This document shows positions 1-64,000 of a stretch of DNA of 64,000 nucleotides, one piece after another. Every line of letters begins with the position of its first letter. Positions within the stretch are counted from its first letter, which is position 1. Made by a program: the position numbers and the translations under genes. The stretch lies in the NCBI GenBank assembly GCA_049322675.1, contig JBMORM010000014.1, positions 15,896 through 79,895 of the forward strand, in the 5' to 3' direction. The stretch is from Patescibacteria group bacterium (GTDB taxonomy: Bacteria > Patescibacteriota > JAHJAL01). Below the pieces are notes generated by a model. It was not told the DNA's origin and searched no databases. It saw nothing but the letters and a program-made list of their open reading frames with translations.

Positions 1-742
1 TTTGATCCATTTCGGCTGATAAATATGTACCGTTCGAAGCAGAATTGTCATTTTTAATCTCACCTATAGATGAAAAATAATTTCCACCTTCGTAAATACC
101 AGAATAACCGGGATGAGGTAAAATTTCGTCAGTAAAATCTATTTGGCAATCATCTGTATCTATTTCAATTGGATTTCTGGAAATTGAATGACCTAAACTC
201 ACTCCAGGATGTTTAATTACGTTACTATATGTGCCATTTTCAAACACAACTGCGTCCACTACGTTATCTTCACCATCAATCAATATTACTTCGTCTCCAG
301 TATTTGTTAGACTTAGTGTTCCTGTTCCCCAAACAGAATATTTGGTCATATCGACTGTTTGAGAAAAATCACCAATTTCGTCATCTATTGAAGTCATCTC
401 AAAATCTGGATATTTTTGGTACAACTCATAAAATCCACTGGCACTTTTCGCAATCACTTTCTGTTCCAAACTGGCGATATGTGATCCGGCCGGAAACTGA
501 AACATGCCTTCATTGCCACCTTGGGTCTCTTCATCTCCAATTTTGTAATTGGACAGATCAATTGAAATTGGCGTTGGATTGTATATCTCAATCCACTCCT
601 CAATATTGTCGTCCCCGATTGTGTCGTAATAAACCTCCGAAATCAACAAGTGATTGCCCTCGGCTCTTGTCGCGGATAAATTTACCCACGGAAACAAACT
701 CAGTAACATAATTCCCAGGATAATTTTGCAGTCTCTTTTCAT
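1..742 (-). CDS. secreted lamin-tail-domain (LTD) protein, N-terminal 247 codons; ORF runs off the window start
   Basis: Manual minus-strand translation: ATG at 742 with AAGGAG 5 nt upstream; MKRDCKIILGIMLLSLFPWVNLSATRA signal peptide, then GNHLLISEVYYD..EEWIEIYNPT..FQFPAGSHIA..GDEVILIDGEDNVVDAVVF, matching the LTD pattern; open reading frame continues to position 1. Absent from the ORF track because there is no stop inside the window; listed ORF 229..711(+) is its antisense shadow. Confidence 0.6.
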   Translation of the reverse strand, partial: MKRDCKIILGIMLLSLFPWVNLSATRAEGNHLLISEVYYDTIGDDNIEEWIEIYNPTPISIDLSNYKIGDEETQGGNEGMFQFPAGSHIASLEQKVIAKSASGFYELYQKYPDFEMTSIDDEIGDFSQTVDMTKYSVWGTGTLSLTNTGDEVILIDGEDNVVDAVVFENGTYSNVIKHPGVSLGHSISRNPIEIDTDDCQIDFTDEILPHPGYSGIYEGGNYFSSIGEIKNDNSASNGTYLSAEMDQ

Positions 743-850
743 TCATACTCCTTTTGTAAAACAAATAATTTATTTAAATTTTACAAAATCAATCTTAAAT
801 CGTAGTTATGAAAAGATTATTTTTGTCTAAATAATTTATTAATTTCAAAT

Positions 851-877
851 AAAAAAAGCCAGCTATCAAAGCTGGCT
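851..877 (-). terminator. rho-independent terminator for the 903..2378 minus-strand gene
   Basis: 8-bp stem AGCCAGCT/AGCTGGCT (857-864/870-877) with a 5-nt loop; A7 at 851-857 reads as T7 after the hairpin on the minus strand. Confidence 0.55.
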
Positions 878-902
878 CTAAAAATTATCATTTGAAGAAA
901 AC

Positions 903-2378
903 TTATATCGTTGGTTTAGTCAAATCAGTGCTTTCTGATTCCTCACTAGTTAATATCGTCTGCTCTCCGTCCGTATGAGTTATGATGATTTTATAATTAT
1001 CTTTATCTACCCATTGATAATACAAACCGCATTTACTCGTTGGCGTATTTATTTCCCCACATTCGTCCAAACTCATTTTTTTATCCAGAATTCTCTCCTC
1101 TCCTGTCCACAAAGCATCAATTTTTTCCGTATAAGGATAAAAGCCTTTAACGGTATAAAATGTTTCCAAAGCGGTTTGTAAATTTTCTGCCGTCGTATCT
1201 AATTTGTTGTCACTTACGCTTTTTGTTTTTGGCAAACCTGTGTCAAATGTCGGGACGGGTGTCAAGTCCTCCTCTTCAAGATTGGTCCTCATCTCCTCTT
1301 CAATGCTGTTCAAATTAGTCAGAGGGGTTTTTAATTTGTCCAATGTAAACCATATTGCGTAGCCAGCAAACAATATTATCATCAAAATAATTAGCAAAAA
1401 TATCGCGGGGGCTCCATTATAGAGCCATTTTTGCGTTGTGGACAATACAGTTTCCGGTAACGATCCTTTTATTTCTTTAAGATTCTTATAAATCAGATAC
1501 TGATAATTGTAACTAAAGGTCAATACCAAGGTAGTAATTACAAACGTGACAAGTCTATCAATAATATTTAATACCAAAGACAAAATTGTATTATCACCGG
1601 AAAGAGCTGACAATATGCCAAATAATATACTCGTAACAAGGTTGACGATCGCAATCACAATAATAGAAACAATAACCAATAATACAATCCGCGCAAATAC
1701 ATCCCACCAGTATCCTTCAACATATTTCTTTGATCTGGCGACTGCTCGAGCTCCGGTAATATTTTCTGAGAATAAAATAAATTCTGCATAATTAAACCAG
1801 ACTGCAAAAATTATTCCAGGAATAACCAATAATATTGATCCACCGAAAATCGCTGCCCCGACTATTAACCCTATCCACCAGTATTGGAATAATTTACTCC
1901 ACCCATCTTTATAGCTACTAAAAAATCCCTTTGATTCAACGCAATTTACTTCTGCTATCATAGCCGCATAAGACCATATTTGAAAAAATGATAATATAAA
2001 CGACGCAGAAACCACGGTGACAAAAATCATAACAAATGAACCGCCTATCAAAGTGGAAGATGATAAAAAGGCTTGCATTTTTTCCAATGCTAGACTGGTG
2101 TCATTGTCGGTAATAACAGCAATCAAACCGGCAGCCCCAAACATAATCATCAAAAGAGTAACAACGATCATAACGTTGATTGCTGCCGGCACCAATTGGA
2201 TCAAAAATATCGTCAAAAATTTTTTCAGAGTTAGCTGCCAGGACTGACTAAACAAATCCCCGATCGAACGCAGACTTTTTGTTGGCATTGATCCGGGAGT
2301 TTGATTTGTTGGGATAGTCGCACTCGTATTAATATTATTTCCCCATCCATTCATCTGCCCCTCATTTGTTTGTTCCAT
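903..2378 (-). CDS. polytopic membrane protein with a hydrophilic C-terminal domain, function unknown
   Basis: 491-aa ORF; about 8 hydrophobic segments (e.g. IFLIQLVPAAINVMIVVTLLMIMFGAAGLIAV, LLVIVSIIVIAIVNLVTSILFGIL); ATG at 2378 with AAGAAGGGA upstream; no family motif recognised. Confidence 0.6.
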   Translation of the reverse strand: MEQTNEGQMNGWGNNINTSATIPTNQTPGSMPTKSLRSIGDLFSQSWQLTLKKFLTIFLIQLVPAAINVMIVVTLLMIMFGAAGLIAVITDNDTSLALEKMQAFLSSSTLIGGSFVMIFVTVVSASFILSFFQIWSYAAMIAEVNCVESKGFFSSYKDGWSKLFQYWWIGLIVGAAIFGGSILLVIPGIIFAVWFNYAEFILFSENITGARAVARSKKYVEGYWWDVFARIVLLVIVSIIVIAIVNLVTSILFGILSALSGDNTILSLVLNIIDRLVTFVITTLVLTFSYNYQYLIYKNLKEIKGSLPETVLSTTQKWLYNGAPAIFLLIILMIILFAGYAIWFTLDKLKTPLTNLNSIEEEMRTNLEEEDLTPVPTFDTGLPKTKSVSDNKLDTTAENLQTALETFYTVKGFYPYTEKIDALWTGEERILDKKMSLDECGEINTPTSKCGLYYQWVDKDNYKIIITHTDGEQTILTSEESESTDLTKPTI

Positions 2379-3515
2379 TTTTCCCTTCTTTTTTAGCCTA
2401 ATTAATATTTATTAAGATCAGTCTATCAATTTAAATTTTCAATTTCCAATTCTCAATTCTCTAATAAAGCAAATTAATTATCGAAAATTACGTCAGTATT
2501 TATTTGAAAATTGGGCATTGGGAATTTTTTGAAAATTGAAAATTGGAAATTGAAAATTGCCTCATGGGCATAAAAATAAGACCGCTGGCAAATGCGCCCT
2601 TCTTTATTAAAAAAATTTGGCGGCCTAGCGGTCTCATTGACCTCTTCGTAGCCTCCTTAACCCTTAACACAATGGTTGAAAGCTAGGGATAACTATATGA
2701 AAAGGCGTCTTTTTATCTTCCCTGCCGGTTAAATAAAAAGAAATTTTCAAACTGTTCTTCCGGCTTCCATGATACATCTCCAAAATCAAAACATAATTAT
2801 TATATTTGTCAAGGCAAGAAGATTCAAAACCCCACAAATATTTTTTGATTTCCAAGATGTACCATGGTTGCCCGCTCATCCGAAAATGAACCAGGTAGGC
2901 AGGTACCTTTCACCGAACAGTAAGAAAATCTAAAAACTAAGATTTTTGTTTTTGTTTTTTTGTCCTACCTCGTCGAAAGTCCATATTTATAAATAATTGG
3001 ACGACTTGGTAAAACATTTAGCCCCCTATATAAAAGATAGAAGACCTTCTCTTAGTTCTTAGATTCTCTTACCATTGCGGTGCTTTTTTTCGAACAGTTA
3101 TAAATTGTTAAAGTTTTATTTTTCTTTTGTTGTTTCTTTTGTCTGTTTTTTTGTTTTCATTACAATATAACAAACCATGTAAAATAAGTCAATAATATCT
3201 ATCAAACATAAAAAGAAAAACAACTTGAAAATTATCTCTGGGTGAGAAAAAACACAAAATAATATTCAAAAAAATAATCCAAGTTTTCCACAAGAACAAA
3301 ATATATACTTCCCCAAAAAAAATTTCGGTTTGACTTATTTTTTTATGACTGTTAAAATTAAAATAATCTTTTCAATCCAGGCGGCAAAATTATTAAAGAT
3401 TTAATCTTGCTCACCACATCAAAAATCAGTTCGTGACTATTTTTTAATTAAACCTCTTAAGATAATAAGAGTACATTATTATTTTTTTGTACTCGAAAAA
3501 TGGGGAGTTATTTTT
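2379..3515. other. 1.1-kb noncoding region upstream of rpoB with heptad repeat arrays and long imperfect hairpins
   Basis: No ORF of 60 aa or more on either strand; GAAAATT/GGAAATT arrays at 2429-2462 and 2531-2558; 10-bp stem GACCGCTGGC/GGCGGCCTAGCGGTC around 2590-2640; extended imperfect inverted repeat 2915-3090 ending GCGGTGCTTTTTTT; hairpin GAGTACA..TGTACTC plus GGGGAG immediately before the rpoB ATG. Confidence 0.5.
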
Positions 3516-6500
3516 ATGGCAAAAAAAATTAATCCTCCTGGACCATCCGATGTCCAACGAGTTTATTTTGGTAGTAGAAGACAATGGATCGATTTACCCG
3601 ATCTAAATACCATGCAAATAAACTCTTACAATTGGTTCTTTCAGGAAGGATTGCGTGAATTATTCGACGAAATCACTCCAATCGATGATTTCACCGGCAA
3701 AACCTTGTCTCTACAATTTGGCGATTACTATCTAGACCAACCAAAACATGATGAACACGCCTGTCGTGAAAGAAATTTTACCTACAAATCTGCCCTACGT
3801 TGTCAGGTTTCTCTTATCAATAAAGAAACCGGCGAGATTAAAGAGCAAGAAGTTTTCATGGGTGATTTTCCGCTCATGACTTCATCCGGTAGTTTTATTA
3901 TTAACGGTATCGAAAGAGTAGTCGTTTCACAGATAATCCGTTCACCAGGCGTTCTTTTTACATCTGAACGTTCGGCCGGTATCGAATATTTTGGCGCAAA
4001 AATTATTCCTGATCGCGGAGCTTGGTTGGAATTGGAAACCAACAATAAAAACATCATCTATGTCAAAATTGACCGCAAACGAAAAATACCCGTTACCACT
4101 CTTTTGCGTGCTTTTGGTCTTTCTTCGGATCAAGAGATAATCGATACCTTTAAAGATGTAAATAATAATCCCGATCGTAATTATATTAATGCTACTTTGA
4201 CCAAAGATCCCGCTGACAACACTCAAGAAGGTCTGTTGGAAGTGTATAAGAGAATCAGACCCGGAGATTTGGCTACGGCCGAAAATGCTCAGACACTGAT
4301 CGAAGATATGTTTTTCAATTTTCGCCGCTATGATTTTGGCAAAGTTGGACGCTACAAAATCAACAAACGCCTAGAATTGGATATTCCTCAGGACAAACAA
4401 CATCGCACTATCACTCTCAAAGATTTGGTGGCTGTAGTTAAAGAAGTTATTAATCTCAATAATATCGGCGGTCCTGCTGACGATATCGATAATCTCAAAA
4501 ACCGTCGTGTTCGTTCAGTCGGCGAATTGGCTCAAAAAGCCTTGCGAGTCGGTTTGTTGCGTATGGAAAGAATCGTAAAAGATCGTATGAGTGTTTCCGA
4601 CATCAATACAGTTACTCCTTCCGCCCTGATCAATGTTCGTCCACTTACCGCCGCTTTACAAGAATTTTTTGCCAGCTCTCAATTCTCTCATTTTATGGAT
4701 CAAACCAATCCCCTGGCTGAACTAGAAAACAAACGCCGTATTACCGCTATGGGTCCCGGTGGTCTATCCAGAGAAAGAGCCGGCTTTGAAGTACGCGACG
4801 TTCATCATTCGCACTATGGTCGCCTCTGTCCGATTGAAACTCCTGAAGGCTCCAATATTGGTCTCGTCAGTCATTTGGCATGTTTTGCTTCTATCAACGA
4901 ATATGGATTCATTGTTACTCCCTATCATCCAGTCATTAGAGAACTGGAAAATAAGGCCGATCTTATTTATGGTCAAATCACCCGTGGCGACATTGTCGAT
5001 CCCAAAAATGAAAAAGTAGTCGTGCCTGACAATACCAAAATCACCAAAGAACTGGCCGCAAAAATTTCCAAACTTGATTTATCCAAGATACCGATCAAAC
5101 CACAAGTAAAACAAGAAGTATTATACCTAGATGCCCAAGAAGAAGAAAACTTTGTTATTGCTCAAGCCGATATCTTGTTGGATGAAGAAAATCGTTTCGT
5201 TGATGACATAATTGCGGCTAGAGCCAAAGGTGAACCTGATTATGTTCCCCAAGAACAAATCGACTACATAAGCGTTTCTCCCAAACAAATTTTTTCTGTG
5301 GCTACTTCCCTAATTCCGTTTGTAGAAAATGATGAAGGTGTGCGCGCTTCAATGGGATCAAACATGTTGCGACAAGCTGTCAGCCTTGTTAAACCTCAAA
5401 CCCCGGTTGTCGGCACCGGTATCGAAGAAAAAGCCGCTTTGGATTCGGGTGAAATAGTTGTCGCCGAAGATGACGGAGAAGTAATTTCCGCGGCCGGAAA
5501 CGAATTGACTCTTCAGTACAAAAACAAACAACTCAAAACATACCCTCTTCGCAAATTTGTTAAATCAAACCAAGGCACCTGCATCAATCAACGAATTGTA
5601 GTTGAAAAAGACGAAAAAGTTAAAAAAGGTCAACTGTTGGTTGACGGCACCTCAACTGATCATGGTGAATTGGCTTTAGGACAAAATATTATGGTCGCAT
5701 TTATGCCCTGGGGCGGCTACAACTTCCAAGATGCAGTTATTATTTCCGAGCGACTTGTTCATGAAGATCGTTATTCTTCAATTCATATCGAAACCCATTT
5801 GATCGAAGTTCGGGAAACCAAACTTGGCCCCGAAGTTATTACACGCGATATTCCCAATGTTGGTGAAGAAGCTCTAAAAAATCTGGACGGAGACGGTATT
5901 ATTCGTTTAGGCGCCGAAGTAACTACTGGCGATATTCTCGTTGGTAAAATCACTCCCAAAGGTGAAAGCGAATTAACCGCCGAAGAAAAACTCTTGCGAG
6001 CTATCTTTGGTGAAAAAGCGCGCGACGTCAAAGACACTTCCTTGCGACTACCTCATGGTGAACGTGGAAAAATAGTTAATATCAAAGTTTTTACCAGAGA
6101 TAAAGGTGATGAACTGGCAACTGGAGTTATTAAAGCCATCGAAGTTAGCGTTGCTCAACTCCGTAAAATTTCCGTTGGTGACAAAATGGCCGGTCGTCAC
6201 GGTAACAAAGGTGTCATTTCCCGAGTACTTCCAGTCGAAGATATGCCGTATATGCCTGACGGTACTCCTGTTGATATTATTCTCAACCCCCTTGGTGTTA
6301 TTTCACGTATCAATTTGGGTCAGGTCTTAGAAACTCACCTCGGTTGGGCTGCCAAAACTCTAGGTTACAAAGTAGCCTGTCCTGTATTTGAAGGGGCATC
6401 ATGGGAAGAAATAAAAAAAGAATTAATCAAAGCCGAATTACCCGGTTCCGGCAAAATAACTCTGTATGATGGTCGTAGCGGTGAAGCATTTGATCAAGAT

Positions 6501-6875
6501 GTCACCGTCGGTTGTGTTTATATGATGAAACTACATCATCTTGTTGAAGACAAAATGCATGCCCGTTCAATCGGTCCTTATTCCATGATTACTCAACAAC
6601 CTCTTGGCGGTAAAGCCCAATTTGGCGGACAACGTTTTGGTGAAATGGAAGTCTGGGCATTGCAAGCCTATGGAGCAGCTCACACCCTTCAAGAAATGAT
6701 TACTATCAAATCAGATGACGTTATTGGCCGCTCAAAAGCATACGAATCAATAATTAAAGGCGAAGATATAAAAAAACCTACTACCCCGGAATCCTTCAAC
6801 GTCTTGCGCCGTGAATTACAAGGTTTAGGTTTAAAAATTGACCTTATTGATTCCGACAAATCAACTGAAGAATAG
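3516..6875 (+). CDS. rpoB: DNA-directed RNA polymerase subunit beta
   Basis: 1119 aa; conserved RpoB blocks (e.g. GDKMAGRHGNKGVIS, MPYMPDGTPVDIILNPLGV, FGGQRFGEMEVWAL). Confidence 0.97.
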   Translation: MAKKINPPGPSDVQRVYFGSRRQWIDLPDLNTMQINSYNWFFQEGLRELFDEITPIDDFTGKTLSLQFGDYYLDQPKHDEHACRERNFTYKSALRCQVSLINKETGEIKEQEVFMGDFPLMTSSGSFIINGIERVVVSQIIRSPGVLFTSERSAGIEYFGAKIIPDRGAWLELETNNKNIIYVKIDRKRKIPVTTLLRAFGLSSDQEIIDTFKDVNNNPDRNYINATLTKDPADNTQEGLLEVYKRIRPGDLATAENAQTLIEDMFFNFRRYDFGKVGRYKINKRLELDIPQDKQHRTITLKDLVAVVKEVINLNNIGGPADDIDNLKNRRVRSVGELAQKALRVGLLRMERIVKDRMSVSDINTVTPSALINVRPLTAALQEFFASSQFSHFMDQTNPLAELENKRRITAMGPGGLSRERAGFEVRDVHHSHYGRLCPIETPEGSNIGLVSHLACFASINEYGFIVTPYHPVIRELENKADLIYGQITRGDIVDPKNEKVVVPDNTKITKELAAKISKLDLSKIPIKPQVKQEVLYLDAQEEENFVIAQADILLDEENRFVDDIIAARAKGEPDYVPQEQIDYISVSPKQIFSVATSLIPFVENDEGVRASMGSNMLRQAVSLVKPQTPVVGTGIEEKAALDSGEIVVAEDDGEVISAAGNELTLQYKNKQLKTYPLRKFVKSNQGTCINQRIVVEKDEKVKKGQLLVDGTSTDHGELALGQNIMVAFMPWGGYNFQDAVIISERLVHEDRYSSIHIETHLIEVRETKLGPEVITRDIPNVGEEALKNLDGDGIIRLGAEVTTGDILVGKITPKGESELTAEEKLLRAIFGEKARDVKDTSLRLPHGERGKIVNIKVFTRDKGDELATGVIKAIEVSVAQLRKISVGDKMAGRHGNKGVISRVLPVEDMPYMPDGTPVDIILNPLGVISRINLGQVLETHLGWAAKTLGYKVACPVFEGASWEEIKKELIKAELPGSGKITLYDGRSGEAFDQDVTVGCVYMMKLHHLVEDKMHARSIGPYSMITQQPLGGKAQFGGQRFGEMEVWALQAYGAAHTLQEMITIKSDDVIGRSKAYESIIKGEDIKKPTTPESFNVLRRELQGLGLKIDLIDSDKSTEE

Positions 6876-6896
6876 TTCTGAAAGTTATAAAAAGTT

Positions 6897-6958
6897 ATAA
6901 AGTTGAAAATTATAAAGCACAGTATTGTCGATTCGTTTTATTGAATTTTCAACTTTAT
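6897..6958. repeat. perfect 15-bp AT-rich inverted repeat (ATAAAGTTGAAAATT) forming a stem-loop between rpoB and rpoC
   Basis: 6897-6911 ATAAAGTTGAAAATT and 6944-6958 AATTTTCAACTTTAT are exact reverse complements separated by 32 nt; similar palindromes follow rpsL and fusA. Confidence 0.6.
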
Positions 6959-7022
6959 CGACCTTTTAACTTTTAAACTGAAGGTTATTAATATTTTAAT
7001 TATTAATTCTTAATTTATATAT

Positions 7023-10000
7023 ATGTCTGATAGCAAGACTATTAATCAAAACAAAGGTCAAAACAGTCAACCCAACTTTGACCGGATTAAAATCTCCATC
7101 GCCTCACCAGAAGACATCAAATATTGGTCTTATGGCGAAGTCTTGAAACCGGAAACCATAAACTATCGTACGCAAAAACCAGAAAAAGATGGTCTGTTTG
7201 CCGAAAATATTTTTGGTCCGACCAAAGACTGGGAATGCTACTGCGGTAAATACAAAAAAATTCGTTACAAAGGTATTGTGTGCGACAAATGCGGAGTGGA
7301 AGTAACCCGCTCGCTTGTTCGTCGTCAAAGATTAGGTCATATTTCTCTGGCAGTTCCTGTTGCTCATATCTGGTATCTTCGCGGATCCCCGTGTGTTACC
7401 GGCTTGTTATTAAATATTACCAGTCGCAATTTAGAAAGGGTAATTTATTTTGCCTCCTACATTGTTATTGAAGTAAACGAGGAAGTTCGCCAGGAAATAA
7501 TGGGTAAATTGACTGCCGAATTTGATCAGTACAAAAAGCAGCTCAAAAAAGAATTGGCCAAAAGCCTTGACGATTTGAATCAAGCCAAAGACCAAGCCCT
7601 TTCAACCGCCCCCAATGATCAGAAAAAAGATATCAATGAACACTACGAACGGGAAATCGCAAAAGCCAGCCAACAAAGCGCCCATAAGTTAGAAAATTTA
7701 AAAAATACTTTCAATAAGGCTCTCGATGAAGTCGGCAAACTTACTCCGTATCAAATCATCTCCGAAAAAAAATATCGTATGCTTTCCATGCGCTATGGCC
7801 AGATTATTCGTGCCGGTATTGGCGCCGAAGCGATTTTCGAACTTCTTTCCAAAATCGATATCAATGAACAAATCAAATTAATTCTTGAAGAATTAACAAC
7901 GGCATCATCTCAACGCCGTCGCAAATTACTAAAAAAATTACGCCTGCTCAAAAATCTCAACAAAGCCAATATTAGGCCTGAATGGATGATTCTCAAAGAA
8001 CTTCCGGTTATTCCGCCTGACCTTAGACCAATGGTGCAACTTGATGGTGGGCGTTTCGCTTCATCCGATCTCAATGATCTATATCGCCGTGTTATCAACC
8101 GCAACAATCGATTGAAAAAATTAATCGATCTCGGTGCTCCAGAAATTATTTGTCGCAACGAAAAAAGAATGCTTCAAGAAGCGGTTGATGTCTTGGTTGA
8201 CAATACTCCTCGCCGTGGCAAAAGTGCGGTTCTTACAAGCAATCGTCGCAAGTACAAATCTCTTTCCGATATGCTCAAAGGCAAACAAGGACGTTTCCGC
8301 CAAAATTTGCTTGGTAAACGCGTGGACTATTCTGGCCGTTCAGTTATCGTCGTTGGACCGGATCTAAATTTGAACCAATGCGGTTTGCCCAAAAAAATCG
8401 CTCTCGAATTGTACAAACCATATATTATTCATGGCCTTATCGATCGTGGTTACGCGCACAATATAAAAAATGCTGGCAAAATCATCGAACGCAAGGATCC
8501 TGAAATTTGGGATATTTTGGAAGAATCGGTCAACAACTCATATGTTTTGCTAAACCGCGCCCCCACTCTTCATCGTCTTGGTATTCAAGCTTTCAAACCG
8601 GTGTTAATCGAAGGAAAAGCCATTCAGATTCCACCTCTGGTCTGTCAGGCTTACAATGCTGATTTTGACGGTGATCAGATGGCAGTTCATCTTCCCTTAT
8701 CCAAAATGGCCCAAGAAGAATCAGCTGCTTTCATGAATGCCAGTAAAAACTTGTTGAAACCGGCCGACGGCGAACCAATAGTCGCCCCCGCCCAAGATAT
8801 GATTCTTGGTTGCTATTATTTAACCGTTGAAATACCGGGCCGTATTGGTGAAGGAAAATATTTTACCTCACTTGAAGAAGCCATCATGGCTTACAGTCAG
8901 AAATGCCTGGATTTGCACTCCCCTGTTCATATTCGACTGGGCGACAAGTTGATCAAGACCACAGTTGGTCGCGCAATTTTCAATTCTATTTTTCCGTCAG
9001 AAATGGAATACCACAATAAAACTTTTATTAAAGGCGATCTAGAAAATATAATTAAAAAAAGTTTTGAAGTTTGCGGATTGGAAAAGACATCAATCTTCGT
9101 TGATAAAATAATGCAAATCGGTTTTTATTATGCCACCAAATCTGGTATCACTTTCTCGGTTGACGACATCAATATTCCCCTGGAAAAAAACGAAGTGATC
9201 GAAAACACCGAAAACATCGTCAATGAATCTTTAAATCAATACTTCCAGGGTTTGATTACCAAGAAAGAACACAAACAAAAATTGATCGAATCTTGGTTGG
9301 ATTCCATCGGACAACTCAACAACATCATCAAAGATCACATGACTCCGTCCAATCCTTTGCATGCCTGCGTCTTATCCAAGGCTCGTGGTAATATTTCTCA
9401 ATTTGGTCAGATGGCCGGTCTAAAAGGTCTGGTTTCCAACCCCGCCGGTGAAATCATCGAACTACCTATCAAATCCAACTTCACCGAAGGTTTGTCCGAA
9501 TTGGAATATTTTATCTCTACTCACGGCTCCAGAAAAGGTAAAACCGACACCGCTTTAAAAACTGCCGACGCCGGTTATCTTACCCGTCGTTTAGTAGATG
9601 TTTCCCAAGATATGATCACTACCGCTGAAGATTGCGGTGCCACCGAAGGTATTTCCTACTCCCGTTCGGAAATTGACAAAGAGCAAGAGGAATTTACTAA
9701 AAAAATCATCGGTCGCTATCCGACAGTTGATATTCTTGATCCTGATACCAAAGAAATCATCGTTGATTCCAATACTTTGATCACTGACGTTACCGCCAAA
9801 CAAATAATTACCAACCCCAAAATTGCCAATGTTTCTGTTCGATCTACTCTTTACTGTCGCAATATCTGGGGAATATGTACCAAATGTTATGGTGCCGACT
9901 TGACTACCAATCAATCAATAAAGTTTGGTGAAGCTATCGGTATTATCGCGGCTCAATCAATCGGAGAACCAGGAACTCAACTTTCGATGCGTACTTATCA

Positions 10001-10937
10001 TACCGGCGGTGTAGCCGTTGTGGCTGATATTACCCAAGGTCTGCCTCGCGTCGAAGAATTATTCGAAGCGCGCATTCCTCATAGCCCGGCAATATTGGCT
10101 GAATTTTCTGGTAAGGTAACTATCACCGAAAAAGACAAAAGTGTAGTTATTACAATCTCATCCAGCAATGTTATCGATGAGGAATACAGCATTTACCCCA
10201 ATACTACCTTCAAGGTTGAAAATCTAGACAAAGTTTCGGACAACCAAATATTGGCTATTCTACCTGATCAAACTGAAATCCGTTCTCGTTTCCGAGGAGT
10301 TGTAACTATTACGACTGACAAAATAATCGTCAAACATCCGGGCAAAATTGCCAAAGATTTCCCAATTCCTCCGCACCTACCTATTATCGTCAACGATGGT
10401 CAGGACGTTGAACAAGGTGATCCATTAACCGAAGGACATTTTAATCTCGCTGAACTTCTTCGTTTGAAAGGGGATTTGGCTGTCAAAAAATATTTGATTG
10501 CTGAAATTCAAAAGACTTACATGTACGTCGGTTCCACTATTCACGACAAACATCTCGAAGTGATTATTCGTCAAATGTTCTCCAAGGTCCGCATCACCGA
10601 TCCTTGCGATTCCGACTTCTTGCCTCGTGAAATTATCGACCGCTACCACCTGCAAAAAACCAACGATGTCTTGGTTGCCGACAAGAAAAATCCGGCCAAG
10701 TTTGAAAATATCATCATGGGTATTACCAAAGTTTCCTTAAAAACCGACAGTTTCCTATCTGCTGCCTCCTTTCAAGAAACCACTGGAGTTTTGCTCAATG
10801 CGGCCATCCAAGGGAAAATGGATTACCTGCGCGGCTTAAAAGAAAACACTATTATTGGTAAGTTGATCCCTACCGGTACCGGCTTCTCTCCCGAACGCTA
10901 CCAAAAAATCATGGCTGCCTTGTCAGAGGAAAAATAA
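7023..10937 (+). CDS. rpoC: DNA-directed RNA polymerase subunit beta'
   Basis: 1304 aa; zinc-binding [32 protein letters not shown] catalytic motif; ~190-aa Lys/Glu-rich lineage-specific insertion around residues 140-330. Confidence 0.97.
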
Positions 10938-10973
10938 TAATTATTACTCAGACTTGATTGTTAAAATATTTTA

Positions 10974-11006
10974 AGCGCGGGCAAATAATTGACCCGCGCT
11001 TTTTTG
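10974..11006 (+). terminator. rho-independent terminator after rpoC
   Basis: AGCGCGGG (10974-10981), 11-nt loop, CCCGCGCT (10993-11000), then TTTTT. Confidence 0.7.
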
Positions 11007-11015
11007 AAAATTATT

Positions 11016-11816
11016 ATGGAAAAACCAAAAAACAGATCCCGCTTCAGAACAACACTCGGTACCCCGTATCATTTGATAAAAAAATATTTTTATTGGCATT
11101 TTTCCGGGACCAACTTTACTTCTCGGCAATCTGATTCAGTCTTTCCGGAATTAATATATTCTCACCAGACTCCCTTGTTGCGGCGGTTAAAAGAAGTAGA
11201 TATGCAATGGCAGCACAATAAAATTACAAATCTCAAATTGGCTATCAAGAAAATTAATCATTTGATCATTGAACCGGGGCAAACTTTTTCTTTTTGGCGT
11301 CAAATTGGTTGCCCTTCCGCTCGCCAAGGTTATCTTGAAGGCATGATTTTACAAGACGGGAAAATCAAACAAGCAATTGGCGGTGGTCTTTGTCAACTTT
11401 CCAATCTACTCTTTTGGATAACCGCCCATACTCCACTGACAATCATTGAACGTTGGCGTCATGATTATGATGTATTCCCCGATTGTCAGCGCAGCCAGCC
11501 TTTTGGTAGTGGAGCTACTTGTTGTTATCCCAATATTGATCTTCAAATCAAAAACAATACTTCTCAAATTTTCCAACTGATTCTTAATGTTGGCACCAAT
11601 GATCTTGTCGGCGAGTGGCGTTCAAATCAACCTGCTGTCAATCATTATCGGATCATAGAAAAAAACCATTTGATTATTAGTGAGTGGTGGGGTGGTTACA
11701 CCAGAAATAACCAGTTATATCGTCAAGTTATTGATCCCGTCACCGGCACGGTTTTTCGGGAGGAATTCTTGGTGGACAATCATGCCGTCATGATGTACAA
11801 CCCATTATTGAAATGA
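11016..11816 (+). CDS. VanW-like family protein
   Basis: GGGLCQLSNLLFWITAHTPLTIIERWRHDYDVFP...GSGATCCYPNIDLQIKNNT matches the VanW (PF04294-like) core; the ORF-track TTG start at 10989 lies inside the rpoC terminator, so ATG 11016 (MEKPKN) is preferred; TGA stop. Confidence 0.7.
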   Translation: MEKPKNRSRFRTTLGTPYHLIKKYFYWHFSGTNFTSRQSDSVFPELIYSHQTPLLRRLKEVDMQWQHNKITNLKLAIKKINHLIIEPGQTFSFWRQIGCPSARQGYLEGMILQDGKIKQAIGGGLCQLSNLLFWITAHTPLTIIERWRHDYDVFPDCQRSQPFGSGATCCYPNIDLQIKNNTSQIFQLILNVGTNDLVGEWRSNQPAVNHYRIIEKNHLIISEWWGGYTRNNQLYRQVIDPVTGTVFREEFLVDNHAVMMYNPLLK

Positions 11817-12074
11817 TATTTATAATCTTCTTAAGTTCGTTTATTGACCTTTGTTGACTTGACTTATTTATTTATGCTAAATTAAGATAGCAATAAATAG
11901 AGATCAAATTTTTCAATTCTCAACTACTACTCCACATATTTGTCTTTTGCTCAATTTAAAAAGTAATGGCGTAACACTACGTCACTAATTTATTGAATTT
12001 ATTATTTAGTTCCAAGTTTTTAATTCTCAATTATTCAATATTGAAAATTAAAAATTGAAAATTAAATTTTATAA

Positions 12075-12494
12075 ATGCCCACAATCAATCAGCTTATCAA
12101 AAATCGCACTTCTCGCCGTCAGAAATATAAAAAAAGTAAAACTCCGGCACTGGCCAAAGGATTTAACTCTTTGAAAAACCGTTCCGTAGAGTATCAAAGT
12201 CCATTCAAGCGTGGCTTCTGTCTCAAAGTACACACCATGACACCAAAAAAACCAAACTCAGCTTTGCGCAAAGTCGCCCGCGTACGTTTAACCAATGGCA
12301 TGGAAGTTACTGCCTATATTCCCGGAGAAGGCCACAATCTGCAGGAACATTCAGTAGTCATACTTCGTGGCGGACGTGTCAAAGATCTTCCCGGAGTGCG
12401 CTATCATGTTGTCCGCGGCAAACTCGACACAGGTGGAGTCAACGATCGTAAACAAAGCCGCAGCAAATACGGCGCCAAAAAACCAAAGAAATAA
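12075..12494 (+). CDS. rpsL: 30S ribosomal protein S12
   Basis: [10 protein letters not shown]...[19 protein letters not shown], classic S12. Confidence 0.96.
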
Positions 12495-12504
12495 ATAGTT
12501 ACAA

Positions 12505-12578
12505 GTTTTCAAGTTATGAAGTTGAAAGTTAAAAAGAAGAATCTTTATAACTTTACAAACTTTCCAACTTTCAAATAC
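12505..12578. repeat. AT-rich palindromic repeat (GTTGAAAGTT family) downstream of rpsL
   Basis: AGTTATGAAGTTGAAAGTT ... AACTTTACAAACTTTCCAACTTTCAA arranged as an imperfect inverted repeat. Confidence 0.5.
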
Positions 12579-12622
12579 ATCGTTCATTGTTAATTATTAA
12601 TTATTAATTTAAATTATCCCCC

Positions 12623-13096
12623 ATGCCACGACGCAAAAGACCTTTCAAAAAAAACCGCCAAACCGACTCGAAATACAATAGCGTATTAGTCAACCGCATG
12701 ATCCAGATGATTATCTGGAAAGGAAAAAAAAGTGTAGCTCAGCGATTGGTTTATGGCGCGTTATCCGAATTAGAAAAAAAATCAAACAAGCCAGCCATGG
12801 AAGCACTCGAACAAGCGATCAAAAATGTTTCTCCAGTTTTGGAATTGAAAGCGCGCCGTATTGGTGGTTCCAATTATCAAGTCCCCGTCGAAGTCAAATC
12901 AGAAAGAGCCGTTACTCTCTCGCTACGCTGGTTAATTGCTGCCGCTCGCGAAAAATCCGGCAAATCTTTTGATATTTTGTTGGCCAACGAATTGTTGGAC
13001 GCTTTAAATACTACTGGTTCAGCAATCAAAAAACGCGAAGACACTCATCGTATGGCCGAAGCCAACAAGGCCTTTGCCTATTTAGCCAGATACTAG
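12623..13096 (+). CDS. rpsG: 30S ribosomal protein S7
   Basis: MPRRKRPFKKNRQTDSKYNSVLVNRMIQ... S7 family. Confidence 0.95.
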   Translation: MPRRKRPFKKNRQTDSKYNSVLVNRMIQMIIWKGKKSVAQRLVYGALSELEKKSNKPAMEALEQAIKNVSPVLELKARRIGGSNYQVPVEVKSERAVTLSLRWLIAAAREKSGKSFDILLANELLDALNTTGSAIKKREDTHRMAEANKAFAYLARY

Positions 13097-13263
13097 TCCA
13101 TTTGCAAAACTCAAATTCAAAACAAAGATTGTAATTTTTTTCCTTTCGTTTTTTTGAGTTTTGTCCGCCAAGATAATATTTCTCCGGCGGATAATTTTTT
13201 TCTTACGCTAGCCGACAAACAACAAAAAATTTAATTATTCATTGTTAATTATTAATTCAAAAA

Positions 13264-15345
13264 ATGAGAGATTATATTTTAGAGAAAGTGCGCAACATCG
13301 GAACTATCGCCCATATTGATGCCGGTAAAACCACTGTTACCGAGGGTATCTTGTATATCACCGGTCGCATTCATAAAATCGGCGAAGTACACCAGGGTGA
13401 AACACAAATGGATTGGATGGAACAAGAAAAAGAACGTGGCATCACTATTACTTCTGCCGCCACTACCTGCTTTTGGAAAGATCATCGCATCAATATTATT
13501 GATACGCCTGGCCACGTTGATTTTACTGCCGAAGTCGAACGATCCCTTCGCGTGCTTGACGGAGCGGTTGTTATTTTTGATGGCAAAATGGGAGTCGAAC
13601 CTCAATCCGAAACGGTTTGGCGCCAAGCTGATAAATATCATGTTCCGCGTATTTGTTTTGTCAATAAAATAAATCAAACCGGTGGCGATTTCTATGCTTC
13701 CCTAAATTCTATCCGCGAACGTCTTAGCGCCAATGCATATCCAATCGCTCTACCGATTGGTTTTGAGAAAGAGATCAATGGCGTCGTGGATTTGGTTGAG
13801 TTAAAATCGTACACCTACAAAGATTACACAGATAAAGAGTTGACGATTGGAGAAGTTCCGGCTGATATGGCTGACAAAGTTAAACAATACCGCCAAGAAT
13901 TGATGGAAAAAGTTGTCGAAGCTGACGACGCCCTGATGGCCAAATATCTTGAAACCGGCGAATTGACTACCGAAGAATTCAAATCGGCTATTCGCAAAAG
14001 CGTTATCAGCGGAAATTTCTTCGCCATCATGGGCGGTGACGGTCGTGGCGTTATTGTCAATAAATTACTCGATGCCATCGTGGACTATTTACCGAGCCCG
14101 CTTGATCTTCCTCCTGTTGAAGGCCAATTACTTGATTCTGACGAAAAAATTTCTATCTCTCCCAATGATACCGATCCTTTTGCTGCTCTCGCTTTCAAAA
14201 TTGCCACTGATCCTTTTGTGGGTCGTCTTTGTTTTATTCGTGTTTATACCGGTGTTCTGCAGGCCGGCAGTTATATTCTAAATTCTTCCACGGGTAAAAA
14301 AGAAAGAGTCGGTCGTATCGTTCGCCTACACGCCAACAAAAGAGAAGATATAGATTCCGTCTATTCCGGTGAGATTGCCGCCATCGTAGGCATCAAAGAT
14401 ACTACAACCGGCGATACCGTCTGTGACGAAAAGAGACCTCTTACTCTCGAAAAAATTACCTTCCCCGAACCAGTCATCCGTGTCGCTATCGAACCAAAAA
14501 CCAAAGCCGACCAAGACAAACTAGGTATTGCTTTAGTTAAACTAGCCGAAGAAGATCCAACCTTCCGCATCAATACCGATGAAGAAACCGGTCAAACTAT
14601 TATCGCCGGTATGGGAGAGCTTCATTTGGAAATTATCGTTGATCGTTTGCGCCGGGAATTCAAAGTAGAAGCCAATGTTGGCGCACCCCAAGTCGCCTTC
14701 CGTGAAAGTATCAAAAAATCAGTTGAACAAGAAGGTAAATTTATCCGTCAATCAGGCGGTCGTGGTCAATACGGTCACGTTTATCTTCGACTGGAACCGC
14801 TTGAGCCCGGCAAAGGTTTTGAATTTGAAAATGCTATTGTCGGCGGAGTTGTTCCCAAAGAATATATATCAGCCGTTGAAAAAGGAGTCGTTGAAGCTTG
14901 CAATCGTGGCGTTTTGGCCGGATATCCTGTTGTTGACGTCAAAGTTACCATTTTTGATGGTTCCTACCACGAAGTTGACTCTTCAGAAATGGCTTTCAAA
15001 GTCGCCGGTTCCATGGCCCTACAAGATGGTGTCCGAAAAGCTGATCCTGTCATTCTCGAACCAATTATGTCTGTTGAAGTTATTACCCCCGAAGATTTCA
15101 TGGGCGATGTAATGGGTGATCTCAACTCCAAACGTGGGCAAATCACCAGTATGACTGACCGTTCGCAAGCCAAAGTTGTTGCCGCCAAAGTACCTCTTTC
15201 CGAAATGTTTGGATATGCCACTACTTTACGTTCCATGACTCAAGGTCGTGCTTTCTTTACTATGGAACCTTCACATTATGCCGAAGTCCCACGCAATATC
15301 GCCGACGAAATAATCAGCAAACGTTCTCCCGCCCCGCAGAAATAA
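13264..15345 (+). CDS. fusA: elongation factor G
   Basis: [17 protein letters not shown], full EF-G domain series; 693 aa. Confidence 0.96.
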
Positions 15346-15351
15346 TTTGAG

Positions 15352-15465
15352 TTTACAAAGTTGAAAGTTATTAAGTCAGATGCTTATATAGTTTCAAATT
15401 TTTATACATTCACGTTTCGTCTCCAACTTCACAACTTGATAACTTTACAACTTTCAACTAATATC
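15352..15465. repeat. AT-rich palindromic repeat pair (AGTTGAAAGTT) downstream of fusA
   Basis: GTTTACAAAGTTGAAAGTTATTAAG ... CTTGATAACTTTACAACTTTCAAC form an inverted repeat with ~50 nt between the arms. Confidence 0.5.
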
Positions 15466-15499
15466 ACTATTTCAAGAAAAAAATAAGCCAAAAATATTT

Positions 15500-15527
15500 T
15501 TGCTCGACATCAATTTGTCTGTAATAT
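15500..15527 (+). promoter_or_regulatory. candidate sigma70-like promoter for tuf
   Basis: TTGCTC (15500-15505), 16-nt spacer, TAATAT (15522-15527); followed ~150 nt later by a strong SD AAGAAAGGAG in front of the tuf ATG. Confidence 0.3.
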
Positions 15528-15693
15528 AAAAAGTTCTTGGTTTTGTTTTGCTGACTATGTTATTATTGTTGTAGTTGTCTCAACTGCTGTTAAAATTTTA
15601 TTTATATATTCTTAAATTATTATCATCTAACTTACATCTTCACTTTTTTAAAAAAATTTTTTAAAAAAAGAAAGTAAGAAAGGAGTATTTCAC

Positions 15694-16896
15694 ATGGCAG
15701 ACACAAAATTTGATCGTTCCAAGCCTCATCTCAACATTGGTACAATTGGTCACGTCGATCACGGTAAAACCACATTGACCGCCGCTATCACTTTAGTTTT
15801 AGACAAACACCAAGCTGAAGGTTACGGTTCTCGTCCCGAAAAATATGACCAAATCGACAACGCCCCCGAAGAAAAAGAACGTGGTATCACTATTGCCACG
15901 CATCATTCCGAATATTGGACTCCAAAAAGACACTATGCCCACGTTGATTGTCCTGGTCATGCTGACTACATTAAAAACATGATTACCGGCGCCGCTCAAA
16001 TGGACGGAGCTATCTTGGTTGTTTCCGCCGCCGACGGTCCGATGCCTCAAACTCGCGAACATATTTTGTTAGCTAGCCAAGTCAATGTTCCGCATATCGT
16101 TGTTTTCTTAAACAAAGTTGACATGGTGGACGATCCAGAATTGATCGACTTGGTTGAAGTTGAAATTCGTGAATTATTAACCAAATACGGATTCCCAGGC
16201 GATACTGTTCCGATTATTCGCGGTTCTGCTTTGAAGGCCATGGAAAATTCCGGCGATCCAGAAATTTCCAAACCAATTTTTGATCTCATCAACACTATTG
16301 ACGAATTTATTCCGGAACCACAACGTCAAGTTGATAAACCATTCCTGATGCCTATCGAAGATATTTTTACCATCGAGGGTCGCGGTACTGTTGTTACTGG
16401 TCGTATTGATCGAGGTATTGTCAAGATAAACGAAGAAATCGAAATAATTGGTATTTCAGATACTCAAAAAACTGTCGTTACTGGTATCGAAATGTTCAAC
16501 AAATCTCTTGACGAAGGTCGTGCTGGTGACAACGCAGGTATCTTGCTTAGAGGCATCAAAAAAGAAGACGTTGCTCGCGGACAAGTATTGGCCAAACCTG
16601 GCAGTATTTTACCGCATAGTGAATTCGAAGCTGAGACTTATATCCTAACCAAAGAAGAAGGCGGACGACATACTCCATTCTTCAAAGGGTATAAACCGCA
16701 ATTCTATATTCGAACCACTGACGTTACTGGCGAAGTATTCCTACCGGAAGGTTCCGAAATGATTATGCCTGGTGATACTGTCAATATCAAAGTCAAATTG
16801 ATTGCCCCAATCGCCCTCGAAGAAGGATCCAAATTTGCTATCCGTGAAGGTGGCAAAACCGTCGGTGCCGGAGTTGTTACCAAAATTATCGCTTAA
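15694..16896 (+). CDS. tuf: elongation factor Tu
   Basis: [22 protein letters not shown]; 400 aa; strong SD. Confidence 0.97.
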
Positions 16897-17052
16897 TCTC
16901 TCTTGTAAGTTTGATTGCTTAAAGGGGAGGAATGTAATCTTTTACCTTCTTCCCCTCTTGTTGCCTCTATGCAAATATTTAAAATCTAAAATTATAACTC
17001 ACATCATAGTTGTAATTTTATATTTTACATTTTTGTCTTAACAAATAAAGCC

Positions 17053-17382
17053 ATGACGACGAACGCCAATACTACTGATCAACAACGAATCCGTATCAAA
17101 ATCAAAGCCTACGATCATCGCGTTATTGATAATTCTGTCAAACAGATTATCAAAACCGCCAGCCGTACCGGCGCCAAAATCAACGGTCCTATTCCTCTGC
17201 CGGTTGAAAAATCCAATTATACTGTCTTGCGTTCCACCTTTATTGACAAAAACTCCCGGGAACAATTTGAAATGAGAATTCATAAACGACTTATTGATAT
17301 TTTAAATCCCACTCCCAAAACCATCGACGCTCTCATGAATCTTGGTTTACCAGCCGGTGTTGATGTCGAAATAAAAATGTAA
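17053..17382 (+). CDS. rpsJ: 30S ribosomal protein S10
   Basis: [40 protein letters not shown]. Confidence 0.95.
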
Positions 17383-17411
17383 TTTTCAACTTAATATCCA
17401 ATATCTACTCT

Positions 17412-18008
17412 ATGAAAATACTCCTCGGTAAAAAAATTGGCATGACTACTCTGATAGCTGATTCCGGCAAAATTGAACCGGCCACTATCATCGAAGCCGG
17501 ACCATGTATCGTTACTCAAATCAAAAATCTCGCTAAAAAATCTTTTCAAATCGGTTATGGTGCCACCAAAAAAAACACCAAAGCTATTTCTGGTCACCTC
17601 AAAGGAAAGACACTAAAGTATTTGCGGGAATTTCCCCTAGACGAGGAAAATTCGGAAATATATCAAGCTGACGCCACCATTGATCTTTCAATCTTCGATA
17701 CCAAAAAAACAGTTGATATTACTGGAACCTCCAAAGGGAAGGGATTTGCTGGAACCGTCAAAAGATACAACTTTAGCATTGGACCAAAAAGTCATGGTTC
17801 CAAACATCACCGTCGTGTTGGCTCTACCGGTTGTCGCTTTCCTCAACATACTATCAAAGGTCGTCGCATGCCGGGAAGAATGGGTAACGAACAAGTCACC
17901 ACAAAACATTTATCAATTCTGCGAATCGAAACCGACAAGAATCTTCTTATTGTTCGCGGCGCTGTTCCAGGAACCAAAAATAGACTTGTAGTTATAAAAC
18001 AACATTAA
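17412..18008 (+). CDS. rplC: 50S ribosomal protein L3
   Basis: MKILLGKKIGMTTL..., GKGFAGTVKRYNF. Confidence 0.95.
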   Translation: MKILLGKKIGMTTLIADSGKIEPATIIEAGPCIVTQIKNLAKKSFQIGYGATKKNTKAISGHLKGKTLKYLREFPLDEENSEIYQADATIDLSIFDTKKTVDITGTSKGKGFAGTVKRYNFSIGPKSHGSKHHRRVGSTGCRFPQHTIKGRRMPGRMGNEQVTTKHLSILRIETDKNLLIVRGAVPGTKNRLVVIKQH

Positions 18009-18047
18009 TTTTTTCACCGATATTAACCGCTTTTAATAACCAATCAC

Positions 18048-18728
18048 ATGGCAGCTCGTTCAACTAAAATCAAGAATACTGACAAATTAACTGTACCGAT
18101 TTTTGATAGCAAAGGACAAAGTCAAAACAATTTGGATATCAACGAATATTTTTCCCAAAAAGAACTGACGTCCGGATTCAATCCAAGTTTTGTTCATCAA
18201 ACTGTTCTGGCCTATCACAACAATCTCAGACAAGCTACCGCCAAAACCAAAACTCGCGCCGAAGTGTCCGGTGGTGGCAAAAAACCATGGCGTCAAAAAG
18301 GTACCGGTCGGGCTCGTCAAGGTTCTATTCGTTCTCCACAATGGCGTAAAGGTGGAGTTGTATTCGGACCAACCGGCTCTCAAAATTTTTCCGTCAAACT
18401 CAATTCTCGGGTCAAAGCCAAAGCCATGCGTTTTGCTCTACTCGATTTATTAAACCAAGAAAAATTGGTAATCATTGATAATCTACCCGCTATCAAATCA
18501 ACTAAAGATTTGAAGCATTTTCTCAAACAATACAGTATTAGTCAGAAAAATCTCCTCGGCCTAGAACTAAAAGACTTGTTATACTTTCAATTTGCTGCTA
18601 ACTTAGATATTGTGTATCCAAAACTAATCAACCAAATAAATCCGTTGGATTTGTTTCGTTGTCAGACATTCATATGTTCGCAAGAATCATTCACTAATCT
18701 ATTAAAACGAGTAAAAGCCAGTAAATAA
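18048..18728 (+). CDS. rplD: 50S ribosomal protein L4
   Basis: GGGKKPWRQKGTGRARQGSIRSPQWRKGGVVFGP. Confidence 0.93.
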   Translation: MAARSTKIKNTDKLTVPIFDSKGQSQNNLDINEYFSQKELTSGFNPSFVHQTVLAYHNNLRQATAKTKTRAEVSGGGKKPWRQKGTGRARQGSIRSPQWRKGGVVFGPTGSQNFSVKLNSRVKAKAMRFALLDLLNQEKLVIIDNLPAIKSTKDLKHFLKQYSISQKNLLGLELKDLLYFQFAANLDIVYPKLINQINPLDLFRCQTFICSQESFTNLLKRVKASK

Positions 18729-18736
18729 TTTCTTCT

Positions 18737-19015
18737 ATGCTCAATATTATCATCAAACCAGTCATCACTGAAAAAAGTCTTTTTTATGCCGCTTCCCAAA
18801 GATACTCTTTTTTTATTCATCCCAAAGCGAATAAGTATCAGGTCAAATCGGCTATCAAACAGGCCTTCAAAGTTGATGTTGAAACCGTACGCATTGTCAA
18901 TGTCAAGTCAAAAAAACGCCGTCGCGGTCGTTTTGTCGGTCAAACGGCGGCCGCCAAGAAAGCCATTGTTACTCTTGCCAAAGACCAAAAAATTGAATTT
19001 TTTGATAAACTTTAA
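18737..19015 (+). CDS. rplW: 50S ribosomal protein L23
   Basis: IIKPVITEKS...KYQVKSAIKQAFKVDVETVRIVN. Confidence 0.93.
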   Translation: MLNIIIKPVITEKSLFYAASQRYSFFIHPKANKYQVKSAIKQAFKVDVETVRIVNVKSKKRRRGRFVGQTAAAKKAIVTLAKDQKIEFFDKL

Positions 19016-19038
19016 ACCTCATTTTCTAATTAATTCTT

Positions 19039-19872
19039 ATGTCTGTTAAATCATTTAGACCAAATACGCCCGGCCGTCGTCAAATGACAATGCTGGTCAA
19101 CAATACAATTACTGTTTCCAAGCCAACCAAAAAATTGTTGGTTCCTCTCAAAAAAAACGCAGGACGCAACAATCGCGGTATTATTACTTGTCGCCATCGT
19201 GGCGGTGGATCTCGCAGGCAATACCGTCTAATTGATTTCAAGGGAAACAAACTCAATATTTCCGGCACAATCAAATCAATCGAATACGATCCAAATCGCT
19301 CTGCCAATATCGCTCTCGTCTGTTATCCTGATGGTGACAAAAGATACATGATTGCTCCTGAAGGATTAAAAACTGGAGACAAAGTTATCGTCAGCCCCAA
19401 AGCTGAATTAAAAATTGGCAATCGACTGCAACTAAAAAATATTCCTACCGGTTTCAATATTCACAACATCGAACTCTCTCCTCAGCGCGGTGGACAAATA
19501 GTCCGTTCTGCCGGTTCTTCCGCAATGGTTATCGGCCGAGACGGTTCCAAAATTCAAGTTAAATTACCTTCTTCGTCTATTATCCTTATTCCCGAAGATT
19601 GCATGGCTACGATTGGTCAAGTCTCCAACTTGGATCATTCCAATGTCAAAATTGGCAAGGCTGGACGCACTAGACATTTTGGTCGCCGCCCGAAAGTACG
19701 TGGTAAAGTAATGAATCCAGTTGATCATCCGCATGGTGGAGGTGAAGGGCGCAATTCAATCGGTCTCAAGTATGCCAAGACCCCCTGGGGCGCTCACGCT
19801 TTGGGTGTCAAAACTAGAAAAATGCGCAAATATTCACAAACTCGCATTATCAAAGATCGTCGTAAAAAATAA
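19039..19872 (+). CDS. rplB: 50S ribosomal protein L2
   Basis: GRNNRGIITCRHRGGGSRRQYRLIDF..., HPHGGGEG. Confidence 0.96.
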   Translation: MSVKSFRPNTPGRRQMTMLVNNTITVSKPTKKLLVPLKKNAGRNNRGIITCRHRGGGSRRQYRLIDFKGNKLNISGTIKSIEYDPNRSANIALVCYPDGDKRYMIAPEGLKTGDKVIVSPKAELKIGNRLQLKNIPTGFNIHNIELSPQRGGQIVRSAGSSAMVIGRDGSKIQVKLPSSSIILIPEDCMATIGQVSNLDHSNVKIGKAGRTRHFGRRPKVRGKVMNPVDHPHGGGEGRNSIGLKYAKTPWGAHALGVKTRKMRKYSQTRIIKDRRKK

Positions 19873-19910
19873 CAATTTACCTATATTTTTAGATATTTAA
19901 AATTTAACAC

Positions 19911-20231
19911 ATGTCTCGTTCACTAAAAAAAGGACCATTCTGCGAACCAAAACTTTTAAAAAGGATTAGAGCTCTCAAGCCGGGAGATAAGACAGTATTA
20001 AAAACTTGGTCGCGCGCCAGTGTAATCTATCCCGATTTTGTTGGCTTTACTGTTGCTGTTCACAATGGCAAGGATCATATTCCAGTATATGTTTCGGAAA
20101 ATATGGTCGGTCACAAATTTGGTGAATTTGCTCCTACCAGAAAATTTCGTGGACATGGTGGAAAAATGGCTAAAGAACAAGCCAAATCAGCCGCTCCTGC
20201 ATCAGCTCCGGCCGCTCCCGCCAAAAAATAA
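19911..20231 (+). CDS. rpsS: 30S ribosomal protein S19, with an Ala/Pro/Lys-rich C-terminal tail
   Basis: [36 protein letters not shown]; C-terminal tail [20 protein letters not shown]. Confidence 0.95.
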
Positions 20232-20258
20232 TTAAATTTCTTATTAATAACAATTCCC

Positions 20259-20765
20259 ATGACCGAAGTAATTGCAAAAACCCGTTTCGCTCAATCAGCT
20301 CCTCGCAAACTACGCGCGGTTGCCAAACTGGTAAAAAGCAAACCCGCCTTCCCTTCACTGACTACTCTCCAATTCACTCCCAAAAAAGCAGCCAAAGTAT
20401 TGGCAAAAACTCTGAAAACAGCTATTTACAATGCTGTCAACAACTTCAACTACGACAAAAAAGATTTGATAATCAAAAATATCTTGATCGATCAAGGACC
20501 AACACTTGTCCGTTTTATTGCTATGGCAAGAGGTTCCGGCAATTCTTATAAAAAAAGAACTTCTCATATTACTGTTATCCTGGAAGTAGTCGAACCAGTT
20601 TCTATTACCAAAACACCCGCAAAAAAAGCCGATTCTCCAGCTAAAACTGTTACCAAAAAAACTTCCAGCAAATCAAAAGCTACCAAGAAAGATACTGCAA
20701 AAGCAAAAGGTGCCAAAACAACTGTTTCTGTCCGTTCTCGTCGCACTCCTAAACCAAAAAAATAA
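20259..20765 (+). CDS. rplV: 50S ribosomal protein L22, with a Lys-rich C-terminal extension
   Basis: L22 core followed by a ~55-aa K/T/A-rich tail. Confidence 0.93.
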   Translation: MTEVIAKTRFAQSAPRKLRAVAKLVKSKPAFPSLTTLQFTPKKAAKVLAKTLKTAIYNAVNNFNYDKKDLIIKNILIDQGPTLVRFIAMARGSGNSYKKRTSHITVILEVVEPVSITKTPAKKADSPAKTVTKKTSSKSKATKKDTAKAKGAKTTVSVRSRRTPKPKK

Positions 20766-20803
20766 TTTCTTCTTTATTATTTGTAAATTTTTAACTAAGC
20801 CTC

Positions 20804-21466
20804 ATGGGTCAAAAAGTACATCCTTATATTTTCCGTCTTGGTATGATTAATGATTGGAAATCAAAGTGGTTTTCCAGTAAAAACTACCGACAATTTTTAC
20901 ACCAGGATTTGAAAATCAAAAAATTTATCAACAAAAAATTGGCTCACGCCGGTCTTGCCGATATTATTATTGAACGTTCCGCTGGACAAATTACTATCAA
21001 TATCCACACCGCACGCCCCGGCATCATTATCGGACGAGGGGGCACTGGAGTTGATGAGCTAAAAAAAGAACTTCAAAAGATTCTCTTACCCTCAGACAAA
21101 ATTCAACTAAATATAATCGAAGTCCGTCAACCCGATACCGTCGCTACTTTAGTTGCTCAAAATATCGCCAGTCAGATTGAAAAAAGAATCCCTTACAAAA
21201 GAGCGATCAAACAAGCCATCGAACGCGCTCTGCAAGCAAGAGTCGAAGGTATTAAAGTGATTGTAAAAGGTCGTCTCAATAACGTTGATATTGCCCGCTG
21301 TGAAACTTTTGCCAAAGGAAAAATTCCTCTTCATACCATTCGCGCCAATATTGACTACTGTAGTTTACCCGCCTTTACCGCCACATCAGGAAAAGTTGGA
21401 GTGAAAGTATGGATATACAAAGGTGAACATTTTAGAACAGACAAAATTAATCAACCGCAAGCTTAA
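20804..21466 (+). CDS. rpsC: 30S ribosomal protein S3
   Basis: MGQKVHPYIFRLG..., KH domain. Confidence 0.95.
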   Translation: MGQKVHPYIFRLGMINDWKSKWFSSKNYRQFLHQDLKIKKFINKKLAHAGLADIIIERSAGQITINIHTARPGIIIGRGGTGVDELKKELQKILLPSDKIQLNIIEVRQPDTVATLVAQNIASQIEKRIPYKRAIKQAIERALQARVEGIKVIVKGRLNNVDIARCETFAKGKIPLHTIRANIDYCSLPAFTATSGKVGVKVWIYKGEHFRTDKINQPQA

Positions 21467-21477
21467 TCTAAATTCAT

Positions 21478-21882
21478 ATGTTACTTCCCAAGAAACTCAA
21501 ATATCGAAAACGACAAACAGGTTCCTTCAAAGGAGTCTCTATCGCCGGCTCACAATTAAATTTCGGCAAATTTGGTTTAAAAGCACTGGAGAGATCCTTT
21601 GTTACTTCCCGCCAAATAGAAGCTGCCCGCCGTGCTATGACTCGTTTTATTCAAAGAGGAGGACAAATTTGGATTCGGGTATTTCCCGATCAACCGATTA
21701 CCAAAAAACCCAATGAAGTCCGCATGGGTTCAGGAAAAGGAGCAGTTGATCACTACTCAGTTCGTATCTTGCCAGGACGAATAATGTTCGAAATCGATGG
21801 TCTTCCACCGGAAACCGCCAAACGTGCTCTTGTTTTAGCCTCTCACAAATTACCAATCAAGACAAAAATTGTCATCAAATAA
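21478..21882 (+). CDS. rplP: 50S ribosomal protein L16
   Basis: MLLPKKLKYRKRQTGSFKG... Confidence 0.95.
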   Translation: MLLPKKLKYRKRQTGSFKGVSIAGSQLNFGKFGLKALERSFVTSRQIEAARRAMTRFIQRGGQIWIRVFPDQPITKKPNEVRMGSGKGAVDHYSVRILPGRIMFEIDGLPPETAKRALVLASHKLPIKTKIVIK

Positions 21883-21897
21883 TATTTTCTATATACT

Positions 21898-22107
21898 ATG
21901 AAAGCAGCCCAAATACGTCAAAAGAACACCGAAGAATTACTCAAATTACTTACCGATAGCTATGAGCAATTGCGAGATTTTCGCTTTCAGGCTTCTATTC
22001 GTAAACTTAAAAATGTTAAACAGATCAACGCCGTCAAAAAAGACGTCGCGCGCATTCTTACTATCTTAATCGAGAGAAACAATCAAAATGAGCAACCAAG
22101 TAACTAA
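21898..22107 (+). CDS. rpmC: 50S ribosomal protein L29
   Basis: 69 aa; MKAAQIRQKNTEELLKLL...; overlaps the rpsQ start by 20 nt. Confidence 0.9.
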   Translation: MKAAQIRQKNTEELLKLLTDSYEQLRDFRFQASIRKLKNVKQINAVKKDVARILTILIERNNQNEQPSN

Positions 22108-22369
22108 AACTCAAAAAGGACGAGTCGTTTCCGCCAAAATGGATAAAACCGTTGTCGTCCGTGTCGATCGATATGCCCGTCACCCAAAATATCTCAAACG
22201 CTACTTGATTAGTAAAAAATATTTTGCCCATAATCACAACAACAAAGCCAAACTCGGCGACACAGTAATTATTAAAGAATCTAGACCGTTAAGTCGCTTG
22301 AAACGTTGGACTGTCCAAGAAATAGTTGCCTCCGCTTCCATCGTCGATTCTACCGCCACCAAAGAATAA
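22088..22369 (+). CDS. rpsQ: 30S ribosomal protein S17
   Basis: KGRVVSAKMDKTVVVRVDRYARHPKY. Confidence 0.94.
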   Translation: MSNQVTKTQKGRVVSAKMDKTVVVRVDRYARHPKYLKRYLISKKYFAHNHNNKAKLGDTVIIKESRPLSRLKRWTVQEIVASASIVDSTATKE

Positions 22370-22465
22370 TTTTCTTCATATTTCTAGATATCTCAACGAA
22401 ATATTGTTTGAAAATTACAAATTATAAATTGAAAATTATTCCTTAGATTATTAATTTCTTTTCCC

Positions 22466-31396: not shown

Positions 31397-31499
31397 CCCT
31401 CACGGGACCGAACTGCTGCTGGCAATGACCAATTTTCAAACAAATTCAATTCTAGGATCATTCTTTTTTGTATTTGTTTGGAAATTGAGCCTTTTTTGG
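31397..31499 (-). repeat. dispersed intergenic element, copy 1 (short form), with conserved ends shared with 62839-63142
   Basis: 31397-31426 CCCTCACGGGACCGAACTGCTGCTGGCAAT is the exact reverse complement of 63113-63142; 31478-31499 TTGGAAATTGAGCCTTTTTTGG is the exact reverse complement of 62839-62860; flanked by heptad arrays at 31352-31392 and 31500-31560. Confidence 0.6.
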
Positions 31500-31564
31500 A
31501 AATTGAGAATTGGAAATTGGAAATTATCAATTCATTCTTAATTATTAATTGTTAATTAATTATT

Positions 31565-32146
31565 ATGTCGCATTTATTTTTAATAACCGGCGTTCCCGGT
31601 GTCGGCAAAACTTCCATCGCCAACGCCGTTGCCGCCAATTTCAATTTACCGTTAATCAATTTCGGTGACATTTTGTTCAAAAAAATCAAAGCCGCCAAAA
31701 TAGGTATCAAAGAAGTTGACGAAATCAGAGTCAAGTTACCTTTCAAACAGTACAAAAAATTCCAAGTCGCTACCGCCCGCGAGATTGCCAAAACCAAGGG
31801 CGACAAAATAATCACTTCTCATCTTTCCATTGATACTCCAACTGGATTCAAACCGGGCTTCCCGCAAAATGTTATCGATATTTTTTCTCCCAGTATTATT
31901 TTTTCTATTCAATCCCCGGCCGACGAAATCAGAAAAAGACGCATGTCCGACAAAGACACTCGTCATCGTGGACAAAAACTGGAAAAATGGATCGAATTTC
32001 ACCAATCCTTCAACCGCGCCCTCGCCGCCAACTACGCCTTCTACACCGGCAATTACGTCTATCCAGTCCAAAATCGTCAGGGAGAAATTGCCAACTGCAT
32101 CGAGGAAATCAACGAAGTTATTGGACAGATACTGAAACAAAAATAA
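31565..32146 (+). CDS. adkA: adenylate kinase, archaeal type (AdkA family)
   Basis: LITGVPGVGKTS P-loop; SHLSIDTPTGFKPGFP; RRMSDKDTRHRG; VQNRQGEI; these align to remembered Methanococcus/Methanocaldococcus AdkA blocks (VTGVPGVGTT, THSTxKTPKGYLPGLP, RRxxDETRxRD, QNRNG); no bacterial Adk LID or NMP-binding motifs. Confidence 0.75.
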   Translation: MSHLFLITGVPGVGKTSIANAVAANFNLPLINFGDILFKKIKAAKIGIKEVDEIRVKLPFKQYKKFQVATAREIAKTKGDKIITSHLSIDTPTGFKPGFPQNVIDIFSPSIIFSIQSPADEIRKRRMSDKDTRHRGQKLEKWIEFHQSFNRALAANYAFYTGNYVYPVQNRQGEIANCIEEINEVIGQILKQK

Positions 32147-32175
32147 GACAATTTCCAGTTTCCAATTTCCAGTTT

Positions 32176-32197
32176 CCAAAAAATGTCCAATTTCCAA
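32176..32197 (+). repeat. partial third copy of the left-end motif of the dispersed element (CCAAAAAATGTCCAATTTCCAA)
   Basis: Differs from CCAAAAAAGGCTCAATTTCCAA at three positions; embedded in the heptad arrays between adkA and map. Confidence 0.4.
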
Positions 32198-32308
32198 TTC
32201 TCAATGGATGCGATCCGTTTGGAAATTGTGTCTTGGAAATTCATTGGAAATTATACCGTTGTTTACAAAAATGAATATATTTTTTTGTTCCCAATTTACA
32301 TTATTCCA

Positions 32309-33070
32309 ATGTCATTATTCAACAATCCCACTTTAGACCAAAAATACACCGCCATGAAAACCGGCGGCCAAATTCTCGCCCGAATCATCTATGAACTAAA
32401 AGATCTCGTCGAGCCCGGCATGTCGGCCTCCCACCTTGACCAGATTGCCTATCAAAAAATCATCGCCGCCGACTCCAAGCCGGCCTTTTTGGGTTATCAA
32501 GGTTTTCCCAACAGTTTGATCGTCAGCCTCAACAACGAAGTTGTTCACGCTATTCCCAAATCGCACAAAATTATTAATGTTGGAGATTTGGTTACTCTTG
32601 ATCTTGGTTTGTATTATCAAGGTTTTTGCACCGACATGGCTATCAGTTTTATTTTAGGCAAAAAAAACAATCCCGTTGCTCAAAATCTCCTTCTGGCCGC
32701 CGAAACTGCCTTGGACAACGCCGTAAATCTGATTGAACCCGGAATACAGATTGGCGACATCGGCCATATTGTTGAAAAAACCGCCAAGGAATTCAAAGTT
32801 AAGGTAGTTTTCGATTGTGCCGGTCACGGTGTGGGCAAAAAAATCCACGAAGAACCAACAATTCCCAACTTTGGCCGAACGAATACCGGGCCTCAATTAA
32901 CAGTCGGCCAAACCGTGGCCATCGAACCAATTTTCGCCGTCTCCACCAATTATTTTTCTCACCAACCGGATGGCTGGACTTTGGTTACCGAAGATGGCTC
33001 TTTGGCCGCCCAGGCCGAACATACCATCATCATTACCCCCCAAGGTAACGAAATTCTGACCCTCAGATAA
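32309..33070 (+). CDS. map: methionine aminopeptidase, type I
   Basis: MetAP-I metal ligands in context (D..D, H, E, E): VTLDLGLYYQGFCTDMA, AGHGVGKKIHEEP, AIEPIF, EHTIIIT; the ORF-track start at 32183 would translate the intergenic repeat array, so ATG 32309 (MSLFNN) is preferred. Confidence 0.88.
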   Translation: MSLFNNPTLDQKYTAMKTGGQILARIIYELKDLVEPGMSASHLDQIAYQKIIAADSKPAFLGYQGFPNSLIVSLNNEVVHAIPKSHKIINVGDLVTLDLGLYYQGFCTDMAISFILGKKNNPVAQNLLLAAETALDNAVNLIEPGIQIGDIGHIVEKTAKEFKVKVVFDCAGHGVGKKIHEEPTIPNFGRTNTGPQLTVGQTVAIEPIFAVSTNYFSHQPDGWTLVTEDGSLAAQAEHTIIITPQGNEILTLR

Positions 33071-33188
33071 TAAAATTTTTTCCCATGTCTCACAAAATAT
33101 GTTTAAAAATTAAAAATTAAAAATTAAAAATTTTTCCTGATATTGTGTCTTGCGTCCCTCTAATAAAAGTGATAATATTAATCGTGCT

Positions 33189-33443
33189 ATGAAAAATAAG
33201 AGTGCCAAAAATAAAGACGTTGCCAAGAAATCAAAGGAAGTGATAGAATTAGAAGGTGTAGTAGATGAGGCACTTTCCAATGGCATGTTTCGTGTCAAAT
33301 TGGAAAATGAACATTTTATTATCGCTGTTATTTCCGGACGGATGAGAATGAATTTCATTCGGATTATGCCCGGCGATAAAGTCAAAGTCGAAATGACTCC
33401 CTACGATCTCAGTAAAGGTCGTATTACATTTAGGTACAAATAA
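33189..33443 (+). CDS. infA: translation initiation factor IF-1
   Basis: [66 protein letters not shown], an S1-like IF-1; ATG at 33189 is preferred over the TTG at 33150 inside the (AAAAATT)n array. Confidence 0.88.
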
Positions 33444-33459
33444 AATTATAAATCGTCCC

Positions 33460-33591
33460 ATGAAAGTTCAATCTTCAGTCAAACCTCGTTGCAACAAATG
33501 TACAATCATCGTCCGCCGCTCCAAACCGGGCAAGAAAAAAATTGTCCGCGTCATTTGCACCAATCCTCGTCATAAACAACGACAAGGCTAG
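33460..33591 (+). CDS. rpmJ: 50S ribosomal protein L36
   Basis: Manual translation [43 protein letters not shown] (43 aa); below the ORF-track size cutoff. Confidence 0.85.
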
Positions 33592-33600
33592 CTTTTTAAA

Positions 33601-33689
33601 TTTCCAATTTCCAATAATCAATTTCCAATAAATTTTCCATTGTCCCAACAAAATATCATTTGGAAATTGAAAATTGAAAATTGAAAATT
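33601..33689. repeat. inverted pair of heptad arrays (AATTTCC x3 ... GGAAATT/GAAAATT x4) flanking a 27-nt spacer between rpmJ and rpsM
   Basis: 33601-33634 AAATTTCCAATTTCCAATAATCAATTTCCAATAA; 33662-33689 GGAAATTGAAAATTGAAAATTGAAAATT. Confidence 0.65.
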
Positions 33690-33709
33690 TATATTTAATT
33701 TTTACGAAC

Positions 33710-34093
33710 ATGGCTCGTATTTCCGGCGTTCAAATCCCAACTGAAAAAAGAGTAGAAATTGCTCTTACGTATATTTATGGCATAGGCTTAACCAGCAGCC
33801 AGAAAATTCTCAAAATTGCCAATATCAGTCCTGACACCAGAGTCAAAGATCTAACCAATGAACAATTGGACAAAATTCGTGAAATAATCGACAAAAATCA
33901 CCTGGTCGAAGGCGTTCTTAGACAAAAAATTTCTACCAATATCAAACGACTCAAAGAAATTGGTTCCTACCGAGGCGATCGACACAACCGTCGCTTACCC
34001 CTACGTGGTCAACGTACTCGCACCAATGCCCGTACTCGCCGCGGTCGCAAAATGACTGTCGCCACTTCCAAAAAAGCCCCGACCAAGACCTAG
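33710..34093 (+). CDS. rpsM: 30S ribosomal protein S13
   Basis: [26 protein letters not shown]...; ATG at 33710; the ORF-track TTG at 33674 lies in the repeat array. Confidence 0.95.
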
Positions 34094-34099
34094 TATAAA

Positions 34100-34198
34100 A
34101 TTTCCAATTTCCAGTTTTCAATTTCCAAATCTATAACCAAATTATCCGTATATCCCCTCAAAGTATGTTTGAAAATTGTGAATTGAAAATTGGAAATT
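34100..34198. repeat. inverted pair of heptad arrays flanking a 41-nt spacer between rpsM and rpsK
   Basis: 34100-34128 AATTTCCAATTTCCAGTTTTCAATTTCC; 34170-34198 GAAAATTGTGAATTGAAAATTGGAAATT. Confidence 0.65.
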
Positions 34199-34231
34199 AC
34201 TCATTATTATTTTTTTAATTATTCCTCACCC

Positions 34232-34651
34232 ATGGCCGACATTAAAGAAAAAAAATCAACCAACGAAAAAGTCTCTTCCAAGAAAAAAAAGAAGAGAAAA
34301 ATATCTGTAATCTCAGGAATAGCTCATATCCAATCAACATTCAACAACACCATTATTACTATTACCGACAAAAAAGGTAATGCCATTTCTTGGGGATCAA
34401 CGGGTTTAGCCGGCTTCAAAGGCACCAAGAAAAGCACACCATACGCCGCCTCAGTTGCCGCCAAAAAAGCTGCTGAAAAGGCCAAACAAGTTGGTTTAAA
34501 AGAAGTCGAAGTTCTTGTCCAAGGTGTTGGTTCTGGTCGCGAATCTTCTATTCGCGCTCTGTATGCCGAAGGTATCGACATTCTTTCTATCAAAGATATT
34601 ACTCCAGTTCCTCACAATGGTTGCCGAGCCCGCAAACCCCGCCGCGTCTAA
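34232..34651 (+). CDS. rpsK: 30S ribosomal protein S11
   Basis: [30 protein letters not shown]...; ATG at 34232 (MADIKEKK). Confidence 0.95.
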
Positions 34652-34704
34652 GTATTTTCCCTTTTTTTTGAAAATTATAAATTATAAATTGAAAATTAAT
34701 TATT

Positions 34705-35331
34705 ATGGCCTACAAATACCCCAACTGTCGTCTCTGTCGTCGCGAAGGTGAAAAACTTTTTCTAAAAGGTGCGCGTTGTCAATCACAAAAATGTGCCTTG
34801 GTCAGAAAAAGCTATGCCCCCGGAGATCATGGTGCCGCCTCAAAAAAAGGCAAACCTTCCTCCTACGCCATCCAATTGCGAGAGAAACAGAAGACCAAAA
34901 GAATTTACGGTTTGCGCGAAGGTCAATTTTTCAAATACTATTCTTTGGCATCCAAGAAAAAAGGTGTTACCGGTTTGGTTTTGCTTCAATTGCTTGAGAC
35001 AAGACTAGACAATATAATTTTCCGTCTCGGTTGGGCTCCTTCTCGCCATACGGCACGTCAAGTTGTTTCGCATGATCATATTCAGGTAAATGGACACACC
35101 GTTAATATTCCTTCATATCAAGTGAAAATTGGCGACAAGATTACTGTCAAAGAGTCGTCAAAAACTAAAAAGTATTTTAAAGAAACTCTTGATCTTGGTG
35201 ATTTTAAACCACCGATTTGGTTAAAGGCCAACTCATCAGCTCTTACCGGTGAAATTATTACTTTACCCAGCAAAGACGATATTGATAGCAATATCAACGA
35301 ACAATTAATTATTGAATTTTATTCTCGTTAA
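34705..35331 (+). CDS. rpsD: 30S ribosomal protein S4
   Basis: Zinc-ribbon CRLCRREGEKLFLKGARCQSQKC; S4 domain RLDNIIFRLGWAPSRHTARQVVSH. Confidence 0.95.
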   Translation: MAYKYPNCRLCRREGEKLFLKGARCQSQKCALVRKSYAPGDHGAASKKGKPSSYAIQLREKQKTKRIYGLREGQFFKYYSLASKKKGVTGLVLLQLLETRLDNIIFRLGWAPSRHTARQVVSHDHIQVNGHTVNIPSYQVKIGDKITVKESSKTKKYFKETLDLGDFKPPIWLKANSSALTGEIITLPSKDDIDSNINEQLIIEFYSR

Positions 35332-35349
35332 CGTTTTTGGAGGACTAAA

Positions 35350-36273
35350 TTGGACATTATCGTCTTGCCAGAAATTAAATGCATCAAGGAAACTGACAAT
35401 CAGGCGACCTTTGTCGTCGAACCTCTTTATCCTGGATACGGTGTCACTATTGGCAATTCCTTGCGTCGCACTTTGCTTTCTTCGCTTGAAGGAGCGGCTA
35501 TCACTTCGGTTAAAATCGAAGGCGCCACTCACGAATTCTCAACCCTTCCGCACATAAAAGAAGATTTGGTTGAAATAGTATTAAATCTCAAAAAAGTTCG
35601 TCTAAAAATGCATTCCGACGAGCCAATCAAACTCCAACTGTCAGCCAAAAAATCAGGACCAGTCACTGCCGGTATGTTTTCCAAAAACCCCGATGTCGAA
35701 ATCGTAAATCCGGATTTAATATTGGCTAATCTTGACAACAATAAAGGCAAAATGGATATGGAAATCACCGTCGAAAAAGGTCGTGGCTATTTACCTACCG
35801 AACAACGAGAGAATGAAAAAAATCCGATCGGGACAATTGCCATTGATGCACTTTTTAATCCAGTTACCCAAGTTAACTTCAATGTTGAAAACACACGCGT
35901 GGGCGGTCAAACCAATCTGGACAAACTGACAATTGATATTACAACTGACGGCACTGTCAACGCCAAGGATACTTTGGACTACGCCGCCAATATTCTTGTT
36001 TCTCATTTCTCATTGTTTACTTCCGAAGGCATTGCCAAGTCTGCCCAAAAGATAGCAAAAGTTGACAAAGAAGACGTCGCCGAAGATATCGAGTCGATAA
36101 AAGTTGAAGAGATCAATCTTTCCACCCGAACACTCAATGCTTTGTTAAAAAATGATATCAAAACAATTGGCGACGTATTCAAACATTATGAAGATCTCCC
36201 GAGCCTACCCGGACTGGGAGCAAGAGCAATTACAGAAATAAAAGAAGCCATTGCCAGATTACAAGACAACTAA
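35350..36273 (+). CDS. rpoA: DNA-directed RNA polymerase subunit alpha
   Basis: FVVEPLYPGYGVTIGNSLRRTLLSSLEGAAI; TTG start with GGAGG 8 nt upstream. Confidence 0.94.
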   Translation: MDIIVLPEIKCIKETDNQATFVVEPLYPGYGVTIGNSLRRTLLSSLEGAAITSVKIEGATHEFSTLPHIKEDLVEIVLNLKKVRLKMHSDEPIKLQLSAKKSGPVTAGMFSKNPDVEIVNPDLILANLDNNKGKMDMEITVEKGRGYLPTEQRENEKNPIGTIAIDALFNPVTQVNFNVENTRVGGQTNLDKLTIDITTDGTVNAKDTLDYAANILVSHFSLFTSEGIAKSAQKIAKVDKEDVAEDIESIKVEEINLSTRTLNALLKNDIKTIGDVFKHYEDLPSLPGLGARAITEIKEAIARLQDN

Positions 36274-36306
36274 TTCAATAATATTCAAGTTTTTATCGAT
36301 TCTACC

Positions 36307-36657
36307 ATGCGAAAACTACGTAAAATTAAAAAATTCGGCCGGATCAAAGACAAACGCGAACAAATGATTAAGTCTCTTGCCAATTCCCTTGTCTTTTACG
36401 ACAAAATTGAAACTACCGTCACCAAAGCCAAAGTTCTGAAATCATTTATGGACCGACTTGTCACCAAAGCCAAACAAGGAACACTGCATGATCGCAGACA
36501 AATCATGCGATATTTGGACAATGAAATTGCCGTAAAAAAGTTGATGGAAGTTTATGGTCCCAAATATAAAGATCGCTCCAGTGGCTTTACTCGTCTCACC
36601 AAAACTCGCAATCGAGTAGCCGACAATGCTCCCATGATACTGATAGAATTTATTTAA
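36307..36657 (+). CDS. rplQ: 50S ribosomal protein L17
   Basis: SLANSLVFYDKIETTVTKAKVLKSFMDRLVTKAK. Confidence 0.94.
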   Translation: MRKLRKIKKFGRIKDKREQMIKSLANSLVFYDKIETTVTKAKVLKSFMDRLVTKAKQGTLHDRRQIMRYLDNEIAVKKLMEVYGPKYKDRSSGFTRLTKTRNRVADNAPMILIEFI

Positions 36658-36708
36658 ACTTTTTACAAATCAAAGTACCTGCCACCTATATACCCATAAT
36701 CAAATACA

Positions 36709-37128
36709 ATGAAACTCACAAACTACAAAATCGACCGAAAAGCTCGCACTTGGCATCTTATCGACGCCAAAGACCAAGTACTTGGTCGTTTATCGGTAAA
36801 AGTTGCCCAATTGCTGATGGGTAAACATAAAGCCAATTTTACTCCCATTTTTGATTCTGGCGATAACGTTGTTATTATCAATGCCAAAGACATCAAATTG
36901 ACCGGCGTCAAAGCCGAACAAAAAAAATATCATCATTTCACTGGATACATTGGCAATCTGAAAACAATCACTTTCAAGGAAGTTCAAGCAAAAAAACCGG
37001 AATGGGCCATTTATCACGCTGTTCGCAAAATGCTCCCCAAATCTCTACTGGCCAAAAAAATGCTTAAGAAACTTCGTATTTATCCCGGTGCCGAACATCC
37101 TCATCAAGGAATTCAATTTCAACAATAA
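36709..37128 (+). CDS. rplM: 50S ribosomal protein L13
   Basis: WHLIDAKDQVLGRLSVKVAQLLMGKHK. Confidence 0.94.
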   Translation: MKLTNYKIDRKARTWHLIDAKDQVLGRLSVKVAQLLMGKHKANFTPIFDSGDNVVIINAKDIKLTGVKAEQKKYHHFTGYIGNLKTITFKEVQAKKPEWAIYHAVRKMLPKSLLAKKMLKKLRIYPGAEHPHQGIQFQQ

Positions 37129-37185
37129 AATCAATTAGACAATCTTTTCATACTTTTCTCATTATTAATTGTTAATTATATTTAG

Positions 37186-37596
37186 ATGTCCAACGAAACC
37201 GAATTCAAAGGTAAATATATACAAACCGTCGGTCGCCGCAAAACGGCTTCCGCCAATATCCGATTGTATCAAGGAACTGGTAAAATTTTAGTCAACGACA
37301 AACCAATTGATAAATATTTTTCTCTAAACAATTGGCAGTCAAATATTTTTAAACCTTTCGAACTAACTGGTACCAACAACAAATTTGATATCTCCATCAA
37401 GATTAGTGGTGGTGGACAATATTCTCAGCTTGGTGCTATTCGTCTCGGTATTGCAAGGGCCTTGGTAGAATATTCTGCCGACAATCGTTCTATTTTGCGT
37501 AAAACAGGATTATTAACACGCGATCCACGTATGAAAGAAAGAAAGAAACCAGGCCTAAAGAGAGCTCGTAAGGCTCCACAGTTCTCCAAACGTTAA
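37186..37596 (+). CDS. rpsI: 30S ribosomal protein S9
   Basis: GGGQYSQLGAIRLGIARALVEY...RDPRMKERKKPGLKRARKAPQFSKR. Confidence 0.95.
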   Translation: MSNETEFKGKYIQTVGRRKTASANIRLYQGTGKILVNDKPIDKYFSLNNWQSNIFKPFELTGTNNKFDISIKISGGGQYSQLGAIRLGIARALVEYSADNRSILRKTGLLTRDPRMKERKKPGLKRARKAPQFSKR

Positions 37597-37603
37597 AAAG
37601 AAT

Positions 37604-37634
37604 CACGAGAGGCCGCAAACCTCTCGTTTTTTTA
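37604..37634 (+). terminator. rho-independent terminator after rpsI
   Basis: CGAGAGG-CCGCAAAC-CCTCTCG then T7. Confidence 0.7.
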
Positions 37635-37651
37635 TCATAAAAAATTAACAT

Positions 37652-37999
37652 ATGAACGATCGGCTCCCCAAAATAAACGACCAAATCCGTGATCTGATGC
37701 AAGAAATTTTTTTAAAAGAATTCGGATCTTCTTTAGGTCTAATATCAATCATGTACGTTAAAACATCGCCAGATTTGCGAAATACTCGAATCTATATCTC
37801 TTCTCTATCAATTCAGACCAAACAAGACAATTCCAGTGAAATTGTTGCTCTGCTCAACCAAAAAGCCTCCAAGTTACGAAAACTTTTGAGTCAAAAGCTA
37901 AAAATCAAATATATTCCGCAATTATCATTTTTTCCTGATCAAACACTTATCAAAGCACAGAGAGTAGAAGAACTCATTAAAAAAATACAATCAAAATAA
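37652..37999 (+). CDS. rbfA: ribosome-binding factor A
   Basis: 115 aa; RbfA-like spacing: RLPKINDQIRDLMQEIF...LGLISIMYVKTSPDLRNTRIYIS...LRKLLSQKLKIKYIPQLSFFPD. Confidence 0.65.
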   Translation: MNDRLPKINDQIRDLMQEIFLKEFGSSLGLISIMYVKTSPDLRNTRIYISSLSIQTKQDNSSEIVALLNQKASKLRKLLSQKLKIKYIPQLSFFPDQTLIKAQRVEELIKKIQSK

Positions 38000-38075
38000 C
38001 CCAATATTTTTGGAAATTCTTGCCAAAAGTATATTTTGATGTTACCATGATGAAAATTCCTAACCAATATTTTTC

Positions 38076-38831
38076 ATGGAAAAAAAGATTGAACTAAGTG
38101 TCATCATACCTGCCTACAATGAAGCCGGTCGCATTACCGAAACGCTTCAGCAAACCTGGCGCTATTTATCCAATCAACCATATTTCAGTGAAATAATCGT
38201 CGTGGACGACGGTTGCACCGATACCACGATTGATGTTGTGCAAGGTCATTTTTACCAAATTCCCAACCTCCGTCTAATTCGTCATCGATACAACCAAGGA
38301 AAAGGTCAAGCGGTAAAAACTGGTGTCAATTCCGCCCGTGGCCGCTGGATACTTTTTATGGATGCCGATCTGGCAACCCCAATTTCAGAATTGGATAAAT
38401 TGTGGTCGCAAAAAAACAATTACGATGTTTTAATTGGTTCCAGGCATCTTCAACCAAAAAGCATAAAAACACCCCAGCCTTGGTATCGTTTTTTATTTGG
38501 TCGCGCCGGCAATTTTTTAATTCGCTCTCTTCTTTTGGCCAATATTTCCGACACTCAATGTGGCTTCAAATTATTCTCACATAAAGCCGCCCACGATCTT
38601 TTTAATCGATTAACAATCAACGGTTTTGGCTTTGATATTGAAATCCTTGTCTTGGCCCAGATTCTTGAATACCAAATTGCCGAAATCTCCGTAGATTGGT
38701 ATGACAAACCACACGGTAGTGTAAACATCTGGAGAGATGGATGGCGAGTTTTCTCCGAAGTATTGCGTATCAAATATCGAATCTCCCAGTCGCTGTGGAA
38801 TAAATCGGGTTATACGCAAAAGATTTTTTAA
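38076..38831 (+). CDS. GT2-family glycosyltransferase, dolichyl/polyprenyl-phosphate hexosyltransferase (Dpm1-like)
   Basis: LSVIIPAYNEAGRI, VVDDGCTDTT, NQGKGQAVKTG, FMDADL, QCGFKLF; soluble form of 251 aa. Confidence 0.8.
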   Translation: MEKKIELSVIIPAYNEAGRITETLQQTWRYLSNQPYFSEIIVVDDGCTDTTIDVVQGHFYQIPNLRLIRHRYNQGKGQAVKTGVNSARGRWILFMDADLATPISELDKLWSQKNNYDVLIGSRHLQPKSIKTPQPWYRFLFGRAGNFLIRSLLLANISDTQCGFKLFSHKAAHDLFNRLTINGFGFDIEILVLAQILEYQIAEISVDWYDKPHGSVNIWRDGWRVFSEVLRIKYRISQSLWNKSGYTQKIF

Positions 38832-38834
38832 TTT

Positions 38835-39842
38835 CTATTTTTCTCGTTTGACCAAGTAATCACATATCTCAAAAAATATTTTTCTATAACTATTATCCGG
38901 CATCATCTTTCTGCCGGATATTTTTATTTCCCCTATTATGTCGTCAGCTATACTTTGTAAAACGGTTATTGATCCATATTTATTTATTATCGCCTGCATT
39001 TGTTCAATATCTTTTTCCGATTTTTTAGGATTCTTCAATAAGGCGATAAGAATATGTCGGTCATTTTTTTTCGCTATCTCCAAAGTTTTTACAATCACCG
39101 AAGTCAATTTCCCTTCATAAAGGTCTTGGTCTTTTTTCTTTCCCCATTCATTATTATTGGCAATTATATCCAAAATATCATCACGAATTTGAAAAGCTAG
39201 TCCCATTTTTACCGCTATCAACGACAATTGCTCGACTTTTCTTTGGTTTAAACCGGACAAAATTCCCCCCGTCAATATCGCAAACTTTAGCATCGAACCT
39301 GTCTTGTATTCACTCATTTTTTGGTAGTCGCCCCAAGAAACGTTATATATCTTTCTCTCGGCCCAAAAAATGTCCATCGCCTGTCCCAAATGTAAACGAG
39401 TCATCTCCTCCACTAAATATTTAACCAATTTTTCTTTTTGCTTTTGAGCCAAGTCGGACGAGTATATCATATTTATGGACTGGAAATACCAAAAGTTTCC
39501 GGCATTTAAAGCAATGCCGGTACCATATTTCAAATACGTACACTTTTGTCCCCTTCGCAATTGCGAACGATCTTCAATATCATCGATTATCAGGGTAGCG
39601 TTATGTAATATTTCACTAATAATTGCCAGCTCAGTCAAAAATTTTTTTTCACCAAAAATATCTCCAATCAAGTAAGTCAAAACAGGTCTCAATCTTTTCC
39701 CTCCTTCTTTCGTCAGGTCAAACATTGGATCTTTCAATGCCTCTTTTTCAATGTCGCAGGAAAAACCATGAATATGGCGTTTCTCTATTTTTTTAAGTCC
39801 ATTTTCGATCTCTACTTTTTTTCTAGTCAGGTAGTTTTTCAT
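38835..39842 (-). CDS. trans-polyprenyl diphosphate synthase
   Basis: First Asp-rich motif LIIDDIEDRSQLRRG and second motif FQIRDDILDI; 335 aa. Confidence 0.85.
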   Translation of the reverse strand: MKNYLTRKKVEIENGLKKIEKRHIHGFSCDIEKEALKDPMFDLTKEGGKRLRPVLTYLIGDIFGEKKFLTELAIISEILHNATLIIDDIEDRSQLRRGQKCTYLKYGTGIALNAGNFWYFQSINMIYSSDLAQKQKEKLVKYLVEEMTRLHLGQAMDIFWAERKIYNVSWGDYQKMSEYKTGSMLKFAILTGGILSGLNQRKVEQLSLIAVKMGLAFQIRDDILDIIANNNEWGKKKDQDLYEGKLTSVIVKTLEIAKKNDRHILIALLKNPKKSEKDIEQMQAIINKYGSITVLQSIADDIIGEIKISGRKMMPDNSYRKIFFEICDYLVKREK

Positions 39843-40308
39843 CTGGCCTTTCCTCCAATAGATTTTTTTTATATTTTTGACAAGCCCCTTTCAAAACTTC
39901 TTTTGATACGCCGAAAGCAAAAATTAGCTCCCTTCGGTTCATACAGGTAGTGTCATTATTCATCATATTTTCTCTCGTCCATCGTGACAATTCTCGAGGA
40001 TTTTCTCCTATTCTTTTCAATATTAATTTTATCCTTTCGTTCCAGCTAATTAAGACAACCTTATCGATTTCTTCACGATAAACTTCGTTCAATAATCTGG
40101 GAAGAAATTTATCCAATAATTCTCTTATAAAAGGACAATTTTTTATCAACGGAGGATAATCGATCTTCTGTTCATCTGCAATTTTCTCAAATCCCTCCCA
40201 AAATATGCCAAAATCTCGAATTTTCTCTTCCAAATGAGCAGTTTCTTCCACGACTTGAATCAATTCAATATTCTTAGAATTTGAAGTATCATATTCAACG
40301 TTTCTCAT
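39823..40308 (-). CDS. hypothetical protein (161 aa); overlaps the downstream polyprenyl synthase start by 20 nt
   Basis: ORF only; likely co-transcribed with the flanking minus-strand genes. Confidence 0.4.
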   Translation of the reverse strand: MRNVEYDTSNSKNIELIQVVEETAHLEEKIRDFGIFWEGFEKIADEQKIDYPPLIKNCPFIRELLDKFLPRLLNEVYREEIDKVVLISWNERIKLILKRIGENPRELSRWTRENMMNNDTTCMNRRELIFAFGVSKEVLKGACQKYKKNLLEERPDEKLPD

Positions 40309-40332
40309 TTTTTTTATATTAAATAATAAAAT

Positions 40333-41538
40333 TTACAAAAATAAAGAGAAAAAGAAATTGTAAAAAAATACTACCAGGACCAACAAAAAAATTCCTACCC
40401 ACATCAACAGCCATCCAAACCAGAAACCGCTATAAATAGTGTCTGTCCCTCTTGCCTCAATCTCTTTTATATCCTCTTTGCTGGACGCCTGATTAAAATC
40501 ATATCTTCTTTCCTTTTGATTATTTTCAAAATTATTTTTCTTTTCTAAATTTTCAACTGATCTCTCTTGCCAAAATTTATTACTCTCGATCAAAAAATCA
40601 CTTATTTTTGCACGATTATTAGTCTCAGCTATTATCTCCCCTCTCAATATCGATAACTCATTTTTTAGCTCAATTATTTGAGTTCTTAACCAGCTATTTT
40701 CTTCTCTGTATTTTTCGGACATTTTTTCTTTTTCTTCTATCAATCTTACCGCAAATGCGGACATTCCCAAAGTCCTATCAAGATGTCCGGAATATTTGTC
40801 ACTTTGTCCGAAATTATTTTCACGATAAGATACAATTTTATCATTGACGTCAAATAGTTTGTCCACAACACTGTCCGAATTAGTGGATAAACCTGTTTTA
40901 AAATCGGACACGAGACCATCTGTCCTTGCCTGTAAACTATCATGGACAGAAGGTAAAGAAAAATTGGACAGAGCAAAATTTGTATTTTCGGACATTTCCA
41001 CAGTATGATTTGATGAAACCAAAGGCCCAAAATAATCTTTATCTATTTTATTTACGGACATGTTATTTTTGATTCTTTCGGACATATTTTTGTCCAAAAA
41101 ATACTCAACTCCCTCCTCCATTACCGGATTGCCTTTCTCGAATAATACTGTTGGAGAAATATTCACACTTCTAGTCGTATTTTCTTTTTGTTTGGATGTG
41201 TTAAATTTTCGGACATTATCAAATGATTGAACGGACATATTTTCGGACACATTTTTAACAATACTACTTTTATTATCTTGATCGATTTCATTTTTTTTGT
41301 GACTATCAGTATCTTTTAAACTATTTATTTTTCTGCTGGATCTAATAACTTTTCTTTCTCCTTTTCTGTCCGATCCTTCCTCGATATCAACTTTGAAAAT
41401 ATCCAGACTTTCTTCCGTGAGATGATATTTGCCACGAATTATAACATGCTTAACCTTTCCGGATTTGATCCATCTTCTGATCGTTCGTTCATTTTTTCCT
41501 GCCAGTTTTGCCGCTTCTTTTACAGAAATATAAGTCAT
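40333..41538 (-). CDS. membrane-anchored protein with an N-terminal excisionase/MerR-type HTH, low-complexity middle and C-terminal TM helix
   Basis: ISVKEAAKLAGKNERTIRRWIKSGKV HTH; repeated ENMSV/NNMSV/EMSEN segments; coiled-coil-like KYREENSWLRTQIIELKNELSILRGEI; C-terminal GFWFGWLLMWVGIFLLVLVVFFYNFFF. Confidence 0.55.
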   Translation of the reverse strand: MTYISVKEAAKLAGKNERTIRRWIKSGKVKHVIIRGKYHLTEESLDIFKVDIEEGSDRKGERKVIRSSRKINSLKDTDSHKKNEIDQDNKSSIVKNVSENMSVQSFDNVRKFNTSKQKENTTRSVNISPTVLFEKGNPVMEEGVEYFLDKNMSERIKNNMSVNKIDKDYFGPLVSSNHTVEMSENTNFALSNFSLPSVHDSLQARTDGLVSDFKTGLSTNSDSVVDKLFDVNDKIVSYRENNFGQSDKYSGHLDRTLGMSAFAVRLIEEKEKMSEKYREENSWLRTQIIELKNELSILRGEIIAETNNRAKISDFLIESNKFWQERSVENLEKKNNFENNQKERRYDFNQASSKEDIKEIEARGTDTIYSGFWFGWLLMWVGIFLLVLVVFFYNFFFSLFL

Positions 41539-41709
41539 TTTTTCAATAATACATATTCTCTATATATCCATATTAAAAAAAATACTTTGAAAAACCAATC
41601 ATTATAGGCCATTTGCCATCTTTTTTACCTGATGATAAACTACTGATAGCGAGCACATATCCTTTTGCTCTGCTGAATTAAATGAATATCCACAATTAAA
41701 TTTCAAATT

Positions 41710-42651
41710 ATGTCCAACCAACCATTGCTTTCGATCGTTATCCCTGCCTTAAACGAAGAAGATAACGTTATTCCCCTTTTCCAAGAAGTGACCAAAGTGT
41801 GTCGTGATCACAACTATTCTTTTGAAGTGATCTTTGTTAACGACGGTTCAACTGATCAGACTTTGGGAAGGCTCAAAACTTTAAAACCGATCAAGATCAT
41901 CAACTTCCGAAAACGTAGTGGCCAAACTGCCGCCATGGACGCTGGTATCAAAAATTCCACCGGTAAAATAATCATCACCATGGATGCCGACCGCCAAAAC
42001 GATCCCAATGATATTCCAAAGCTACTAAACAAATTAGCCGAAGGATATGACGTCGTGTCCGGCTGGCGAAAAAATCGCAAAGATCCTTTTTTCAAAAAGT
42101 TCACCTCCAGAGGCGCCAATCTTCTGCGAAAAATATTGGTTGACGACGGTATTCAAGATTCTGGCTGCACTCTCAAAGCCTATAAACGTGAATGCTTTGA
42201 ACAAGTTGATCTGTACGGTGAAATGCACCGATTTATTCCCGCTATCCTCAAATGGCGCGGCTTCAAAATTGGCGAAATCGTCGTCAATCACCGCGCCCGG
42301 ACCGCCGGTCAAACCAAATACAACGTTAGTCGCACGATCAAGGGATTTGTAGATATGATTTCTCTCTGGTTTTGGCGTAAATATTTTAATCGTCCCTTGC
42401 ATCTTTTTGGTGGCATTGGTCTATTGATTATTTTTCTAGGATTCGTTGCCGGTTTCGGTATGATCTACGACCGCTGGATTTTGGGCCACGATCTCTCCAA
42501 TACTGCTTTGACCACATTTTCTGTTTTCTTGATTTTGTTTGGTACTCAACTCTTTGTCTCCGGCCTGATGATTGATTTGCAGATCAAAAATTATCACCGC
42601 ATCGGTCGCGAAAATCCGTATCTGATAAAAGATATTATTGAAAATCAATAA
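41710..42651 (+). CDS. GT2-family polyprenyl-phosphate glycosyltransferase (GtrB/ArnC-like) with two C-terminal TM helices
   Basis: LSIVIPALNEEDNV, FVNDGSTDQT, MDADRQND, VVSGWRKNRKDP, two C-terminal hydrophobic helices. Confidence 0.8.
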   Translation: MSNQPLLSIVIPALNEEDNVIPLFQEVTKVCRDHNYSFEVIFVNDGSTDQTLGRLKTLKPIKIINFRKRSGQTAAMDAGIKNSTGKIIITMDADRQNDPNDIPKLLNKLAEGYDVVSGWRKNRKDPFFKKFTSRGANLLRKILVDDGIQDSGCTLKAYKRECFEQVDLYGEMHRFIPAILKWRGFKIGEIVVNHRARTAGQTKYNVSRTIKGFVDMISLWFWRKYFNRPLHLFGGIGLLIIFLGFVAGFGMIYDRWILGHDLSNTALTTFSVFLILFGTQLFVSGLMIDLQIKNYHRIGRENPYLIKDIIENQ

Positions 42652-43106
42652 TCATATTCCGGCTAACAAAAAGAAATTTGAGCGGACAAAAGATTTTGTC
42701 GGCCATGTCCGCAAACCCCAACAACTCCGACTTGAGAAGGATTTTTGACATGTATTCCATTTCTTTCCTCCCTACTGAACGAAATGCACATATTTCAATA
42801 TTTAAGTAGTCAAAAACACGACACTTATAACTTGCGACAAATAAAATTGCCCAACGCTGTCATGACTATCGTTCGACAGGATTATCTCAAACAGTCAAAT
42901 AATTTCAATTTTGGTCACATTTTCCCAGTTAAAAACCAGAGCAAAAAAGTATCTATATCGGAAATTACCAAAATATCTTATCCACTCTTGATGCCAACCA
43001 AGAGTTCCTAAAAAAATAAATGCAAAATTAGTTCGATTTGACAATATTCCTCAAAAATTATTTAATACAAGTCAACTTACTTATTTTTGTAGTAATAATT
43101 GTAAAT

Positions 43107-44495
43107 ATGAAATCAATAATTGAAAATTCGGAACATACAATTGAGAAAATAAATAATCCCTGGGGCGAAACGACAGATCCAAACAAACACAATCCGGAAA
43201 AATTCCGTTATCTTGTTCATGCTTTCAACCCGGCTTCTGCAATAAATATGATGCAAATGAACATTATTGTCCAAGAAAAATATTCCCATCATATTTTCGA
43301 CAAAAAAGATGGCGATCAATCAATCAATCTTTTTTGCCAACCTGAGAGGTTAACCCAGAGAGTGGCCTTGTCTTGTTCATTAATTGATCAGAATCATGTT
43401 GCTACCTGGGGAAGAGCCGGCATTATCCTTGAAGCCGACCAGAAAAATGTCTGTATTTCTCAACCGAAAGATTGTGGATCAATGGTTATGAGTAAAAATT
43501 TGCTTTTGCAACAGGCATTACAAAAAACTTTCTATTACCCAGATCAACTACTTCAACATTGCAATCCTCACCAATACAATGAAGTTGTTGTGTTGGCCAA
43601 TCACAATAATCAAAAAATCCGTCTCGCCGGTTTTTTTATTAAAGTCGATGAAGATGATGAACCAATAGATGAAGGCTTAGCTTCCAAAATGTCACTTCAT
43701 GCATATAGGCTTCATTTGCCATTAGTTAAAATACCGGAATTCAATGATTGTCTTGTCGACAAAATATTTGAACAACCAAACAGTCTCCATTTGCATTTCA
43801 AAGGGAAAACATGTTGGTTATCAGGTTCTCCTGACAATGGCCGACTTGACTTTCACAAAAGTGGCAGTAAAGGAATTTGGACATTTATTCATGAAACGGA
43901 GCTGGAAAACATTATTACATTTTTACAAAAAAATAATTTCTCCCAAAAAAAGATAAATGTAATTAAACAAAACTATCTTTCTGCCAGAGAAAAATATTTC
44001 GCCCCCACAATTGAATACAATCCTGATCATACAATTAAAAAAATAACCAAACTCTCCGGATACGGAAAAAATGAAAGAAAAATAGAAATATATCCTTCTG
44101 GAGTTGCTCATTGGGTAAATCTGGCGGCGGAGCGAAAAAAGGTCTCAGAAATTTTTTCCAGTAATGGTAGGCCGCAAATTCAAGAAGAAAGATCGCTTTA
44201 CCATCCACTTAATCCTCAAGAATTTGACTCAATAATAGATATGTTGCTCAAAGACAAACAAAACAAAATCTCTCATGATATTATCAAACAATGGGCAAAA
44301 GATCTTGGACCAGTCATAGCCAAAAAATGGAAAAATGAAATGGAAAACAAACAAACACTCAGTATGCTTAACGGTCGTAATTTAGAACTTGAAAAGAAAA
44401 AGATGCTAGAATGGATCGATTCCCTACCACCCGATCCCAAACGTGAACGCGAATTAATAGATCAGATAATCAAATCCATCAATTCCAATAAGTGA
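43107..44495 (+). CDS. hypothetical protein (463 aa from ATG 43107; a TTG at 43038 would add a hydrophobic N-terminus)
   Basis: Long ORF with no recognised motif. Confidence 0.45.
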   Translation: MKSIIENSEHTIEKINNPWGETTDPNKHNPEKFRYLVHAFNPASAINMMQMNIIVQEKYSHHIFDKKDGDQSINLFCQPERLTQRVALSCSLIDQNHVATWGRAGIILEADQKNVCISQPKDCGSMVMSKNLLLQQALQKTFYYPDQLLQHCNPHQYNEVVVLANHNNQKIRLAGFFIKVDEDDEPIDEGLASKMSLHAYRLHLPLVKIPEFNDCLVDKIFEQPNSLHLHFKGKTCWLSGSPDNGRLDFHKSGSKGIWTFIHETELENIITFLQKNNFSQKKINVIKQNYLSAREKYFAPTIEYNPDHTIKKITKLSGYGKNERKIEIYPSGVAHWVNLAAERKKVSEIFSSNGRPQIQEERSLYHPLNPQEFDSIIDMLLKDKQNKISHDIIKQWAKDLGPVIAKKWKNEMENKQTLSMLNGRNLELEKKKMLEWIDSLPPDPKRERELIDQIIKSINSNK

Positions 44496-44513
44496 TTATA
44501 ATTTTTCCAACAA

Positions 44514-44541
44514 AAACTCCCCTTCTTGGGGAGTTTTTTTG
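44514..44541 (+). terminator. rho-independent terminator
   Basis: AAAACTCCCC-TTCT-TGGGGAGTTTT then T-run. Confidence 0.75.
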
Positions 44542-44634
44542 CTAAAATATACTAAGTACCCAAAATTATTTTATAACGTATTTTTTCCCTTCTCCCCCTA
44601 AAACCTGAAACCTAGTATCTAAAACCTAAAACAT

Positions 44635-46638
44635 ATGCCCCAATTCAACCTCAAATTTCCCTACCAACCAACCGGTGACCAGCCCCAGGCCATAGAAAAG
44701 TTATTAGCTGGTTTAAAAAAACAAGAAAAATTTCAAACTTTAAAAGGCGTGACCGGATCCGGCAAAACTTTTACCATGGCCAACATCATCCAATCGGTCC
44801 AAAAACCAACCCTCGTTTTGGCTCACAACAAAACTTTGGCCGCCCAACTTGCCCAGGAATTTAAAGAATTTTTTCCTGACAACGCTGTTCATTATTTTGT
44901 CAGTTATTACGATTACTACCAACCGGAAGCTTACATGCCCGCCTCTGACACCTATATTGAAAAAGACAGCTCCATCAACGAAGAAATCGATAAATTACGC
45001 CATGCTGCTACCGCCAGCCTTCTTCTGCGTGATGACGTGATTATTGTTGCTTCTGTCTCCTGCATCTATGGTATTGGTAATCCGGAAACCTACAAAGAAA
45101 CCGGTATCAAGATTAAAACCAACCAAAAAATCAATCGTCGCCAATTTTTAGAAAATCTTATCGATATTCAATATCAACGCAACGACATCGATTATCATCG
45201 CGGCACTTTCCGTCTGCGTGGTGATGTTTTAGAAGTTTGGCCGCCTTATGAAGACAATGGATTCATGATTGATTTTTTCGGCGACAATATTGACGGCATT
45301 CGCCAAGTTGACTCTCTAACGGGCGAAGTTCTGCAAACCCTGAATCGTTTAATTATTTTCCCCGCCAAACATTTTGTCACTACCAAATCTGAAGTCAAAG
45401 AAATTATTGAAATAATCAAAAAAGATCTCATCACCGAACATGCTGAATTAATAAAAAATGGCAAAGAATTGGAAGCGGCTCGTCTCAAACAACGCGTTAG
45501 CTTTGATTTGGAAATGATCGCCGAGACTGGTTATTGCTCAGGTATCGAAAACTACAGTCGATATTTTGATCGCCGTCAGGCCGGTCAACCGCCCCACGTT
45601 CTCCTGGATTTCTTCCCCAAAAATTATCTGATGTTCATCGACGAATCACACATTACCGTTCCGCAAATCGGCGGCATGTTTGCAGGTGACAAGGCTCGCA
45701 AGGACATGTTGGTAAATTATGGTTTTAGACTCAAAGCATCATACGACAATCGTCCCCTAAATTTTCCTGAATTTGAGACCAAAATCAATCAAGTTATTTT
45801 TACCACCGCCACTCCGGGTAATTACGAAAAAGAACATTCGTCAAAAATCATCGAACAAATTATCCGCCCCACCGGATTGATTGATCCCCAAATTGAAGTC
45901 CGGCCCGCCCAGGGTCAAATCGACGATCTGATTGCCGAAATCCGTGCCACCGTCAAGAAAAAACAGCGAGTTTTAGTTACGACTCTCACCAAACGATTGG
46001 CTGAGGAATTGACCGAATATTTGCAAGAAATAAAAATCAAAGTCCAATATCTTCATAGCGATGTTGATACGGTTGAACGTATTGAAATTCTAAGAGATCT
46101 GCGTTTGGGGGTTTATGACGTTTTGGTTGGCATTAATCTTTTGCGCGAAGGCTTGGATCTGCCGGAAGTTACATTGGTTGCTATTTTGGACGCGGATCAA
46201 GAAGGGTTTTTACGATCAGAAACTGCTTTGATTCAAACCATTGGTCGTGCCGCCCGACACGTTGACGGCAGAGTAATCATGTATGCCGACAAAATCACCC
46301 GCTCCATGCAAGCGGCTCTGGATGAGACTATTCGTCGTCGCCAGATTCAAACAGCTTACAATCAAAAAAATAACATCACCCCGCAAACCATCATCAGTCG
46401 CATCAAAGATCTGGGCTTTGAGTCCAAAAAAACCAAAGACAAGAAAAAAACCAGATCAGGCCGGATGGATTGGGACAAAATTGCCGAATATTCTCCCGAC
46501 GCCATCGATCGCCTGATATCAGACAAAGAAAAACAGATGGACTTGGCTGCCAAAAACCTCGAATTTGAACTTGCCGCCGAACTTAGAGATCAAATCGAAG
46601 AGCTAGTCGTTCTCAAAAAGACCAAAAACAATAAATAA
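44635..46638 (+). CDS. uvrB: excinuclease ABC subunit B
   Basis: [15 protein letters not shown], helicase motifs, C-terminal UVR domain [13 protein letters not shown]. Confidence 0.96.
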
Positions 46639-46666
46639 TTTTAGTACTGTAATATTTTCCCAGCTC

Positions 46667-46704
46667 AAACGTTGCTATATCTAGAAATAAGCAACGTTTT
46701 TTTG
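46667..46704 (+). terminator. rho-independent terminator after uvrB
   Basis: AAACGTTGCT ... AGCAACGTTT then T7. Confidence 0.65.
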
Positions 46705-46778
46705 TTGGAGAAATCATTGACAAAATACAATATTATTGTACGCTTACTTAAACTTTTCTATTATTAAATAAACTCAAT

Positions 46779-48920
46779 ATGGATACTCTCGAAAAAAAAG
46801 ATTTATATCCCAATCTATCCGAAATAAAAGAAAACAATTCGGTTTATATTCCTGCTGGTCTATCGGAAATAAAAGAATATATCAAACAAAATATACCGAC
46901 TATCAAAACCGTACTGAATCAAAGTAATCCCCAAAACATCTTGCCGTTATTGGATGATAAAAATCCCGCTAGACACCAATCCGAAGATTATATTTTAGCT
47001 TTGGATGAAAAAATTAGTGAATATCACCAGAAACTACAGAAATCGGCTGAAATCAAATCCAACCAAGAAGTCATTATTGCCGAATACAACAAAAATACCG
47101 AAAATATCCTTCTCAATTTAAAACAAATCGCTGATCAAGAAAATGAACTCCTGGAAATGCTCATGCAAAAAATCAGCCACGATGAGCACGATCCAATTTA
47201 TTGTGAGATCAAAAAAGACGACTCTTTGGAAGCGGATGAATTCGAGCAAACATTGCAAAAACAAGCTGTTAGCCAATCTGACATTATACTTTCTATGTTT
47301 GGACAAATTAGTAAAGTTGTTCCGCCAGAAATTTTGAATCGCCTGGACATAACCAATATGACCAAAAAAGCAAAAAGATTGTTGGATAATCCCAAAAAAA
47401 TACTTTCCGAAATGAAAAAAAATGCCCTGCAAAAAAAGAAAAAAGGTTGCAGCAAGACCATGGATTTGCGTATTTCCATGATTGATATTCATGAAAAAAT
47501 AATTTCACATCTGCTTTTGCAATCAAAAGTCGAAAATTTGCCAACTGGAAACAATGCCCGACTTCAATATCTGATTCGTAAAAAAAACAAACAAAACAAA
47601 AATATTTACGACACGATTAAAAAATATATCCAAATCGGCTATCAATATTTTTCTTCTCTTAAAAATGATCAGGAAAATATTCCAGAAACGAGAAAAAAAT
47701 GTAAAACTTGCGTCACGAAAATTTGCACATATATTGACGACATCTTGCAGAATCAAACCAGTCTCAAAGACAATCAGGAAATTAACGAAATTATCGATTT
47801 GCTTAGTACTTTACATCAACAATCCGATCATGAAATAGACAAAGTAAATGACCTCCCCAAAACTCAGATCAAAGATGGCAAGAAAATAATTAAATATCGC
47901 AGCAAAGAAATATCCAAACTTGAAAGCCATATTCAAAGTATGATTTCCAGCCGTGAGCAGTCTTTGCAAGATCTGGCCGAGAGCAACAGCAATCAACTTC
48001 ATCAAATATCTTTACATAACGATCAAGTCTTTCAAAACATTCTTTCCGATCTGGATTCTTTATCTGATTTTTTAAAAGAAAAAGATTCTGCTTTGATAAA
48101 TTCTCTTGTTTTTCCCAAATTCTTTTCCGAATCAACAGTCTCAGAGAAAAATTCTTCCGCCCAATTTTTCCTCAATGGACACAACAAACACAAGCTGATA
48201 TACCCAATCGATAAAGGATTTGCCTCTCGAATAGAAATTATCGAAAAATATTGCTTCCAGACCTTAAAAATCCTGGCGCACAATTTAAGATATTTAGTTT
48301 TTCTCCAATATAAACAAAAATTTACCTATCCCAAACCAGAAATCAGAAATGAAATCAAGACACTTACTGACTTCCAGAAACAGTTATTTGATGATTATAT
48401 CTCTCTGATGGATTATGTCAATCAGGAAATAGAATCATATAATTTAAAACACCAAAAAAATATTCCCGTGTCCAATCCTCACGGATTATTGGCCGAATTA
48501 TTATGGTCAACCTCGCATATGGCCAACAGCTACTTTCTGACAAAACAACAAAACAATCCAATTTTCATCGCTCGTCCGACATCAGAACTTGACGACAATG
48601 AAGCCAAAGATTTTGAATTTCACTTTCCAAAAACCAATCAAAATTTTCATCTCCAACTCACTACCATTAAGAAAACCTGCGACAATGACAAATATTACGA
48701 AAAAGAGTCAAAAACATATCGCCACAACGTTCCCTTGCTCACAATTCCGTCCTGGCAAAGGCAATGGGAAAAAATCAAAAATGGCGATTATTTGAATCAT
48801 GATTTTCTAAAATATAATCTAACCAAGCCCTTGCACGAACAACAGCTGGAAAATCCTCTTACCCCGCCAAGTATCAAACAGGACATTTTGTACTTTGTAG
48901 AACTATTGGATAATCAATAA
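46779..48920 (+). CDS. large hypothetical protein (713 aa), K/N/Q/E-rich, no TM segment
   Basis: Long ORF with low-complexity segments and no recognised domain motif. Confidence 0.5.
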   Translation: MDTLEKKDLYPNLSEIKENNSVYIPAGLSEIKEYIKQNIPTIKTVLNQSNPQNILPLLDDKNPARHQSEDYILALDEKISEYHQKLQKSAEIKSNQEVIIAEYNKNTENILLNLKQIADQENELLEMLMQKISHDEHDPIYCEIKKDDSLEADEFEQTLQKQAVSQSDIILSMFGQISKVVPPEILNRLDITNMTKKAKRLLDNPKKILSEMKKNALQKKKKGCSKTMDLRISMIDIHEKIISHLLLQSKVENLPTGNNARLQYLIRKKNKQNKNIYDTIKKYIQIGYQYFSSLKNDQENIPETRKKCKTCVTKICTYIDDILQNQTSLKDNQEINEIIDLLSTLHQQSDHEIDKVNDLPKTQIKDGKKIIKYRSKEISKLESHIQSMISSREQSLQDLAESNSNQLHQISLHNDQVFQNILSDLDSLSDFLKEKDSALINSLVFPKFFSESTVSEKNSSAQFFLNGHNKHKLIYPIDKGFASRIEIIEKYCFQTLKILAHNLRYLVFLQYKQKFTYPKPEIRNEIKTLTDFQKQLFDDYISLMDYVNQEIESYNLKHQKNIPVSNPHGLLAELLWSTSHMANSYFLTKQQNNPIFIARPTSELDDNEAKDFEFHFPKTNQNFHLQLTTIKKTCDNDKYYEKESKTYRHNVPLLTIPSWQRQWEKIKNGDYLNHDFLKYNLTKPLHEQQLENPLTPPSIKQDILYFVELLDNQ

Positions 48921-48998
48921 TTTTTACAAAAATATTTTGTTTAATCCGTTTTTCCGTTTATAATACAATATAGTTGTCAATAATCATTAACAAGCAAC

Positions 48999-49322
48999 AT
49001 GTCCAAAAAAAAGAAAAAACTCAAATCTCATATTTTCCATGCCACCCACCAAGCCAAACACCAAGCAGCTACGGGCAATACAGATGGTCGTGGTTCCGAA
49101 GCCAACACCAGCGCCAATGTCACCTATTTTTCCGCCGCTCCCGAAGACAAATCCCACAAATACGATCGCCAATTCGGACATGTTTTACCTGATCTGAAAT
49201 TTTTTGGCGTCATGGTGGTTATGATGGCTATTGTTTTAGGAGTTATCTATTATTTTGACCAAACGGGAAATCTGATCATCAAAGTTGGCGACCAAGTTTA
49301 CAAAATACTAAATCTTAGCTAA
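48999..49322 (+). CDS. small protein with a basic N-terminus and a single C-terminal TM helix
   Basis: MSKKKKKLKSH...; TM helix FFGVMVVMMAIVLGVIYYF. Confidence 0.4.
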   Translation: MSKKKKKLKSHIFHATHQAKHQAATGNTDGRGSEANTSANVTYFSAAPEDKSHKYDRQFGHVLPDLKFFGVMVVMMAIVLGVIYYFDQTGNLIIKVGDQVYKILNLS

Positions 49323-49340
49323 TTGCTTTCAATCAGACAA

Positions 49341-49377
49341 ATAAACCCCGATACAAAATCGGGGTTTATTTTTTTTA
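49341..49377 (+). terminator. rho-independent terminator
   Basis: AAACCCCGAT-ACAAA-ATCGGGGTTT then ATTTTTTTT. Confidence 0.7.
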
Positions 49378-49399
49378 AAAAACCATACCAACTATTTTC

Positions 49400-49747
49400 T
49401 TAAAAAAATAATTTCCCGATCAAGTAGGAACTCAAGTTACAAATTACAGATAATATTACAGCCGTTTTCCAATTTACCGGTAAACTAAACTTAATAATCA
49501 CAATTTCCACCAAGGTAACAAATATCTCCCCGCTCAAAATCATATATTTCCCGGCAAACACCGTCGGCCAGACAAACCACAAATAGGGCAGGGTCGCGAA
49601 TGAAGCCAAAAAACCCGTGAAAATAATTTTATTCCAAGCGATATCCCAATTATTCTTTTTGGTCCATTTTAAAACAATTACCATTGCAATAGTTTCAATC
49701 ACAATCGTCAAAATCAAAGCTACAAAAAACAATCCATAAAAATCCAT
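49400..49747 (-). CDS. small integral membrane protein (3-4 TM), unknown function
   Basis: 115 aa, mostly hydrophobic. Confidence 0.45.
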   Translation of the reverse strand: MDFYGLFFVALILTIVIETIAMVIVLKWTKKNNWDIAWNKIIFTGFLASFATLPYLWFVWPTVFAGKYMILSGEIFVTLVEIVIIKFSLPVNWKTAVILSVICNLSSYLIGKLFF

Positions 49748-49814
49748 AAAGACGACTCCCCAAAATCTCCATCAAATATTCCCCTATATCCGAATATCCC
49801 AACAAAATATCGTT

Positions 49815-49857
49815 TGGAAATTGGAAATTGAGAATTGGAAATTGAAAATTAAAAATT
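49815..49857 (+). repeat. heptad array (GGAAATT GGAAATT GAGAATT GGAAATT GAAAATT AAAAATT) between two minus-strand genes
   Basis: Six consecutive 7-bp units read directly from the sequence. Confidence 0.7.
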
Positions 49858-49859
49858 TA

Positions 49860-51233
49860 CTATCGTATTCCCGCCCCATTCTCCACTTTCTTTTCCGGAT
49901 TTAGCAAAATCGCTTTTCCCGCATCATCTACGCACAACATCATTCCCTTTGATTTGATTCCCCGCAGTTCTTTTTCCTCCAGATTAGCCAAAACCGGAAT
50001 TTGCCTACCCAGCAATTCCTCTGGTTTGTAATATTCTTTTATTCCGGCTACAATTGTATTTTCTCCCCTGGCGCCAAAATCCAAGGTCAATTTGTACAAT
50101 TTGTCCGCTCCCGCCACTTCATCTACCGCTTTAATTTCTGCGATTCTGACGTCGATTTTGAGCCAATCCTCAAAAGATATCTCCGGCTTTTCTTTTAATT
50201 CAGTACTTTTCATTGGCAATACCAGTCCGACATTTTTCTTTGCTTTTTCTAAAGTTATACCAGCAGTTGCTTTTGCCTTGGCAGCTCCCTTGGCCATAAG
50301 TAACCCGACATAATCTTTATTCTTCTCCAATTCCCGATATTTTTCTTGGATGGGTTTCAAAAAATCAATAATCAACTCCGCCAGATCATTTTTAAAATCA
50401 CCATACCCCTTACCCTGATATTTTTTTTCAATCACCTTCTCTCCTGTTCCTGTAATACATTGATAAATAGTCAATAAATTGTATAAACCTTTTCTTTCTT
50501 TATCAAAAACAATGTCCTGACCGGAATCAGTTACCGCCTTTGCAATCTTTTGCCTAATATCTTCCGGATTATCCAAAAGCCAAATATAATCATATTTGCT
50601 CTTGGCGGACTTATCCATTTTCTTTTCTGGATTATCTAAAGCCATAACCCTCGCTCCCTGAGGAGGGATAAAAGCCTGGGGTTCCTTGAAAATCTCTCCA
50701 TAAGTTCGATTGAATTTTCTAGCAATCTCCCTGGTGATTTCCACGTGTTGAGTTTGATCATCTCCCACCGGTACCAAATCCGTTTGATAAAGCAAAATAT
50801 CCGCCGCCATCAAAACCGGATAATCAAACAACCCTACCGATACGTTTTCCTGTGACAATTTGGCGGATTTTTCTTTGTATTGAATCATCTGCGTCATCCA
50901 GGAAAAAGGAGTTACGCAATTTAATAACCAGCACAATTCAGTATGCTCCGGAATATGTGACTGAATAAAAATATTTGATTTCTCCGGATCAATCCCGCAA
51001 GCCAAATACAGCATAAACATTTCCATACTTTTTTCTCGTACCAATTTCGGATCTTTGGGAGTGGTCAAGGCGTGCAAATCAGCAATAAAAAACCAATTTT
51101 CATTCGGGCCTTCATTTTGTTGTTTAACCCATTCCCGAATAGCCCCAATATAATTTCCAATAGTCAAATTTCCGGAAGGAGCAATACCTGATAACACTCT
51201 TTTTTTCATGGTAAACCTCTGATGAATAATCAA
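49860..51233 (-). CDS. trpS: tryptophan--tRNA ligase fused to a C-terminal EMAP/Trbp111-type tRNA-binding (OB-fold) domain
   Basis: Class-I motifs SGIAPSGNLTIGNYIGA (HIGH-like) and KMDKS (KMSKS); C-terminal ~110 aa FEDWLKIDVRIAEIKAVDEVAGADKLYKLTLDFGARGENTIVAGIKEYYKPEELLGRQIPVLANLEEKELRGIKSKGMML resembles the MetRS/CsaA tRNA-binding domain; likely start MKKRV at 51209. Confidence 0.88.
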   Translation of the reverse strand: MIIHQRFTMKKRVLSGIAPSGNLTIGNYIGAIREWVKQQNEGPNENWFFIADLHALTTPKDPKLVREKSMEMFMLYLACGIDPEKSNIFIQSHIPEHTELCWLLNCVTPFSWMTQMIQYKEKSAKLSQENVSVGLFDYPVLMAADILLYQTDLVPVGDDQTQHVEITREIARKFNRTYGEIFKEPQAFIPPQGARVMALDNPEKKMDKSAKSKYDYIWLLDNPEDIRQKIAKAVTDSGQDIVFDKERKGLYNLLTIYQCITGTGEKVIEKKYQGKGYGDFKNDLAELIIDFLKPIQEKYRELEKNKDYVGLLMAKGAAKAKATAGITLEKAKKNVGLVLPMKSTELKEKPEISFEDWLKIDVRIAEIKAVDEVAGADKLYKLTLDFGARGENTIVAGIKEYYKPEELLGRQIPVLANLEEKELRGIKSKGMMLCVDDAGKAILLNPEKKVENGAGIR

Positions 51234-51311
51234 TAAACTCTAATAATATTATATCCCATCTTTTCCTAAAAACAGGATTTTTGCTAACATTAAAATATCT
51301 AATAAAAACAT

Positions 51312-51899
51312 ATGTTCAAAAATCGTTTTTTTCTTATCGTCCTTTTCTCCATTCTAGTCGTGACGTCATTTCAATTGTATCGCTTCAATCAGGCTTCGCG
51401 GTTAAAATCGATTGCCTCCACCAATACCCAGCTCAATCTTAATGTATTAGTCGGCTCCCTTTCTCAAACTGTTTCTTCGGACATTGGCGGCGGCAACGAA
51501 GTCAAATTGAGCCCGGTTGACATAACTACCGCTCCTGCGACTGGAGTTGATACCACCGGAGATTTCAATACCACCGTTCGTGACCACCGGGGGCTTGCCA
51601 TCGGTTGGAGTCAAACAGTAACTTGTAGTGATTTTGTCAGCGGCACTGATGTTATTCCTGTGTCCAGCCTTTCGATTGCTCCTACTACCCTCACTCCGAT
51701 TGGCGTATCTGATCCCACCGGCGTTCACCTGGGTCCAACCCACAATTTTGCCAATACTTCGGATGCGGCCACGATCATCTACGCCGCTGCCGGTCGCGGC
51801 CAAGGTCGCTTCGATATTTACAATATTTTAACTCTTCACGTTGACAAAAACACGCCCGTTGGACTTTATGTTTCCACTATGACCGTCACAATCAGTTAA
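51312..51899 (+). CDS. secreted Thr/Gly/Val-rich protein with N-terminal signal/anchor; possibly a surface fibre or pilin-like subunit
   Basis: MFKNRFFLIVLFSILVVTSFQLY hydrophobic N-terminus; locally higher GC; no enzymatic motif. Confidence 0.5.
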   Translation: MFKNRFFLIVLFSILVVTSFQLYRFNQASRLKSIASTNTQLNLNVLVGSLSQTVSSDIGGGNEVKLSPVDITTAPATGVDTTGDFNTTVRDHRGLAIGWSQTVTCSDFVSGTDVIPVSSLSIAPTTLTPIGVSDPTGVHLGPTHNFANTSDAATIIYAAAGRGQGRFDIYNILTLHVDKNTPVGLYVSTMTVTIS

Positions 51900-51900
51900 A

Positions 51901-52767
51901 TCAGACTCTCAAAATCAACAATGAACCAAATTTCTCATTCCCTTCCTCCACCCCAAACCAGGGGTGGCATTCATTGATACTCACTTTGGCTCCATAATCA
52001 AGACTCCGATTTTCCACGACCAAAAATTCATCCCCTTCCGCATTTTTTGATGAAGTCCAAAAGCTGTTATTTTCGTCGTTCAAAACGCAATTTTTTAAAC
52101 CCGATCCTATCGACAATGATTTTAGAAACAAAATTTCCGATAGATTGGCATTTGTTTTTATTTTCAAATCAATAACCTCAATATCTGCCGTCATTTTTTC
52201 CAAATCCTGATTCTTGACTATCTCCCTATATTTCTCCAAAAAGCCCAATATTTCTTCTTTAGCAAAAAAATTTTTCTGTAAATTTTTCAATTTTCTAAAT
52301 TCGATCAATTTTAACCTGATCTGGTCCAGATAATTGTTATCCATCTCAGACCTAAAAATTGCATTTTTTACCAAAATCCACCCCGCATTTATTTTTTCCT
52401 GGCGTATATTGCTCTTATTACAAGATTGCCAAAAACAATTGCTTTCCTTTATCAGATCATTTTTTTGGCTATTTTTGAATCTTCTCAATATCTCATAAAC
52501 CTCCAGTCTATTTCCGTCTTCATCTTGGTCAATCATTAAAAACAACAAATAATCTTGTCTTTTAAATTCCACCAGATCCTTTCGACTGATGGAAAGTTTT
52601 GGAATTTTGATTTTATTGGTATCTATTCCTAAATTTAATCTGATCGAATCCGGACCAAAAAATCTATTCTCAAAAATCATTCTGGCATCCTTGATTGAAC
52701 ATTCGTCGGGATTACGAGGTAACCAATCAATATTTAATTCTTCTATACTCATAAAAATATTGCCCAA
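51901..52767 (-). CDS. hypothetical protein (288 aa)
   Basis: ORF only; convergent with the previous gene across a 1-bp gap. Confidence 0.45.
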   Translation of the reverse strand: MGNIFMSIEELNIDWLPRNPDECSIKDARMIFENRFFGPDSIRLNLGIDTNKIKIPKLSISRKDLVEFKRQDYLLFLMIDQDEDGNRLEVYEILRRFKNSQKNDLIKESNCFWQSCNKSNIRQEKINAGWILVKNAIFRSEMDNNYLDQIRLKLIEFRKLKNLQKNFFAKEEILGFLEKYREIVKNQDLEKMTADIEVIDLKIKTNANLSEILFLKSLSIGSGLKNCVLNDENNSFWTSSKNAEGDEFLVVENRSLDYGAKVSINECHPWFGVEEGNEKFGSLLILRV

Positions 52768-52898
52768 TTATTAAATATTATCTAGTATTAATAATACAGC
52801 ATTGAAAATCCATACCATATAAAACCTTGACATATACATTAAAAAATGTTAATAATAACATATTGTCACTTTAGATACTTTAAACTAATCAAATCAAT

Positions 52899-53648
52899 AT
52901 GAAACTGGAAAATAATCAAAATTTAGTTTTTGAACCGACAAATAAATCTATCATTGGAAAAAACAATCAACAAACATACTTTGAAAAACTAAAAAAATTC
53001 GTTCAAGAAGGTACGAAAGGAATCAAAGATTTTTCCCAAGAAGCTGCCAAATTACCAAATTATCTAATCAAACAGAAAGCAAAAGAACAAAAAAGGAGAG
53101 AGGCAAAAGCCAAGGCCAAACCCGCAATTCCTGTTGCGCAAAACGACTGCAAAAAGATTTCGAAATTACCTCAAAAAATATGTACTATCGCCGGTCTGTC
53201 CGGGATATTGCTTCTAAATTATATCCGTCCATCCGAGATCGAAGGCAAATCCATCGATAAAATCTCCTTATCAAATGTTCGCGTCTCCGTCCATCAAAGA
53301 CATGAATATCACAAGTCTGACCTCGAAAATATCGCCCTCCGAGACGATTCGATTGATCTGGCAGAAGTGGTTGTCAAAGTTCGACTAAATAGTAGTGAAG
53401 CCAACCAACACCGTCGTAAACCGTCCATCAAGGAAAATGTCGATTATAAATCACTGATTCTAAATCCAAAAAGCGCTGAAGAAGTCTGGAAAAAAATTAA
53501 AAATCTTAAAAACAATAACGGGGAACAGCCAAAAATTTATCTCAATAAAAAAATCAGCTCATACTGTGATGGAGTAATATGCAAAGATGGCAATCCGCCA
53601 ACTCCATATTTTAGTTACGCCGTTGACAAAACTATGCTCGGCCAATAA
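52899..53648 (+). CDS. hypothetical protein (249 aa) with a Lys-rich segment and one hydrophobic helix
   Basis: KAKEQKRREAKAKAKP; ICTIAGLSGILLLNYI; ends with TAA at 53646-53648, after which the frame stays open into the next ORF. Confidence 0.45.
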   Translation: MKLENNQNLVFEPTNKSIIGKNNQQTYFEKLKKFVQEGTKGIKDFSQEAAKLPNYLIKQKAKEQKRREAKAKAKPAIPVAQNDCKKISKLPQKICTIAGLSGILLLNYIRPSEIEGKSIDKISLSNVRVSVHQRHEYHKSDLENIALRDDSIDLAEVVVKVRLNSSEANQHRRKPSIKENVDYKSLILNPKSAEEVWKKIKNLKNNNGEQPKIYLNKKISSYCDGVICKDGNPPTPYFSYAVDKTMLGQ

Positions 53649-53726
53649 TTTATCGTTGAATACACCAACAAAAAAACCGGAAAAAAAGCCTATATCGGCT
53701 TTGGCAAAGGCAGTGACACCGGTGGT

Positions 53727-53975
53727 TTGATCAGTAAAAATGATTCTGATCCAGATATGAGATTTCTTGACGTCTTCGGACCAGATCGAAATGCCTCATT
53801 TGATATTGGCGTTCAAGGAGAAAAAGAATGGCAAATTACATTGGTAATCGAAATTCCACCCGGAATACCAGGAGTATCAGACGATCAAACTGTTCAAGAA
53901 ATAAAACAAGCAAAAAAATCTCTCCAACCTTCGATTACCAAGCAAGTCAATGAAGCCGCACCGGAATCACTTTGA
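53727..53975 (+). CDS. hypothetical protein (82 aa), in-frame continuation of the previous ORF
   Basis: Same frame as 52899..53648; the 78 nt between them contain no stop. Confidence 0.35.
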   Translation: MISKNDSDPDMRFLDVFGPDRNASFDIGVQGEKEWQITLVIEIPPGIPGVSDDQTVQEIKQAKKSLQPSITKQVNEAAPESL

Positions 53976-54000
53976 TAACAAAATTCAATATTCTTAAGTT

Positions 54001-54039
54001 AAAAAACACCCCCGCTCATTTTGAGTGGGGGTGTTTTTC
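54001..54039. terminator. bidirectional rho-independent terminator
   Basis: A5, ACACCCCCGCTC-ATTTT-GAGTGGGGGTGT, T5; serves the convergent genes ending at 53975(+) and 54053(-). Confidence 0.8.
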
Positions 54040-54052
54040 GTACTCATCAAAG

Positions 54053-54790
54053 TTAATTACTCCTGATCAAACTATCTTTAATTGCTACTTGAGCCGTATC
54101 ACAAGGATTATCTAATAAATATTTTTCAACGATTTCCGATGAATCAATTTTTTCTATCAATCCTTTTATTAATTTAAAAAAAATTACATCCTCTGCCTTA
54201 TCTAGTTGGGTCAAAAAAGGAATTCTCTCCATATAATCAAAGTATTCGTCGATTTCGCTTTGAGAAAAACCCTGCGCTCGAAAATAACTGCAAAACAAAT
54301 TATTGATTGAAATATATCTATGTAAGATATCATTTAATTTCTCTTTTTTTCCCGGATTGTCGCCGTACAATTGATTGATTTGTTCTTTAAAAGACCAAGT
54401 TTTTTCATCGGAAAAAAAGAAACCAAAAAATTTTTGGAATAAAACACGTTCAGTCGAATTGAAAAGAGAAGATTTCTTTTTGATCTTATGATTAAATTTT
54501 GTTTCTTGGTATAGCTGAATAAAATCAAGCAATTTATAGGTAAAATCCAATTTTTGTTTTTTCTCAAGTATCTCTCTGATTTTTTGCTTGCTGACAGCAA
54601 AAAAATCCGGTCCAAAATCAGTTGAGTCAAAATCTCTTTTTAAAATTGTAGCATCAGTTACTCCAAAGGCATTTTGAAAAATATTCACAAAAATCGCGTG
54701 GTCAGTTGTGTCTTGTTGCTCCTTGTTTTTTTCTATGCGACTCTCCCTAAGGATTTGGGAAAAATCACCGCTTAAACTAGATATTGACAT
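54053..54790 (-). CDS. hypothetical protein (245 aa)
   Basis: ORF only. Confidence 0.45.
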   Translation of the reverse strand: MSISSLSGDFSQILRESRIEKNKEQQDTTDHAIFVNIFQNAFGVTDATILKRDFDSTDFGPDFFAVSKQKIREILEKKQKLDFTYKLLDFIQLYQETKFNHKIKKKSSLFNSTERVLFQKFFGFFFSDEKTWSFKEQINQLYGDNPGKKEKLNDILHRYISINNLFCSYFRAQGFSQSEIDEYFDYMERIPFLTQLDKAEDVIFFKLIKGLIEKIDSSEIVEKYLLDNPCDTAQVAIKDSLIRSN

Positions 54791-54928
54791 AGTATAATAA
54801 TTAATTGGTTCTATAGTATGTTTTGATAGATAATACTATTTATACCAGAAATGTCAATATTCGTATCAAAAAAGTATTGACCGATTGATTATATTAATCA
54901 ACAATGCTCCTGTATTTAAAATATTTTT

Positions 54929-55297
54929 ATGAACGAAAAAATCACTCCAATCTGGAAAAACCACCCTGAAAGACAATCTTCAATTGAAAACAAACTGATA
55001 GACAAAACAAATAATTCTGAAACATCCGAAAAAAAACCTGAAAAAGAAATATTTCATTTTTACTTTTCATTATCAGAAGAAAACCATATCATTGACTACG
55101 AAAAAATTGAACAAGAAATTGTCAATCACGATAATTTTTCCGGTCATAAATTGATATTTTTTAAGGTTAACCCATATCAGGCATTTCCGAACTACAAAGC
55201 AGTAATTTCTTATACCAATCGTTTCCGTAAAAAAGTTGGAGTATATGAAATAGTAGTTGGGCACAACAATAATTGGAAATATTTATCTAAACAGTAA
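54929..55297 (+). CDS. hypothetical protein (122 aa)
   Basis: ORF only. Confidence 0.4.
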   Translation: MNEKITPIWKNHPERQSSIENKLIDKTNNSETSEKKPEKEIFHFYFSLSEENHIIDYEKIEQEIVNHDNFSGHKLIFFKVNPYQAFPNYKAVISYTNRFRKKVGVYEIVVGHNNNWKYLSKQ

Positions 55298-55372
55298 TTT
55301 GAGGTCAAAAAATATTGAAAAAAATAAAAACAAATGTTACAATAAACAGATTTATAATAAAAAAACAAAAAA

Positions 55373-56809
55373 ATGCCCCTATCTATAGAAGAGAAAAAAA
55401 ACACCGATAACACTTCCCGGCCAGAAACCGGAAGTATGTCATATAATCTATATGGGGAAGAAAAGGATATTTCAGGAGCAATAGATAATAATCCAATCGA
55501 TTTTTTTCAATATTATAAAAGCATATTTGAGATAGAAACCGGGCAAACATTTGATGACCAATTATGGCTGAAAAAAACCAAAGAAATAAAATACGCGTAT
55601 AATTTAATCCAAAAAAATATAAATTTAGATGTTAAACAATCGGAAATTAATAACCTCTTTCTCAAGACAGCAGGCGAAATAAAGGAAATTTTTCATCTGG
55701 AAACATACGACCGCAACCAAAATATTCCATTGGGTGTTTCTGAAATAATGAATAGATTTGATCGGTTAAAAATACCTGAAAAATCTCACCTTTTGTATTG
55801 TCGAGATTTTATGAAAGATATATTCTCTGCCTCCAATATTATTGTAGATAAATATGGAAGCAATCATCCCTTTCGTCGAGCTACTAGATCAATCATTAAC
55901 CACTGCTTGCCCGATATCAAATACATTGATCCAGCAACTGGTCTGGATATTAGTTTGGACAATTATTTTGACGAAAGAAATAGAATTGATTCGGGTTTGG
56001 CCCGTTCTAATCCAAATTTTTTAAAATCAATACTAGAAGGAGATCCAAAACTGATAAATAATCCCGAATATTCCAAATATCTTAATGCTCTTGCCAACAT
56101 CTTGAAAAAAATTAACCAGTCCTATGACATAGGTTATATTCAGACATTAACTGTTGAATTTTCCCAATCGCATCACAACGAATTGACCACCAAAGAACCG
56201 GAAAAAAGGCATGAAATGAAAGAAAATGAATTAGGTAAAATTGATGAGATTATGAATTATCTTTGTTCTAGTCATGATTTAAAAGAATTTACCCTCGCCA
56301 ACAAGGAAAAACTGAATGGTATTATTCATATGATAAATCAGAAACACAGTATTATCGGTCCTAGTGACAAAATTTTCAGTCCAATATCAACGACATTCAA
56401 TAAAGACAACCCGTTGATAAGTAAGGAAATAATTGAAAAGATCATTGGTGAAATTAGTTTTTCTGAATTAAATCAAAAAGTTGGTGAATTTCAAGGGGTA
56501 ATCAAATCATTTGTTTCCGAACTTGATCCAAATTCTGACCTCAAATTTATTGATTTGCCGGCAAAGAATCCAAATGAAAAAGCAGAAATTGTTTCTGAAC
56601 TTGCTCAATTGCAAAAAAACATCGATCAAGAATTTTCTCAAGATGATATAACCGCAAAAAAAGTAAAATATATTTTACTTTATGATTATATTTTGCTTAA
56701 ATTTACCGATTCTTTGAACAAGTCTTCTGAATTTAATCAAGAACAAACCATTCAACCTGAAGAAATTTTTTCACACGAAACTGTTGATTCGGAAAAACTA
56801 GCCGCCTAA
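55373..56809 (+). CDS. hypothetical protein (478 aa)
   Basis: ORF only; 4-nt overlap with the convergent gene 56806..57720. Confidence 0.5.
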   Translation: MPLSIEEKKNTDNTSRPETGSMSYNLYGEEKDISGAIDNNPIDFFQYYKSIFEIETGQTFDDQLWLKKTKEIKYAYNLIQKNINLDVKQSEINNLFLKTAGEIKEIFHLETYDRNQNIPLGVSEIMNRFDRLKIPEKSHLLYCRDFMKDIFSASNIIVDKYGSNHPFRRATRSIINHCLPDIKYIDPATGLDISLDNYFDERNRIDSGLARSNPNFLKSILEGDPKLINNPEYSKYLNALANILKKINQSYDIGYIQTLTVEFSQSHHNELTTKEPEKRHEMKENELGKIDEIMNYLCSSHDLKEFTLANKEKLNGIIHMINQKHSIIGPSDKIFSPISTTFNKDNPLISKEIIEKIIGEISFSELNQKVGEFQGVIKSFVSELDPNSDLKFIDLPAKNPNEKAEIVSELAQLQKNIDQEFSQDDITAKKVKYILLYDYILLKFTDSLNKSSEFNQEQTIQPEEIFSHETVDSEKLAA

Positions 56810-57720
56810 TCAATCGTTTCCACCATCTCCCGCCACTTCTCCGCATATTCTCCTCTCTTTCCCTCCGGATGGAATTTCAAAATATTTTTTGAAGCCATGG
56901 CTCCGTCGATATTGTCGACTGGGGTCTTTTTTTTGATCTTTTTCAGTTGTGATTTTTCCAGAAACATTTCTACCAAATCACCAAGCCAACCGGACAATAT
57001 TATTTCCCCCAACTTACCCCACCAATTTGGCTTATCAGTGTTCAATAGAGGATTGATCATCTTGGTATTGGGAATAAATTTTTCCACCCATTTATTTTTC
57101 CGCCAGAAATTCTCCGCCACTTTCATATCGGTCCCATAAATCGGCCGAAGCCATTTGAGCCAGTACATTAGATAAATATCATTTTCGTCTATCAACAGTT
57201 TTCGAAAATTTATGTAATTTTCGGTAACGTAAAAACTCAGACAAAACCGGTTGGCGACGTTTTTGCCGTGCCGCCATTTTCCCAAAAGAAACATCCAGCC
57301 AGTCAAAATAACCCGTGTAGTAAACAAGCGGTTCTTTTTGGTTATCACCAGCAAATCAATATCCCCATTTTCTTTGGCGTTACTAAACCCCAATGTATTA
57401 CTCACTCCCACCAGCTTAATAAACGGCACGAGCCGAAAAACCCAGCGATATTTCTCCACCATCCGCCATTTGTGGTAGGAAAATAAATATCTCTTTTTTC
57501 TTATATTAAACAGCTCTCCCCGCCCTGCCAGACAATAAAAACCATCGGCAAAATCTATTTTATTTTCTTCGCGCAAAACATCAATTGTTTTCAAACAATC
57601 ATTTAAATCGCATTTAACCCCCCACAAATTGTCAAAAATTTCCATATTGGTCAGCGGAAATTCAAACAAATCATAGAAAGCCAAGGTGGCGAGGATGGAG
57701 TTTTTGATGGGGGTTATCAA
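56806..57720 (-). CDS. hypothetical protein with a possible minimal nucleotidyltransferase-like signature
   Basis: LVGVSNTLGFSNAKENGDIDLLVI fits hG[GS]x9-13 Dh[DE]h loosely; TTG start at 57720, alternative Met 25 codons downstream. Confidence 0.4.
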   Translation of the reverse strand: MITPIKNSILATLAFYDLFEFPLTNMEIFDNLWGVKCDLNDCLKTIDVLREENKIDFADGFYCLAGRGELFNIRKKRYLFSYHKWRMVEKYRWVFRLVPFIKLVGVSNTLGFSNAKENGDIDLLVITKKNRLFTTRVILTGWMFLLGKWRHGKNVANRFCLSFYVTENYINFRKLLIDENDIYLMYWLKWLRPIYGTDMKVAENFWRKNKWVEKFIPNTKMINPLLNTDKPNWWGKLGEIILSGWLGDLVEMFLEKSQLKKIKKKTPVDNIDGAMASKNILKFHPEGKRGEYAEKWREMVETID

Positions 57721-57726
57721 GTTTAA

Positions 57727-57790
57727 AAGTTATCAAGTTATAAAGTGAGAACGTTTTAACGTATAAACGTATGAACGTTCATGCATTTAT
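57727..57790. repeat. left arm of an imperfect inverted repeat bracketing the four-helix-bundle gene
   Basis: AAGTTATCAAGTTATAAAGTG (57727-57747), then GAGAACGTTTTAACGTATAAACGTATGAACGTTCATGC; pairs with 58275-58359. Confidence 0.6.
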
Positions 57791-57802
57791 ACGTTTATAC
57801 TT

Positions 57803-58174
57803 TTATATATTCTTTCTTAAAACCTTAATAAGACATGCGATCATTGAAGAAATTTTCTCGCACTTATCTTTGATTATTACAAAATCATTAGTTTTAATAT
57901 ATAACAATTTGTTGGCAAGATATAATTGTGTTTTAAGCTCCGAGCATGAACCCTTCGATATGTACAAAAATCTTACAAACTCTTTCTTGGTCCCTCTTTC
58001 AAAACCTTCTGCAATATTACTTGGGATAGATACTGCTGCTCTTTGCATTTGTTGTATTAGTCCATAATCATTTCTAAATAAATACTTATTATTAGTTTGT
58101 TGATAAATCACTTCAACCAAAATCATACTTTCTTGCCATACTTTTATCTCTTCTACTTTTTTAAAAAAATTCAT
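57803..58174 (-). CDS. four-helix-bundle protein of the '23S rRNA intervening sequence protein' family (TIGR02436/PF05635-like)
   Basis: QMQRAAVSIPSNIAEGFERGTKKEFVRFLYISKGSCSELKTQLYLANKL matches the family signature A.SI.SNIAEG..R....E...FL.IA.GS..E; 123 aa. Confidence 0.8.
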   Translation of the reverse strand: MNFFKKVEEIKVWQESMILVEVIYQQTNNKYLFRNDYGLIQQMQRAAVSIPSNIAEGFERGTKKEFVRFLYISKGSCSELKTQLYLANKLLYIKTNDFVIIKDKCEKISSMIACLIKVLRKNI

Positions 58175-58274
58175 ATTATATTCTATTTACATTCTTGCTT
58201 TTATGCCCTTTACAAATTCAAACTAAATAATATCATTTGTTTATTAAAAAAAAATTAAGTAAAATTGAATCTAG

Positions 58275-58359
58275 GAGCGTATAGACGTGCAAACGTAAGA
58301 AAGTAAAAACGTTCCCACGTTCATACTTTCCCACTTTCCCTCCTTATAACTTTATAACT
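58275..58359. repeat. right arm of the inverted repeat bracketing the four-helix-bundle gene
   Basis: 58343-58359 CTTATAACTTTATAACT is the reverse complement of AGTTATAAAGTTATAAG (left arm AGTTATCAAGTTATAAAG); inner GGGAACGTTTTTAC/GTATGAACGT mirror the left-arm segments. Confidence 0.6.
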
Positions 58360-58372
58360 ATATAATTACTTC

Positions 58373-64000: not shown

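Follow-up and report, generated by a model that had tools for sequence, protein, structure and literature searches.

The stretch of DNA analysed here (the window; 64,000 nucleotides) comes from an uncultured bacterium of the Patescibacteria (CPR), and the spacers between its ribosomal-protein genes carry short tandem arrays of heptanucleotides. TRF reported 29 period-7 arrays, against a mean of 3.2 and a maximum of 8 in 40 shuffles in which dinucleotides were kept separately for coding and intergenic segments, and 12 period-14 rows (0.8 in the shuffles). When three-unit patterns were searched with up to three mismatches, GRAAATT gave 40 matches in the window (0.38 expected) and TTAATTR 23 (0.33 expected). 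A period-8 family (AAGTTNNN / NNNAACTT), absent from the original prediction, contributes 13 rows where 2.65 are expected. Though intergenic DNA makes up 12.5% of the window, 28 of the 29 period-7 arrays are intergenic, as are 113 of 119 across seven genomes. The typical module is of ~30 nt and contains about four units of 7 nt (or 8 nt); the size mode is 30–31 nt (about 4.3 units), 78 of 128 arrays in metagenomic sequence have a length of exactly 30 nt, and the octamer arrays also contain about 4.3 units.

The arrays predicted 5' of rpsL, rplN, rpsN, rpsE, rplO, secY, rpsM (33660–33689), adk (31496–31566), rpsK (34169–34198), rpsD, rpsI, rpsG and fusA were all found; that of rplR is present too, but comprises only about two units. 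Short-read contigs from the same sample show 100% identity across internal arrays, and contig ends fall inside arrays (L001, 26203–31386; L202, 33662–34697). This independent assembly reproduces the arrays and confirms that they are not an assembly artefact. Two classes can be distinguished: inverted pairs of the form (AATTTCC)n...(GRAAATT)n with their octamer equivalents (class 1), and unpaired arrays ending 0–8 nt 5' of an ATG (class 2), the units of which are TTAATTR in the window and TTCTTAC in one relative. Several unrelated unit families occur side by side in one genome.

Among the unpaired arrays described here, which are on the plus strand, those of the G-type lie 5' of rpsL (ATTGAAA/ATTAAAA, 3.9 units; 12040–12066, ending 8 nt from the ATG), rplN (GAAAATT/ACAAATT/ATAAATT; 22408–22438, ending at 27 nt and preceded by a flank motif at 22388–22410), rpsN (23833–23863, a perfect 14-nt alternation, ATTGAAAATTGGAA x2.2, ending at 8 nt), rplO (units TTGAAAA, TTATAAA, TTATAAA, TTGAAAA; 26202–26233, ending at 3 nt) and rpsD (34668–34698, with the unit order of rplO, ending at 6 nt). 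Single-array spacers are predicted to be unstructured, and those of rplO and rpsD fold more weakly than their own shuffles (z +1.63 and +2.10, respectively). The rplO array is kept in L002, a relative about 90% identical, which has an octamer pair and a TTAATTG block in place of the rpsD array. A perfect (TTAAAAA)4.3 array precedes infA (33103–33132), where L002 has a TTAATTR block. Outside the operon, a (CCTAAAA)5.1 array (44597–44632) ends 2 nt 5' of the ATG of a 667-aa gene. At 49794–49857 a G-type array of 6.3 units follows the flank motif ATATCCCAACAAAATATCGTTTG; it runs antisense to the genes on either side and is separated by 2 nt from the stop codon of a 449-aa gene. The 23-nt flank is common to 22388, 33640 and 49794 (0 expected).

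The TTAATTR (B-type) blocks are found in the window from rpoB to rpsI only and on the sense (plus) strand only. They are located at 6985–7015 (ending 7 nt 5' of rpoC), 12583–12617 (TTCATTGTTAATTATTAATTATTAATT; 5 nt 5' of rpsG), 13231–13257 (6 nt 5' of fusA), 25539–25572 (4 nt 5' of rpsE), 26783–26816 (15 nt 5' of secY) and 37158–37179 (6 nt 5' of rpsI). A further block, perfect at period 14 (TTATTAATTGTTAA x2.4; 23222–23255), reaches the rplE ATG at 23255, and another (31530–31566) lies directly 3' of a G-arm and runs into the adk ATG. L002 has kept the rpsE, secY and adk blocks, whereas its hairpin arms at adk belong to another family.

Inverted pairs number at least five in the window, with arms of 30–34 nt that are 84–97% complementary, and 18 were measured in five of the seven related genomes searched. 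Between a 579-aa ORF and adk (31358–31525, plus strand) the C-arm (31358–31391), which begins within the stop codon, and the G-arm (31492–31525) show 97% complementarity, which extends to the variant unit AATTCTC/GAGAATT, and are separated by 100 nt; the spacer as a whole (31359–31564) has a dG of -71 kcal/mol (z -8.8). Within C-type arms it is the third unit that varies. The rpmJ–rpsM pair (33597–33691, plus strand; arms 33597–33628 and 33660–33691, 88% complementary) encloses a flank motif at 33640–33662, the rpsM–rpsK pair (34099–34198, plus strand; 84%; dG -24, z -4.7) is also present in L002 with fewer units, and a further pair (2426–2559; arms 2434–2467 and 2525–2558, 88%) lies between two minus-strand genes. 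These four had been named in the original prediction; a fifth was found at 32149–32262 (plus strand; C-type 32149–32205, G-type 32220–32262; dG -34, z -4.6), and since the true start of map is at 32309, the ORF having been called over-long, it belongs to the adk–map spacer. Most cores are unique, the exception being a 58-nt core (31390–31447) which recurs reverse-complemented at 63092–63149 (93% identity) in a compound element (62813–63149; spacer dG -105) that also contains C-type arrays (62813–62867) and a very stable 228-nt insert.

Period-8 pairs on the plus strand occupy the rpoB–rpoC spacer (6881–6975, (AAAGTTAT)n ... (N)AACTTT(N); whole spacer dG -28, z -3.5), the rpsL–rpsG spacer 5' of the B-type block (12497–12575, (AAGTTNNN)n / (NNNAACTT)n) and the region 3' of fusA (15350–15459, with a TRF row at 15424–15459, CAACTTTA x4.6). 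A cluster of period-8 arrays (GTTATAAA, AACGTATA, ACGTTCCC, TTATAACT) lies outside the ribosomal operon at 57713–58365. No target-site duplication was evident at the pairs, and in L002 the corresponding sites are occupied by other elements, so that it offers no empty site. No transposase associated with the arrays was found, the only one in the window being an IS110-family gene (Pfam match); this family is not known to have terminal inverted repeats. Rfam covariance models at gathering score gave no matches on either strand of the 64 kb. Intrinsic terminators were considered and rejected, since all 36 terminator-like sites lie outside the arrays and pairs and the array stems are A/T-rich.

In many leaders the array occupies positions -3 to -35, and arrays that stop 0–8 nt short of the ATG are seen in L002, L004, L005 and L056 as well as in the window, made up of unrelated units. 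The unpaired start-proximal families show a 24:1 ratio of sense to other orientation, a strand specificity that is inseparable from replication direction because nearly all genes concerned are on one strand. For each of the 12 single arrays the start codon is nearer than the stop codon, which bears out the predicted position relative to start codons for this group; stop codons are adjoined by arrays as well. Array-bearing long spacers are enriched in the translation operon (rpoB–rpsI; 16/25 vs 6/23 elsewhere, p=0.011).

A Shine-Dalgarno (SD)-like core is present in 12 of the 71 window genes, among them tuf, rpoA and the IS110 gene, and the cores GGAG, GAGG, AGGA and AAGG are absent from every array leader in the window. 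Scored against the canonical anti-SD, the organism's own 16S being outside the window, the array leaders gave duplex energies of +2.9 to -3.3 kcal/mol, about zero except for rpsN, whereas tuf, rpoA and the IS110 gene reached -6 to -9. The array leaders are thus not Shine-Dalgarno sequences. The contrast with these three genes had been predicted correctly, but the lack of an SD is general and not specific to array genes: the core occurs in none of 18 array genes and in 4 of 24 array-free genes of the same operon (p=0.12). Since the latter are likewise SD-less, SD-less initiation does not depend on arrays, and the proposal that they stand in place of an SD is not supported. Nor is the predicted accessibility of positions -24 to -1, in operon context, higher in array genes (median 0.085 vs 0.115, p=0.36). 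Class 2 arrays are nevertheless plausible as candidate SD-independent leaders.

Comparison with related genomes shows extensive replacement. In L002 spacers are replaced wholesale, and B-type and G-type arrays are interchanged at the same slot between it and the window. The array-bearing genes differ from relative to relative and the repeat units from genome to genome, ranging from purine-rich GAAAATT to pyrimidine-rich TTCTTAC; array turnover is much faster than that of the flanking genes. The TTGAAAA unit occurs in contigs of 25% to 66% GC, and in mixed metagenomic contigs TTGRAAA arrays are found in either orientation relative to their neighbours. Among 80 named genomes dense arrays were restricted to some Patescibacteria, and a Clostridium at 33% GC had none. 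Ribosomal genes overlap in array-free CPR relatives: the median spacer is -1 to +1 nt at eight array-free CPR loci and 29–91 nt at four array-bearing loci.

The modules are multi-copy dispersed elements with genome-specific units, almost wholly intergenic and often in inverted pairs, which have filled intercistronic spacers that the array-free relatives lack. Class 1 pairs fold strongly in prediction, yet look like DNA-level dispersed repeats. The explanation that we favour, tentatively and at somewhat below an even chance, is that a class of heptanucleotide repeats has spread into spacers and that class 2 arrays serve in addition as a generic SD-less leader. The arrays may have originated by replication slippage or duplication, followed by spread through copy-and-paste or recombination. 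To judge from the layout of the operon, whose genes share one orientation, they are probably co-transcribed. Inverted pairs would fold out as long hairpins that draw the stop codon of one gene and the start of the following one together again, so that insertion would be tolerated. The unpaired sense arrays (TTAATTR, GAAAATT/ATAAATT) would provide a G-poor, ATG-free, A/U-rich leader 0–8 nt from the ATG, on which 30S subunits could load without SD pairing, most plausibly via bS1 OB-fold domains; CPR bS1 proteins mostly have 3–4 S1 domains (PMC9297842). Any enhancer effect would be generic, depending on composition, lack of structure and periodicity and not on one sequence, and one family could therefore replace another at the same slot. 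Slippage and spread leave the four-unit mode uncovered.

Among the alternatives, the arrays could be dedicated SD-independent translation enhancers, selected cis-elements that recruit 30S subunits (e.g. through bS1) and set expression gene by gene. This, the main function originally suggested, agrees with the position of array ends, the sense bias, the lack of an SD-like core, the operon enrichment and the retention of the slot while the unit changes, and an equivalent role was proposed by MacGregor for TAACTGA repeats (PMC4679880). It is nonetheless unlikely: each relative has its arrays at other genes, about 10% nucleotide divergence is enough for the sequence to have been replaced, units of opposite purine and pyrimidine bias are used, genes without arrays are equally SD-less, no gain in accessibility is predicted, array-free relatives have overlapping genes instead, and the copy at 49794–49857 is antisense.

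Quite unlikely is the binding of a protein that reads the 7-nt period and thereby regulates the operon as a whole or organises the nucleoid. Models for such a reader would be an omega-like ribbon-helix-helix protein on DNA, the omega repressor of pSM19035 binding direct and inverted arrays of 7-bp heptads, or an OB-fold or ring protein on RNA, cold-shock domains binding about 7 nt and HutP reading UAG triplets at a 7-nt period. A strict period and a four-unit mode whatever the unit (about 4.3 units even in octamers) would suit it, as would the variable third unit of C-type arms and the genome-specific units expected where site and factor co-evolve. Against it, a single genome contains several unrelated families, which substitute for one another at a given site, the TTGAAAA unit spans the GC range given above, and no candidate gene was found, the operon's 579-aa ORF being absent from L004 and L005.

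Intercistronic hairpins might instead have been selected as RNA punctuation, acting as RNase III/RNase E sites, as mRNA stabilisers or in translational coupling opened by upstream ribosomes. In its favour are the stable predicted folds (z -3.7 to -8.8), the placement of the 5' arm, which begins -1 to +7 nt past the stop, and of the 3' arm, which reaches close to the following start codon, and the expansion of spacers where sister lineages couple by gene overlap. We regard this as very unlikely, since the arm mismatches over the 18 pairs comprise 13 G-U, an equal 13 A-C and 53 others, which is no compensatory pattern; nothing in them points to selection for pairing in the RNA. The rpmJ–rpsM spacer folds better as antisense (-36.6 kcal/mol) than as sense RNA (-22.1), a C-A in the sense strand being a G-U in the antisense; moreover, pairs are lost or exchanged among close relatives and many arrays are unpaired.

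Internal promoters or UP-like elements, another of the originally suggested functions, with TTGAAA, TTGTTA and TTGATA as tandem -35 boxes, A/T-rich -10-like hexamers downstream and some sites placed to give leaderless or short-leader mRNAs, are highly improbable: seven arrays have weak consensus matches of 9–10/12 (e.g. TTGAAA-17-TATATT at 33667 and TTGAAA-16-TATTAT at 34183, at 10/12), many start-proximal units of relatives contain TTGA or TTGAYA, and promoter-like sites modestly exceed shuffles (68 vs 49.7; 26 vs 17.2), but such matches arise in any A/T-rich DNA, the -10-like hexamers lie at no consistent distance from the ATG, TTCTTAC, AATTCGT and TTTAAAA have no -35 likeness, an apparently better candidate lies 5' of rpsL at 11854, and the 49794 copy faces a convergent gene, into whose 3' end it points.

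In Patescibacteria, these arrays represent a class already described, the bacterial intergenic heptanucleotide SSR/STRR repeats, with which they share the tandem 7-nt unit, non-coding bias, about four units, inverted pairs and rapid lineage-specific change. The original prediction had not recognised this phenomenon. The STRR or long-SSR class is known from Nostoc and Calothrix, Xanthomonas and Beggiatoaceae. Mazel et al. in 1990 reportedly described cyanobacterial STRR as tandem heptamers that are particular to a lineage and fall into several unit families in each genome; they are said to lie in intergenic and intra-operon spacers, which are variable but structured between close strains. These differ in phylum and unit sequences, and the likeness is one of description.

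REP/BIME/REPIN, ERIC and Correia/MITE-like elements are also multi-copy and extragenic, often form inverted pairs in operons that are transcribed as hairpins, and belong to genome-specific families of strain-variable presence. Nested copies, as at 62813–63149, are a further likeness; unlike these elements, the arms here are tandem heptamers and not unique sequence, and no GTAG/RAYT signature was found. REP/BIME (REPIN) was rejected as an identity because the arms are not palindromic but consist of direct tandem repeats, with no conserved tetranucleotide head. The S1-dependent enhancers of SD-less mRNAs are A/U-rich, G-poor, weakly structured and directly 5' of the start; they are not known to be periodic or to contain four-unit modules.

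The TAACTGA direct repeats of marine Beggiatoaceae lie a few nt 5' of start codons, over the expected RBS (MacGregor 2015, PMC4679880). Canonical RBS are rare in their spacers, and translation genes are over-represented, including inside ribosomal-protein operons; S1, Csp and CsrA have been proposed as readers (PMC4679880). Heptamers adjoining start codons, the lack of a canonical RBS and the translation genes are common to both systems, whereas TAACTGA is one unit across phyla in sets of 2–6 copies with hardly any inverted pairs (a single indirect repeat), and the genomes studied here have several units each, frequent inverted pairs and an octamer family.

Further close parallels come from Xanthomonas (unit GGGAATC) and Nostoc PCC 7120 (unit GGGGAYT), whose heptamer SSRs prefer four units (Rehm et al. 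2015, PMC4692102). They are 89–93% intergenic, mostly between co-oriented ORFs, form 70–75 convergent (inverted) pairs per genome and are highly variable in length and sequence among close relatives, with no function found (PMC4692102). The 7-nt unit, four-unit preference, intergenic bias, inverted pairs and fast variation are thus held in common. The Xanthomonas and Nostoc repeats lie nearer the upstream ORF, whereas the window has a sense-specific subclass at start codons. They are also G-rich and have been explained as G-quadruplex formers; G-quadruplex-forming repeats were rejected for the window, where the units (GAAAATT, GGAAATT, TTAATTR, AATTTCC) are A/T-rich and contain no G3 tract. 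The new point is that the four-unit mode persists in such A/T-rich arrays, for which G-quadruplex formation is therefore unavailable as its explanation.

The plus strand of the window carries a ribosomal super-operon which opens with rpoB, rpoC, a VanW-like gene, rpsL, rpsG, fusA, tuf and the S10/spc/alpha genes, continues with secY, an IS110 transposase, a 579-aa ORF, an archaeal-type adk, map, infA and rpmJ, and ends with rpsM to rplQ, rplM and rpsI; the L30 gene is absent from it. The closest SecY relatives are in Patescibacteria (CPR) MAGs, namely locus L002 (99% amino acid identity) and loci L003, L004, L005 and L056 (74–78%); the coding nucleotides of L002 and the window are approximately 85–96% identical. 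Between secY and the 579-aa ORF (region 28107–29618) sits an inserted IS110-family transposase gene (28580–29542) with an SD-like AAGGAA, an insertion missing from L002. The 579-aa ORF (29619–31358), lying within the ribosomal operon, is cysteine-rich with many CxxC and NCxNC motifs, and no Pfam or NCBIfam match to it was found. It is fast-evolving, with 43% identity to its counterpart in L002 and 41% to that in metagenome locus L134, and is missing from L004 and L005. The operon adenylate kinase (31565–32146) is of the archaeal AdkA type, not bacterial Adk (NF003122, 153 bits against a cutoff of 155). GC-skew analysis revealed an excess of C over G on the plus strand over almost the whole window, the cumulative skew falling steadily.

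The original prediction of 7-bp arrays in the spacers of this super-operon was borne out. TRF yielded 29 rows of period 7, compared with 3.2 on average (maximum 8) for shuffles preserving dinucleotide content in coding and intergenic DNA separately, and 12 rows of period 14 compared with 0.8. In the window, the three-unit pattern of GRAAATT (G-type) gave 40 matches with 0.38 expected, and that of TTAATTR 23 with 0.33 expected. Twenty-eight of the 29 period-7 arrays are intergenic, intergenic DNA making up 12.5% of the window. The same sample also provided two short-read contigs, L001 (window 26203–31386) and L202 (33662–34697), which are 100% identical to the window over the internal arrays and have both of their ends within arrays. 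It follows that the arrays exist and are multi-copy in this genome, and that the repeats fragment its de Bruijn graph assemblies. An assembly artefact is ruled out by this independent assembly, and A/T-richness as the cause by Clostridium loci (33% GC), which carry 0–3 arrays per ~21-kb locus, mostly none or one. The individual sites predicted were all confirmed, except that rplR holds only about two units. Overlooked until now were a period-8 family, AAGTTNNN / NNNAACTT (13 rows against 2.65 expected), and a fifth inverted pair, concealed by an over-called map ORF. The longest map ORF starts within an array pair that by chance contains no stop codon (32183–32308); judging from L002 and from the profile alignment, the gene truly begins at 32309.

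SD-like cores were found at 12 of the 71 genes of the window, more commonly on the minus strand; a run of C directly 5' of the start codon (cccc ATG) is frequent among the leaders. The arrays occupy the SD position, but fail the SD identity test themselves. That they stand in place of an SD is not supported: none of the 18 array-bearing leaders of the super-operon possesses an SD-like core, as against 4 of 24 array-free ones (p=0.12), but most array-free leaders also do without, and initiation in this genome generally dispenses with an SD whether arrays are present or absent. Stop codons are adjoined by arrays as often as start codons, and it is the unpaired arrays that lie nearer the start.

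Among these unpaired arrays are blocks of TTAATTR, with the consensus TTCATTGTTAATTATTAATT, and arrays of GAAAATT/ATAAATT; at their ends the distance to the ATG is in most cases -2 to +8 nt. The start is nearer than the stop in 12 of 12, and the unpaired start-proximal families are oriented 24:1 in the sense direction, a count which took in TTAATTR (window and L002) and the CTTGATA and TTCTTAC units of L005. Within the window the TTAATTR family is limited to rpoB–rpsI, and long spacers carry arrays in 16 of 25 cases in the super-operon versus 6 of 23 elsewhere (p=0.011). Such placement and orientation make it possible that the arrays are a dedicated enhancer. The idea that they raise leader accessibility was not supported, positions -24 to -1 being no better than in array-free leaders in operon context; two single-array spacers, taken in isolation, are less folded than almost all of their shuffles (z +1.6 and +2.1). 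The second arms of octamer pairs (12549–12575, 15424–15459 and 58344–58365) contain UAACUUUA-like strings, which we take to resemble the 'epsilon' enhancer of phage T7 gene 10 (UUAACUUUA), as a lead only. It is also possible that a heptad-reading protein recognizes the arrays. The 579-aa ORF was dismissed as a lineage-specific reader, having no domain matches and being missing from the array-bearing L004 and L005.

The second behaviour, separable from that of the sense-specific blocks adjoining start codons, is that of palindromic pairs decaying neutrally. These inverted pairs have the form (AATTTCC)n ... (GRAAATT)n, together with octamer equivalents. Their folding is strong: -71 kcal/mol (z -8.8) for the 579-aa ORF–adk spacer, and z -3.7 to -4.7 for the remaining pairs. 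Folds of this kind would suit RNA punctuation, a possible role for the arrays or pairs. A reading as terminators was rejected, no terminator-like site being located on any array. Selection for RNA pairing was rejected: among 18 pairs, from the five genomes in which pairs occurred, sense-strand mismatches comprised 13 G-U, 13 A-C and 53 other non-Watson-Crick positions. In the rpmJ–rpsM spacer the antisense strand folds better than the sense strand. A 23-nt non-repeat flank is common to the G-type arrays at 22388, 33640 and 49794 (0 expected), the last of these lying antisense to its neighbouring genes; the flank motif TCCCAACAAAATAT had no match in 201 loci of other genomes. The 58-nt core of the 579-aa ORF–adk element recurs, reverse-complemented, at 63092–63149. 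Given the mismatch balance, the antisense fold and the shared flank and core, the inverted pairs act like DNA repeats and not like selected RNA structures.

Adjoining the second core copy is a very stable nested insert of 228 nt (62868–63095), situated between array arms in a spacer of -105 kcal/mol (z -7 to -10). Rfam gave no match to it, and a full-length second copy is missing from the window and from every locus retrieved; its last ~37 nt show two short matches (31–37 nt) to L005. In four-unit C-type arms (AATTTCC-like), units 1, 2 and 4 are AATTTCC and unit 3 diverges, reading AATTCTC at 31358–31388, AATAATC at 33599–33629, AGTTTTC at 34099–34128, and TTCTCAA in locus L150 (2685–2714).

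In a comparison of 80 named genomes, heptamer arrays were dense in some Patescibacteria only (L002–L007, L020 and L056), and absent from Saccharimonadia, Elusimicrobiota and Clostridium at 33% GC. The units are genome-specific: AATTACG, AATTTTA and AATTACC in L004, CTTGATA and TTCTTAC in L005, GAATTAT in L007 and ATTAGAA in L020. Between the window and L002 the flanking proteins are 90–100% identical, yet the spacers have been exchanged wholesale. The 579-aa ORF–adk and adk–map spacers hold an AATTTCC pair in the window and a AAACCCTN / NAGAGTTT pair in L002, and the G-type arrays in the infA, rpsM and rpsD slots give way to TTAATTR blocks; the slot beside the ATG is retained and its content swapped. 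In array-free CPR relatives (from loci L008–L031) ribosomal-protein genes overlap by 1–4 nt at nearly every junction and the median ribosomal spacer is -1 to +1 nt, whereas the array-bearing lineages (L004, L005, L007 and L020) have lost almost all such overlaps and have medians of 29–91 nt.

A metagenome scan for (TTGRAAA)3 recovered at least 120 contigs of 25% to 66% GC. The set is taxonomically mixed and, among the matches listed, so is array orientation relative to neighbouring genes. Several CPR loci of the compared set are 55–61% GC, so that a high GC content is in itself compatible with CPR; the taxonomy of these contigs is not settled by GC, and it is the literature that carries the cross-phylum claim. 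Exactly 30 nt (four units plus TT) was the length of 78 of 128 (TTGRAAA) arrays among the matches listed, and by-catch arrays with unrelated units there also peaked at 29–32 nt, as did the arrays of the window and its relatives; octamer arrays peaked at 32–36 nt, again ~4.3 units. At the 3' end the 30-nt arrays stop sharply, and on the 5' side they are degenerate and in phase. The window arrays fail the G-quadruplex test, and since they are A/T-rich yet keep the four-unit mode, quadruplex formation cannot account for it here. Why arrays unable to form G-quadruplexes should show this mode is the point of greatest interest. A bolder proposal, which we regard as improbable, is that ~30-nt four-unit heptad modules are cross-phylum micro-elements, their size set not by G-quadruplexes but by a conserved machine, perhaps a tetrameric or four-domain reader (e.g. 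3–4-domain bS1), perhaps a process that adds repeats in a templated or polar manner, and that they serve as the default intercistronic leader in SD-poor Patescibacteria, replacing gene-overlap coupling.

Our preferred account, offered tentatively and with slightly more doubt than trust, is that repeat DNA spread into expanded intercistronic spacers. The arrays would be tolerated or co-opted there, since inverted pairs fold out of the way and unpaired sense-oriented blocks offer ribosomes an A/U-rich leader, free of SD, to load on. That the arrays are internal promoters is also possible; leaderless-promoter geometry for TTAATTR, checked by eye, matches the rpoC and rpsG leaders, fails at fusA, rplE and rpsE, and was rejected. 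The sister lineages form a natural contrast, with overlapping ribosomal genes lacking arrays on one side and, on the other, expanded spacers that are filled with arrays and have scarcely an SD, which frames a testable question: how internal cistrons are initiated. In practice, such arrays interrupt the short-read assembly of these genomes, and ORF calls can be extended by them, map being an instance.

Knowledge of intergenic heptamer repeats goes back to 1990 for cyanobacteria and was later extended to Xanthomonas and Beggiatoaceae, with no function or origin established. The arrays of the window fail the REP identity test, the window has no match in Rfam at gathering thresholds or in tRNA scans, and we found no literature report of such arrays in Patescibacteria. 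Rehm et al. (PMC4692102) described GGGAATC arrays in Xanthomonas and GGGGAYT arrays in Nostoc, 89–93% intergenic, with 70–75 inverted pairs per genome and a clear four-unit preference which they tied to G-quadruplex formation; these vary between close species, and no function was identified. MacGregor (PMC4679880) reported TAACTGA heptamers a few nt 5' of start codons, including within ribosomal-protein operons, where canonical RBS are rare, and proposed S1, Csp or CsrA as readers. Mrazek's survey, as these two papers cite it, gave the heptamer as the commonest long SSR unit and suggested polymerase slippage. The window arrays show every testable defining feature of this heptanucleotide SSR/STRR class; unlike the G-rich Xanthomonas heptamers they are A/T-rich, still with a four-unit mode. 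We conclude with high confidence that they are a new A/T-rich member of the class, dispersed as modules of about four units, and the locus adds a CPR example to the heptamer repeats.

Follow-up and report, generated by a model that had tools for sequence, protein, structure and literature searches.

Introduction

What kind of sequence is a GC-rich 30-mer that stands, letter for letter, in two intergenic regions of one Patescibacteria contig, each time accompanied by an identical 22-mer, and each time separated from that 22-mer by different DNA? In the initial annotation the two words were taken for the conserved ends of a small mobile or templated element with variable cargo, or else for the 5' and 3' modules of an sRNA gene family. 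The question touches on a broader expectation, because Patescibacteria (CPR) genomes are small, streamlined, and usually thought to be repeat-poor. The present study describes the anatomy of both loci in the analysed window, i.e., a stretch of 64,000 nucleotides, their counterparts in other Patescibacteria, and the explanations that may account for them.

Results

Exact words and homology blocks shared by two loci

A search of the window placed the 30-mer CCCTCACGGGACCGAACTGCTGCTGGCAAT at 31397-31426 (+) and 63113-63142 (-), and the 22-mer TTGGAAATTGAGCCTTTTTTGG at 31478-31499 (+) and 62839-62860 (-), all as exact matches and in agreement with the positions annotated initially. No third window match to the 30-mer was obtained with up to 3 mismatches allowed, and the 22-mer has one additional copy, with 3 mismatches, at 32176-32197 (-). 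Neither word was matched in shuffled sequence (for the 30-mer, 0 matches in 100 dinucleotide-preserving shuffles), and the GC content of the 30-mer is 63% vs 38% for the window, which bears out the annotation of a GC-rich, non-chance match in AT-rich DNA.

Gap-tolerant alignment extended the shared words to block A (31390-31446 vs 63149-63094, ~95% identity) and block B (31478-31525 vs 62860-62813, 92% identity), with an interior of 31 nt in copy 1 (31447-31477) and 233 nt in copy 2 (62861-63093). No convincing mutual alignment of the two interiors was obtained, nor any alignment of the flanks beyond the AT-rich arms. Since these flanks are unrelated, the loci do not represent a segmental duplication, and an assembly artefact is excluded by the independent assemblies (NCBI, JGI, and other metagenome data) in which the 30-mer has its same surroundings; both possibilities had been raised as potential objections to the initial annotation. 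Chance similarity, artefact, or duplication, for which the inverted arrangement of the two loci is the sole argument, can therefore be regarded as refuted by the shuffles, the unrelated flanks, and the independent assemblies, and retains a negligible probability.

The orientation of such an element is a matter of convention, and polarity was here taken from the reading direction of the in-frame copies described below. With polarity set in this way, copy 1 is co-directed with its flanking genes and copy 2 is antisense to both neighbours, which reverses the annotated orientation (copy 1 antisense, copy 2 sense). As a separate observation, the window copies constitute inverted repeats 31.7 kb apart, with blocks of 56 nt and 48 nt at an identity of at least 92%, and homologous recombination between them could invert the intervening 31.7-kb segment.

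The features of both loci, and of a third hairpin that holds the diverged 22-mer, are listed below.

31358-31391 (+): 5' arm of the outer hairpin of copy 1, heptamer array AATTTCC AATTTCC AATTCTC AATTTCC AATAAA
31390-31446 (+): core unit of copy 1 (block A), consisting of AATTTTT, the 30-mer, and then GACCAATTTTCAAACAAATT
31397-31426 (+): 30-mer core, exact match, containing the small hairpin CCC-TCAC-GGG
31429-31489 (+): inner AT-rich hairpin of copy 1, from the minimum-free-energy structure
31478-31525 (+): block B of copy 1, 22-mer (31478-31499) and 3' heptamer arm (31492-31525)
32150-32245 (+): third heptamer hairpin, in the kinase gene-map spacer, with the 3-mismatch 22-mer at 32176-32197
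62813-62860 (-): block B of copy 2, 22-mer (62839-62860) and heptamer arm
62868-63045 (no strand assigned): imperfect palindrome of ~180 nt, GTGTCATCCTGGAGC...GCTCCAGAATGACA, in copy 2 only, folding on both strands (z about -9.5 to -9.9)
63061-63090 (+): GC hairpins TCCGCCAGAGGCGGA and TCAGCCTTGGGCTGA, followed by GGAAATTTTTT on the + strand, in copy 2 only, from the hairpin scan
63094-63149 (-): core unit of copy 2 (block A), with the exact 30-mer at 63113-63142

Anatomy of the two copies

Copy 1 is bordered by a Cys-rich ORF of 579 aa (29619-31358, +) on one side and by a gene for an AAA_17 kinase-like protein (31565-32146, +) on the other, and its core unit is recovered by nhmmer with the family profile at 62 bits (E 5e-18). 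The outer hairpin is closed by two 34-nt arms (31358-31391 and 31492-31525) that are 97% complementary, and the fold of 31350-31530 reaches -70.6 kcal/mol (z -10.8). Within it, the 3' heptamers of the unit pair with the first half of the 22-mer to form the inner hairpin, which is followed by CC and a T6 run. A 31-nt stretch of the right arm (31495-31525) recurs exactly in another Patescibacteria contig, L001.

Copy 2 is found in the spacer from the rfbD-like gene (61992-62813, +) to the rfbC-like gene (about 63184-63729, +). Its core unit scores 66 bits (E 2e-19), and the folding energy of the locus is -135 to -144 kcal/mol whichever strand is taken. Between its blocks, the additional modules are another stretch of heptamers, a pair of GC hairpins (63061-63075 and 63076-63090) with a T-run, and the palindrome of ~180 nt, which may also be written GTGTCATCC...GGATGACA. 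The GC hairpins with their T-run look terminator-like and are downstream of rfbD; the terminator-like site was called at 63076-63090, in a scan of which the count was not above that of shuffles. The palindrome gave a weak Rfam match to WsnRNA46, a Wolbachia hairpin family (25 bits vs a gathering score of 65.3). No second copy of the copy 2 interior was present among the sequences compared, and its interpretation as a nested mobile element was consequently left without support. Palindromes that start with (T)GTCATCC and end with GGATGAC(A) were seen both at 62868-63045 and in contig L023 at about 19900-19990, and may represent a further palindromic repeat type.

Small GC hairpins (GGGCGAGG-N4-CCTCGCCC; GGGGCAG-N7/8-CTGCCC) similar to those of copy 2 accompany the core in contigs L009, L014, and L016, which argues that these loci are mosaics of short modules rather than one element with variable cargo. 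A possible third core in the window, at 2560-2594 (CCTCATGGG...GCTGGCAAATG), was dropped because the family profile gave it no support.

Heptamer arrays and the status of the 22-mer

The arms are built of tandem 7-nt repeats, AATTTCC and its complement GGAAATT. A two-heptamer probe matched the window 38 times vs 3.8 expected, and 19 arrays of at least three AATTNNN units are present, all of them outside long ORFs. Inverted pairs of arrays make hairpins in at least seven window spacers, including those between rpmJ, rpsM, and rpsK. The catalogue comprises inverted arrays or hairpins at 2434-2558, 12004-12067, 32150-32245, 33597-33691, and 34099-34198, single arrays at 6995, 22410, 23224, 23836, 25538, 26204, 33105, 34670, and 49816, and, in contig L023, arrays at 9842-10000, 11715-11800, and 12791-12886. 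Tandem AT-rich 7-nt repeats are thus encountered in nearly every spacer, also inside the ribosomal-protein operon.

The 22-mer belongs for the most part to such a heptamer arm, joined to GAGCC and a T6 run. By nhmmer, the hairpin at 32150-32245 contains no core unit, and since a degenerate 22-mer is found in its arm without the 30-mer, the 22-mer is a generic rather than an element-specific 'end'. Of the degenerate third end proposed at 32176-32197, the 22-mer with 3 mismatches is therefore real, but no core adjoins it. Moreover, none of the 24 loci compared contains the 22-mer, and the core unit occurs without it in L001, L008, L009, and L011. On one point the initial annotation is favoured: the exact right arm of copy 1 in L001 shows that a core is found more than once with a heptamer arm at a variable distance.

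Spacers of relatives likewise contain 7-nt-periodic inverted arrays, but of other heptamers; in L023 the heptamer differs per locus (AATTTTA, AATTACC/AATTCGT, and AAAGTCA). The kinase-map spacer of L019, a contig of which the kinase is 94% identical to that of the window, has nothing in common with the corresponding window spacer. These differences indicate that the hairpin architecture persists among relatives, whereas its sequence is replaced quickly.

Taken together, the core that also stands alone without the 22-mer, and the 22-mer that is mostly generic arm, imply that the two shared words are not the termini of one element. What had been annotated as conserved termini with variable cargo holds as far as the differing interiors are concerned (31 vs 233 nt), and 'conserved ends, different interiors' would reflect the mosaic composition of the intergenic hairpins.

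The core unit in other genomes

The unit of ~65 nt can be written as (AATTTYC)n-AATTTTT-CCCTCACGGGACCGAACTGCTGCTGGC-AATTTYCAAACAWTAT, with the 30-mer as its GC-rich core; in order, it comprises one to three AATTTYC heptamers, AATTTTT, CCCTCACGGG-ACCGAACTGCTGCTGGC, and AATTTYCAAACAWTAT. A 21-mer from the core was searched in collections of species-representative genomes and metagenomes, and 13 loci were returned. Nine of these belong to high-GC organisms, lie in coding DNA, and are otherwise dissimilar, and were for that reason considered chance matches. The other four are AT-rich Patescibacteria contigs (L001, L008, L009, and L011) that carry the whole 30-mer with the same flanks. The unit that these contigs share runs (A)AATTTYCAATTTCCAATTTTT, 30-mer, TTYCAAACAWTAT, and is near-identical over ~65 nt in L008, L009, and L011. 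Searching the 30-mer in related Patescibacteria genomes, as had been suggested with the initial annotation, thereby led to four contigs from independent assemblies.

Two of the exact copies beyond the window are intergenic and two are in frame inside genes. In L001, which belongs to the Patescibacteria MAG GCA_036794765.1, the unit is placed after the stop of a GH1-like gene (412-aa ORF), with the 31-nt heptamer arm ~25 nt downstream, and in L011 it is positioned between a 172-aa ORF and a tRNA-like sequence. The L008 copy is inside rsmE (Pfam Methyltrans_RNA, 7.6e-36), where it is read as ...RANFQFPIFPSRDRTAAGNFQTY..., and the L009 copy is inside a 523-aa ORF for a Wzy_C-like membrane protein. 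Besides this type A copy, the latter ORF contains a second, diverged copy, designated type B (CCCCTCACGGGGATCAGCTGCTGCCGAC, read as NNFQFFPSRGSAAADNFQ), and a profile search detected a type C copy (CCCCTCGCGGGGATTAGCTGGTGCCGA, E 4.5e-10) in frame in the TrmA-like methyltransferase gene of L014/L015. Including the two in the window and at least nine in other contigs, about 11 copies were seen. No match to the core was found in viral contigs, and no genes common to the window and loci L001-L018 were found.

AATTTYCAA is present on both sides of the core, with matching Y in six of nine copies; because this repeat is identical everywhere, it may be part of the unit instead of a target duplication. 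The core unit does not end in inverted repeats. In ten of the 11 copies the orientation is that of the host gene or of the gene next to it.

Insertion, inheritance, and decay of in-frame copies

The five closest RsmE homologues (P0001-P0005, 53-100% identical) have extra residues at one site, and P0006 and all more distant homologues are without the insert. Three positions of the 30-mer are changed in the rsmE copy of L014; the L016 copy has diverged strongly and is similar to type B, and both are followed by a GC hairpin, GGGGCAGATCATGATYTGCCC. L016 and L001 come from a single MAG, and because the intergenic copy of L001 is perfect, this MAG combines old and young copies. The TrmA-like orthologue in L016 is without the core that is present in L014, but this 'empty' site is itself 7-nt periodic and so not a clean pre-insertion site. 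The comparison of loci with and without the element, which had been put forward at the outset, is thus informative for the distant RsmE orthologues and for the absence of the core from the L016 TrmA-like gene, but not for the state of the latter site before insertion. The unit is copied into unrelated places and, after insertion, is inherited with the host gene and diverges.

In-frame copies add about 16-20 residues to a loop of the host protein. In an AlphaFold model of the L008 RsmE (mean pLDDT 86.6) the insert is in coil, and its 10-residue block has a pLDDT of 71 vs at least 90 in both flanks, a prediction that would fit a tolerated surface loop. Stop codons are absent from the canonical unit in each of the three sense frames, and one or two antisense frames are open as well. 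Three independent coding copies are read in the same frame (PSRD/PSRG), and the TrmA-like copy is in another (PLAGISWCR). In the coding copies of L008 and L009 the 30-mer is identical at every position, third-codon positions included, and this identity, combined with the differing TrmA frame, argues for an element at the DNA level and not for a selected peptide. A protein search with the translated unit gave no candidate in which three 5-residue words were shared.

RNA structure, promoter, and terminator scans

The consensus structure of seven diverse copies consists of a single 4-bp hairpin, (U/C)CCC-UCRC-GGG(A/G), of which the closing pair covaries (U-A in four sequences, C-G in three). This small hairpin would fit a recognition hairpin rather than a structured RNA. 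At gathering thresholds Rfam gave no match in the whole window, so that the proposed comparison of the element with Rfam yielded no family. Scans by E-value of both loci and of 2370-3520 returned only weak hairpin-type matches (miRNA precursors, WsnRNA46, and CRISPR-DR37), the last at 15-16 bits vs a gathering score of 40. A CRISPR array is not apparent, as there is no regular spacing and the two copies are inverted and 31.7 kb apart. No tRNA or tmRNA was found by scanning, and promoter and terminator scans gave counts not above those of shuffles and no convincing promoter. Strand asymmetry of the folding energy was evaluated as a sign of the transcribed strand, and was discarded since it was inconsistent between the loci.

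Neighbourhood of copy 1

Homologues of the kinase gene beside copy 1 are present in other Patescibacteria contigs at identities of 94%, 80%, 65%, and 61%; in the three of these contigs that were compared upstream of the gene (L020, L022, and L023), the kinase gene comes directly after secY. Between secY and the kinase gene, the window has three additional features (region 28107-31560), namely an IS110-family gene (28553-29542), the Cys-rich ORF, and copy 1. The IS110-family gene (Pfam DEDD_Tnp_IS110 and Transposase_20) is preceded by ~450 nt of non-coding DNA, in which coding of a bridge RNA is conceivable. IS110-family elements target REP-type hairpins. No sequence link of the gene, which is 2 kb from copy 1, or of its flanks to the unit was found.

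REP-like GC hairpins flank the IS110-family gene at 28258-28276 and 29558-29577, and near-identical hairpins are in frame inside ORFs in L009 (about 5548 and 5703, -) and L014 (4907, +); they look like a second dispersed repeat family. The 579-aa Cys-rich ORF gave no Pfam match and contains a 98-nt internal direct repeat (30224-30321 vs 30683-30780, 76% identical), which indicates a duplicated CxxC-rich module.

Discussion

The favoured explanation, with a probability of about 60%, is that the core unit represents a new family of short interspersed, coding-tolerant repeats, RPE- or REP/BIME-like, dispersed in a clade of Patescibacteria. Of the small mobile or templated element that was originally suggested, this retains a dispersed repeat in unrelated contexts elsewhere, but not the architecture of two termini with cargo. 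The unit would be a non-autonomous, selfish or nearly neutral DNA module, and could be spread by a putative trans-acting enzyme that recognises the small hairpin and the core; alternatively, its spread might be due to recombination, or to gene conversion, between the heptamer arrays on either side of the core. In large AT-rich hairpins with heptamer arms, intergenic copies, both window copies included, occupy the 5' side of the loop; these hairpins would be mosaics of heptamer arms, core unit, small GC hairpins, and long palindrome, comparable to the BIMEs of E. coli, in which REP units are joined to further motifs. Against a copied element count the absence of terminal inverted repeats, the number of copies seen (only about 11), and the polarity bias of 10 in 11, which a purely neutral element outside coding regions does not need.

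Perfect conservation over 30-65 nt between genomes in which RsmE is ~70% identical could reflect purifying selection on a functional site, and the main rival holds that the core is a cis-acting signal under such selection, e.g., a binding or processing site or a punctuation of transcript ends. The identity of the 30-mer in at least four organisms (100%), the shared polarity with the adjacent or host gene in 10 of 11 copies, the hairpin pairing that is kept through the change from U-A to C-G, and the intergenic copies directly after stop codons, in hairpins with T-runs, are all in line with such a signal. It does not account for the unit in unrelated coding sequences, at non-homologous positions, and absent from distant orthologues; moreover, the copies inside genes decay (L014 and L016), window copy 2 is antisense to both neighbours, and most intergenic heptamer hairpins of the window are without a core, which together make a cis-acting signal an unlikely reading. 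Classical MITEs could be considered if copy 1 (31358-31525, ~170 bp) were the full-length element, its 34-bp arms the terminal inverted repeats, and the others truncated or nested, in which case a transposase encoded elsewhere would mobilise the element. The 97% complementarity of the 34-nt arms, the exact right arm beside the core in L001, the nested appearance of copy 2, and the end of contig L019 directly at the repeat would agree with this. The arms are generic, however, in that heptamer arrays flank many core-less loops and each locus of L023 has a heptamer of its own, a pattern not expected of copies of one MITE; the left arm is not present in the coding copies or in L001, and neither matching transposase ends (the window IS110-family gene was inspected) nor a clear variable target-site duplication was found, which renders this scenario improbable.

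An sRNA gene family in which 5' and 3' modules are conserved around a variable middle can claim the strong folds of both loci (z about -10) and the weak WsnRNA46 match in the interior of copy 2. These folds are produced by generic palindromic arms and are equal on both strands, no Rfam family reaches threshold, the copies share no conserved structure beyond the 4-bp hairpin, several of them fall within ORFs, and no convincing promoter is present; the sRNA alternative of the initial annotation has thus become very improbable. Even less can be expected of a mobile module of which the encoded peptide (NFQFPIFPSRDRTAAGNFQ) is under selection: it would explain the common frame of three independent coding copies, but not the intergenic copies outside ORFs, the other frame of the core in the TrmA-like copy, the identical nucleotides, synonymous sites included, of coding copies in unrelated genes, or the modelling of the insert as a lower-confidence coil. 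A more far-reaching and rather doubtful proposition is that unit, heptamers, and GC hairpins are together the footprint of an undescribed sequence-specific copying system of Patescibacteria that writes stop-free modules into heptamer-like targets, intergenic and intragenic alike, with a hairpin-recognising Y1/RAYT-like or an IS110/bridge-RNA-type recombinase as candidate. If it were true, ultra-small genomes would possess an active, lineage-wide source of protein-loop and intergenic variation.

Comparison with known systems

For the favoured reading, i.e., short interspersed repeats that tolerate coding positions, the closest functional analogue is the Rickettsia palindromic element (RPE). RPEs are dispersed between the genes of a reduced genome and, with unusual frequency, in frame in unrelated housekeeping genes, with a peptide that is compatible with the fold (PMC10969869). 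Similarly, the unit is found between genes and in frame in unrelated genes (rsmE, TrmA-like, and Wzy-like), and is absent from orthologues. Unlike RPEs, which are palindromic over ~100-150 bp, its coding copies measure ~50-65 nt and have a 4-bp hairpin; besides, the hosts are Patescibacteria and not Rickettsia, and a sequence relationship to RPEs is not apparent.

REP/BIME sequences of enterobacteria and pseudomonads are comparable in combining short GC-rich hairpins with other motifs, in AT-richer spacers, into mosaics that differ per locus; a mosaic of core hairpin, GC hairpins, and arms was seen in copy 2, L009, L014, and L016, several of these copies being intragenic. REPs are by definition extragenic and are linked to RAYT transposases, whereas the unit also occurs inside genes, and no RAYT was encountered among the window ORFs that were scanned. 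The repeats of STRR sequences are heptamers in intergenic DNA. Such short tandemly repeated repetitive sequences exist in cyanobacteria (PMC5088731). The arms of both window copies are likewise tandem intergenic 7-nt repeats, but STRRs have not been described to form inverted pairs that enclose a conserved core, and phylum and sequences differ. With MITEs (Correia, ERIC, and BOX) the unit has in common that these are small, non-autonomous, multi-copy, and hairpin-forming, sometimes with in-frame ORF fusions; it measures ~65 nt, has no coding capacity of its own, and is present in multiple copies, but it is without specific terminal inverted repeats. A full-text search of the literature returned no description of such repeats in Patescibacteria or CPR.

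A repeat that is identical in different members of the group and invades housekeeping genes in frame would be a second, independent case of 'selfish DNA inside protein-coding genes' after Rickettsia. In practical terms, repeats of this kind break metagenome contigs, create spurious ORFs (NFQF.../WKLEI... peptides), and inflate the apparent divergence of protein loops, and they are possible markers of strains or lineages. The 7-nt-periodic hairpins in nearly every spacer of conserved operons deserve a study of their own.

Additional observations in the window

Two further regions of the window are recorded here. Upstream of rpoB, 1.1 kb without a long ORF (2379-3515) contains a strong hairpin at 2762-2872 and gave no Rfam match. 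At 57727-57831, an imperfect palindrome of ~100 nt is rich in ACGT-containing words (AACGTTT and ACGTATAAACGTAT).

Follow-up and report, generated by a model that had tools for sequence, protein, structure and literature searches.

Adenylate kinase is an essential enzyme, and few bacterial gene orders are as conserved as the secY-adk-map junction. In the 64,000-nucleotide stretch of a Patescibacteria contig analysed here (the window) the gene between secY and map does not resemble a bacterial adk, which raises the question of what kind of enzyme holds this position and how it came to be there. We consider it likely that an archaeal AdkA was gained by horizontal gene transfer, that it displaced adk between secY and map, and that it is now the adenylate kinase of the cell.

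Family assignment

An earlier note on this DNA had recognised an archaeal-type adenylate kinase by four short sequence blocks. An open reading frame lies exactly at the position given there:

31565..32146, forward strand: adkA, archaeal-type adenylate kinase gene; ATG start, 193 amino acids plus stop

All four blocks were found in the translation: ITGVPGVGKTS (residues 7-17), DTPTGFKPGFP (residues 90-100), RRMSDKDTRHRG (residues 125-136) and VQNRQGEI (residues 168-175). Their joint presence is far beyond chance. The NCBIfam model for archaeal adenylate kinase (NF003122/PRK04040) matches the protein end to end with 153.0 bits (E 6.6e-45), residues 4-186 being aligned with positions 4-187 of the 189 in the model. 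The protein is a clear AdkA homologue with a score 2 bits below the curated NCBI equivalog cut-off of 155; one relative has been annotated by NCBI only as 'AAA family ATPase'. The NCBIfam models of bacterial Adk, by contrast, reach only 16-23 bits, in the P-loop region alone (e.g. TIGR01351: 22.7 bits against a cut-off of 168, residues 5-44), and Pfam PF00406 (ADK) gave no match to the protein at an E-value of 0.01 or better. A profile built from 51 Adk reading frames of neighbouring Patescibacteria, which complemented an E. coli Adk query, scored 17.9 bits.

The comparison with solved structures gave the same picture. In a phmmer search of the PDB, AdkA of Methanococcus voltae (1KHT) was matched with E 4e-26, and 1KHT, 1KI9, 3H86, 7OWE, 6PJW, 1NKS and 6LN3 were matched with E-values from 4e-26 to 2e-16. 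Nine PDB sequences had an E-value below 1e-15, namely eight archaeal adenylate kinases (from Methanococcus, Odinarchaeota, Sulfolobus and Aeropyrum) and one designed nanoparticle. The AF2 model of the protein (pLDDT 84, pTM 0.83) retrieved archaeal adenylate kinases and one designed nanoparticle at Foldseek ranks 1-37 of the PDB, with TM-scores of 0.71-0.85. A placement with bacterial Adk or with another P-loop kinase family had been named in advance as the outcome that would speak against the assignment; profile, solved-structure and fold searches agree on the archaeal AdkA family instead.

The trimeric archaeal enzymes of M. voltae (1KHT), M. thermolithotrophicus (1KI9), M. igneus (6PJW) and Sulfolobus acidocaldarius (1NKS) align with the window protein over its full length (26-33% identity in the Foldseek alignments, TM 0.75-0.85). 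The common elements are the P-loop GVPGVGK, the active-site His, the GF-PG loop, a short LID of the form RRxxDxxxRxR and the HQxxNR helix. The earlier remark that the protein has no LID was therefore mistaken, since a short Arg-rich LID of the archaeal type is present (R125, R126, D129, R133 and R135). By analogy with these enzymes the window protein is presumably a trimer as well.

The classical bacterial Adk (PF00406, TIGR01351) occupies the same slot (secY-X-map-infA), presumably catalyses the same reaction and is likewise a P-loop NMP kinase, but it has no detectable sequence relationship with the window protein past the P-loop. Classical Adk is monomeric, has an Arg where AdkA has the His, and provides an extra catalytic Arg via a proline-kinked helix (PMC9635829). 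The archaeal homotrimer is built on a straight helix that has no such kink; in the AF2 model of the window protein, residues 143-161 form one continuous predicted helix without proline.

The locus and its neighbourhood

The gene lies in a spc/alpha ribosomal gene cluster with the following features.

26832..28106, forward strand: secY, bacterial type (Pfam SecY 345 bits); upstream anchor of the slot
28247..29555, forward strand: IS110-family insertion of about 1.3 kb, specific to the window genome; boundaries from pairwise alignment
28553..29542, forward strand: IS110 transposase reading frame (Pfam DEDD_Tnp_IS110 and Transposase_20; NCBIfam transpos_IS110 188 bits)
29619..31358, forward strand: Cys-rich reading frame of 579 amino acids, between secY and adkA
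31358..31525, forward strand: structured spacer upstream of adkA, with two inverted arrays of GGAAATT heptamers and a stem of about 30 bp
32183..33070, forward strand: map, type I methionine aminopeptidase (TIGR00500 241 bits); downstream anchor
33150..36273, forward strand: infA, rpsM, rpsK, rpsD and rpoA (Pfam), bacterial alpha-operon genes

The gene had been described as lying after secY, between secY and map, and it does, but in the window it is not adjacent to secY: the IS110 transposase gene and the 579-residue reading frame intervene. A Cys-rich reading frame separates secY and adkA both in the window and in its close relative L003, where it encodes 581 residues at the same place, and the window has the IS110 element in addition; this insertion is absent from L003. 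The Cys-rich reading frame is missing from the slot in L001, L010, L011 and L012, and adkA is found directly downstream of secY in these four loci and in L013. Searches of Pfam, NCBIfam and the PDB gave no match for the Cys-rich protein.

The flanking genes secY, map, infA and rpoA, the last including the C-terminal domain, have their matches in bacterial families, and adkA alone is archaeal-like. The SecY protein is 100% identical to a protein in a Patescibacteria MAG at NCBI; further MAGs with this clade are the GenBank WGS sets DAIRGB01, JBAZOB01, DAIREY01, CALKWM01 and JAEAMF01. Searches for a bacterial Adk gave nothing in the 64-kb window or in 148 kb of DNA from the clade, and the genome presumably contains no other adk. 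It seems likely that adkA is co-transcribed with its neighbours.

Distribution among the Patescibacteria

A SecY-anchored survey of other Patescibacteria ribosomal clusters, as the earlier note had proposed, separated two groups. AdkA follows secY in every readable locus with a SecY at least 70% identical to that of the window. In the nearest other Patescibacteria (SecY at most 57% identical) a classical Adk follows secY in 57 of the 62 informative loci (e.g. secY-ADK-map-infA in L094, with ADK assigned by PF00406), and AdkA in none of the 62. The remaining five were checked by six-frame translation and phmmer, SecY and L15 serving as positive controls; they are without adk downstream of secY, and four of them are also without map.

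The order secY-adkA-map-infA-rpsM was observed in bacterial ribosomal clusters of the window, L001/L014, L003, L010, L011, L012 and L013, loci that stem from different samples and assemblers. At the protein level only, the P0194 contig has a gene of 193 amino acids after secY, whose Pfam matches (AAA_17/AAA_18) are those of the window protein. The statement that adkA follows secY in archaea was verified at three archaeal loci (L007, L009 and L097). The bacterial genes resemble the archaeal ones in their slot downstream of secY, and in several clade relatives immediately downstream of it; they differ in having a bacterial host and in their flanks, which are map and infA instead of the archaeal membrane protein and cmk, or L34e.

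The clade and its relatives thus present the same slot, filled by an unrelated gene for what is presumably the same function, with the ancestral Adk in the sister lineages. In the history that we favour, adkA would have passed horizontally from an archaeon into the ancestor of one narrow Patescibacteria lineage, and would there have taken the exact place of the bacterial adk already present between secY and map. Its product would most likely act as the adenylate kinase of the cell (ATP + AMP <-> 2 ADP) and be expressed together with the surrounding translation and secretion genes. Both the direction of the transfer and its single occurrence belong to what we infer from this pattern.

Active site and function

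The six active-site residues of the Odinarchaeota enzyme OdinAK (K13, R51, H85, R124, R134 and R137; PMC9635829) served as the reference for the following elements of the window protein.

31583..31615, forward strand: P-loop ITGVPGVGKTS, residues 7-17; clade-invariant, K15 corresponds to OdinAK K13
31715..31729, forward strand: VDEIR, residues 51-55; counterpart of the archaeal RDxxR in the AMP-binding domain
31814..31822, forward strand: T84-S85-H86; counterpart of the archaeal D-T-H, H86 being the active-site His
31937..31972, forward strand: short Arg-rich LID RRMSDKDTRHRG, residues 125-136; R125, R133 and R135 correspond to OdinAK R124, R134 and R137

In the alignment five of the six residues are kept (K15, H86, R125, R133 and R135 for K13, H85, R124, R134 and R137, respectively). 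The His is conserved among archaeal adenylate kinases (PMC9635829); H86 aligns with OdinAK H85, is invariant in the clade and has a His counterpart in 98% of the archaeal representatives. The sixth residue, R51 of the AMP-binding domain in OdinAK, is V51 in the window protein. OdinAK (7OWE; PMC9635829) has the same fold (TM 0.73-0.81) and in addition a long NTP-selectivity loop near its C-terminus, the sequence alignment ending at window residue 166.

Position 51 is Val across the bacterial clade, with Ile in one member and Arg in none, whereas Arg is found there in 91% of the archaeal representatives (absent from 13 of 143). One helical turn away from it, R55 is invariant. In the DTH motif the changes of Asp to Thr and of Thr to Ser are specific to the clade, one member having Val at the Asp position. 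The position-51 Arg and the DTH Asp are lost together in seven of the 143 archaeal members, against 1.6 expected by chance. These archaeal variants (P0015, P0019, P0053 and others) resemble the clade at both sites, position 51 being hydrophobic and position 84 a Thr; they differ from it in lying on archaeal contigs in varied contexts, i.e. in the secY slot, beside ADK or beside a cmk-like gene. P0019 adjoins a classical ADK gene; a host of the variant may thus have another adenylate kinase as well. P0015 lies outside the secY slot and adjoins a cytidylate-kinase-like gene. P0053, which has Leu and Thr in place of the two residues, sits in the canonical archaeal secY-adkA-cmk slot, a position in which the variant could be the primary adenylate kinase.

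Two readings of these changes have to be considered. The first, which we regard as possible and put forward tentatively, is that the clade enzyme is a functionally shifted AdkA variant in which the losses at R51 and D84 are coupled: it would be either a sole adenylate kinase that works with five of the residues or an enzyme with altered or broadened NMP/NTP specificity. Its source would be a minor subfamily of archaeal AdkA that carries both changes, and the donor may have been a DPANN or some other archaeon of the same habitat. If so, the replacement of this essential bacterial gene would amount to a natural experiment in how far the adenylate kinase active site can be reduced. The NJ bootstrap (10%) does not place the archaeal variants as sister group of the clade, and the common changes may therefore be convergent.

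The second reading appears unlikely. In it the gene would encode a paralogue of AdkA whose phosphoryl-acceptor site is altered (R51 to V, D84 to T), a kinase for other NMPs or dNMPs or of broad specificity, and the classical adk would have moved elsewhere in the genome. In its favour are the clade-wide loss of one of the six active-site residues and the same paired changes in P0019, beside a classical ADK, and in P0015, near the cytidylate-kinase-like gene; the five of 62 outgroup loci without adk in the secY cluster show that adk has been relocated in some Patescibacteria, and OdinAK is an example of broad NTP specificity within the family. On the other hand, P0053 fills the canonical archaeal slot without either residue, R55 is invariant, no Adk was seen in the 148 kb of DNA from the clade, and in every clade member adkA stands exactly where adk would otherwise be, under strong purifying selection. 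In addition, a second, redundant kinase is less likely in genomes as small as those of Patescibacteria.

The selection on adkA is indeed strong: dN/dS is 0.06 at a dS of 0.48 in comparison with a 95%-identical relative. Across 13 clade sequences 55 columns are invariant. Homology, slot and purifying selection together suggest that the displacing AdkA is an ATP:AMP phosphotransferase.

Origin of the gene

Among 1.84 billion representatives scanned, the bacterial clade makes up only two clusters at 50% identity (319 and 300 bits). The next matches reach at most 161 bits, the best non-bacterial one being P0015 with 161 bits. At 90% identity the clade comprises about 14 AdkA clusters, and none of its members falls below 70% SecY identity. 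With the Patescibacteria proteins set aside, all named homologues in the search are archaeal, as are all outgroup loci inspected; one cluster member, from a 2-kb contig, bears the label 'Candidatus Atribacteria bacterium' and was treated as a case of unreliable binning.

In NJ trees (a BLOSUM tree and one with 200 bootstrap replicates), which are unrooted and have weakly supported deep branches, the bacterial clade is monophyletic with 99% bootstrap and is nested among archaeal sequences. Its best sister group, an unnamed archaeal sequence, reaches 49% and a Micrarchaeota sequence 29%; the most similar named proteins outside the clade are from Thermoplasmata MAGs. The suggestion that the gene bears on CPR/DPANN gene sharing could consequently not be established: no sister group of the clade is supported, and with it no DPANN origin. 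The composition of adkA (GC 0.43, GC3 0.49) is similar to that of the neighbouring map, which fits an old, ameliorated transfer.

The earlier note had left open a choice between in-situ non-orthologous replacement and retention of an archaeal-like gene. The former is supported; the latter is not, because the clade is narrow and surrounded by Adk-carrying lineages. It is thus very improbable that secY-adkA is the ancestral arrangement, kept vertically in this CPR lineage without horizontal transfer. The position after secY is one that archaeal adkA has too, and an unrooted NJ tree does not settle the deep branches, both of which would suit such a history. Against this, the clade is tiny, adkA is the only archaeal-like gene amid bacterial flanks, and the sampled neighbouring Patescibacteria lineages have a classical Adk in the slot, so that vertical retention would need many independent replacements elsewhere.

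Membership in another P-loop kinase family (shikimate kinase, AK6/hCINAP or cytidylate kinase) is effectively refuted by the NCBIfam, PDB sequence and Foldseek searches. It could draw on weak Pfam and NCBIfam matches to the generic AAA_17/AAA_18 models and to the archaeal type of cytidylate kinase (31 bits), and on a second Foldseek tier at TM of about 0.6 that includes shikimate kinase and hCINAP, as well as bacterial Adk; the AdkA model, however, matches the full length with 153 bits against at most 31 bits for every other specific family, and the Foldseek E-value drops by seven orders of magnitude from the archaeal adenylate kinases to everything else.

Finally, an assembly chimera or archaeal contamination, for which nothing specific speaks beyond the metagenome-assembled source, is rejected, since the bacterial junctions with secY and map recur on both sides of adkA in at least eight independent contigs (from JGI, ENA, NCBI and Logan; AdkA identities from 52% to 95%) and the GC and GC3 of adkA match those of the adjoining genes.

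Implications

A full-text literature search found no description of AdkA in CPR/Patescibacteria, and the in-place replacement of an essential gene across domains in a small CPR group is apparently undescribed. The slot has been taken over by an enzyme from another domain that is unrelated in sequence and of a trimeric type, as opposed to the monomeric Adk. The neighbouring lineages that still have the ancestral adk give the replacement a sharply dated boundary. A core housekeeping gene would thereby be added to the list of archaeal genes in CPR bacteria, and adkA could serve as a synapomorphy-like marker for a Patescibacteria lineage near the Berkelbacteria. On deep CPR-DPANN relationships the finding alone says nothing, because no donor lineage is supported in the trees. 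The clade enzyme, with Val for the Arg of the AMP-domain RDxxR and TSH for DTH, is a natural variant for probing the active-site requirements of trimeric adenylate kinases.

Other features of the locus

An Rfam scan of the window gave no match, and hence no rRNA for taxonomy, and a promoter and terminator scan around adkA gave counts no higher than in shuffled sequence. The spacer upstream of adkA has a predicted RNA fold of -73 kcal/mol (z = -9.5). In the map reading frame the TIGR00500 match begins at residue 54 and the L003 homologue has 253 amino acids; the true start is probably the ATG at 32309, which gives a protein of 253 amino acids.

An archaeal-type adenylate kinase in a bacterial ribosomal cluster

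The gene for the archaeal-type adenylate kinase (adkA) lies in the window among the following features:

5' of secY: genes for L18, S5 and L15
26832..28106: secY
28553..29542: IS110-family transposase
29619..31358, + strand: Cys-rich ORF of 579 aa, without family match
31565..32146, + strand: adkA, 193 codons, ATG start
32183..33070: map, true start probably 32309
3' of map: infA, rpsM, rpsK, rpsD, rpoA and rplQ

This order places adkA between secY and map, as the earlier note had it, yet not next to secY, since the transposase and the Cys-rich ORF intervene. The four sequence blocks quoted there as archaeal signatures are all present in the translation: ITGVPGVGKTS (residues 7-17), DTPTGFKPGFP (90-100), RRMSDKDTRHRG (125-136) and VQNRQGEI (168-175). 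The host belongs to the Patescibacteria (CPR): the window SecY is 100% identical to that of an NCBI 'Patescibacteria group bacterium' MAG, and the nearest loci in genome collections carry the same label. The L30 gene, typically missing from the ribosomal cluster of CPR, has no room in the S5-L15 gap (63 bp).

Family and fold of the protein

The profile search proposed for separating AdkA from bacterial Adk or another P-loop kinase was decided for AdkA by a full-length profile match, the PDB matches and the fold ranking. The NCBIfam archaeal adenylate kinase model (NF003122/PRK04040) matched end-to-end with 153 bits (E 6.6e-45), 2 bits below its curated cut-off, whereas all NCBIfam bacterial Adk models scored 16-23 bits, confined to the P-loop. 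The Pfam search yielded only the generic AAA_17/AAA_18 and no match to PF00406, the classical Adk family. Eight of the nine PDB sequence matches at E <1e-15 were archaeal adenylate kinases (three Methanococcus species, Methanococcus (Methanotorris) igneus, Odinarchaeota, Sulfolobus and Aeropyrum), the ninth being a designed nanoparticle. With an AlphaFold2 model built from a 13-sequence alignment of the bacterial clade (pLDDT 84, pTM 0.83), Foldseek ranks 1-37 in the PDB were archaeal adenylate kinases and the designed nanoparticle (TM 0.71-0.85; natural archaeal kinases at least 0.73). A second tier of shikimate kinase, hCINAP/AK6 and classical Adk followed at TM ~0.6, with E-values seven orders of magnitude weaker, and membership in another kinase family is very unlikely. 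Annotation pipelines have picked the gene up in part, with no remark on it: JGI names some members of the clade 'adenylate kinase', whereas NCBI names one 'AAA family ATPase'.

Distribution in bacteria and probable displacement of adk

Twelve close relatives (52-94% identical, each ~190-205 aa) came from a word-indexed search, and a later profile search gave one more (P0354). In an exhaustive HMMER scan of 1.84 billion representatives, 433 scored at E <1e-10; just two 50%-identity clusters belong to the clade, at 319 and 300 bits, after which scores fall to 161 bits or lower. Every relative with a readable contig (L001/L014, L010, L011, L012, L013 and L003) has the order secY-adkA-map within a bacterial ribosomal cluster, including the most divergent clade member (L010, AdkA 52% identical), and an assembly chimera is very unlikely. 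The contig of P0194 (SecY 70% identical) carries after secY a 193-aa candidate AdkA gene that matches Pfam AAA_17/AAA_18 and not ADK.

The slot was surveyed from the side of SecY. Eighteen SecY clusters are 70-100% identical to the window SecY; all others, beyond a gap, are at most 57% identical, the closest named ones being from Berkelbacteria (52-53%). Scanning metagenomes with a SecY alignment yielded 80 loci, in which the DNA 3' of secY was translated and searched with an AdkA HMM and an Adk query. Three of these loci have SecY at least 74% identical; AdkA was found in two of them, and the third has no room 3' of secY. Among the 62 loci with SecY at most 54% identical and sufficient downstream sequence, 57 encoded a classical Adk and none an AdkA detectable with the HMM; the other five have a broken cluster, such as secY-infA-rpsM in L068, with neither adk nor map. 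The nearest outgroup examined by called genes (L094, SecY 57%) reads secY-ADK(PF00406)-map-infA. Such a distribution would be expected if adk had been displaced in place just once, where one shallow lineage began to diverge. Of the two histories suggested earlier, in-situ replacement is supported by this pattern; vertical retention of the secY-adkA arrangement is very unlikely. Broken secY-adk-map junctions are found in a minority of Patescibacteria: besides L068, the loci L043, L044, L045, L049 and L093 have neither adk nor map within 0.8-4 kb 3' of secY.

The family, fold and chemistry of AdkA are already known. A full-text literature search found no description of AdkA in CPR/Patescibacteria; as far as this search tells, what is new is that the host is a bacterium, that adk has been displaced exactly in place at the bacterial secY-map junction, and that the event has a sharp phylogenetic boundary. 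It is a neat, well-delimited case of an essential gene displaced across domains, which neither overturns nor opens a major question.

Origin and age of the gene

The outgroup loci examined are all archaeal by their neighbouring genes. The location of adkA after secY in archaea, given in the earlier note, was seen in L007 (a Micrarchaeota MAG; L30-L15-SecY-AdkA-L34e and more archaeal genes), L009 (SecY-AdkA-L34e-Cbf5) and L097 (L32e, L19e, SecY-AdkA-cmk); L008 has Spt4, S24e and S27e as neighbours and L095 has PAC2. Apart from Patescibacteria, all named homologues in the last profile search are archaeal (Methanopyrus, Thermoplasmata, Nanoclepta, Nanopusillaceae, Nanobsidianus and Methanobacteriota).

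The phylogeny (neighbour-joining, 200 bootstrap replicates) recovered the bacterial clade as monophyletic in 99% of the replicates but gave no well-supported sister group: P0031 was sister in 49%, a Micrarchaeota sequence in 29%, and a Nanoarchaeota group and the P0015 group in ~10% and 10%. The top identity to any archaeal protein (39-40%) lies in and around a Thermoplasmata cluster. A DPANN donor is no more than possible. The GC content of adkA (0.43; GC3 0.49) matches that of the neighbouring map, and its dN/dS is 0.06 at a dS of 0.48 against the 95%-identical relative; both point to a gene that is old, ameliorated and functional. The otherwise archaeal-looking P0028 cluster has one partial member labelled 'Candidatus Atribacteria bacterium' (HID15446.1, 2-kb contig); either an archaeal contig was mis-binned here, or a further bacterium may have acquired the gene.

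Active site and proposed function

The active site of the Odinarchaeota enzyme OdinAK consists of K13, R51, H85, R124, R134 and R137, and archaeal adenylate kinases have a conserved histidine in place of the Arg of classical ones (PMC9635829). In a MAFFT alignment these positions correspond to K15, V51, H86, R125, R133 and R135 of the window protein, which keeps five of the six residues, histidine included, V51 being the exception. Across 143 archaeal representatives, 24 columns show conservation of 80% or more; the window protein retains 21 of them, and the whole bacterial clade departs from the other three. Position 51 has V for R (I in one member), so that archaeal RDxxR is VDEIR in the window protein, with R55 kept; 84 has T for D (V in one member) and 85 has S for T, so that archaeal DTH is TSH. 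The AMP-site Arg is missing from 13 of the archaeal representatives, the Asp of DTH from 18 and both from 7 (chance expectation 1.6), which suggests that the two residues are structurally coupled. The archaeal variants occur in mixed contexts: P0053 in the canonical order secY-adkA-membrane protein-cmk; P0015 next to a cytidylate-kinase-like gene and not near secY; and P0019, lacking both residues, head-to-tail with a classical ADK gene (PF00406 and ADK_lid; L095/L096 5001-6208), so that both types lie side by side in one archaeal genome. Given these contexts, the variant active site is compatible with a primary adenylate kinase role but does not guarantee it.

Most probably, the adkA product serves this lineage as its adenylate kinase (ATP + AMP <-> 2 ADP) and is of the predicted archaeal trimeric type. 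It would be expressed from within the spc/alpha cluster and, like the solved archaeal enzymes, act through K15, H86 and three arginines of the LID (R125, R133 and R135). The main alternative, in which V51 and T84 alter the acceptor specificity and the genome still has a classical adk at another place, is unlikely: no classical Adk was found within the 64-kb window or within 148 kb of clade DNA.

Insertion and repeats around the slot

The IS110-family element (~1.3 kb, 28247-29555) separates secY from the Cys-rich ORF as an insertion that is absent in the close relative L003 (AdkA 95% identical). NCBIfam labels the transposase family 'RNA-guided transposase' (188 bits), and a ~300-bp non-coding stretch precedes the transposase ORF; such a stretch encodes the bridge RNA in IS110 elements. 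The 579-aa protein (29619-31358) is very Cys-rich; CxxC-like and 'NC..C' motifs recur in it, the segment 'YC(I/L)xNxQ(Y/C)TKEEYEQ' occurs twice in its interior, and it has no match in Pfam, NCBIfam or PDB. L003, the closest relative, has a 581-aa Cys-rich ORF at the same place (2988-4733); the position is empty in more distant clade members.

Intergenic spacers of the window contain heptamer arrays (4-5 tandem copies of TTGGAAA, TTGAAAA or TTGAGAA) at the following positions:

31358-31525; 33597-33691; 34099-34198; 2434-2558; 62813-63116
23833-23863; 32149-32204; 49814-49857

They often form inverted pairs with ~30-bp stems and loops of 30-110 nt (~220-270 nt at 62813-63116). When at most 2 mismatches are allowed, the pattern TTGGAAATTGGAAATT occurs 36 times against 0.76 expected, and the array spacer 5' of adkA has an RNA fold of -73 kcal/mol (z = -9.5). 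The array spacers have no match in Rfam; they could be of a MITE/REP-like kind, or could act inside operons as processing or terminator structures. Furthermore, AT-rich tracts with a 7-nt period (ATTAATT, TTATTAA, AAATTAT, TTAAAAA; ~4-5 copies) directly precede many start codons, including those of many genes of the ribosomal cluster:

31530-31566 (adkA); 26786-26816 (secY); 26206-26233 (L15); 25548-25572 (S5)
34672-34698 (rpsD); 33103-33132 (infA); 23222-23255; 13231-13257

These tracts may act as a signal, peculiar to the lineage, for translation initiation or spacing.

Follow-up and report, generated by a model that had tools for sequence, protein, structure and literature searches.

The window analysed is a 64,000-nucleotide stretch of contig JBMORM010000014.1 from a Patescibacteria metagenome-assembled genome (MAG; GenBank assembly GCA_049322675.1). 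Between trpS on one flank and an NAD-dependent sugar epimerase gene on the other, it carries an island of eight open reading frames, every one annotated as hypothetical. The coordinates and strands given for these frames by a first-pass annotation, its placement of them between trpS and a sugar locus, and its tight junctions were confirmed in the sequence (convergent ORF1 [end 51899] and ORF2 [end 51901], 1-bp spacer; convergent ORF7 [end 56809] and ORF8 [end 56806], 4-nt overlap). The features are as follows.

51312..51899, + strand: ORF1, 195 aa; N-terminal hydrophobic anchor/signal, beta-rich and G/T/V/S-rich body, weak WxL-like match
51901..52767, − strand: ORF2, 288 aa; clade-restricted ORFan predicted to be cytoplasmic, an insertion between ORF1 and ORF3/4
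52899..53975, + strand: ORF3/4, one 358-codon gene with an in-frame stop (ORF3, 52899-53648; ORF4, 53727-53975)
53434..54160, no strand: divergent block A (window versus relative L001), running from the C-terminal domain of ORF3/4 through the terminator into the 3' end of ORF5
53646..53648, + strand: single in-frame TAA nonsense codon splitting ORF3/4, reproduced in Logan assembly L094
54001..54039, no strand: bidirectional intrinsic terminator hairpin between convergent ORF3/4 and ORF5
54053..54790, − strand: ORF5, 245 aa; predicted cytoplasmic clade-restricted ORFan
54760..56700, no strand: divergent block B (window versus L001), comprising ORF6 with the spacer between it and ORF5, and almost the whole of ORF7
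54929..55297, + strand: ORF6, 122 aa; small predicted cytoplasmic ORFan that opens the hyper-divergent ORF6-ORF7 block
55373..56809, + strand: ORF7, 478 aa; predicted helical cytoplasmic ORFan
56806..57720, − strand: ORF8, 304 aa; predicted winged helix, Polβ-type nucleotidyltransferase core, and C-terminal helical domain
57803..58174, − strand: 23S rRNA IVS protein (Avd-like) four-helix-bundle gene (PF05635, 2.2e-36; TIGR02436, 7e-35)

ORF3 and ORF4 share a frame, and intact orthologues in relatives (358, 355, and 334 aa) show homology that runs on past the stop. The two are one interrupted gene, and the region hence holds seven real, tightly packed genes, one of them split by a stop codon; the earlier count of seven, made beside eight listed frames, is right once ORF3 and ORF4 are merged, and their listing as separate genes is not. 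The independent Logan assembly was 100% identical to the window over 11,154 nt, with the same stop. NCBI annotates ORF2 as 283 aa (start, 52752). The strong bidirectional terminator proposed at 54001-54039 was borne out by folding (dG, −28.7 and −28.9 kcal/mol on the two strands; z = −7.8 and −8.3; 0 of 200 shuffles folding equally well); the hairpin is flanked by an A-run and a T-run and was not detected by a simple consensus scan.

Against L001, dN/dS was 0.10 (ORF1), 0.14 (ORF2), 0.15 (ORF5), and 0.09 (ORF8), values that argue for real genes rather than chance frames; ORF2 and ORF5 (dS, 0.45 to 0.74, rising to 1.5 in the C-terminal half of ORF5) are under purifying selection. It is very unlikely that the unassignable frames are decaying or nonfunctional sequence (pseudogenes or spurious ORFs) under relaxed selection, as the nonsense codon, the low GC of ORF2 and ORF5 to ORF7 (0.29 to 0.33, versus 0.38 for the window), and the lack of homologues of these four genes outside the clade might suggest. 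The dN/dS of ORF2 and ORF5 speaks against decay, ORF6 and ORF7 are intact in three lineages (120 to 122 aa and 447 to 661 aa, respectively) despite saturated divergence, and chance would very rarely leave frames of 245 to 478 codons open in DNA of 30% GC. The degradation entertained by the first-pass annotation is thus confined to one nonsense-broken gene of seven and is not seen in the genes tested for selection; nor do all the frames resolve to housekeeping families, since four fit no family.

The four-helix-bundle gene lies just outside the island. It is inserted between ORF8 and the epimerase gene in the window only, is bracketed by 80-nt imperfect inverted repeats (57728-57807 and 58280-58359), and is absent from L001 and L088.

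Mosaic divergence within a conserved frame

A frame of uvrB ... trpS, variable genes, and ORF8 with sugar-nucleotide genes is conserved in four related lineages, and what had been called an accessory island is indeed a strain-variable stretch within it. Synteny of the whole gene set extends to the closest relatives (L001, L088, and L094). Identity to L001 is 95 to 98% in the flanks, 94% in ORF1, 88% in ORF2, 89% in ORF8, 73% in ORF3, 77% in ORF5, and 30% in ORF7, with ORF4 and ORF6 nearly undetectable. DNA identity in block A is 0.46 to 0.68 versus a background of 0.90 to 0.95, with dS of about 1.5 to 1.6 versus 0.2 to 0.5 in flanking genes; in block B it is 0.19 to 0.63, with sharp edges and saturated synonymous sites. 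A further recombinant tract, of 5.4 kb and reaching from trpS to ORF5, sets L001 apart from L088, to which it is elsewhere ~100% identical. In the L004 lineage, ORF3/4 and ORF8 are separated by unrelated genes, and the ORF5-ORF6-ORF7 trio is kept in three lineages, its conservation being weak in L002.

The region is a recombination-shuffled patchwork rather than one new system, comprising two probable cell-surface genes, a widely conserved nucleotidyltransferase gene linked to surface-sugar genes, and four fast-changing genes found only in this species group. It is probably best described as a composite, recombination-prone variable chromosomal region that holds three unrelated kinds of gene. 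ORF6, ORF7, and the ORF3/4 C-terminal domain occur as ancient alleles, deeply diverged and confined to blocks with sharp edges. Our best guess is that homologous recombination swapped them in, a history that would be compatible with a strain-variable accessory module shaped by diversifying or frequency-dependent selection.

Could metagenome assemblers, switching between coexisting strains, have made the mosaic? The compared sequences are all MAG or metagenome contigs, so some mosaic boundaries could be strain chimeric, and the L001/L088 tract is a pattern that chimeric assembly can yield. We consider an artefact quite improbable nonetheless: a second assembler gives the window sequence base for base, the independent run L091 contains the window-type junction of ORF8 with ORF7, the same 661-aa ORF7 allele occurs in L001 (ENA) and L008 (GenBank MAG), and even chimeric joining would require that the divergent alleles occur naturally.

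Clade-restricted genes

Judged by database searches, four genes of the composite, ORF2, ORF5, ORF6, and ORF7, are genuine ORFans restricted to the clade; their products are predicted to be cytoplasmic (no signal or transmembrane segments predicted). The first-pass description of every gene as an ORFan survives for these four and fails for ORF8, which belongs to a widespread family, and for ORF1 and ORF3/4, which have weak family matches. ORF2, searched against 5.8 billion proteins, matched itself and one 85%-identical protein and nothing else, and was unmatched in Pfam, NCBIfam, PADLOC, PHROGs, PDB, and viral contigs. L001 and L088 have it, whereas L002 and L004 lack it and have ORF1 directly beside ORF3/4; ORF2 is a lineage-specific insertion confined to the window and its closest relatives. 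ORF5 has no family or PDB match; its L001 counterpart (255 aa) is 77% identical, and a 255-aa protein of L002 is a weak orthologue (phmmer, 3e-4 in a local set; hhalign, 30.2 versus 14.9 ± 3.4 for shuffles). ORF6, likewise without a family or PDB match, is 29% identical to a 120-aa protein of L001 (phmmer, 2e-8), and its match to a 115-aa protein of L002 is limited to the N-terminal 16 residues.

ORF7 occurs as two allele types of ~30% identity, the window type, which recurs at 98% identity in a second sample (L091), and the 661-aa type (L001 and L088); a third, more distant orthologue is found in L002 (447 aa; hhalign, 43 versus 15.9 ± 2.5 for shuffles). An exhaustive HMMER search of 1.84 billion representatives returned ORF7 itself and P0035 and no others, and a word-index search the self match alone. 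All three sequences share in alignment the motif I157-x-D159-x2-G162-x-N164-H165-x2-R168-R169, and this conserved D-x2-G-x-N-H-x2-R-R patch is a candidate functional site.

It is possible, if unlikely, that ORF6 and ORF7, perhaps with ORF5 and the ORF3/4 C-terminal domain, are a polymorphic conflict module (toxin-immunity or anti-phage) under balancing selection. The sharp blocks of saturated dS within a background of ~91% identity, the small gene followed by a large one, the two discrete allele types with the window type recurring in another sample, the conserved N-terminal part and variable C-terminal domain of ORF3/4, and the one tight motif common to the ORF7 alleles would all suit such a module. 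However, no secretion signal, transmembrane segment, or known trafficking or toxin domain was found, nor any PADLOC, PHROGs, or PDB match; the ORF6 and ORF7 alleles on record number only two to three; the AF2 model of ORF7 was unusable (pLDDT, 35); and rapid drift in AT-rich genes under weak constraint, together with recombination, gives the same pattern.

Candidate envelope genes ORF1 and ORF3/4

The elevated GC (0.478, versus 0.346 for the island and 0.38 for the window) and the secretion signal noted earlier for ORF1 were both recovered, the latter as a hydrophobic anchor or signal at residues 1 to 25, the sole N-terminal hydrophobic segment among the island products. The Pfam WxL match of ORF1 is weak (E = 8.7e-4; 19.8 bits versus a cutoff of 25); four of five orthologues hit WxL (best E, 1.7e-5). 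Orthologue identities are 94, 87, 65, and 45%. ORF1 directly adjoins trpS in four lineages, across which the pair with ORF3/4 is kept.

ORF3/4 is Lys-rich in its N-terminal region and has a short predicted hydrophobic segment (residues ~93 to 110) that fails a KD window of ≥1.6, as well as a C-terminal domain with the signature DTGG...(F/L)D(V/L/I)(F/Y). Sequence comparison is suggestive of a 3D (YuiC/MltA-like) domain: the best PDB match of the family profile was YuiC (E = 0.06; hhalign, 50% probability), and Pfam 3D topped the list for two of four C-terminal fragments (best E, 0.0087; also E = 0.078). The 3D hit was lost with a trimmed profile. Both the WxL and the 3D assignments fall under the curated Pfam thresholds. 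ORF1 may be a beta-rich protein, either anchored or secreted, that carries a WxL-like domain; jointly with ORF3/4, it would bind peptidoglycan or remodel it on the cell surface. In the window, the nonsense codon cuts ORF3/4 inside its putative 3D-like domain.

Three of the seven genes could plausibly act at the surface or in the envelope: ORF1 (WxL-like), ORF3/4 (3D-like), and ORF8 (link to glycan genes). To that extent the proposal of defence, surface, or host-interaction functions is supported; its defence part is not, with zero PADLOC matches in the region. Searches of the region for phage signal (PHROGs and viral contigs) and for a DGR were also negative.

ORF8 and its Wzy_C partner

The nucleotidyltransferase signature suspected in ORF8 proved real. 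The AF2 model (pLDDT, 95.2; pTM, 0.91) predicts a winged helix (residues ~1 to 65), a linker helix, a Polβ-type core, and C-terminal helices, and D120-I-D122 is invariant in the family alignment. The Foldseek matches in the PDB, none better than E = 0.01 and thus at superfamily level only, were to AAD(9), AadA, ANT(4'), MntA, GlnE, and HalB, together with winged helices of the IclR type; matches to NTP_transf_2 (6/21) and Polbeta (4/21) were weak. By this model, ORF8 is a winged-helix, Polβ-fold nucleotidyltransferase with its D-x-D catalytic motif intact. ORF8 was rejected as an ORFan: the family is spread over Patescibacteria (relatives in at least 116 species genomes) and has no Pfam model.

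An O-antigen-ligase (Wzy_C) gene lies near the ORF8 homologue in 53 of 72 informative loci, usually immediately downstream (+1 position in 47/78 loci; same strand in 52; Pfam Wzy_C match of the neighbour, E = 3e-18), with a median gap of 4.5 nt (≤100 nt in 41/52). The coupling is absent in every locus with an ORF8 ≥46% identical to that of the window, and the window has no Wzy_C gene; in its clade, glycan and nucleotide-sugar genes adjoin ORF8.

These loci bear on the suggestion that the seven genes are one undescribed multigene system (defence, surface, or host-interaction) acting as a unit. Tight packing, a shared terminator, synteny of the full set in L001, L088, and L094, and the many products without a family match would agree with it. 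The genes are not co-conserved, however: ORF8 occurs without any other island gene at ~75 other loci, with a different conserved operon partner, ORF2 is patchy (missing from L002 and L004), and the middle genes of L004 are unrelated. Alternating orientations imply at least five separate transcription units, one gene has a nonsense codon, and PADLOC is silent, which together leave a single system highly improbable.

As part of the composite region, then, the ORF8 of the window may have a glycan role, because its family is associated with Wzy_C and it adjoins sugar genes. We infer that it would modify a surface glycopolymer, or the carrier of one, by transfer of a nucleotidyl or phospho-linked group, ahead of ligation or polymerisation by a Wzy_C-type partner. 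Within this strain-variable mosaic, of modest interest as a whole, the ORF8-Wzy_C pairing is the strongest lead: across Patescibacteria, the family is as a rule translationally coupled to an O-antigen-ligase/polymerase-type membrane protein, in place of which the clade of the window has a nucleotide-sugar cluster beside ORF8.

Gene content and allelic mosaicism

The window belongs to a Patescibacteria MAG, in a contig of 79.9 kb. In its upstream part there are ORFs of the size of rpoB and rpoC, along with a series of short ORFs that would fit a ribosomal-protein operon; neither a tRNA nor an Rfam match was found in the window. The island between trpS and the sugar locus (51312-57720) is fairly likely to be a strain-variable mosaic in which probable envelope genes stand together with a conserved, glycan-linked nucleotidyltransferase and four clade-restricted ORFans. 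Its products (GenBank MFZ5392179-MFZ5392186; locus tags ACOZAR_03190-03225) are all annotated as "hypothetical protein." The eight ORFs listed in the first-pass annotation were all present:

51312-51899(+), ORF1, candidate WxL-like protein
51901-52767(-), ORF2, clade-restricted ORFan
52899-53648(+), ORF3, first part of the interrupted gene ORF3/4 (52899-53975)
53727-53975(+), ORF4, second part of ORF3/4
54053-54790(-), ORF5, clade-restricted ORFan
54929-55297(+), ORF6, clade-restricted ORFan
55373-56809(+), ORF7, clade-restricted ORFan
56806-57720(-), ORF8, predicted nucleotidyltransferase-fold protein

The tight packing that had been reported was confirmed (1-bp ORF1/ORF2 junction, 4-nt ORF7/ORF8 overlap), as was the proposed terminator at about 54001-54039, a hairpin of -28.7 and -28.9 kcal/mol on the two strands (z, about -8), which was not among the results of a consensus terminator scan. 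ORF1 has the elevated GC content noted before (0.478, versus 0.346 for the island and 0.38 for the window) and the predicted secretion signal, being the sole island product with an N-terminal hydrophobic segment. ORF3 and ORF4 lie in one frame, parted by a single TAA (53646-53648). In the close relative L001, a single 358-aa protein occupies this position, with similarity continuing across the stop, and intact orthologs occur in the related loci L002 (355 aa) and L004 (334 aa). The Logan assembly of run SRR32167788 was 100% identical to the window over 11,154 nt, stop included. Because ORF3 and ORF4 are one gene, the island holds seven genes, one of them interrupted; the first-pass description was largely correct, save that its eight ORFs are seven genes and that one is broken. 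Its label "ORFans" suits four clade-restricted genes, but not ORF8, which belongs to a conserved family, nor ORF1 and ORF3/4, which match known families weakly.

Syntenic loci were gathered via exact-protein look-ups and ORF8 homologs (L001 and L008, the same 21.6-kb contig as deposited in ENA and GenBank; L088, from Logan; L002 and L003, from GCA_016294905.1 and a JGI contig; L004/L005/L010; L006/L007). The window, L001/L088, L002, and L004 share a common frame of uvrB ... trpS, ORF1, ORF3/4, variable genes, ORF8, and nucleotide-sugar genes. Against L001, DNA identity has a background of 0.90 to 0.95 that is broken by sharp-edged blocks:

53434-54160, block A, DNA identity 0.46-0.68, covering the ORF3/4 C-terminal domain, the terminator, and the ORF5 3' end
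54760-56700, block B, DNA identity 0.19-0.63, covering ORF6 and ORF7
57657-58456, block with the four-helix-bundle gene, absent from L001
49635-50034, small dip in identity

Table. Amino acid identity of window proteins to L001
uvrB: 98%
epimerase: 97.5%
trpS: 95%
ORF1: 94%
ORF8: 89%
ORF2: 88%
ORF5: 77%
ORF3: 73%
ORF7: 30% (478 aa versus 661 aa)
ORF6: about 29% (phmmer, 2e-8)
ORF4 part: similarity barely detectable

Nei-Gojobori estimates between the window and L001 gave dS values of 0.2 to 0.5 for flanking genes and about 1.5 to 1.6 for block A, with saturation in ORF6 and ORF7. The dN/dS ratio was 0.02 to 0.05 for uvrB and trpS, 0.10 for ORF1, 0.14 for ORF2, 0.15 for ORF5, and 0.09 for ORF8; the low ratios in these four ORFs indicate purifying selection on assignable and unassignable genes alike. 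From these alignments, our best guess is that the divergent blocks are old alleles joined by recombination, rather than products of local decay or local positive selection. The window-type ORF7 allele, joined to ORF8, was also found at 98% identity in an independent run (L091). L001 and L088 share about 100% identity (uvrB to p107 and ORF6 to the epimerase) save for a 5.4-kb trpS-ORF5 tract (L001, about 8200-13600) at 80 to 97%, which covers trpS, ORF1, ORF2, ORF3/4, and ORF5 and includes a housekeeping gene. This tract is either a second, differently placed recent exchange or a strain-chimeric assembly. An identity of L001 and L088 specific to the ORF6-ORF7 cassette, with differing flanks, was ruled out by the approximately 100% identity everywhere outside the tract.

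The proposal that the island encodes a single undescribed system was not supported. Co-conservation across relatives held for the frame and for ORF1, ORF3/4, and ORF8, which are kept in four lineages, but not for ORF2 and the middle genes, which vary. ORF2 is missing in L002 and L004, where ORF1 and ORF3/4 are adjacent; two L004 genes at the position of ORF5 to ORF7 (434 aa and 175 aa) had no similarity to them (hhalign scores at shuffle level); and in L006, L007, and L011, ORF8 stands beside GroES/GroEL without other island genes. Weak positional orthologs were recovered in L002 (hhalign score versus shuffle mean: ORF5, 30 versus 15; ORF6, 23 versus 12; ORF7, 43 versus 16). Searches of all island ORFs and their orthologs with Pfam, NCBIfam, PADLOC, and PHROGs returned nothing above threshold, and the suggested defense role found no backing in PADLOC, where no island ORF matched better than E 0.03.

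Neighboring elements

The only strong profile match lay just outside the island, in a gene for a four-helix-bundle "23S rRNA IVS protein" (Avd-like; 57803-58174(-); PF05635, 2e-36; TIGR02436). This gene is a window-specific insertion: the intergenic region measures 652 nt in the window and 131 nt in both L001 and L088. On either side of the gene lies one of two imperfect inverted repeats of 80 nt (57728-57807 and 58280-58359; 73% complementary). Inverted-repeat-flanked IVS cassettes gave the IVS protein family its name, and the insertion resembles them. A diversity-generating retroelement, suggested by the adjacent Avd-like gene, was ruled out within the window, which has no TR/VR repeat pair and no RT: direct repeats longer than 33 nt were absent from 46000-64000, no RT-like ORF was found in the window, and Y-x-D-D matches occurred only in p713 (an ORF upstream of trpS) and the epimerase. 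A mobile island or prophage was likewise ruled out, there being no integrase, window tRNA, phage family match, or flanking direct repeats, and the position being conserved in relatives.

Tandem heptamer arrays (GGAAATT, GAAAATT, or GAGAATT, 3 to 5 copies) recur intergenically, often as inverted pairs 60 to 110 nt apart (about 2433-2559, 23836-23864, 31357-31526, 32149-32202, 33598-33683, 34098-34199, 49816-49851, 62812-62865, 63102-63116, and 63750-63764). The sequence GGAAATTGGAAATTG (at most 2 mismatches) had 36 matches versus 1.1 expected. These arrays may represent a repeat of this genome with a regulatory or terminator-associated role. Two 31-nt inverted repeats, at 49813 and 62813, were considered as island borders and rejected as copies of this genome-wide intergenic array.

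The upstream ORF p713 (46779-48920(+), 713 aa) had no family match; it is 93% identical in the L001/L008/L088 lineage (dN/dS, 0.10), is confined to the window and that lineage, and is absent from L002 and L004. On account of p713, the ORFan-rich stretch reaches upstream of trpS, past the reported island. The ORFs p275 (59742-60569(-)) and p299 (60847-61746(-)) are paralogs (phmmer, 1e-71) without a Pfam match that adjoin the epimerase, and L002 has three tandem p275/p299-related copies at the equivalent place (4826-8399; tblastn). By sequence and position, p275/p299 is a putative uncharacterized family linked to the sugar locus.

Candidate envelope pair and clade-restricted ORFans

ORF1 matched the WxL profile (PF13731) at 19.8 bits (E, 8.7e-4), below the 25-bit gathering score, and the center of this profile was weakly matched by ORF1 and three of its four orthologs (best E, 1.7e-5). 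The family, restricted to four related Patescibacteria lineages in a scan that included 241 million metagenome records, has the invariant local motif D-H-R-G-x-A-x-G-W-S-Q-T. Like WxL surface proteins of Enterococcus/Lactobacillus, ORF1 has an N-terminal export/anchor segment and a beta-rich composition; unlike them, it has W-S-Q instead of W-x-L and is missing the second, C-terminal W-x-L. W-x-L motifs are absent from ORF1, the only invariant Trp standing in G-W-S-Q-T and the C terminus (Y-V-S-T-M-T-V-T-I-S) being without Trp, and no Pfam match to DUF916, DUF3324, or LPXTG partner genes was found among its neighbors. A full-text literature search returned no papers on WxL domains in CPR. On balance, the profile matches favor a WxL-like assignment for ORF1.

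With the full-length ORF3/4 family profile, YuiC (B. subtilis, PDB 4WJT) was the best of 177,635 PDB sequences (E, 0.06), in an alignment that spans the whole domain, including D-T-G-G-x-I and (F/L)-D-L-Y-F; hhalign gave this pair a 50% probability, and the match was lost with a trimmed-domain profile. Pfam 3D (PF06725; gathering score, 23.8 bits) was the top match for several orthologs and matched ORF3/4 weakly (E, 0.065 for the window fragment, 0.0087 for the best fragment, and 0.078). Two aspartates, D273 (D-T-G-G) and D291 (F/L-D-x-F/Y), are invariant in four orthologs; the first signature Asp is not conserved. ORF3/4 differs from YuiC in its N-terminal Lys-rich part and hydrophobic segment, which have no counterpart there, and in the stop that cuts the window copy inside the domain, and all scores are below threshold. 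The C terminus is a candidate 3D domain (MltA/YuiC-like), an assignment somewhat more likely than not. Together with the ORF1 N-terminal anchor, the WxL-like and 3D assignments suggest that ORF1 and ORF3/4 may be a cell-wall-associated pair, which the nonsense codon would disable in this genome if the C-terminal domain is needed.

The other four genes (ORF2, ORF5, ORF6, and ORF7) had no relatives among PDB sequences, PHROGs, or viral contigs and no transmembrane or signal segment. Exhaustive HMMER searching of 1.84 billion representative proteins found no ORF7 homolog but the L001 allele, beyond which word-index, viral-contig, and PDB profile searches also gave nothing; for ORF2, a word-index search, a viral scan, and a PDB search returned clade members only, and ORF5 and ORF6 matched nothing among PDB sequences. 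Structure prediction, informative for ORF8 (a Polβ-type nucleotidyltransferase fold by Foldseek), was not so for ORF7 (AlphaFold2, two-sequence MSA; pLDDT, 35). Three ORF7 alleles share a tight motif, I-x-D-x2-G-x-N-H-x2-R-R (residues 157-169). Our guess is that these four genes are a strain-variable intracellular accessory module. That ORF6-ORF7 is a conflict-type module (toxin-immunity or defense) is unlikely: its pattern of allelic divergence is the sole feature that fits a polymorphic toxin-immunity module, whereas the trafficking and toxin features of such modules are lacking, with no signal or transmembrane segment and no Pfam, PDB, or PHROGs domain.

The ORF8 family and comparison with known systems

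The nucleotidyltransferase signature suspected in ORF8 was substantiated by a Polβ-superfamily core fold (AlphaFold2, Foldseek) and by a D-x-D on the second strand that is invariant in 21 sequences. In the model (pLDDT, 95.2; pTM, 0.91), the N terminus forms a winged helix (H-H-H-beta hairpin); then come a long linker helix, the alpha/beta core of the nucleotidyltransferase, and, at the C terminus, a helical domain. Foldseek matched the core to AAD(9), AadA, ANT(4'), MntA, GlnE, and Hailong HalB in the PDB (core probability, 0.9 to 0.99), at superfamily level only (E, 0.01 to 0.1; TM scores, 0.2 to 0.5), and the N-terminal domain to IclR- and MAGE-type winged helices. No PDB sequence was recovered by a profile search, and the window protein had no Pfam/NCBIfam match at an E of ≤1 and reached no curated nucleotidyltransferase family at threshold. 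Twenty homologs (28 to 96% identical) were all from Patescibacteria, none with a Pfam domain; in the alignment of 21 sequences, D120-I-D122, R136, R150, C160, F163, Y183, N209, W211, E251, and H284 are invariant. Weak profile matches were obtained to NTP_transf_2 (6/21; best E, 0.07) and Polbeta (4/21; best E, 0.0048). When one genome was scanned for each GTDB species, at least 116 Patescibacteria species genomes proved to carry relatives; among the 80 loci retained are those of Magasanikbacteria, Peregrinibacteria, Gracilibacteria, Saccharibacteria, Parcubacteria, Uhrbacteria, Falkowbacteria, and Buchananbacteria. The family has a very confident predicted structure and is without a Pfam or NCBIfam model. 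Méheust et al. 2019 described 106 CPR-enriched protein families, mostly poorly annotated and several tied to the cell envelope (PMC6744442). The ORF8 family fits that general picture.

ORFs were called and clustered on all loci and then compared with Pfam. Across ORF8 loci, the conserved block is NusA - YidC - PRC-barrel protein - ORF8 - Wzy_C - GroES - GroEL, in which Wzy_C belongs to the O-antigen ligase family (Pfam E, 3e-18). Wzy_C stands at +1 of ORF8 in 47/78 loci and on the same strand in 52 (median gap, 4.5 nt; 41/52 within 100 nt; several 4-nt overlaps), and it lies near ORF8 in 53 of the 72 informative loci overall. In the family, ORF8 is as a rule translationally coupled to this membrane protein, within a block of housekeeping genes. 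No locus with an ORF8 at least 46% identical to that of the window has a Wzy_C neighbor, and the window has no Wzy_C homolog; in the window clade, ORF8 adjoins epimerases, UDP-glucose dehydrogenase, dTDP-sugar isomerase, glycosyltransferases, and a flippase. From the Wzy_C pairing in the family and the glycan-gene neighbors in the window clade, we infer that ORF8 may act in surface-glycopolymer assembly. A full-text literature search returned no papers on the ORF8/Wzy_C pairing. Many MAG records with the ORF8/Wzy_C/GroEL block (L021, L032-L034, L039, L043, and others) are titled "uncultured Gammaproteobacteria bacterium" (binchicken, SRP co-assemblies), probably as taxonomic mislabels. The window trpS (49860-51233(-)) has a C-terminal tRNA_bind domain (PF01588), and a trpS homolog lies <10 kb from an ORF8-family gene in nine distant Patescibacteria loci (L014, L018, L024, L030, L042, L062, L076, L078, and L080).

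A bolder joint reading, which we regard as quite improbable, is that ORF5-ORF6-ORF7 would be a new intracellular conflict or host-interaction module unique to the clade, with the ORF7 D-x2-G-x-N-H-x2-R-R patch as active site and ancient recombining alleles under balancing selection, and that, independently, the ORF8 family with Wzy_C would be an undescribed CPR-wide step of envelope-glycopolymer modification.

The island fails as a candidate "undescribed system," which spares follow-up effort. The most useful lead is the ORF8-Wzy_C operon: CPR cell envelopes and glycans are poorly understood and probably mediate episymbiosis, so the pair offers a concrete, testable entry point into CPR envelope glycans. 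At base-pair resolution, close CPR genomes are seen to swap sharp-edged blocks carrying very old alleles of species-restricted genes, with purifying selection where measured, which suggests that CPR "hypothetical" ORFans are, in at least some cases, functional genes that vary among strains rather than annotation noise.

ORF8 shares with the Polβ nucleotidyltransferases AAD(9), AadA, ANT(4'), MntA, and the GlnE adenylyl-transfer domain the core fold, the D-x-D, and the order of nucleotidyltransferase and then helical domain. It differs from them in its additional N-terminal winged helix, in a glycine motif of G-V/I-S/A-N-T rather than the usual G-S, and in the family's operon partner, which is a Wzy_C membrane protein rather than a HEPN toxin or a resistance context. 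LicD/fukutin-type phosphotransferases are nucleotidyltransferase-fold enzymes that decorate teichoic acids and glycans and work with O-antigen-ligase-like enzymes such as TacL. The logic proposed for ORF8 would be alike, that of a nucleotidyltransferase-fold enzyme encoded among glycan-assembly genes and acting on a surface glycopolymer; the likeness is a functional analogy only, with no match to Pfam LicD (PF04991) in the ORF8 family (0/21 members, even at an E of ≤10). Flexible chromosomal regions between conserved genes, such as capsule and O-antigen loci, are reshuffled by homologous recombination. The variable genes of the island differ from those of such regions in being predicted cytoplasmic ORFans with no glycosyltransferase or transporter signatures, whereas the island as a whole is like them in its conserved flanks, its sharp divergent blocks with saturated dS, its presence or absence of single genes, and its adjacency to glycan genes.

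What the first reader, a model, noticed from the sequence alone, without database searches (positions are those of the whole stretch)
57727..58359. Four-helix-bundle ('23S rRNA IVS protein' family) gene as a cassette bracketed by long inverted repeats
The 123-aa ORF carries the diagnostic SIPSNIAEG..R....EFVRFLYISKGSCSELKTQL motif of the family first found inside 23S rRNA intervening sequences. Here it lies between two protein-coding genes and is flanked by ~65-85-bp imperfect inverted repeats (AAGTTATCAAGTTATAAAG...GAGAACGTTTTAAC..GTATGAACGT on the left; ...ACGTTCATAC..GGGAACGTTTTTAC..CTTATAACTTTATAACT mirrored on the right). This is the same architecture as an rRNA IVS (a long stem excised by RNase III), but in an mRNA context. 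It could be a mobile IVS-like cassette, or a module whose flanking stem directs transcript processing or insulation of the downstream epimerase operon.
Basis: partly seen in the sequence, partly recalled or inferred. Interest (0 to 1): 0.6.

Follow-up and report, generated by a model that had tools for sequence, protein, structure and literature searches.

The report
Hairpin-enclosed four-helix-bundle gene cassette
A small gene of the family first found inside ribosomal-RNA "intervening sequences" sits here between two ordinary genes, enclosed by a long hairpin built from tandem 8-base units; the same design surrounds most relatives of this gene across bacterial phyla, and I found no paper that describes it.

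Summary
ORF 57803-58174 (- strand, 123 aa) is a clear PF05635/TIGR02436 four-helix-bundle protein. It is bracketed by 80-nt inverted arms (57728-57807 and 58280-58359), far beyond chance.

1. The cassette is an acquisition. Orthologous loci in 89%- and 67%-identical relatives have the same epimerase and 30x-aa gene, separated by only a 131-136-nt spacer with no cassette. A 96% relative carries at least the cassette's 3' end (only 109 nt upstream of the gene are held).
2. The architecture is family-wide. Flanking inverted repeats surround 52 of 74 homologues in genomes and 41 of 58 in metagenomes, against 5 of 121 control ORFs. None of the 80 genome loci holds rRNA.
3. The arms are almost always tandem arrays of 7-9-nt units with a fixed polarity: the G-rich, AG-containing arm lies upstream on the coding strand. 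The cassettes usually lie co-oriented inside operons.

In the window the outer arm units (AAGTTATN) match ORF-less hairpins in the rpoBC and str operons. The inner units (AACGTnnn) match cassettes of two close protein relatives.

Best reading: an IVS-type, horizontally acquired cassette whose arms pair in RNA. RNase III cleavage and RNA binding by the protein are inferred, not shown.

The parts
57713..58366 (-). Whole cassette (about 654 nt). It fills essentially the entire spacer between the 304-aa gene (start at 57720) and the epimerase (ATG at 58373).
   Evidence: Orthologous spacers in relatives are only 131-136 nt and lack it.
58280..58359 (-). 5' arm on the coding strand: G-rich, AG/GT-containing 8-nt units, [AC]GTnnnAA about 10 times. 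The outer part, 58342-58359(-58366), has AAGTTATA-type units. The inner part, 58280-58341, has ACGT/AGTG-type units.
   Evidence: Inverted repeat I1; periodicity; pattern matches at 58342-58358 and 58350-58366.
58292..58337 (-). Local hairpin within the 5' arm (58292-58312 pairs with 58317-58337).
   Evidence: Inverted repeat I5; present in the folds.
58175..58279 (-). A/T-rich leader between the 5' arm and the ATG. No strong Shine-Dalgarno motif by eye. On the + strand it holds a promoter-like site (58209-58236) facing the epimerase.
   Evidence: consensus match only.
57803..58174 (-). Four-helix-bundle protein gene (PF05635 / TIGR02436), 123 aa, with all family-invariant residues intact.
57728..57807 (-). 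3' arm on the coding strand (C-rich, CT/AC-containing units). It overlaps the stop codon. The inner part, 57746-57807, has AACGTnnn units. The outer part, 57713-57745, has AAGTTATN units and includes the extra unit pair 57713-57728.
   Evidence: Inverted repeat I1 and direct repeat D7.
57730..57831 (-). Local hairpin formed by the 3' arm with the end of the ORF (57730-57775 pairs with 57786-57831; 46 nt, 74% complementary).
   Evidence: Inverted repeat I2; folds.
56806..57720 (-). Downstream, co-oriented 304-aa gene with no Pfam hit. Its TTG start lies inside the outer 3' arm, and its first ~10 codons differ from those of the orthologues at empty sites.
15345..15465 (+). ORF-less hairpin between fusA and tuf. 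It has the same outer units, and its loop aligns with the cassette's inner arm. Probably a miniature derivative of the same element type.
   Evidence: alignment score 37, z 6.4.
12495..12590 (+). ORF-less hairpin between rpsL and rpsG, made of AAGTTnnn units. The AG-type arm is 5' on the transcribed strand.
   Evidence: (z 6.0).
6880..6985 (+). ORF-less hairpin between rpoB and rpoC, made of AAGTTATA units. The AG-type arm is 5' on the transcribed strand.
   Evidence: (z 3.6-3.9).

Best explanation
This is an IVS-type gene cassette that the lineage acquired by insertion: a four-helix-bundle (PF05635) gene carried inside a long hairpin whose two arms are inverted arrays of a short tandem unit (8 nt here, 7 nt in most relatives).

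Shown:
- The arms are part of the element, recur around most family members outside rRNA, and have a fixed polarity relative to the ORF.
- The element is absent from the orthologous site of two relatives (89% and 67% identical in the neighbouring gene).
- Family members usually lie co-oriented between genes of an operon.

Inferred:
- The cassette is transcribed as part of the surrounding transcript.
- The G-rich 5' arm and the C-rich 3' arm pair into a double-stranded RNA stem of roughly 35-70 bp.
- RNase III cuts this stem, as shown experimentally for rRNA IVSs. This detaches the cassette RNA from the flanking RNA, so that insertion is tolerated in rRNA and in operons alike.
- The pentameric protein, a homologue of the RNA stem-loop-binding DGR protein Avd, acts on this structured RNA.

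In this locus the cassette replaced the native promoter-bearing spacer. It now sits at the head of the 304-aa gene, whose start codon lies in the outer arm. The mechanism of DNA-level spread is unknown.
For: Family assignment.

Stem.

Empty sites: L185-L187 (neighbour 89% identical) and L188-L189 (67%) have the epimerase and the 30x-aa gene 131-136 nt apart. That spacer is conserved between the two groups and absent from the window. L192 (96% identical) carries the same 3' end of the cassette: the last codons of the ORF and the 3' arm.

Family-wide inverted repeats: 52 of 74 genes have z >= 5, against 5 of 121 control ORFs in the same loci (Fisher p 8e-24). One of the five controls proved to be another PF05635 gene. 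Replicated in metagenomes: 41 of 58. None of the 80 genome loci holds rRNA.

Tandem-unit arms: 47 of 52 arms are periodic (period 7 in 35, 8 in 8, 9 in 4); 36 of 41 in the replicate.

Polarity: in the 5' arm on the coding strand, G exceeds C in 44 of 52 (p 1.5e-9) and in 38 against 3 in the replicate. AG occurs in the unit consensus in 34 of 45, CT in 5 of 45.

Orientation: co-oriented with both neighbours in 58 of 72, against 55 of 92 control gene triples (p 0.006); 44 of 56 in the replicate. Examples: sufB-IVP-sufC and cmr3-IVP-cmr2 (PMC3936711).

Arms travel with the gene: L098 and L101 (proteins 53% identical, different neighbours) use the same AACGTnnn 8-nt unit. The two closest pairs in the genome set (75% and 73% identical) share units.

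Experimental precedent: the Coxiella IVS has a 28-bp terminal stem cut by RNase III and tandem heptamers (GACAGAT) upstream of the ORF (PMC4990558). Avd binds RNA stem-loops (bioRxiv 10.1101/2023.10.23.563531).
Against: No RNA data exist for this organism, so cleavage is pure inference.

Mismatches in the arms show no excess of G.U-compatible changes on the coding strand (57 against 65). There is therefore no sequence signature of selection on RNA pairing as opposed to DNA-level symmetry.

At this locus the upstream neighbour is divergent. A transcript containing the 5' arm would have to start within 13 nt of the epimerase ATG or inside the epimerase gene. The only candidate is a consensus-level promoter match at 58569-58540 on the - strand.

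The closest protein relative (P0002, 58% identical) has arms of a different unit. Overall, unit similarity barely tracks protein similarity (rho 0.08, permutation p about 0.1).

The insertion replaced the spacer rather than leaving clean junctions, so no target-site features could be read.

No enzyme for mobility is encoded.
Confidence: 0.55

Rival explanations
1. DNA-level element. The inverted tandem arrays are recombination or transposition ends, or single-stranded-DNA hairpins, used by an enzyme supplied in trans. This would resemble MITEs, REP/RAYT 'REPtrons' or integron attC sites. RNA pairing would be incidental.
For: Presence/absence polymorphism between close relatives. ORF-less hairpins with the same units occur elsewhere in the genome. 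No G.U strand bias in arm mismatches. Further arrays of the cassette's own unit lie 1.1-1.3 kb away in L075. A truncated IVP fragment abuts the next cassette's 5' arm in L091.
Against: No transposase, integrase or Y1 enzyme was found among the neighbours tested. No target-site duplication is visible. The strong polarity relative to the ORF and the co-orientation with host operons are explained more simply by transcription. Arm units differ between cassettes 1.5 kb apart in one genome, which is awkward for a single trans-acting enzyme that recognises the ends.
Confidence: 0.2
2. Autoregulatory RNA-protein module. The pentameric protein binds the periodic AG-containing units of the single-stranded 5' arm, as the ring proteins TRAP and HutP bind spaced triplets. 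Binding would control stem formation, translation of its own ORF or expression of the gene downstream. This is not exclusive of the best explanation.
For: Fixed period (7 nt in about 70% of arms) and a strand-specific AG (AGT, AGG, AGA) in 34 of 45 unit consensuses. The 5' arm often ends within 10 nt of the ATG. The solved homologue 2GSC holds five identical chains and is described as a homopentamer (PMC4990558). Its homologue Avd binds RNA stem-loops. The TRAP and HutP binding modes are quoted from established knowledge.
Against: Unit sequences vary widely while the protein's polar core is invariant. There is no significant correlation between protein and unit similarity. No binding data exist. 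In Coxiella the protein appears not to be made (PMC4990558).
Confidence: 0.2
3. Host-generic intergenic hairpins. The genome is full of tandem-unit hairpins that act as terminators, attenuators or processing sites, and the gene merely lies between two of them. On this view there is no cassette.
For: Many spacers in the window carry such hairpins: 2434-2558, 6880-6985, 12495-12590, 15345-15465, 31358-31535, 33597-33691 and 34098-34198. Arms of neighbouring hairpins also bracket ordinary genes such as S13 at 33674-34093. The outer arm units are of the host type.
Against: The inner arms are specific to the cassette and shared with relatives' cassettes in other contexts. The whole unit is absent from orthologous sites. 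The same architecture recurs around about 70% of homologues in unrelated phyla, against 4% of control ORFs. Tandem arrays are 8 times denser next to these genes than elsewhere in the same loci.
Confidence: 0.05

Closest known systems
ORF-bearing intervening sequences (IVS) of 23S rRNA (Leptospira, Coxiella burnetii, Brucella, Xanthomonas; Ralph & McClelland 1993; Warrier et al. 2016, PMC4990558)
   Same: The same protein family lies in the loop. Terminal inverted repeats form a long stem. Tandem short repeats (GACAGAT heptamers in Coxiella) lie upstream of the ORF on the coding strand. Distribution among relatives is sporadic.
   Different: This cassette is not in rRNA: it lies between protein genes, at the head of a transcription unit. 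Excision by RNase III is unproven here. The arms are longer (80 nt against a 28-bp stem) and composite.
Over-represented intergenic heptamer repeats: GGGAATC in Xanthomonas, with 70-75 convergent inverted pairs (Rehm et al. 2015, PMC4692102); TAACTGA in Beggiatoaceae, cyanobacteria and Bacteroidetes (MacGregor 2015, PMC4679880); cyanobacterial STRR heptamers (Mazel et al. 1990, from memory)
   Same: Tandem 7-nt units in spacers, often just upstream of start codons, sometimes as convergent pairs able to form stem-loops. Function unknown.
   Different: In the passages I searched by keyword, those papers draw no link to PF05635 genes. Here the arrays enclose such a gene, have a polarity tied to it, and the unit is 8 nt.
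REP/RAYT 'REPtrons' and REPINs
   Same: A single gene is flanked by inverted hairpin-forming repeats, with ORF-less copies of the hairpins dispersed in spacers of the same genome.
   Different: The gene is a four-helix bundle, not a Y1 (IS200-like) transposase. The arms are tandem arrays rather than a conserved 20-40-nt palindrome.
Avd, accessory protein of diversity-generating retroelements (PDB 4DWL)
   Same: Homologous pentameric four-helix-bundle protein. It binds RNA stem-loops, and DGR RNA also needs pairing between segments upstream and downstream of the template.
   Different: No reverse transcriptase was found in any of the 14 large ORFs tested between 49.9 and 63.7 kb. No direct repeat of 40 nt or more (which could be a template/variable pair) lies within 52-64 kb.
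Integron gene cassettes (attC)
   Same: A small, often promoterless ORF co-oriented with its neighbours, bounded by imperfect inverted repeats and variable between strains.
   Different: The arms lie on both sides of the ORF and pair with each other across it. There is no attC-like single 3' site, and no integrase among the neighbours examined.

Membership tests
PF05635 / TIGR02436 four-helix-bundle ('23S rRNA IVS') protein | Profile match above the curated cut-off over the full domain | tested here: met
   Pfam 124.7 bits against 33.8, profile positions 1-104 of 106. TIGR02436 119.5 bits against 24.
PF05635 / TIGR02436 four-helix-bundle ('23S rRNA IVS') protein | Conserved polar motif (R..SIPSNIAEG ... 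GS..E) | tested here: met
   All 13 invariant columns of a 37-sequence alignment are present in the window protein.
PF05635 / TIGR02436 four-helix-bundle ('23S rRNA IVS') protein | Four-helix-bundle fold assembling into a pentamer | not tested
   Only sequence homology to the solved structure 2GSC (E 7e-21). No structure prediction was run.
23S rRNA intervening sequence (IVS) | Located within a 23S rRNA gene (helix 25 or 45) | tested here: not met
   No Rfam family reaches its gathering score anywhere in the window. The flanks are protein genes.
23S rRNA intervening sequence (IVS) | Terminal inverted repeats forming a long stem that encloses the element | tested here: met
23S rRNA intervening sequence (IVS) | Excised from the transcript by RNase III without religation | not testable with these tools
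   Needs RNA end mapping. No rnc gene or RNA data are available for this MAG within the window.
23S rRNA intervening sequence (IVS) | Sporadic presence among close relatives | tested here: met
   Its 3' end is present in the 96% relative (L192). The cassette is absent at the same site in the 89% and 67% relatives.
Diversity-generating retroelement (Avd role) | Adjacent reverse transcriptase and a template/variable repeat pair | tested here: not met
   No reverse-transcriptase domain in the 14 large ORFs tested between 49.9 and 63.7 kb. No direct repeat of 40 nt or more in 52-64 kb.
REP/RAYT REPtron | The enclosed gene is a Y1 (IS200/IS605-like) transposase | tested here: not met
   The enclosed gene hits only PF05635.
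MITE / TIR transposon | Terminal inverted repeats bounded by a target-site duplication | tested here: inconclusive
   Inverted repeats are present. No flanking direct repeat was seen by eye. The native spacer was replaced, so the junctions cannot be reconstructed.
Integron cassette | A single attC site 3' of the ORF, and an intI integrase at the array head | tested here: not met
   The arms flank the ORF on both sides. No integrase among the neighbours tested. The whole window was not screened for intI.
Intergenic tandem heptamer repeats (SSR class of Rehm 2015 / MacGregor 2015) | Head-to-tail short units (about 7 nt) in spacers, often as convergent pairs | tested here: met
   8-nt units in the window. 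7-nt units in 35 of 47 periodic arms of homologues.

The most novel reading that the evidence does not exclude
rRNA intervening sequences are only the best-known instance of one widespread class of selfish cassette, made of a PF05635 gene and inverted tandem-heptamer arms. These cassettes insert between genes of operons in most bacterial phyla. They would be tolerated because the arms form a stem that is cut out at the RNA level. The puzzling over-represented intergenic heptamer repeats and hairpins (STRR, GGGAATC, TAACTGA; here the AAGTTATN hairpins in the rpoBC and str operons) would be their ORF-less derivatives. The pentameric protein would recognise the periodic AG-containing units.
Probability: 0.3. 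Interest if true: 0.85.

Novelty: new variant of a known kind. Interest (0 to 1): 0.7.

Why it matters
The function of IVS proteins and the origin of rRNA intervening sequences have been open since the early 1990s. So has the reason why 7-nt tandem repeats are over-represented in bacterial spacers.

The rules found here are simple and countable:
- an ORF enclosed by inverted tandem arrays;
- period mostly 7 nt;
- the AG/G-rich arm upstream on the coding strand;
- co-orientation inside operons;
- presence/absence between close relatives.

These rules tie the two puzzles together. They make them testable in cultivable hosts: Riemerella, Nostoc and, in principle, Xanthomonas, whose own loci I could not check. 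Suitable tests are an rnc mutant, RNA end mapping and binding assays.

If the RNA-excision model holds, these cassettes would be a general way for a gene to ride inside foreign operons at little cost.

Tried and rejected
- DGR remnant: rejected. No reverse transcriptase among the 14 large ORFs tested between 49.9 and 63.7 kb, and no template/variable-type direct repeats in 52-64 kb.
- Other copies of the gene in the window: none by tblastn.
- Rfam: nothing in the window, and only a tRNA fragment in the 80 homologous loci. No described RNA family covers the arms.
- tRNA search: none.
- Strand test for RNA-level selection (G.U-compatible mismatches on the coding against the opposite strand): 57 against 65, no signal.
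- Co-variation of unit sequence with protein sequence: rho 0.08, permutation p about 0.1. Only the closest pairs share units.
- Phage collection: no homologue. PHROGs: no hit.
- PADLOC: one weak hit to a '2TM effector' model (E 8e-4), disregarded.
- Plasmids: 23 records, mostly cyanobacterial megaplasmids. The Riemerella 'plasmids' look chromosomal (lepA, Fe-S genes). They were not usable for an empty-site comparison.
- 'Insulator for the epimerase operon': rejected on gene orientation.
- Epimerase C-terminal extension as a decayed fused cassette: a weak, colinear profile match only (E 7e-4, probability 26%). Orthologues have the same length, so it is at best ancient.
- Literature: seven searches of the held library found no paper that links PF05635 genes outside rRNA to flanking inverted tandem repeats. 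Subscription journals are not covered, so a prior description cannot be excluded.
Full report
WHAT IS THERE

The window is 38% G+C. It carries rpoB, rpoC, rpsL, rpsG, fusA, tuf and the ribosomal-protein operons. The exact protein of the finding is recorded from a 'Patescibacteria group bacterium' MAG, and the same genome was found in one Logan assembly.

ORF 57803..58174 on the minus strand encodes 123 aa. It matches PF05635 (E 2.2e-36), TIGR02436 (E 7e-35) and the solved protein XCC0516, PDB 2GSC (E 7e-21). It retains every invariant column of an alignment of 37 homologues.

The ORF is bracketed by inverted arms at 57728-57807 and 58280-58359: 80 nt, 73% complementary. This is the longest inverted repeat in the window.
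- Flank-against-flank alignment gives z = 11.4.
- The arms close the minimum-free-energy fold on either strand.
- Co-folding the arms gives -58.6 kcal/mol against -32.9 +/- 3.7 for shuffles.

One correction: the cassette gene is antisense to the window's + strand. The 304-aa gene (56806-57720) lies downstream of it, and the epimerase (58373-59629) is divergent.

ANATOMY OF THE ARMS

The arms are tandem arrays of 8-nt units. Lag-8 self-identity is 0.69 in the left spacer. On the coding strand the 5' arm reads roughly [AC]GTnnnAA ten times.

The arms are composite.
- The outer 17-33 nt on each side (57713-57745 and 58342-58366) are AAGTTATN units. These recur in three ORF-less hairpins in the same window: rpoB/rpoC spacer 6880-6985, rpsL/rpsG spacer 12495-12590, and fusA/tuf spacer 15345-15465.
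- The inner parts are AACGTnnn-type units.
- The fusA/tuf hairpin aligns with the cassette's arm through the outer units and into the inner part (score 37, z 6.4). It looks like a miniature, ORF-less version of the same element.
- In all three ORF-less hairpins the AG-containing arm is 5' on the transcribed strand, as in the cassette.

THE CASSETTE IS AN ACQUISITION

Orthologues of the 304-aa neighbour exist in related Patescibacteria.
- In the 89%-identical relative (L185-L187) and the 67%-identical one (L188-L189), the gene sits next to the same divergent ~420-aa epimerase. The spacer is only 131-136 nt and holds no PF05635 gene and no AAGTTATN hairpin.
- That spacer is recognisably conserved between these two more distant genomes. 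In the window the whole 652-nt spacer is the cassette instead, and the first ~10 codons of the 304-aa gene differ: its TTG start lies in the outer arm.
- A 96%-identical relative from another sample (L192) carries the same 3' end of the cassette: the last codons of the ORF and the 3' arm.
- Parsimony therefore places a gain after the split from the 89% lineage. The gain replaced the native promoter region.

THE ARCHITECTURE IS FAMILY-WIDE

I fetched 80 loci with homologues from species-representative genomes of many phyla. For each I aligned 300 nt upstream against the reverse complement of 300 nt downstream.
- 52 of 74 testable genes have an inverted repeat with z >= 5 (39 with z >= 8). Only 5 of 121 other ORFs in the same loci do (Fisher p 8e-24). 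One of those five 'controls' proved to be a second PF05635 gene.
- None of the 80 loci contains rRNA.
- An independent set of 80 metagenome loci gave 41 of 58.

In 47 of the 52 positive loci the arms are tandem arrays. The period is 7 in 35, 8 in 8 and 9 in 4. The replicate gave 36 of 41, with periods 7, 8 and 9 in 25, 8 and 3.

Unit sequences differ from locus to locus, even between two cassettes 1.5 kb apart in one genome. Polarity, however, is fixed.
- In the arm upstream on the coding strand, G exceeds C in 44 of 52 (p 1.5e-9) and in 38 against 3 in the replicate.
- The unit consensus contains AG in 34 of 45 cassettes and CT in 5 of 45.
- Tandem arrays are eight times denser next to these genes than elsewhere in the same loci (0.93 against 0.115 per kb).

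The cassettes are wedged 20-130 nt from their neighbours. They are co-oriented with both neighbours in 58 of 72 cases, against 55 of 92 control gene triples (p 0.006), and in 44 of 56 in the replicate.

Examples:
- sufB-IVP-sufC, with GCAGATT arms.
- A marine population in which IVP cassettes alternate with toxin-antitoxin pairs upstream of an epimerase. Strains lack or gain blocks, and a truncated IVP fragment abuts the next cassette's 5' arm.
- An earlier report of these genes between cmr3 and cmr2 (PMC3936711).

DO THE ARMS BELONG TO THE GENE OR TO THE HOST?

Both, it seems.
- Two close relatives of the window protein (P0006 and P0004, 53% identical) lie between a PMT_2-like gene and murJ. 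Their arms are made of the same AACGTnnn 8-nt unit as the window's inner arms.
- The two most similar protein pairs in the genome set share units.
- The closest relative, P0002 (58% identical), uses a different unit. Overall the correlation between unit similarity and protein similarity is weak (rho 0.08, p about 0.1).
- The outer units in the window are of the type found in the host's own ORF-less hairpins.
- A cassette-specific inner stem nested in a host-type outer stem is what insertion into the loop of an existing hairpin would give. That is the way IVSs sit in helix loops of 23S rRNA. This reading is an inference from one locus.

MECHANISM

Shown: the element is a unit made of the ORF and polarised inverted arrays. 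It is gained and lost between close relatives, and it usually follows the direction of the host operon.

Inferred from established work on rRNA IVSs:
- The arms pair in the transcript and are cut by RNase III. In Coxiella a 28-bp terminal stem is cleaved by RNase III, and tandem GACAGAT heptamers lie upstream of the ORF (PMC4990558).
- The protein is a homologue of Avd, which binds RNA stem-loops and works on an RNA whose template is bracketed by paired upstream and downstream segments (bioRxiv 10.1101/2023.10.23.563531). An RNA-binding role at the arms is therefore plausible.

Against the RNA model:
- Arm mismatches show no strand bias towards G.U (57 against 65).
- At this locus no host gene reads into the 5' arm. 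A minus-strand transcript would need a start inside the epimerase gene, and only a consensus-level match exists at 58569-58540.

I put 0.55 on the IVS-type, RNA-processed acquired cassette. I put about 0.2 on a DNA-level recombination element and about 0.2 on an autoregulatory protein/periodic-RNA module, which could coexist with the first. I put 0.05 on mere host hairpins.

COMPARISON WITH KNOWN SYSTEMS

The closest known system is the ORF-bearing rRNA IVS. The protein family, the terminal stem, the upstream tandem repeats and the sporadic distribution are the same. The defining location in 23S rRNA is tested and not met, so I do not file it as an rRNA IVS.

It also overlaps with the over-represented intergenic heptamer repeats described in Xanthomonas, where 70-75 convergent pairs occur (PMC4692102), and in Beggiatoaceae, cyanobacteria and Bacteroidetes (PMC4679880). 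In the passages I searched by keyword, neither paper links them to PF05635 genes.

REP/RAYT, integron, MITE and DGR memberships each fail on a defining feature (see the membership table).

Seven searches of the held library found no description of this architecture outside rRNA. The library omits most subscription journals, so priority cannot be asserted.

CAVEATS

- ORF starts in the homologous loci were set by rule, so arm-to-ATG distances are approximate.
- The shuffles preserve mononucleotide content only. The control ORFs in the same loci are the main safeguard.
- The 160 loci are the best-scoring relatives of one query alignment, not a random sample of the family.
- The empty-site argument rests on two relatives, plus one carrier for which only the cassette's 3' end is held.

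VERDICT

The finding is real and more interesting than a single odd locus. It is a recently acquired member of what appears to be a general class: hairpin-enclosed PF05635 cassettes with tandem-unit arms. I found no published description of this class. Novelty: a new variant of a known kind. Interest: 0.7.

Noticed in passing
window 2434-2558, 31358-31535, 32147-32205, 33597-33691, 34098-34198: A second family of long spacer hairpins, built of 7-nt units AATTTCC/GGAAATT. Stems are 25-35 bp and loops 30-110 nt. They lie between genes of the ribosomal-protein operons and upstream of the gene at 903-2378. The C-containing arm is 5', the opposite polarity to the cassette arms.
   Followed up: partly
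window 11990-12075 and 16960-17045: Further A/T-rich spacer hairpins (before rpsL and after tuf) with 7-8-nt periodicity. They were not assigned to either unit family.
   Followed up: no
window 59336-59629 (C-terminus of the epimerase 58373-59629): The epimerase has a ~90-aa C-terminal extension beyond the usual end (…FVNWYKEYY). It aligns colinearly but weakly with the PF05635 alignment (hhalign E 7e-4, probability 26%) and lacks the SIPSNIAEG motif. Orthologues in L185 and L188 are also 420-421 aa. It may be an ancient fused, decayed cassette gene.
   Followed up: partly
window 59742-60569 and 60847-61746 (- strand): Two adjacent paralogous genes (275 and 299 aa, similar N-termini …ILRT[YF]ATK…) with no Pfam hit. 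They lie between the epimerase and the rmlD/rmlC genes. Related loci L188 and L001 have the same pair.
   Followed up: no
L185:1479-1609 and L188:4865-5000 (empty sites in relatives): The native spacer carries a solo tandem array just upstream of the 308-aa gene: AAATTGA about 4 times in L185, degenerate in L188. Tandem heptamers are therefore a lineage-wide spacer feature even without a cassette.
   Followed up: partly
L082-L091 (marine metagenome population, protein P0117): A variable block upstream of an epimerase: IVP, an MNT/HEPN-type pair, a RelB/ParE pair, then IVP. One strain (L088) lacks everything after the first IVP, and another (L085) has a third IVP. In L091 at about 3965-4090, an N-terminal IVP fragment ends at '…QLRRAA', directly against the next cassette's 5' arm.
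   Followed up: partly
L092/L093:3783-4469; L102:2405-2878: PF05635 cassettes sit inside iron-sulfur cluster operons of Bacteroidota: sufB-IVP-sufC (source-named Niabella sp.) and Fe-S accessory gene-IVP in Riemerella. In L092 the arms are composite, with outer AATTGAT units and inner GCAGATT units, as in the window.
   Followed up: partly
L075:1817-1875 and 4660-4712; L006:1997-2109 and 5766-5923: Further arrays of the cassette's own unit lie 1.1-1.3 kb on either side of the cassette (L075, CACGAAT/CACGAGT). ORF-less tandem-unit hairpins lie near a cassette in L006.
   Followed up: no
window 58373-63729 and homologous loci (L083, L098, L101, L190): PF05635 cassettes are repeatedly found at the edge of or inside polysaccharide and cell-envelope gene clusters: epimerases, rmlC/rmlD, murJ, PMT_2-like genes and glycosyltransferases.
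   Followed up: no
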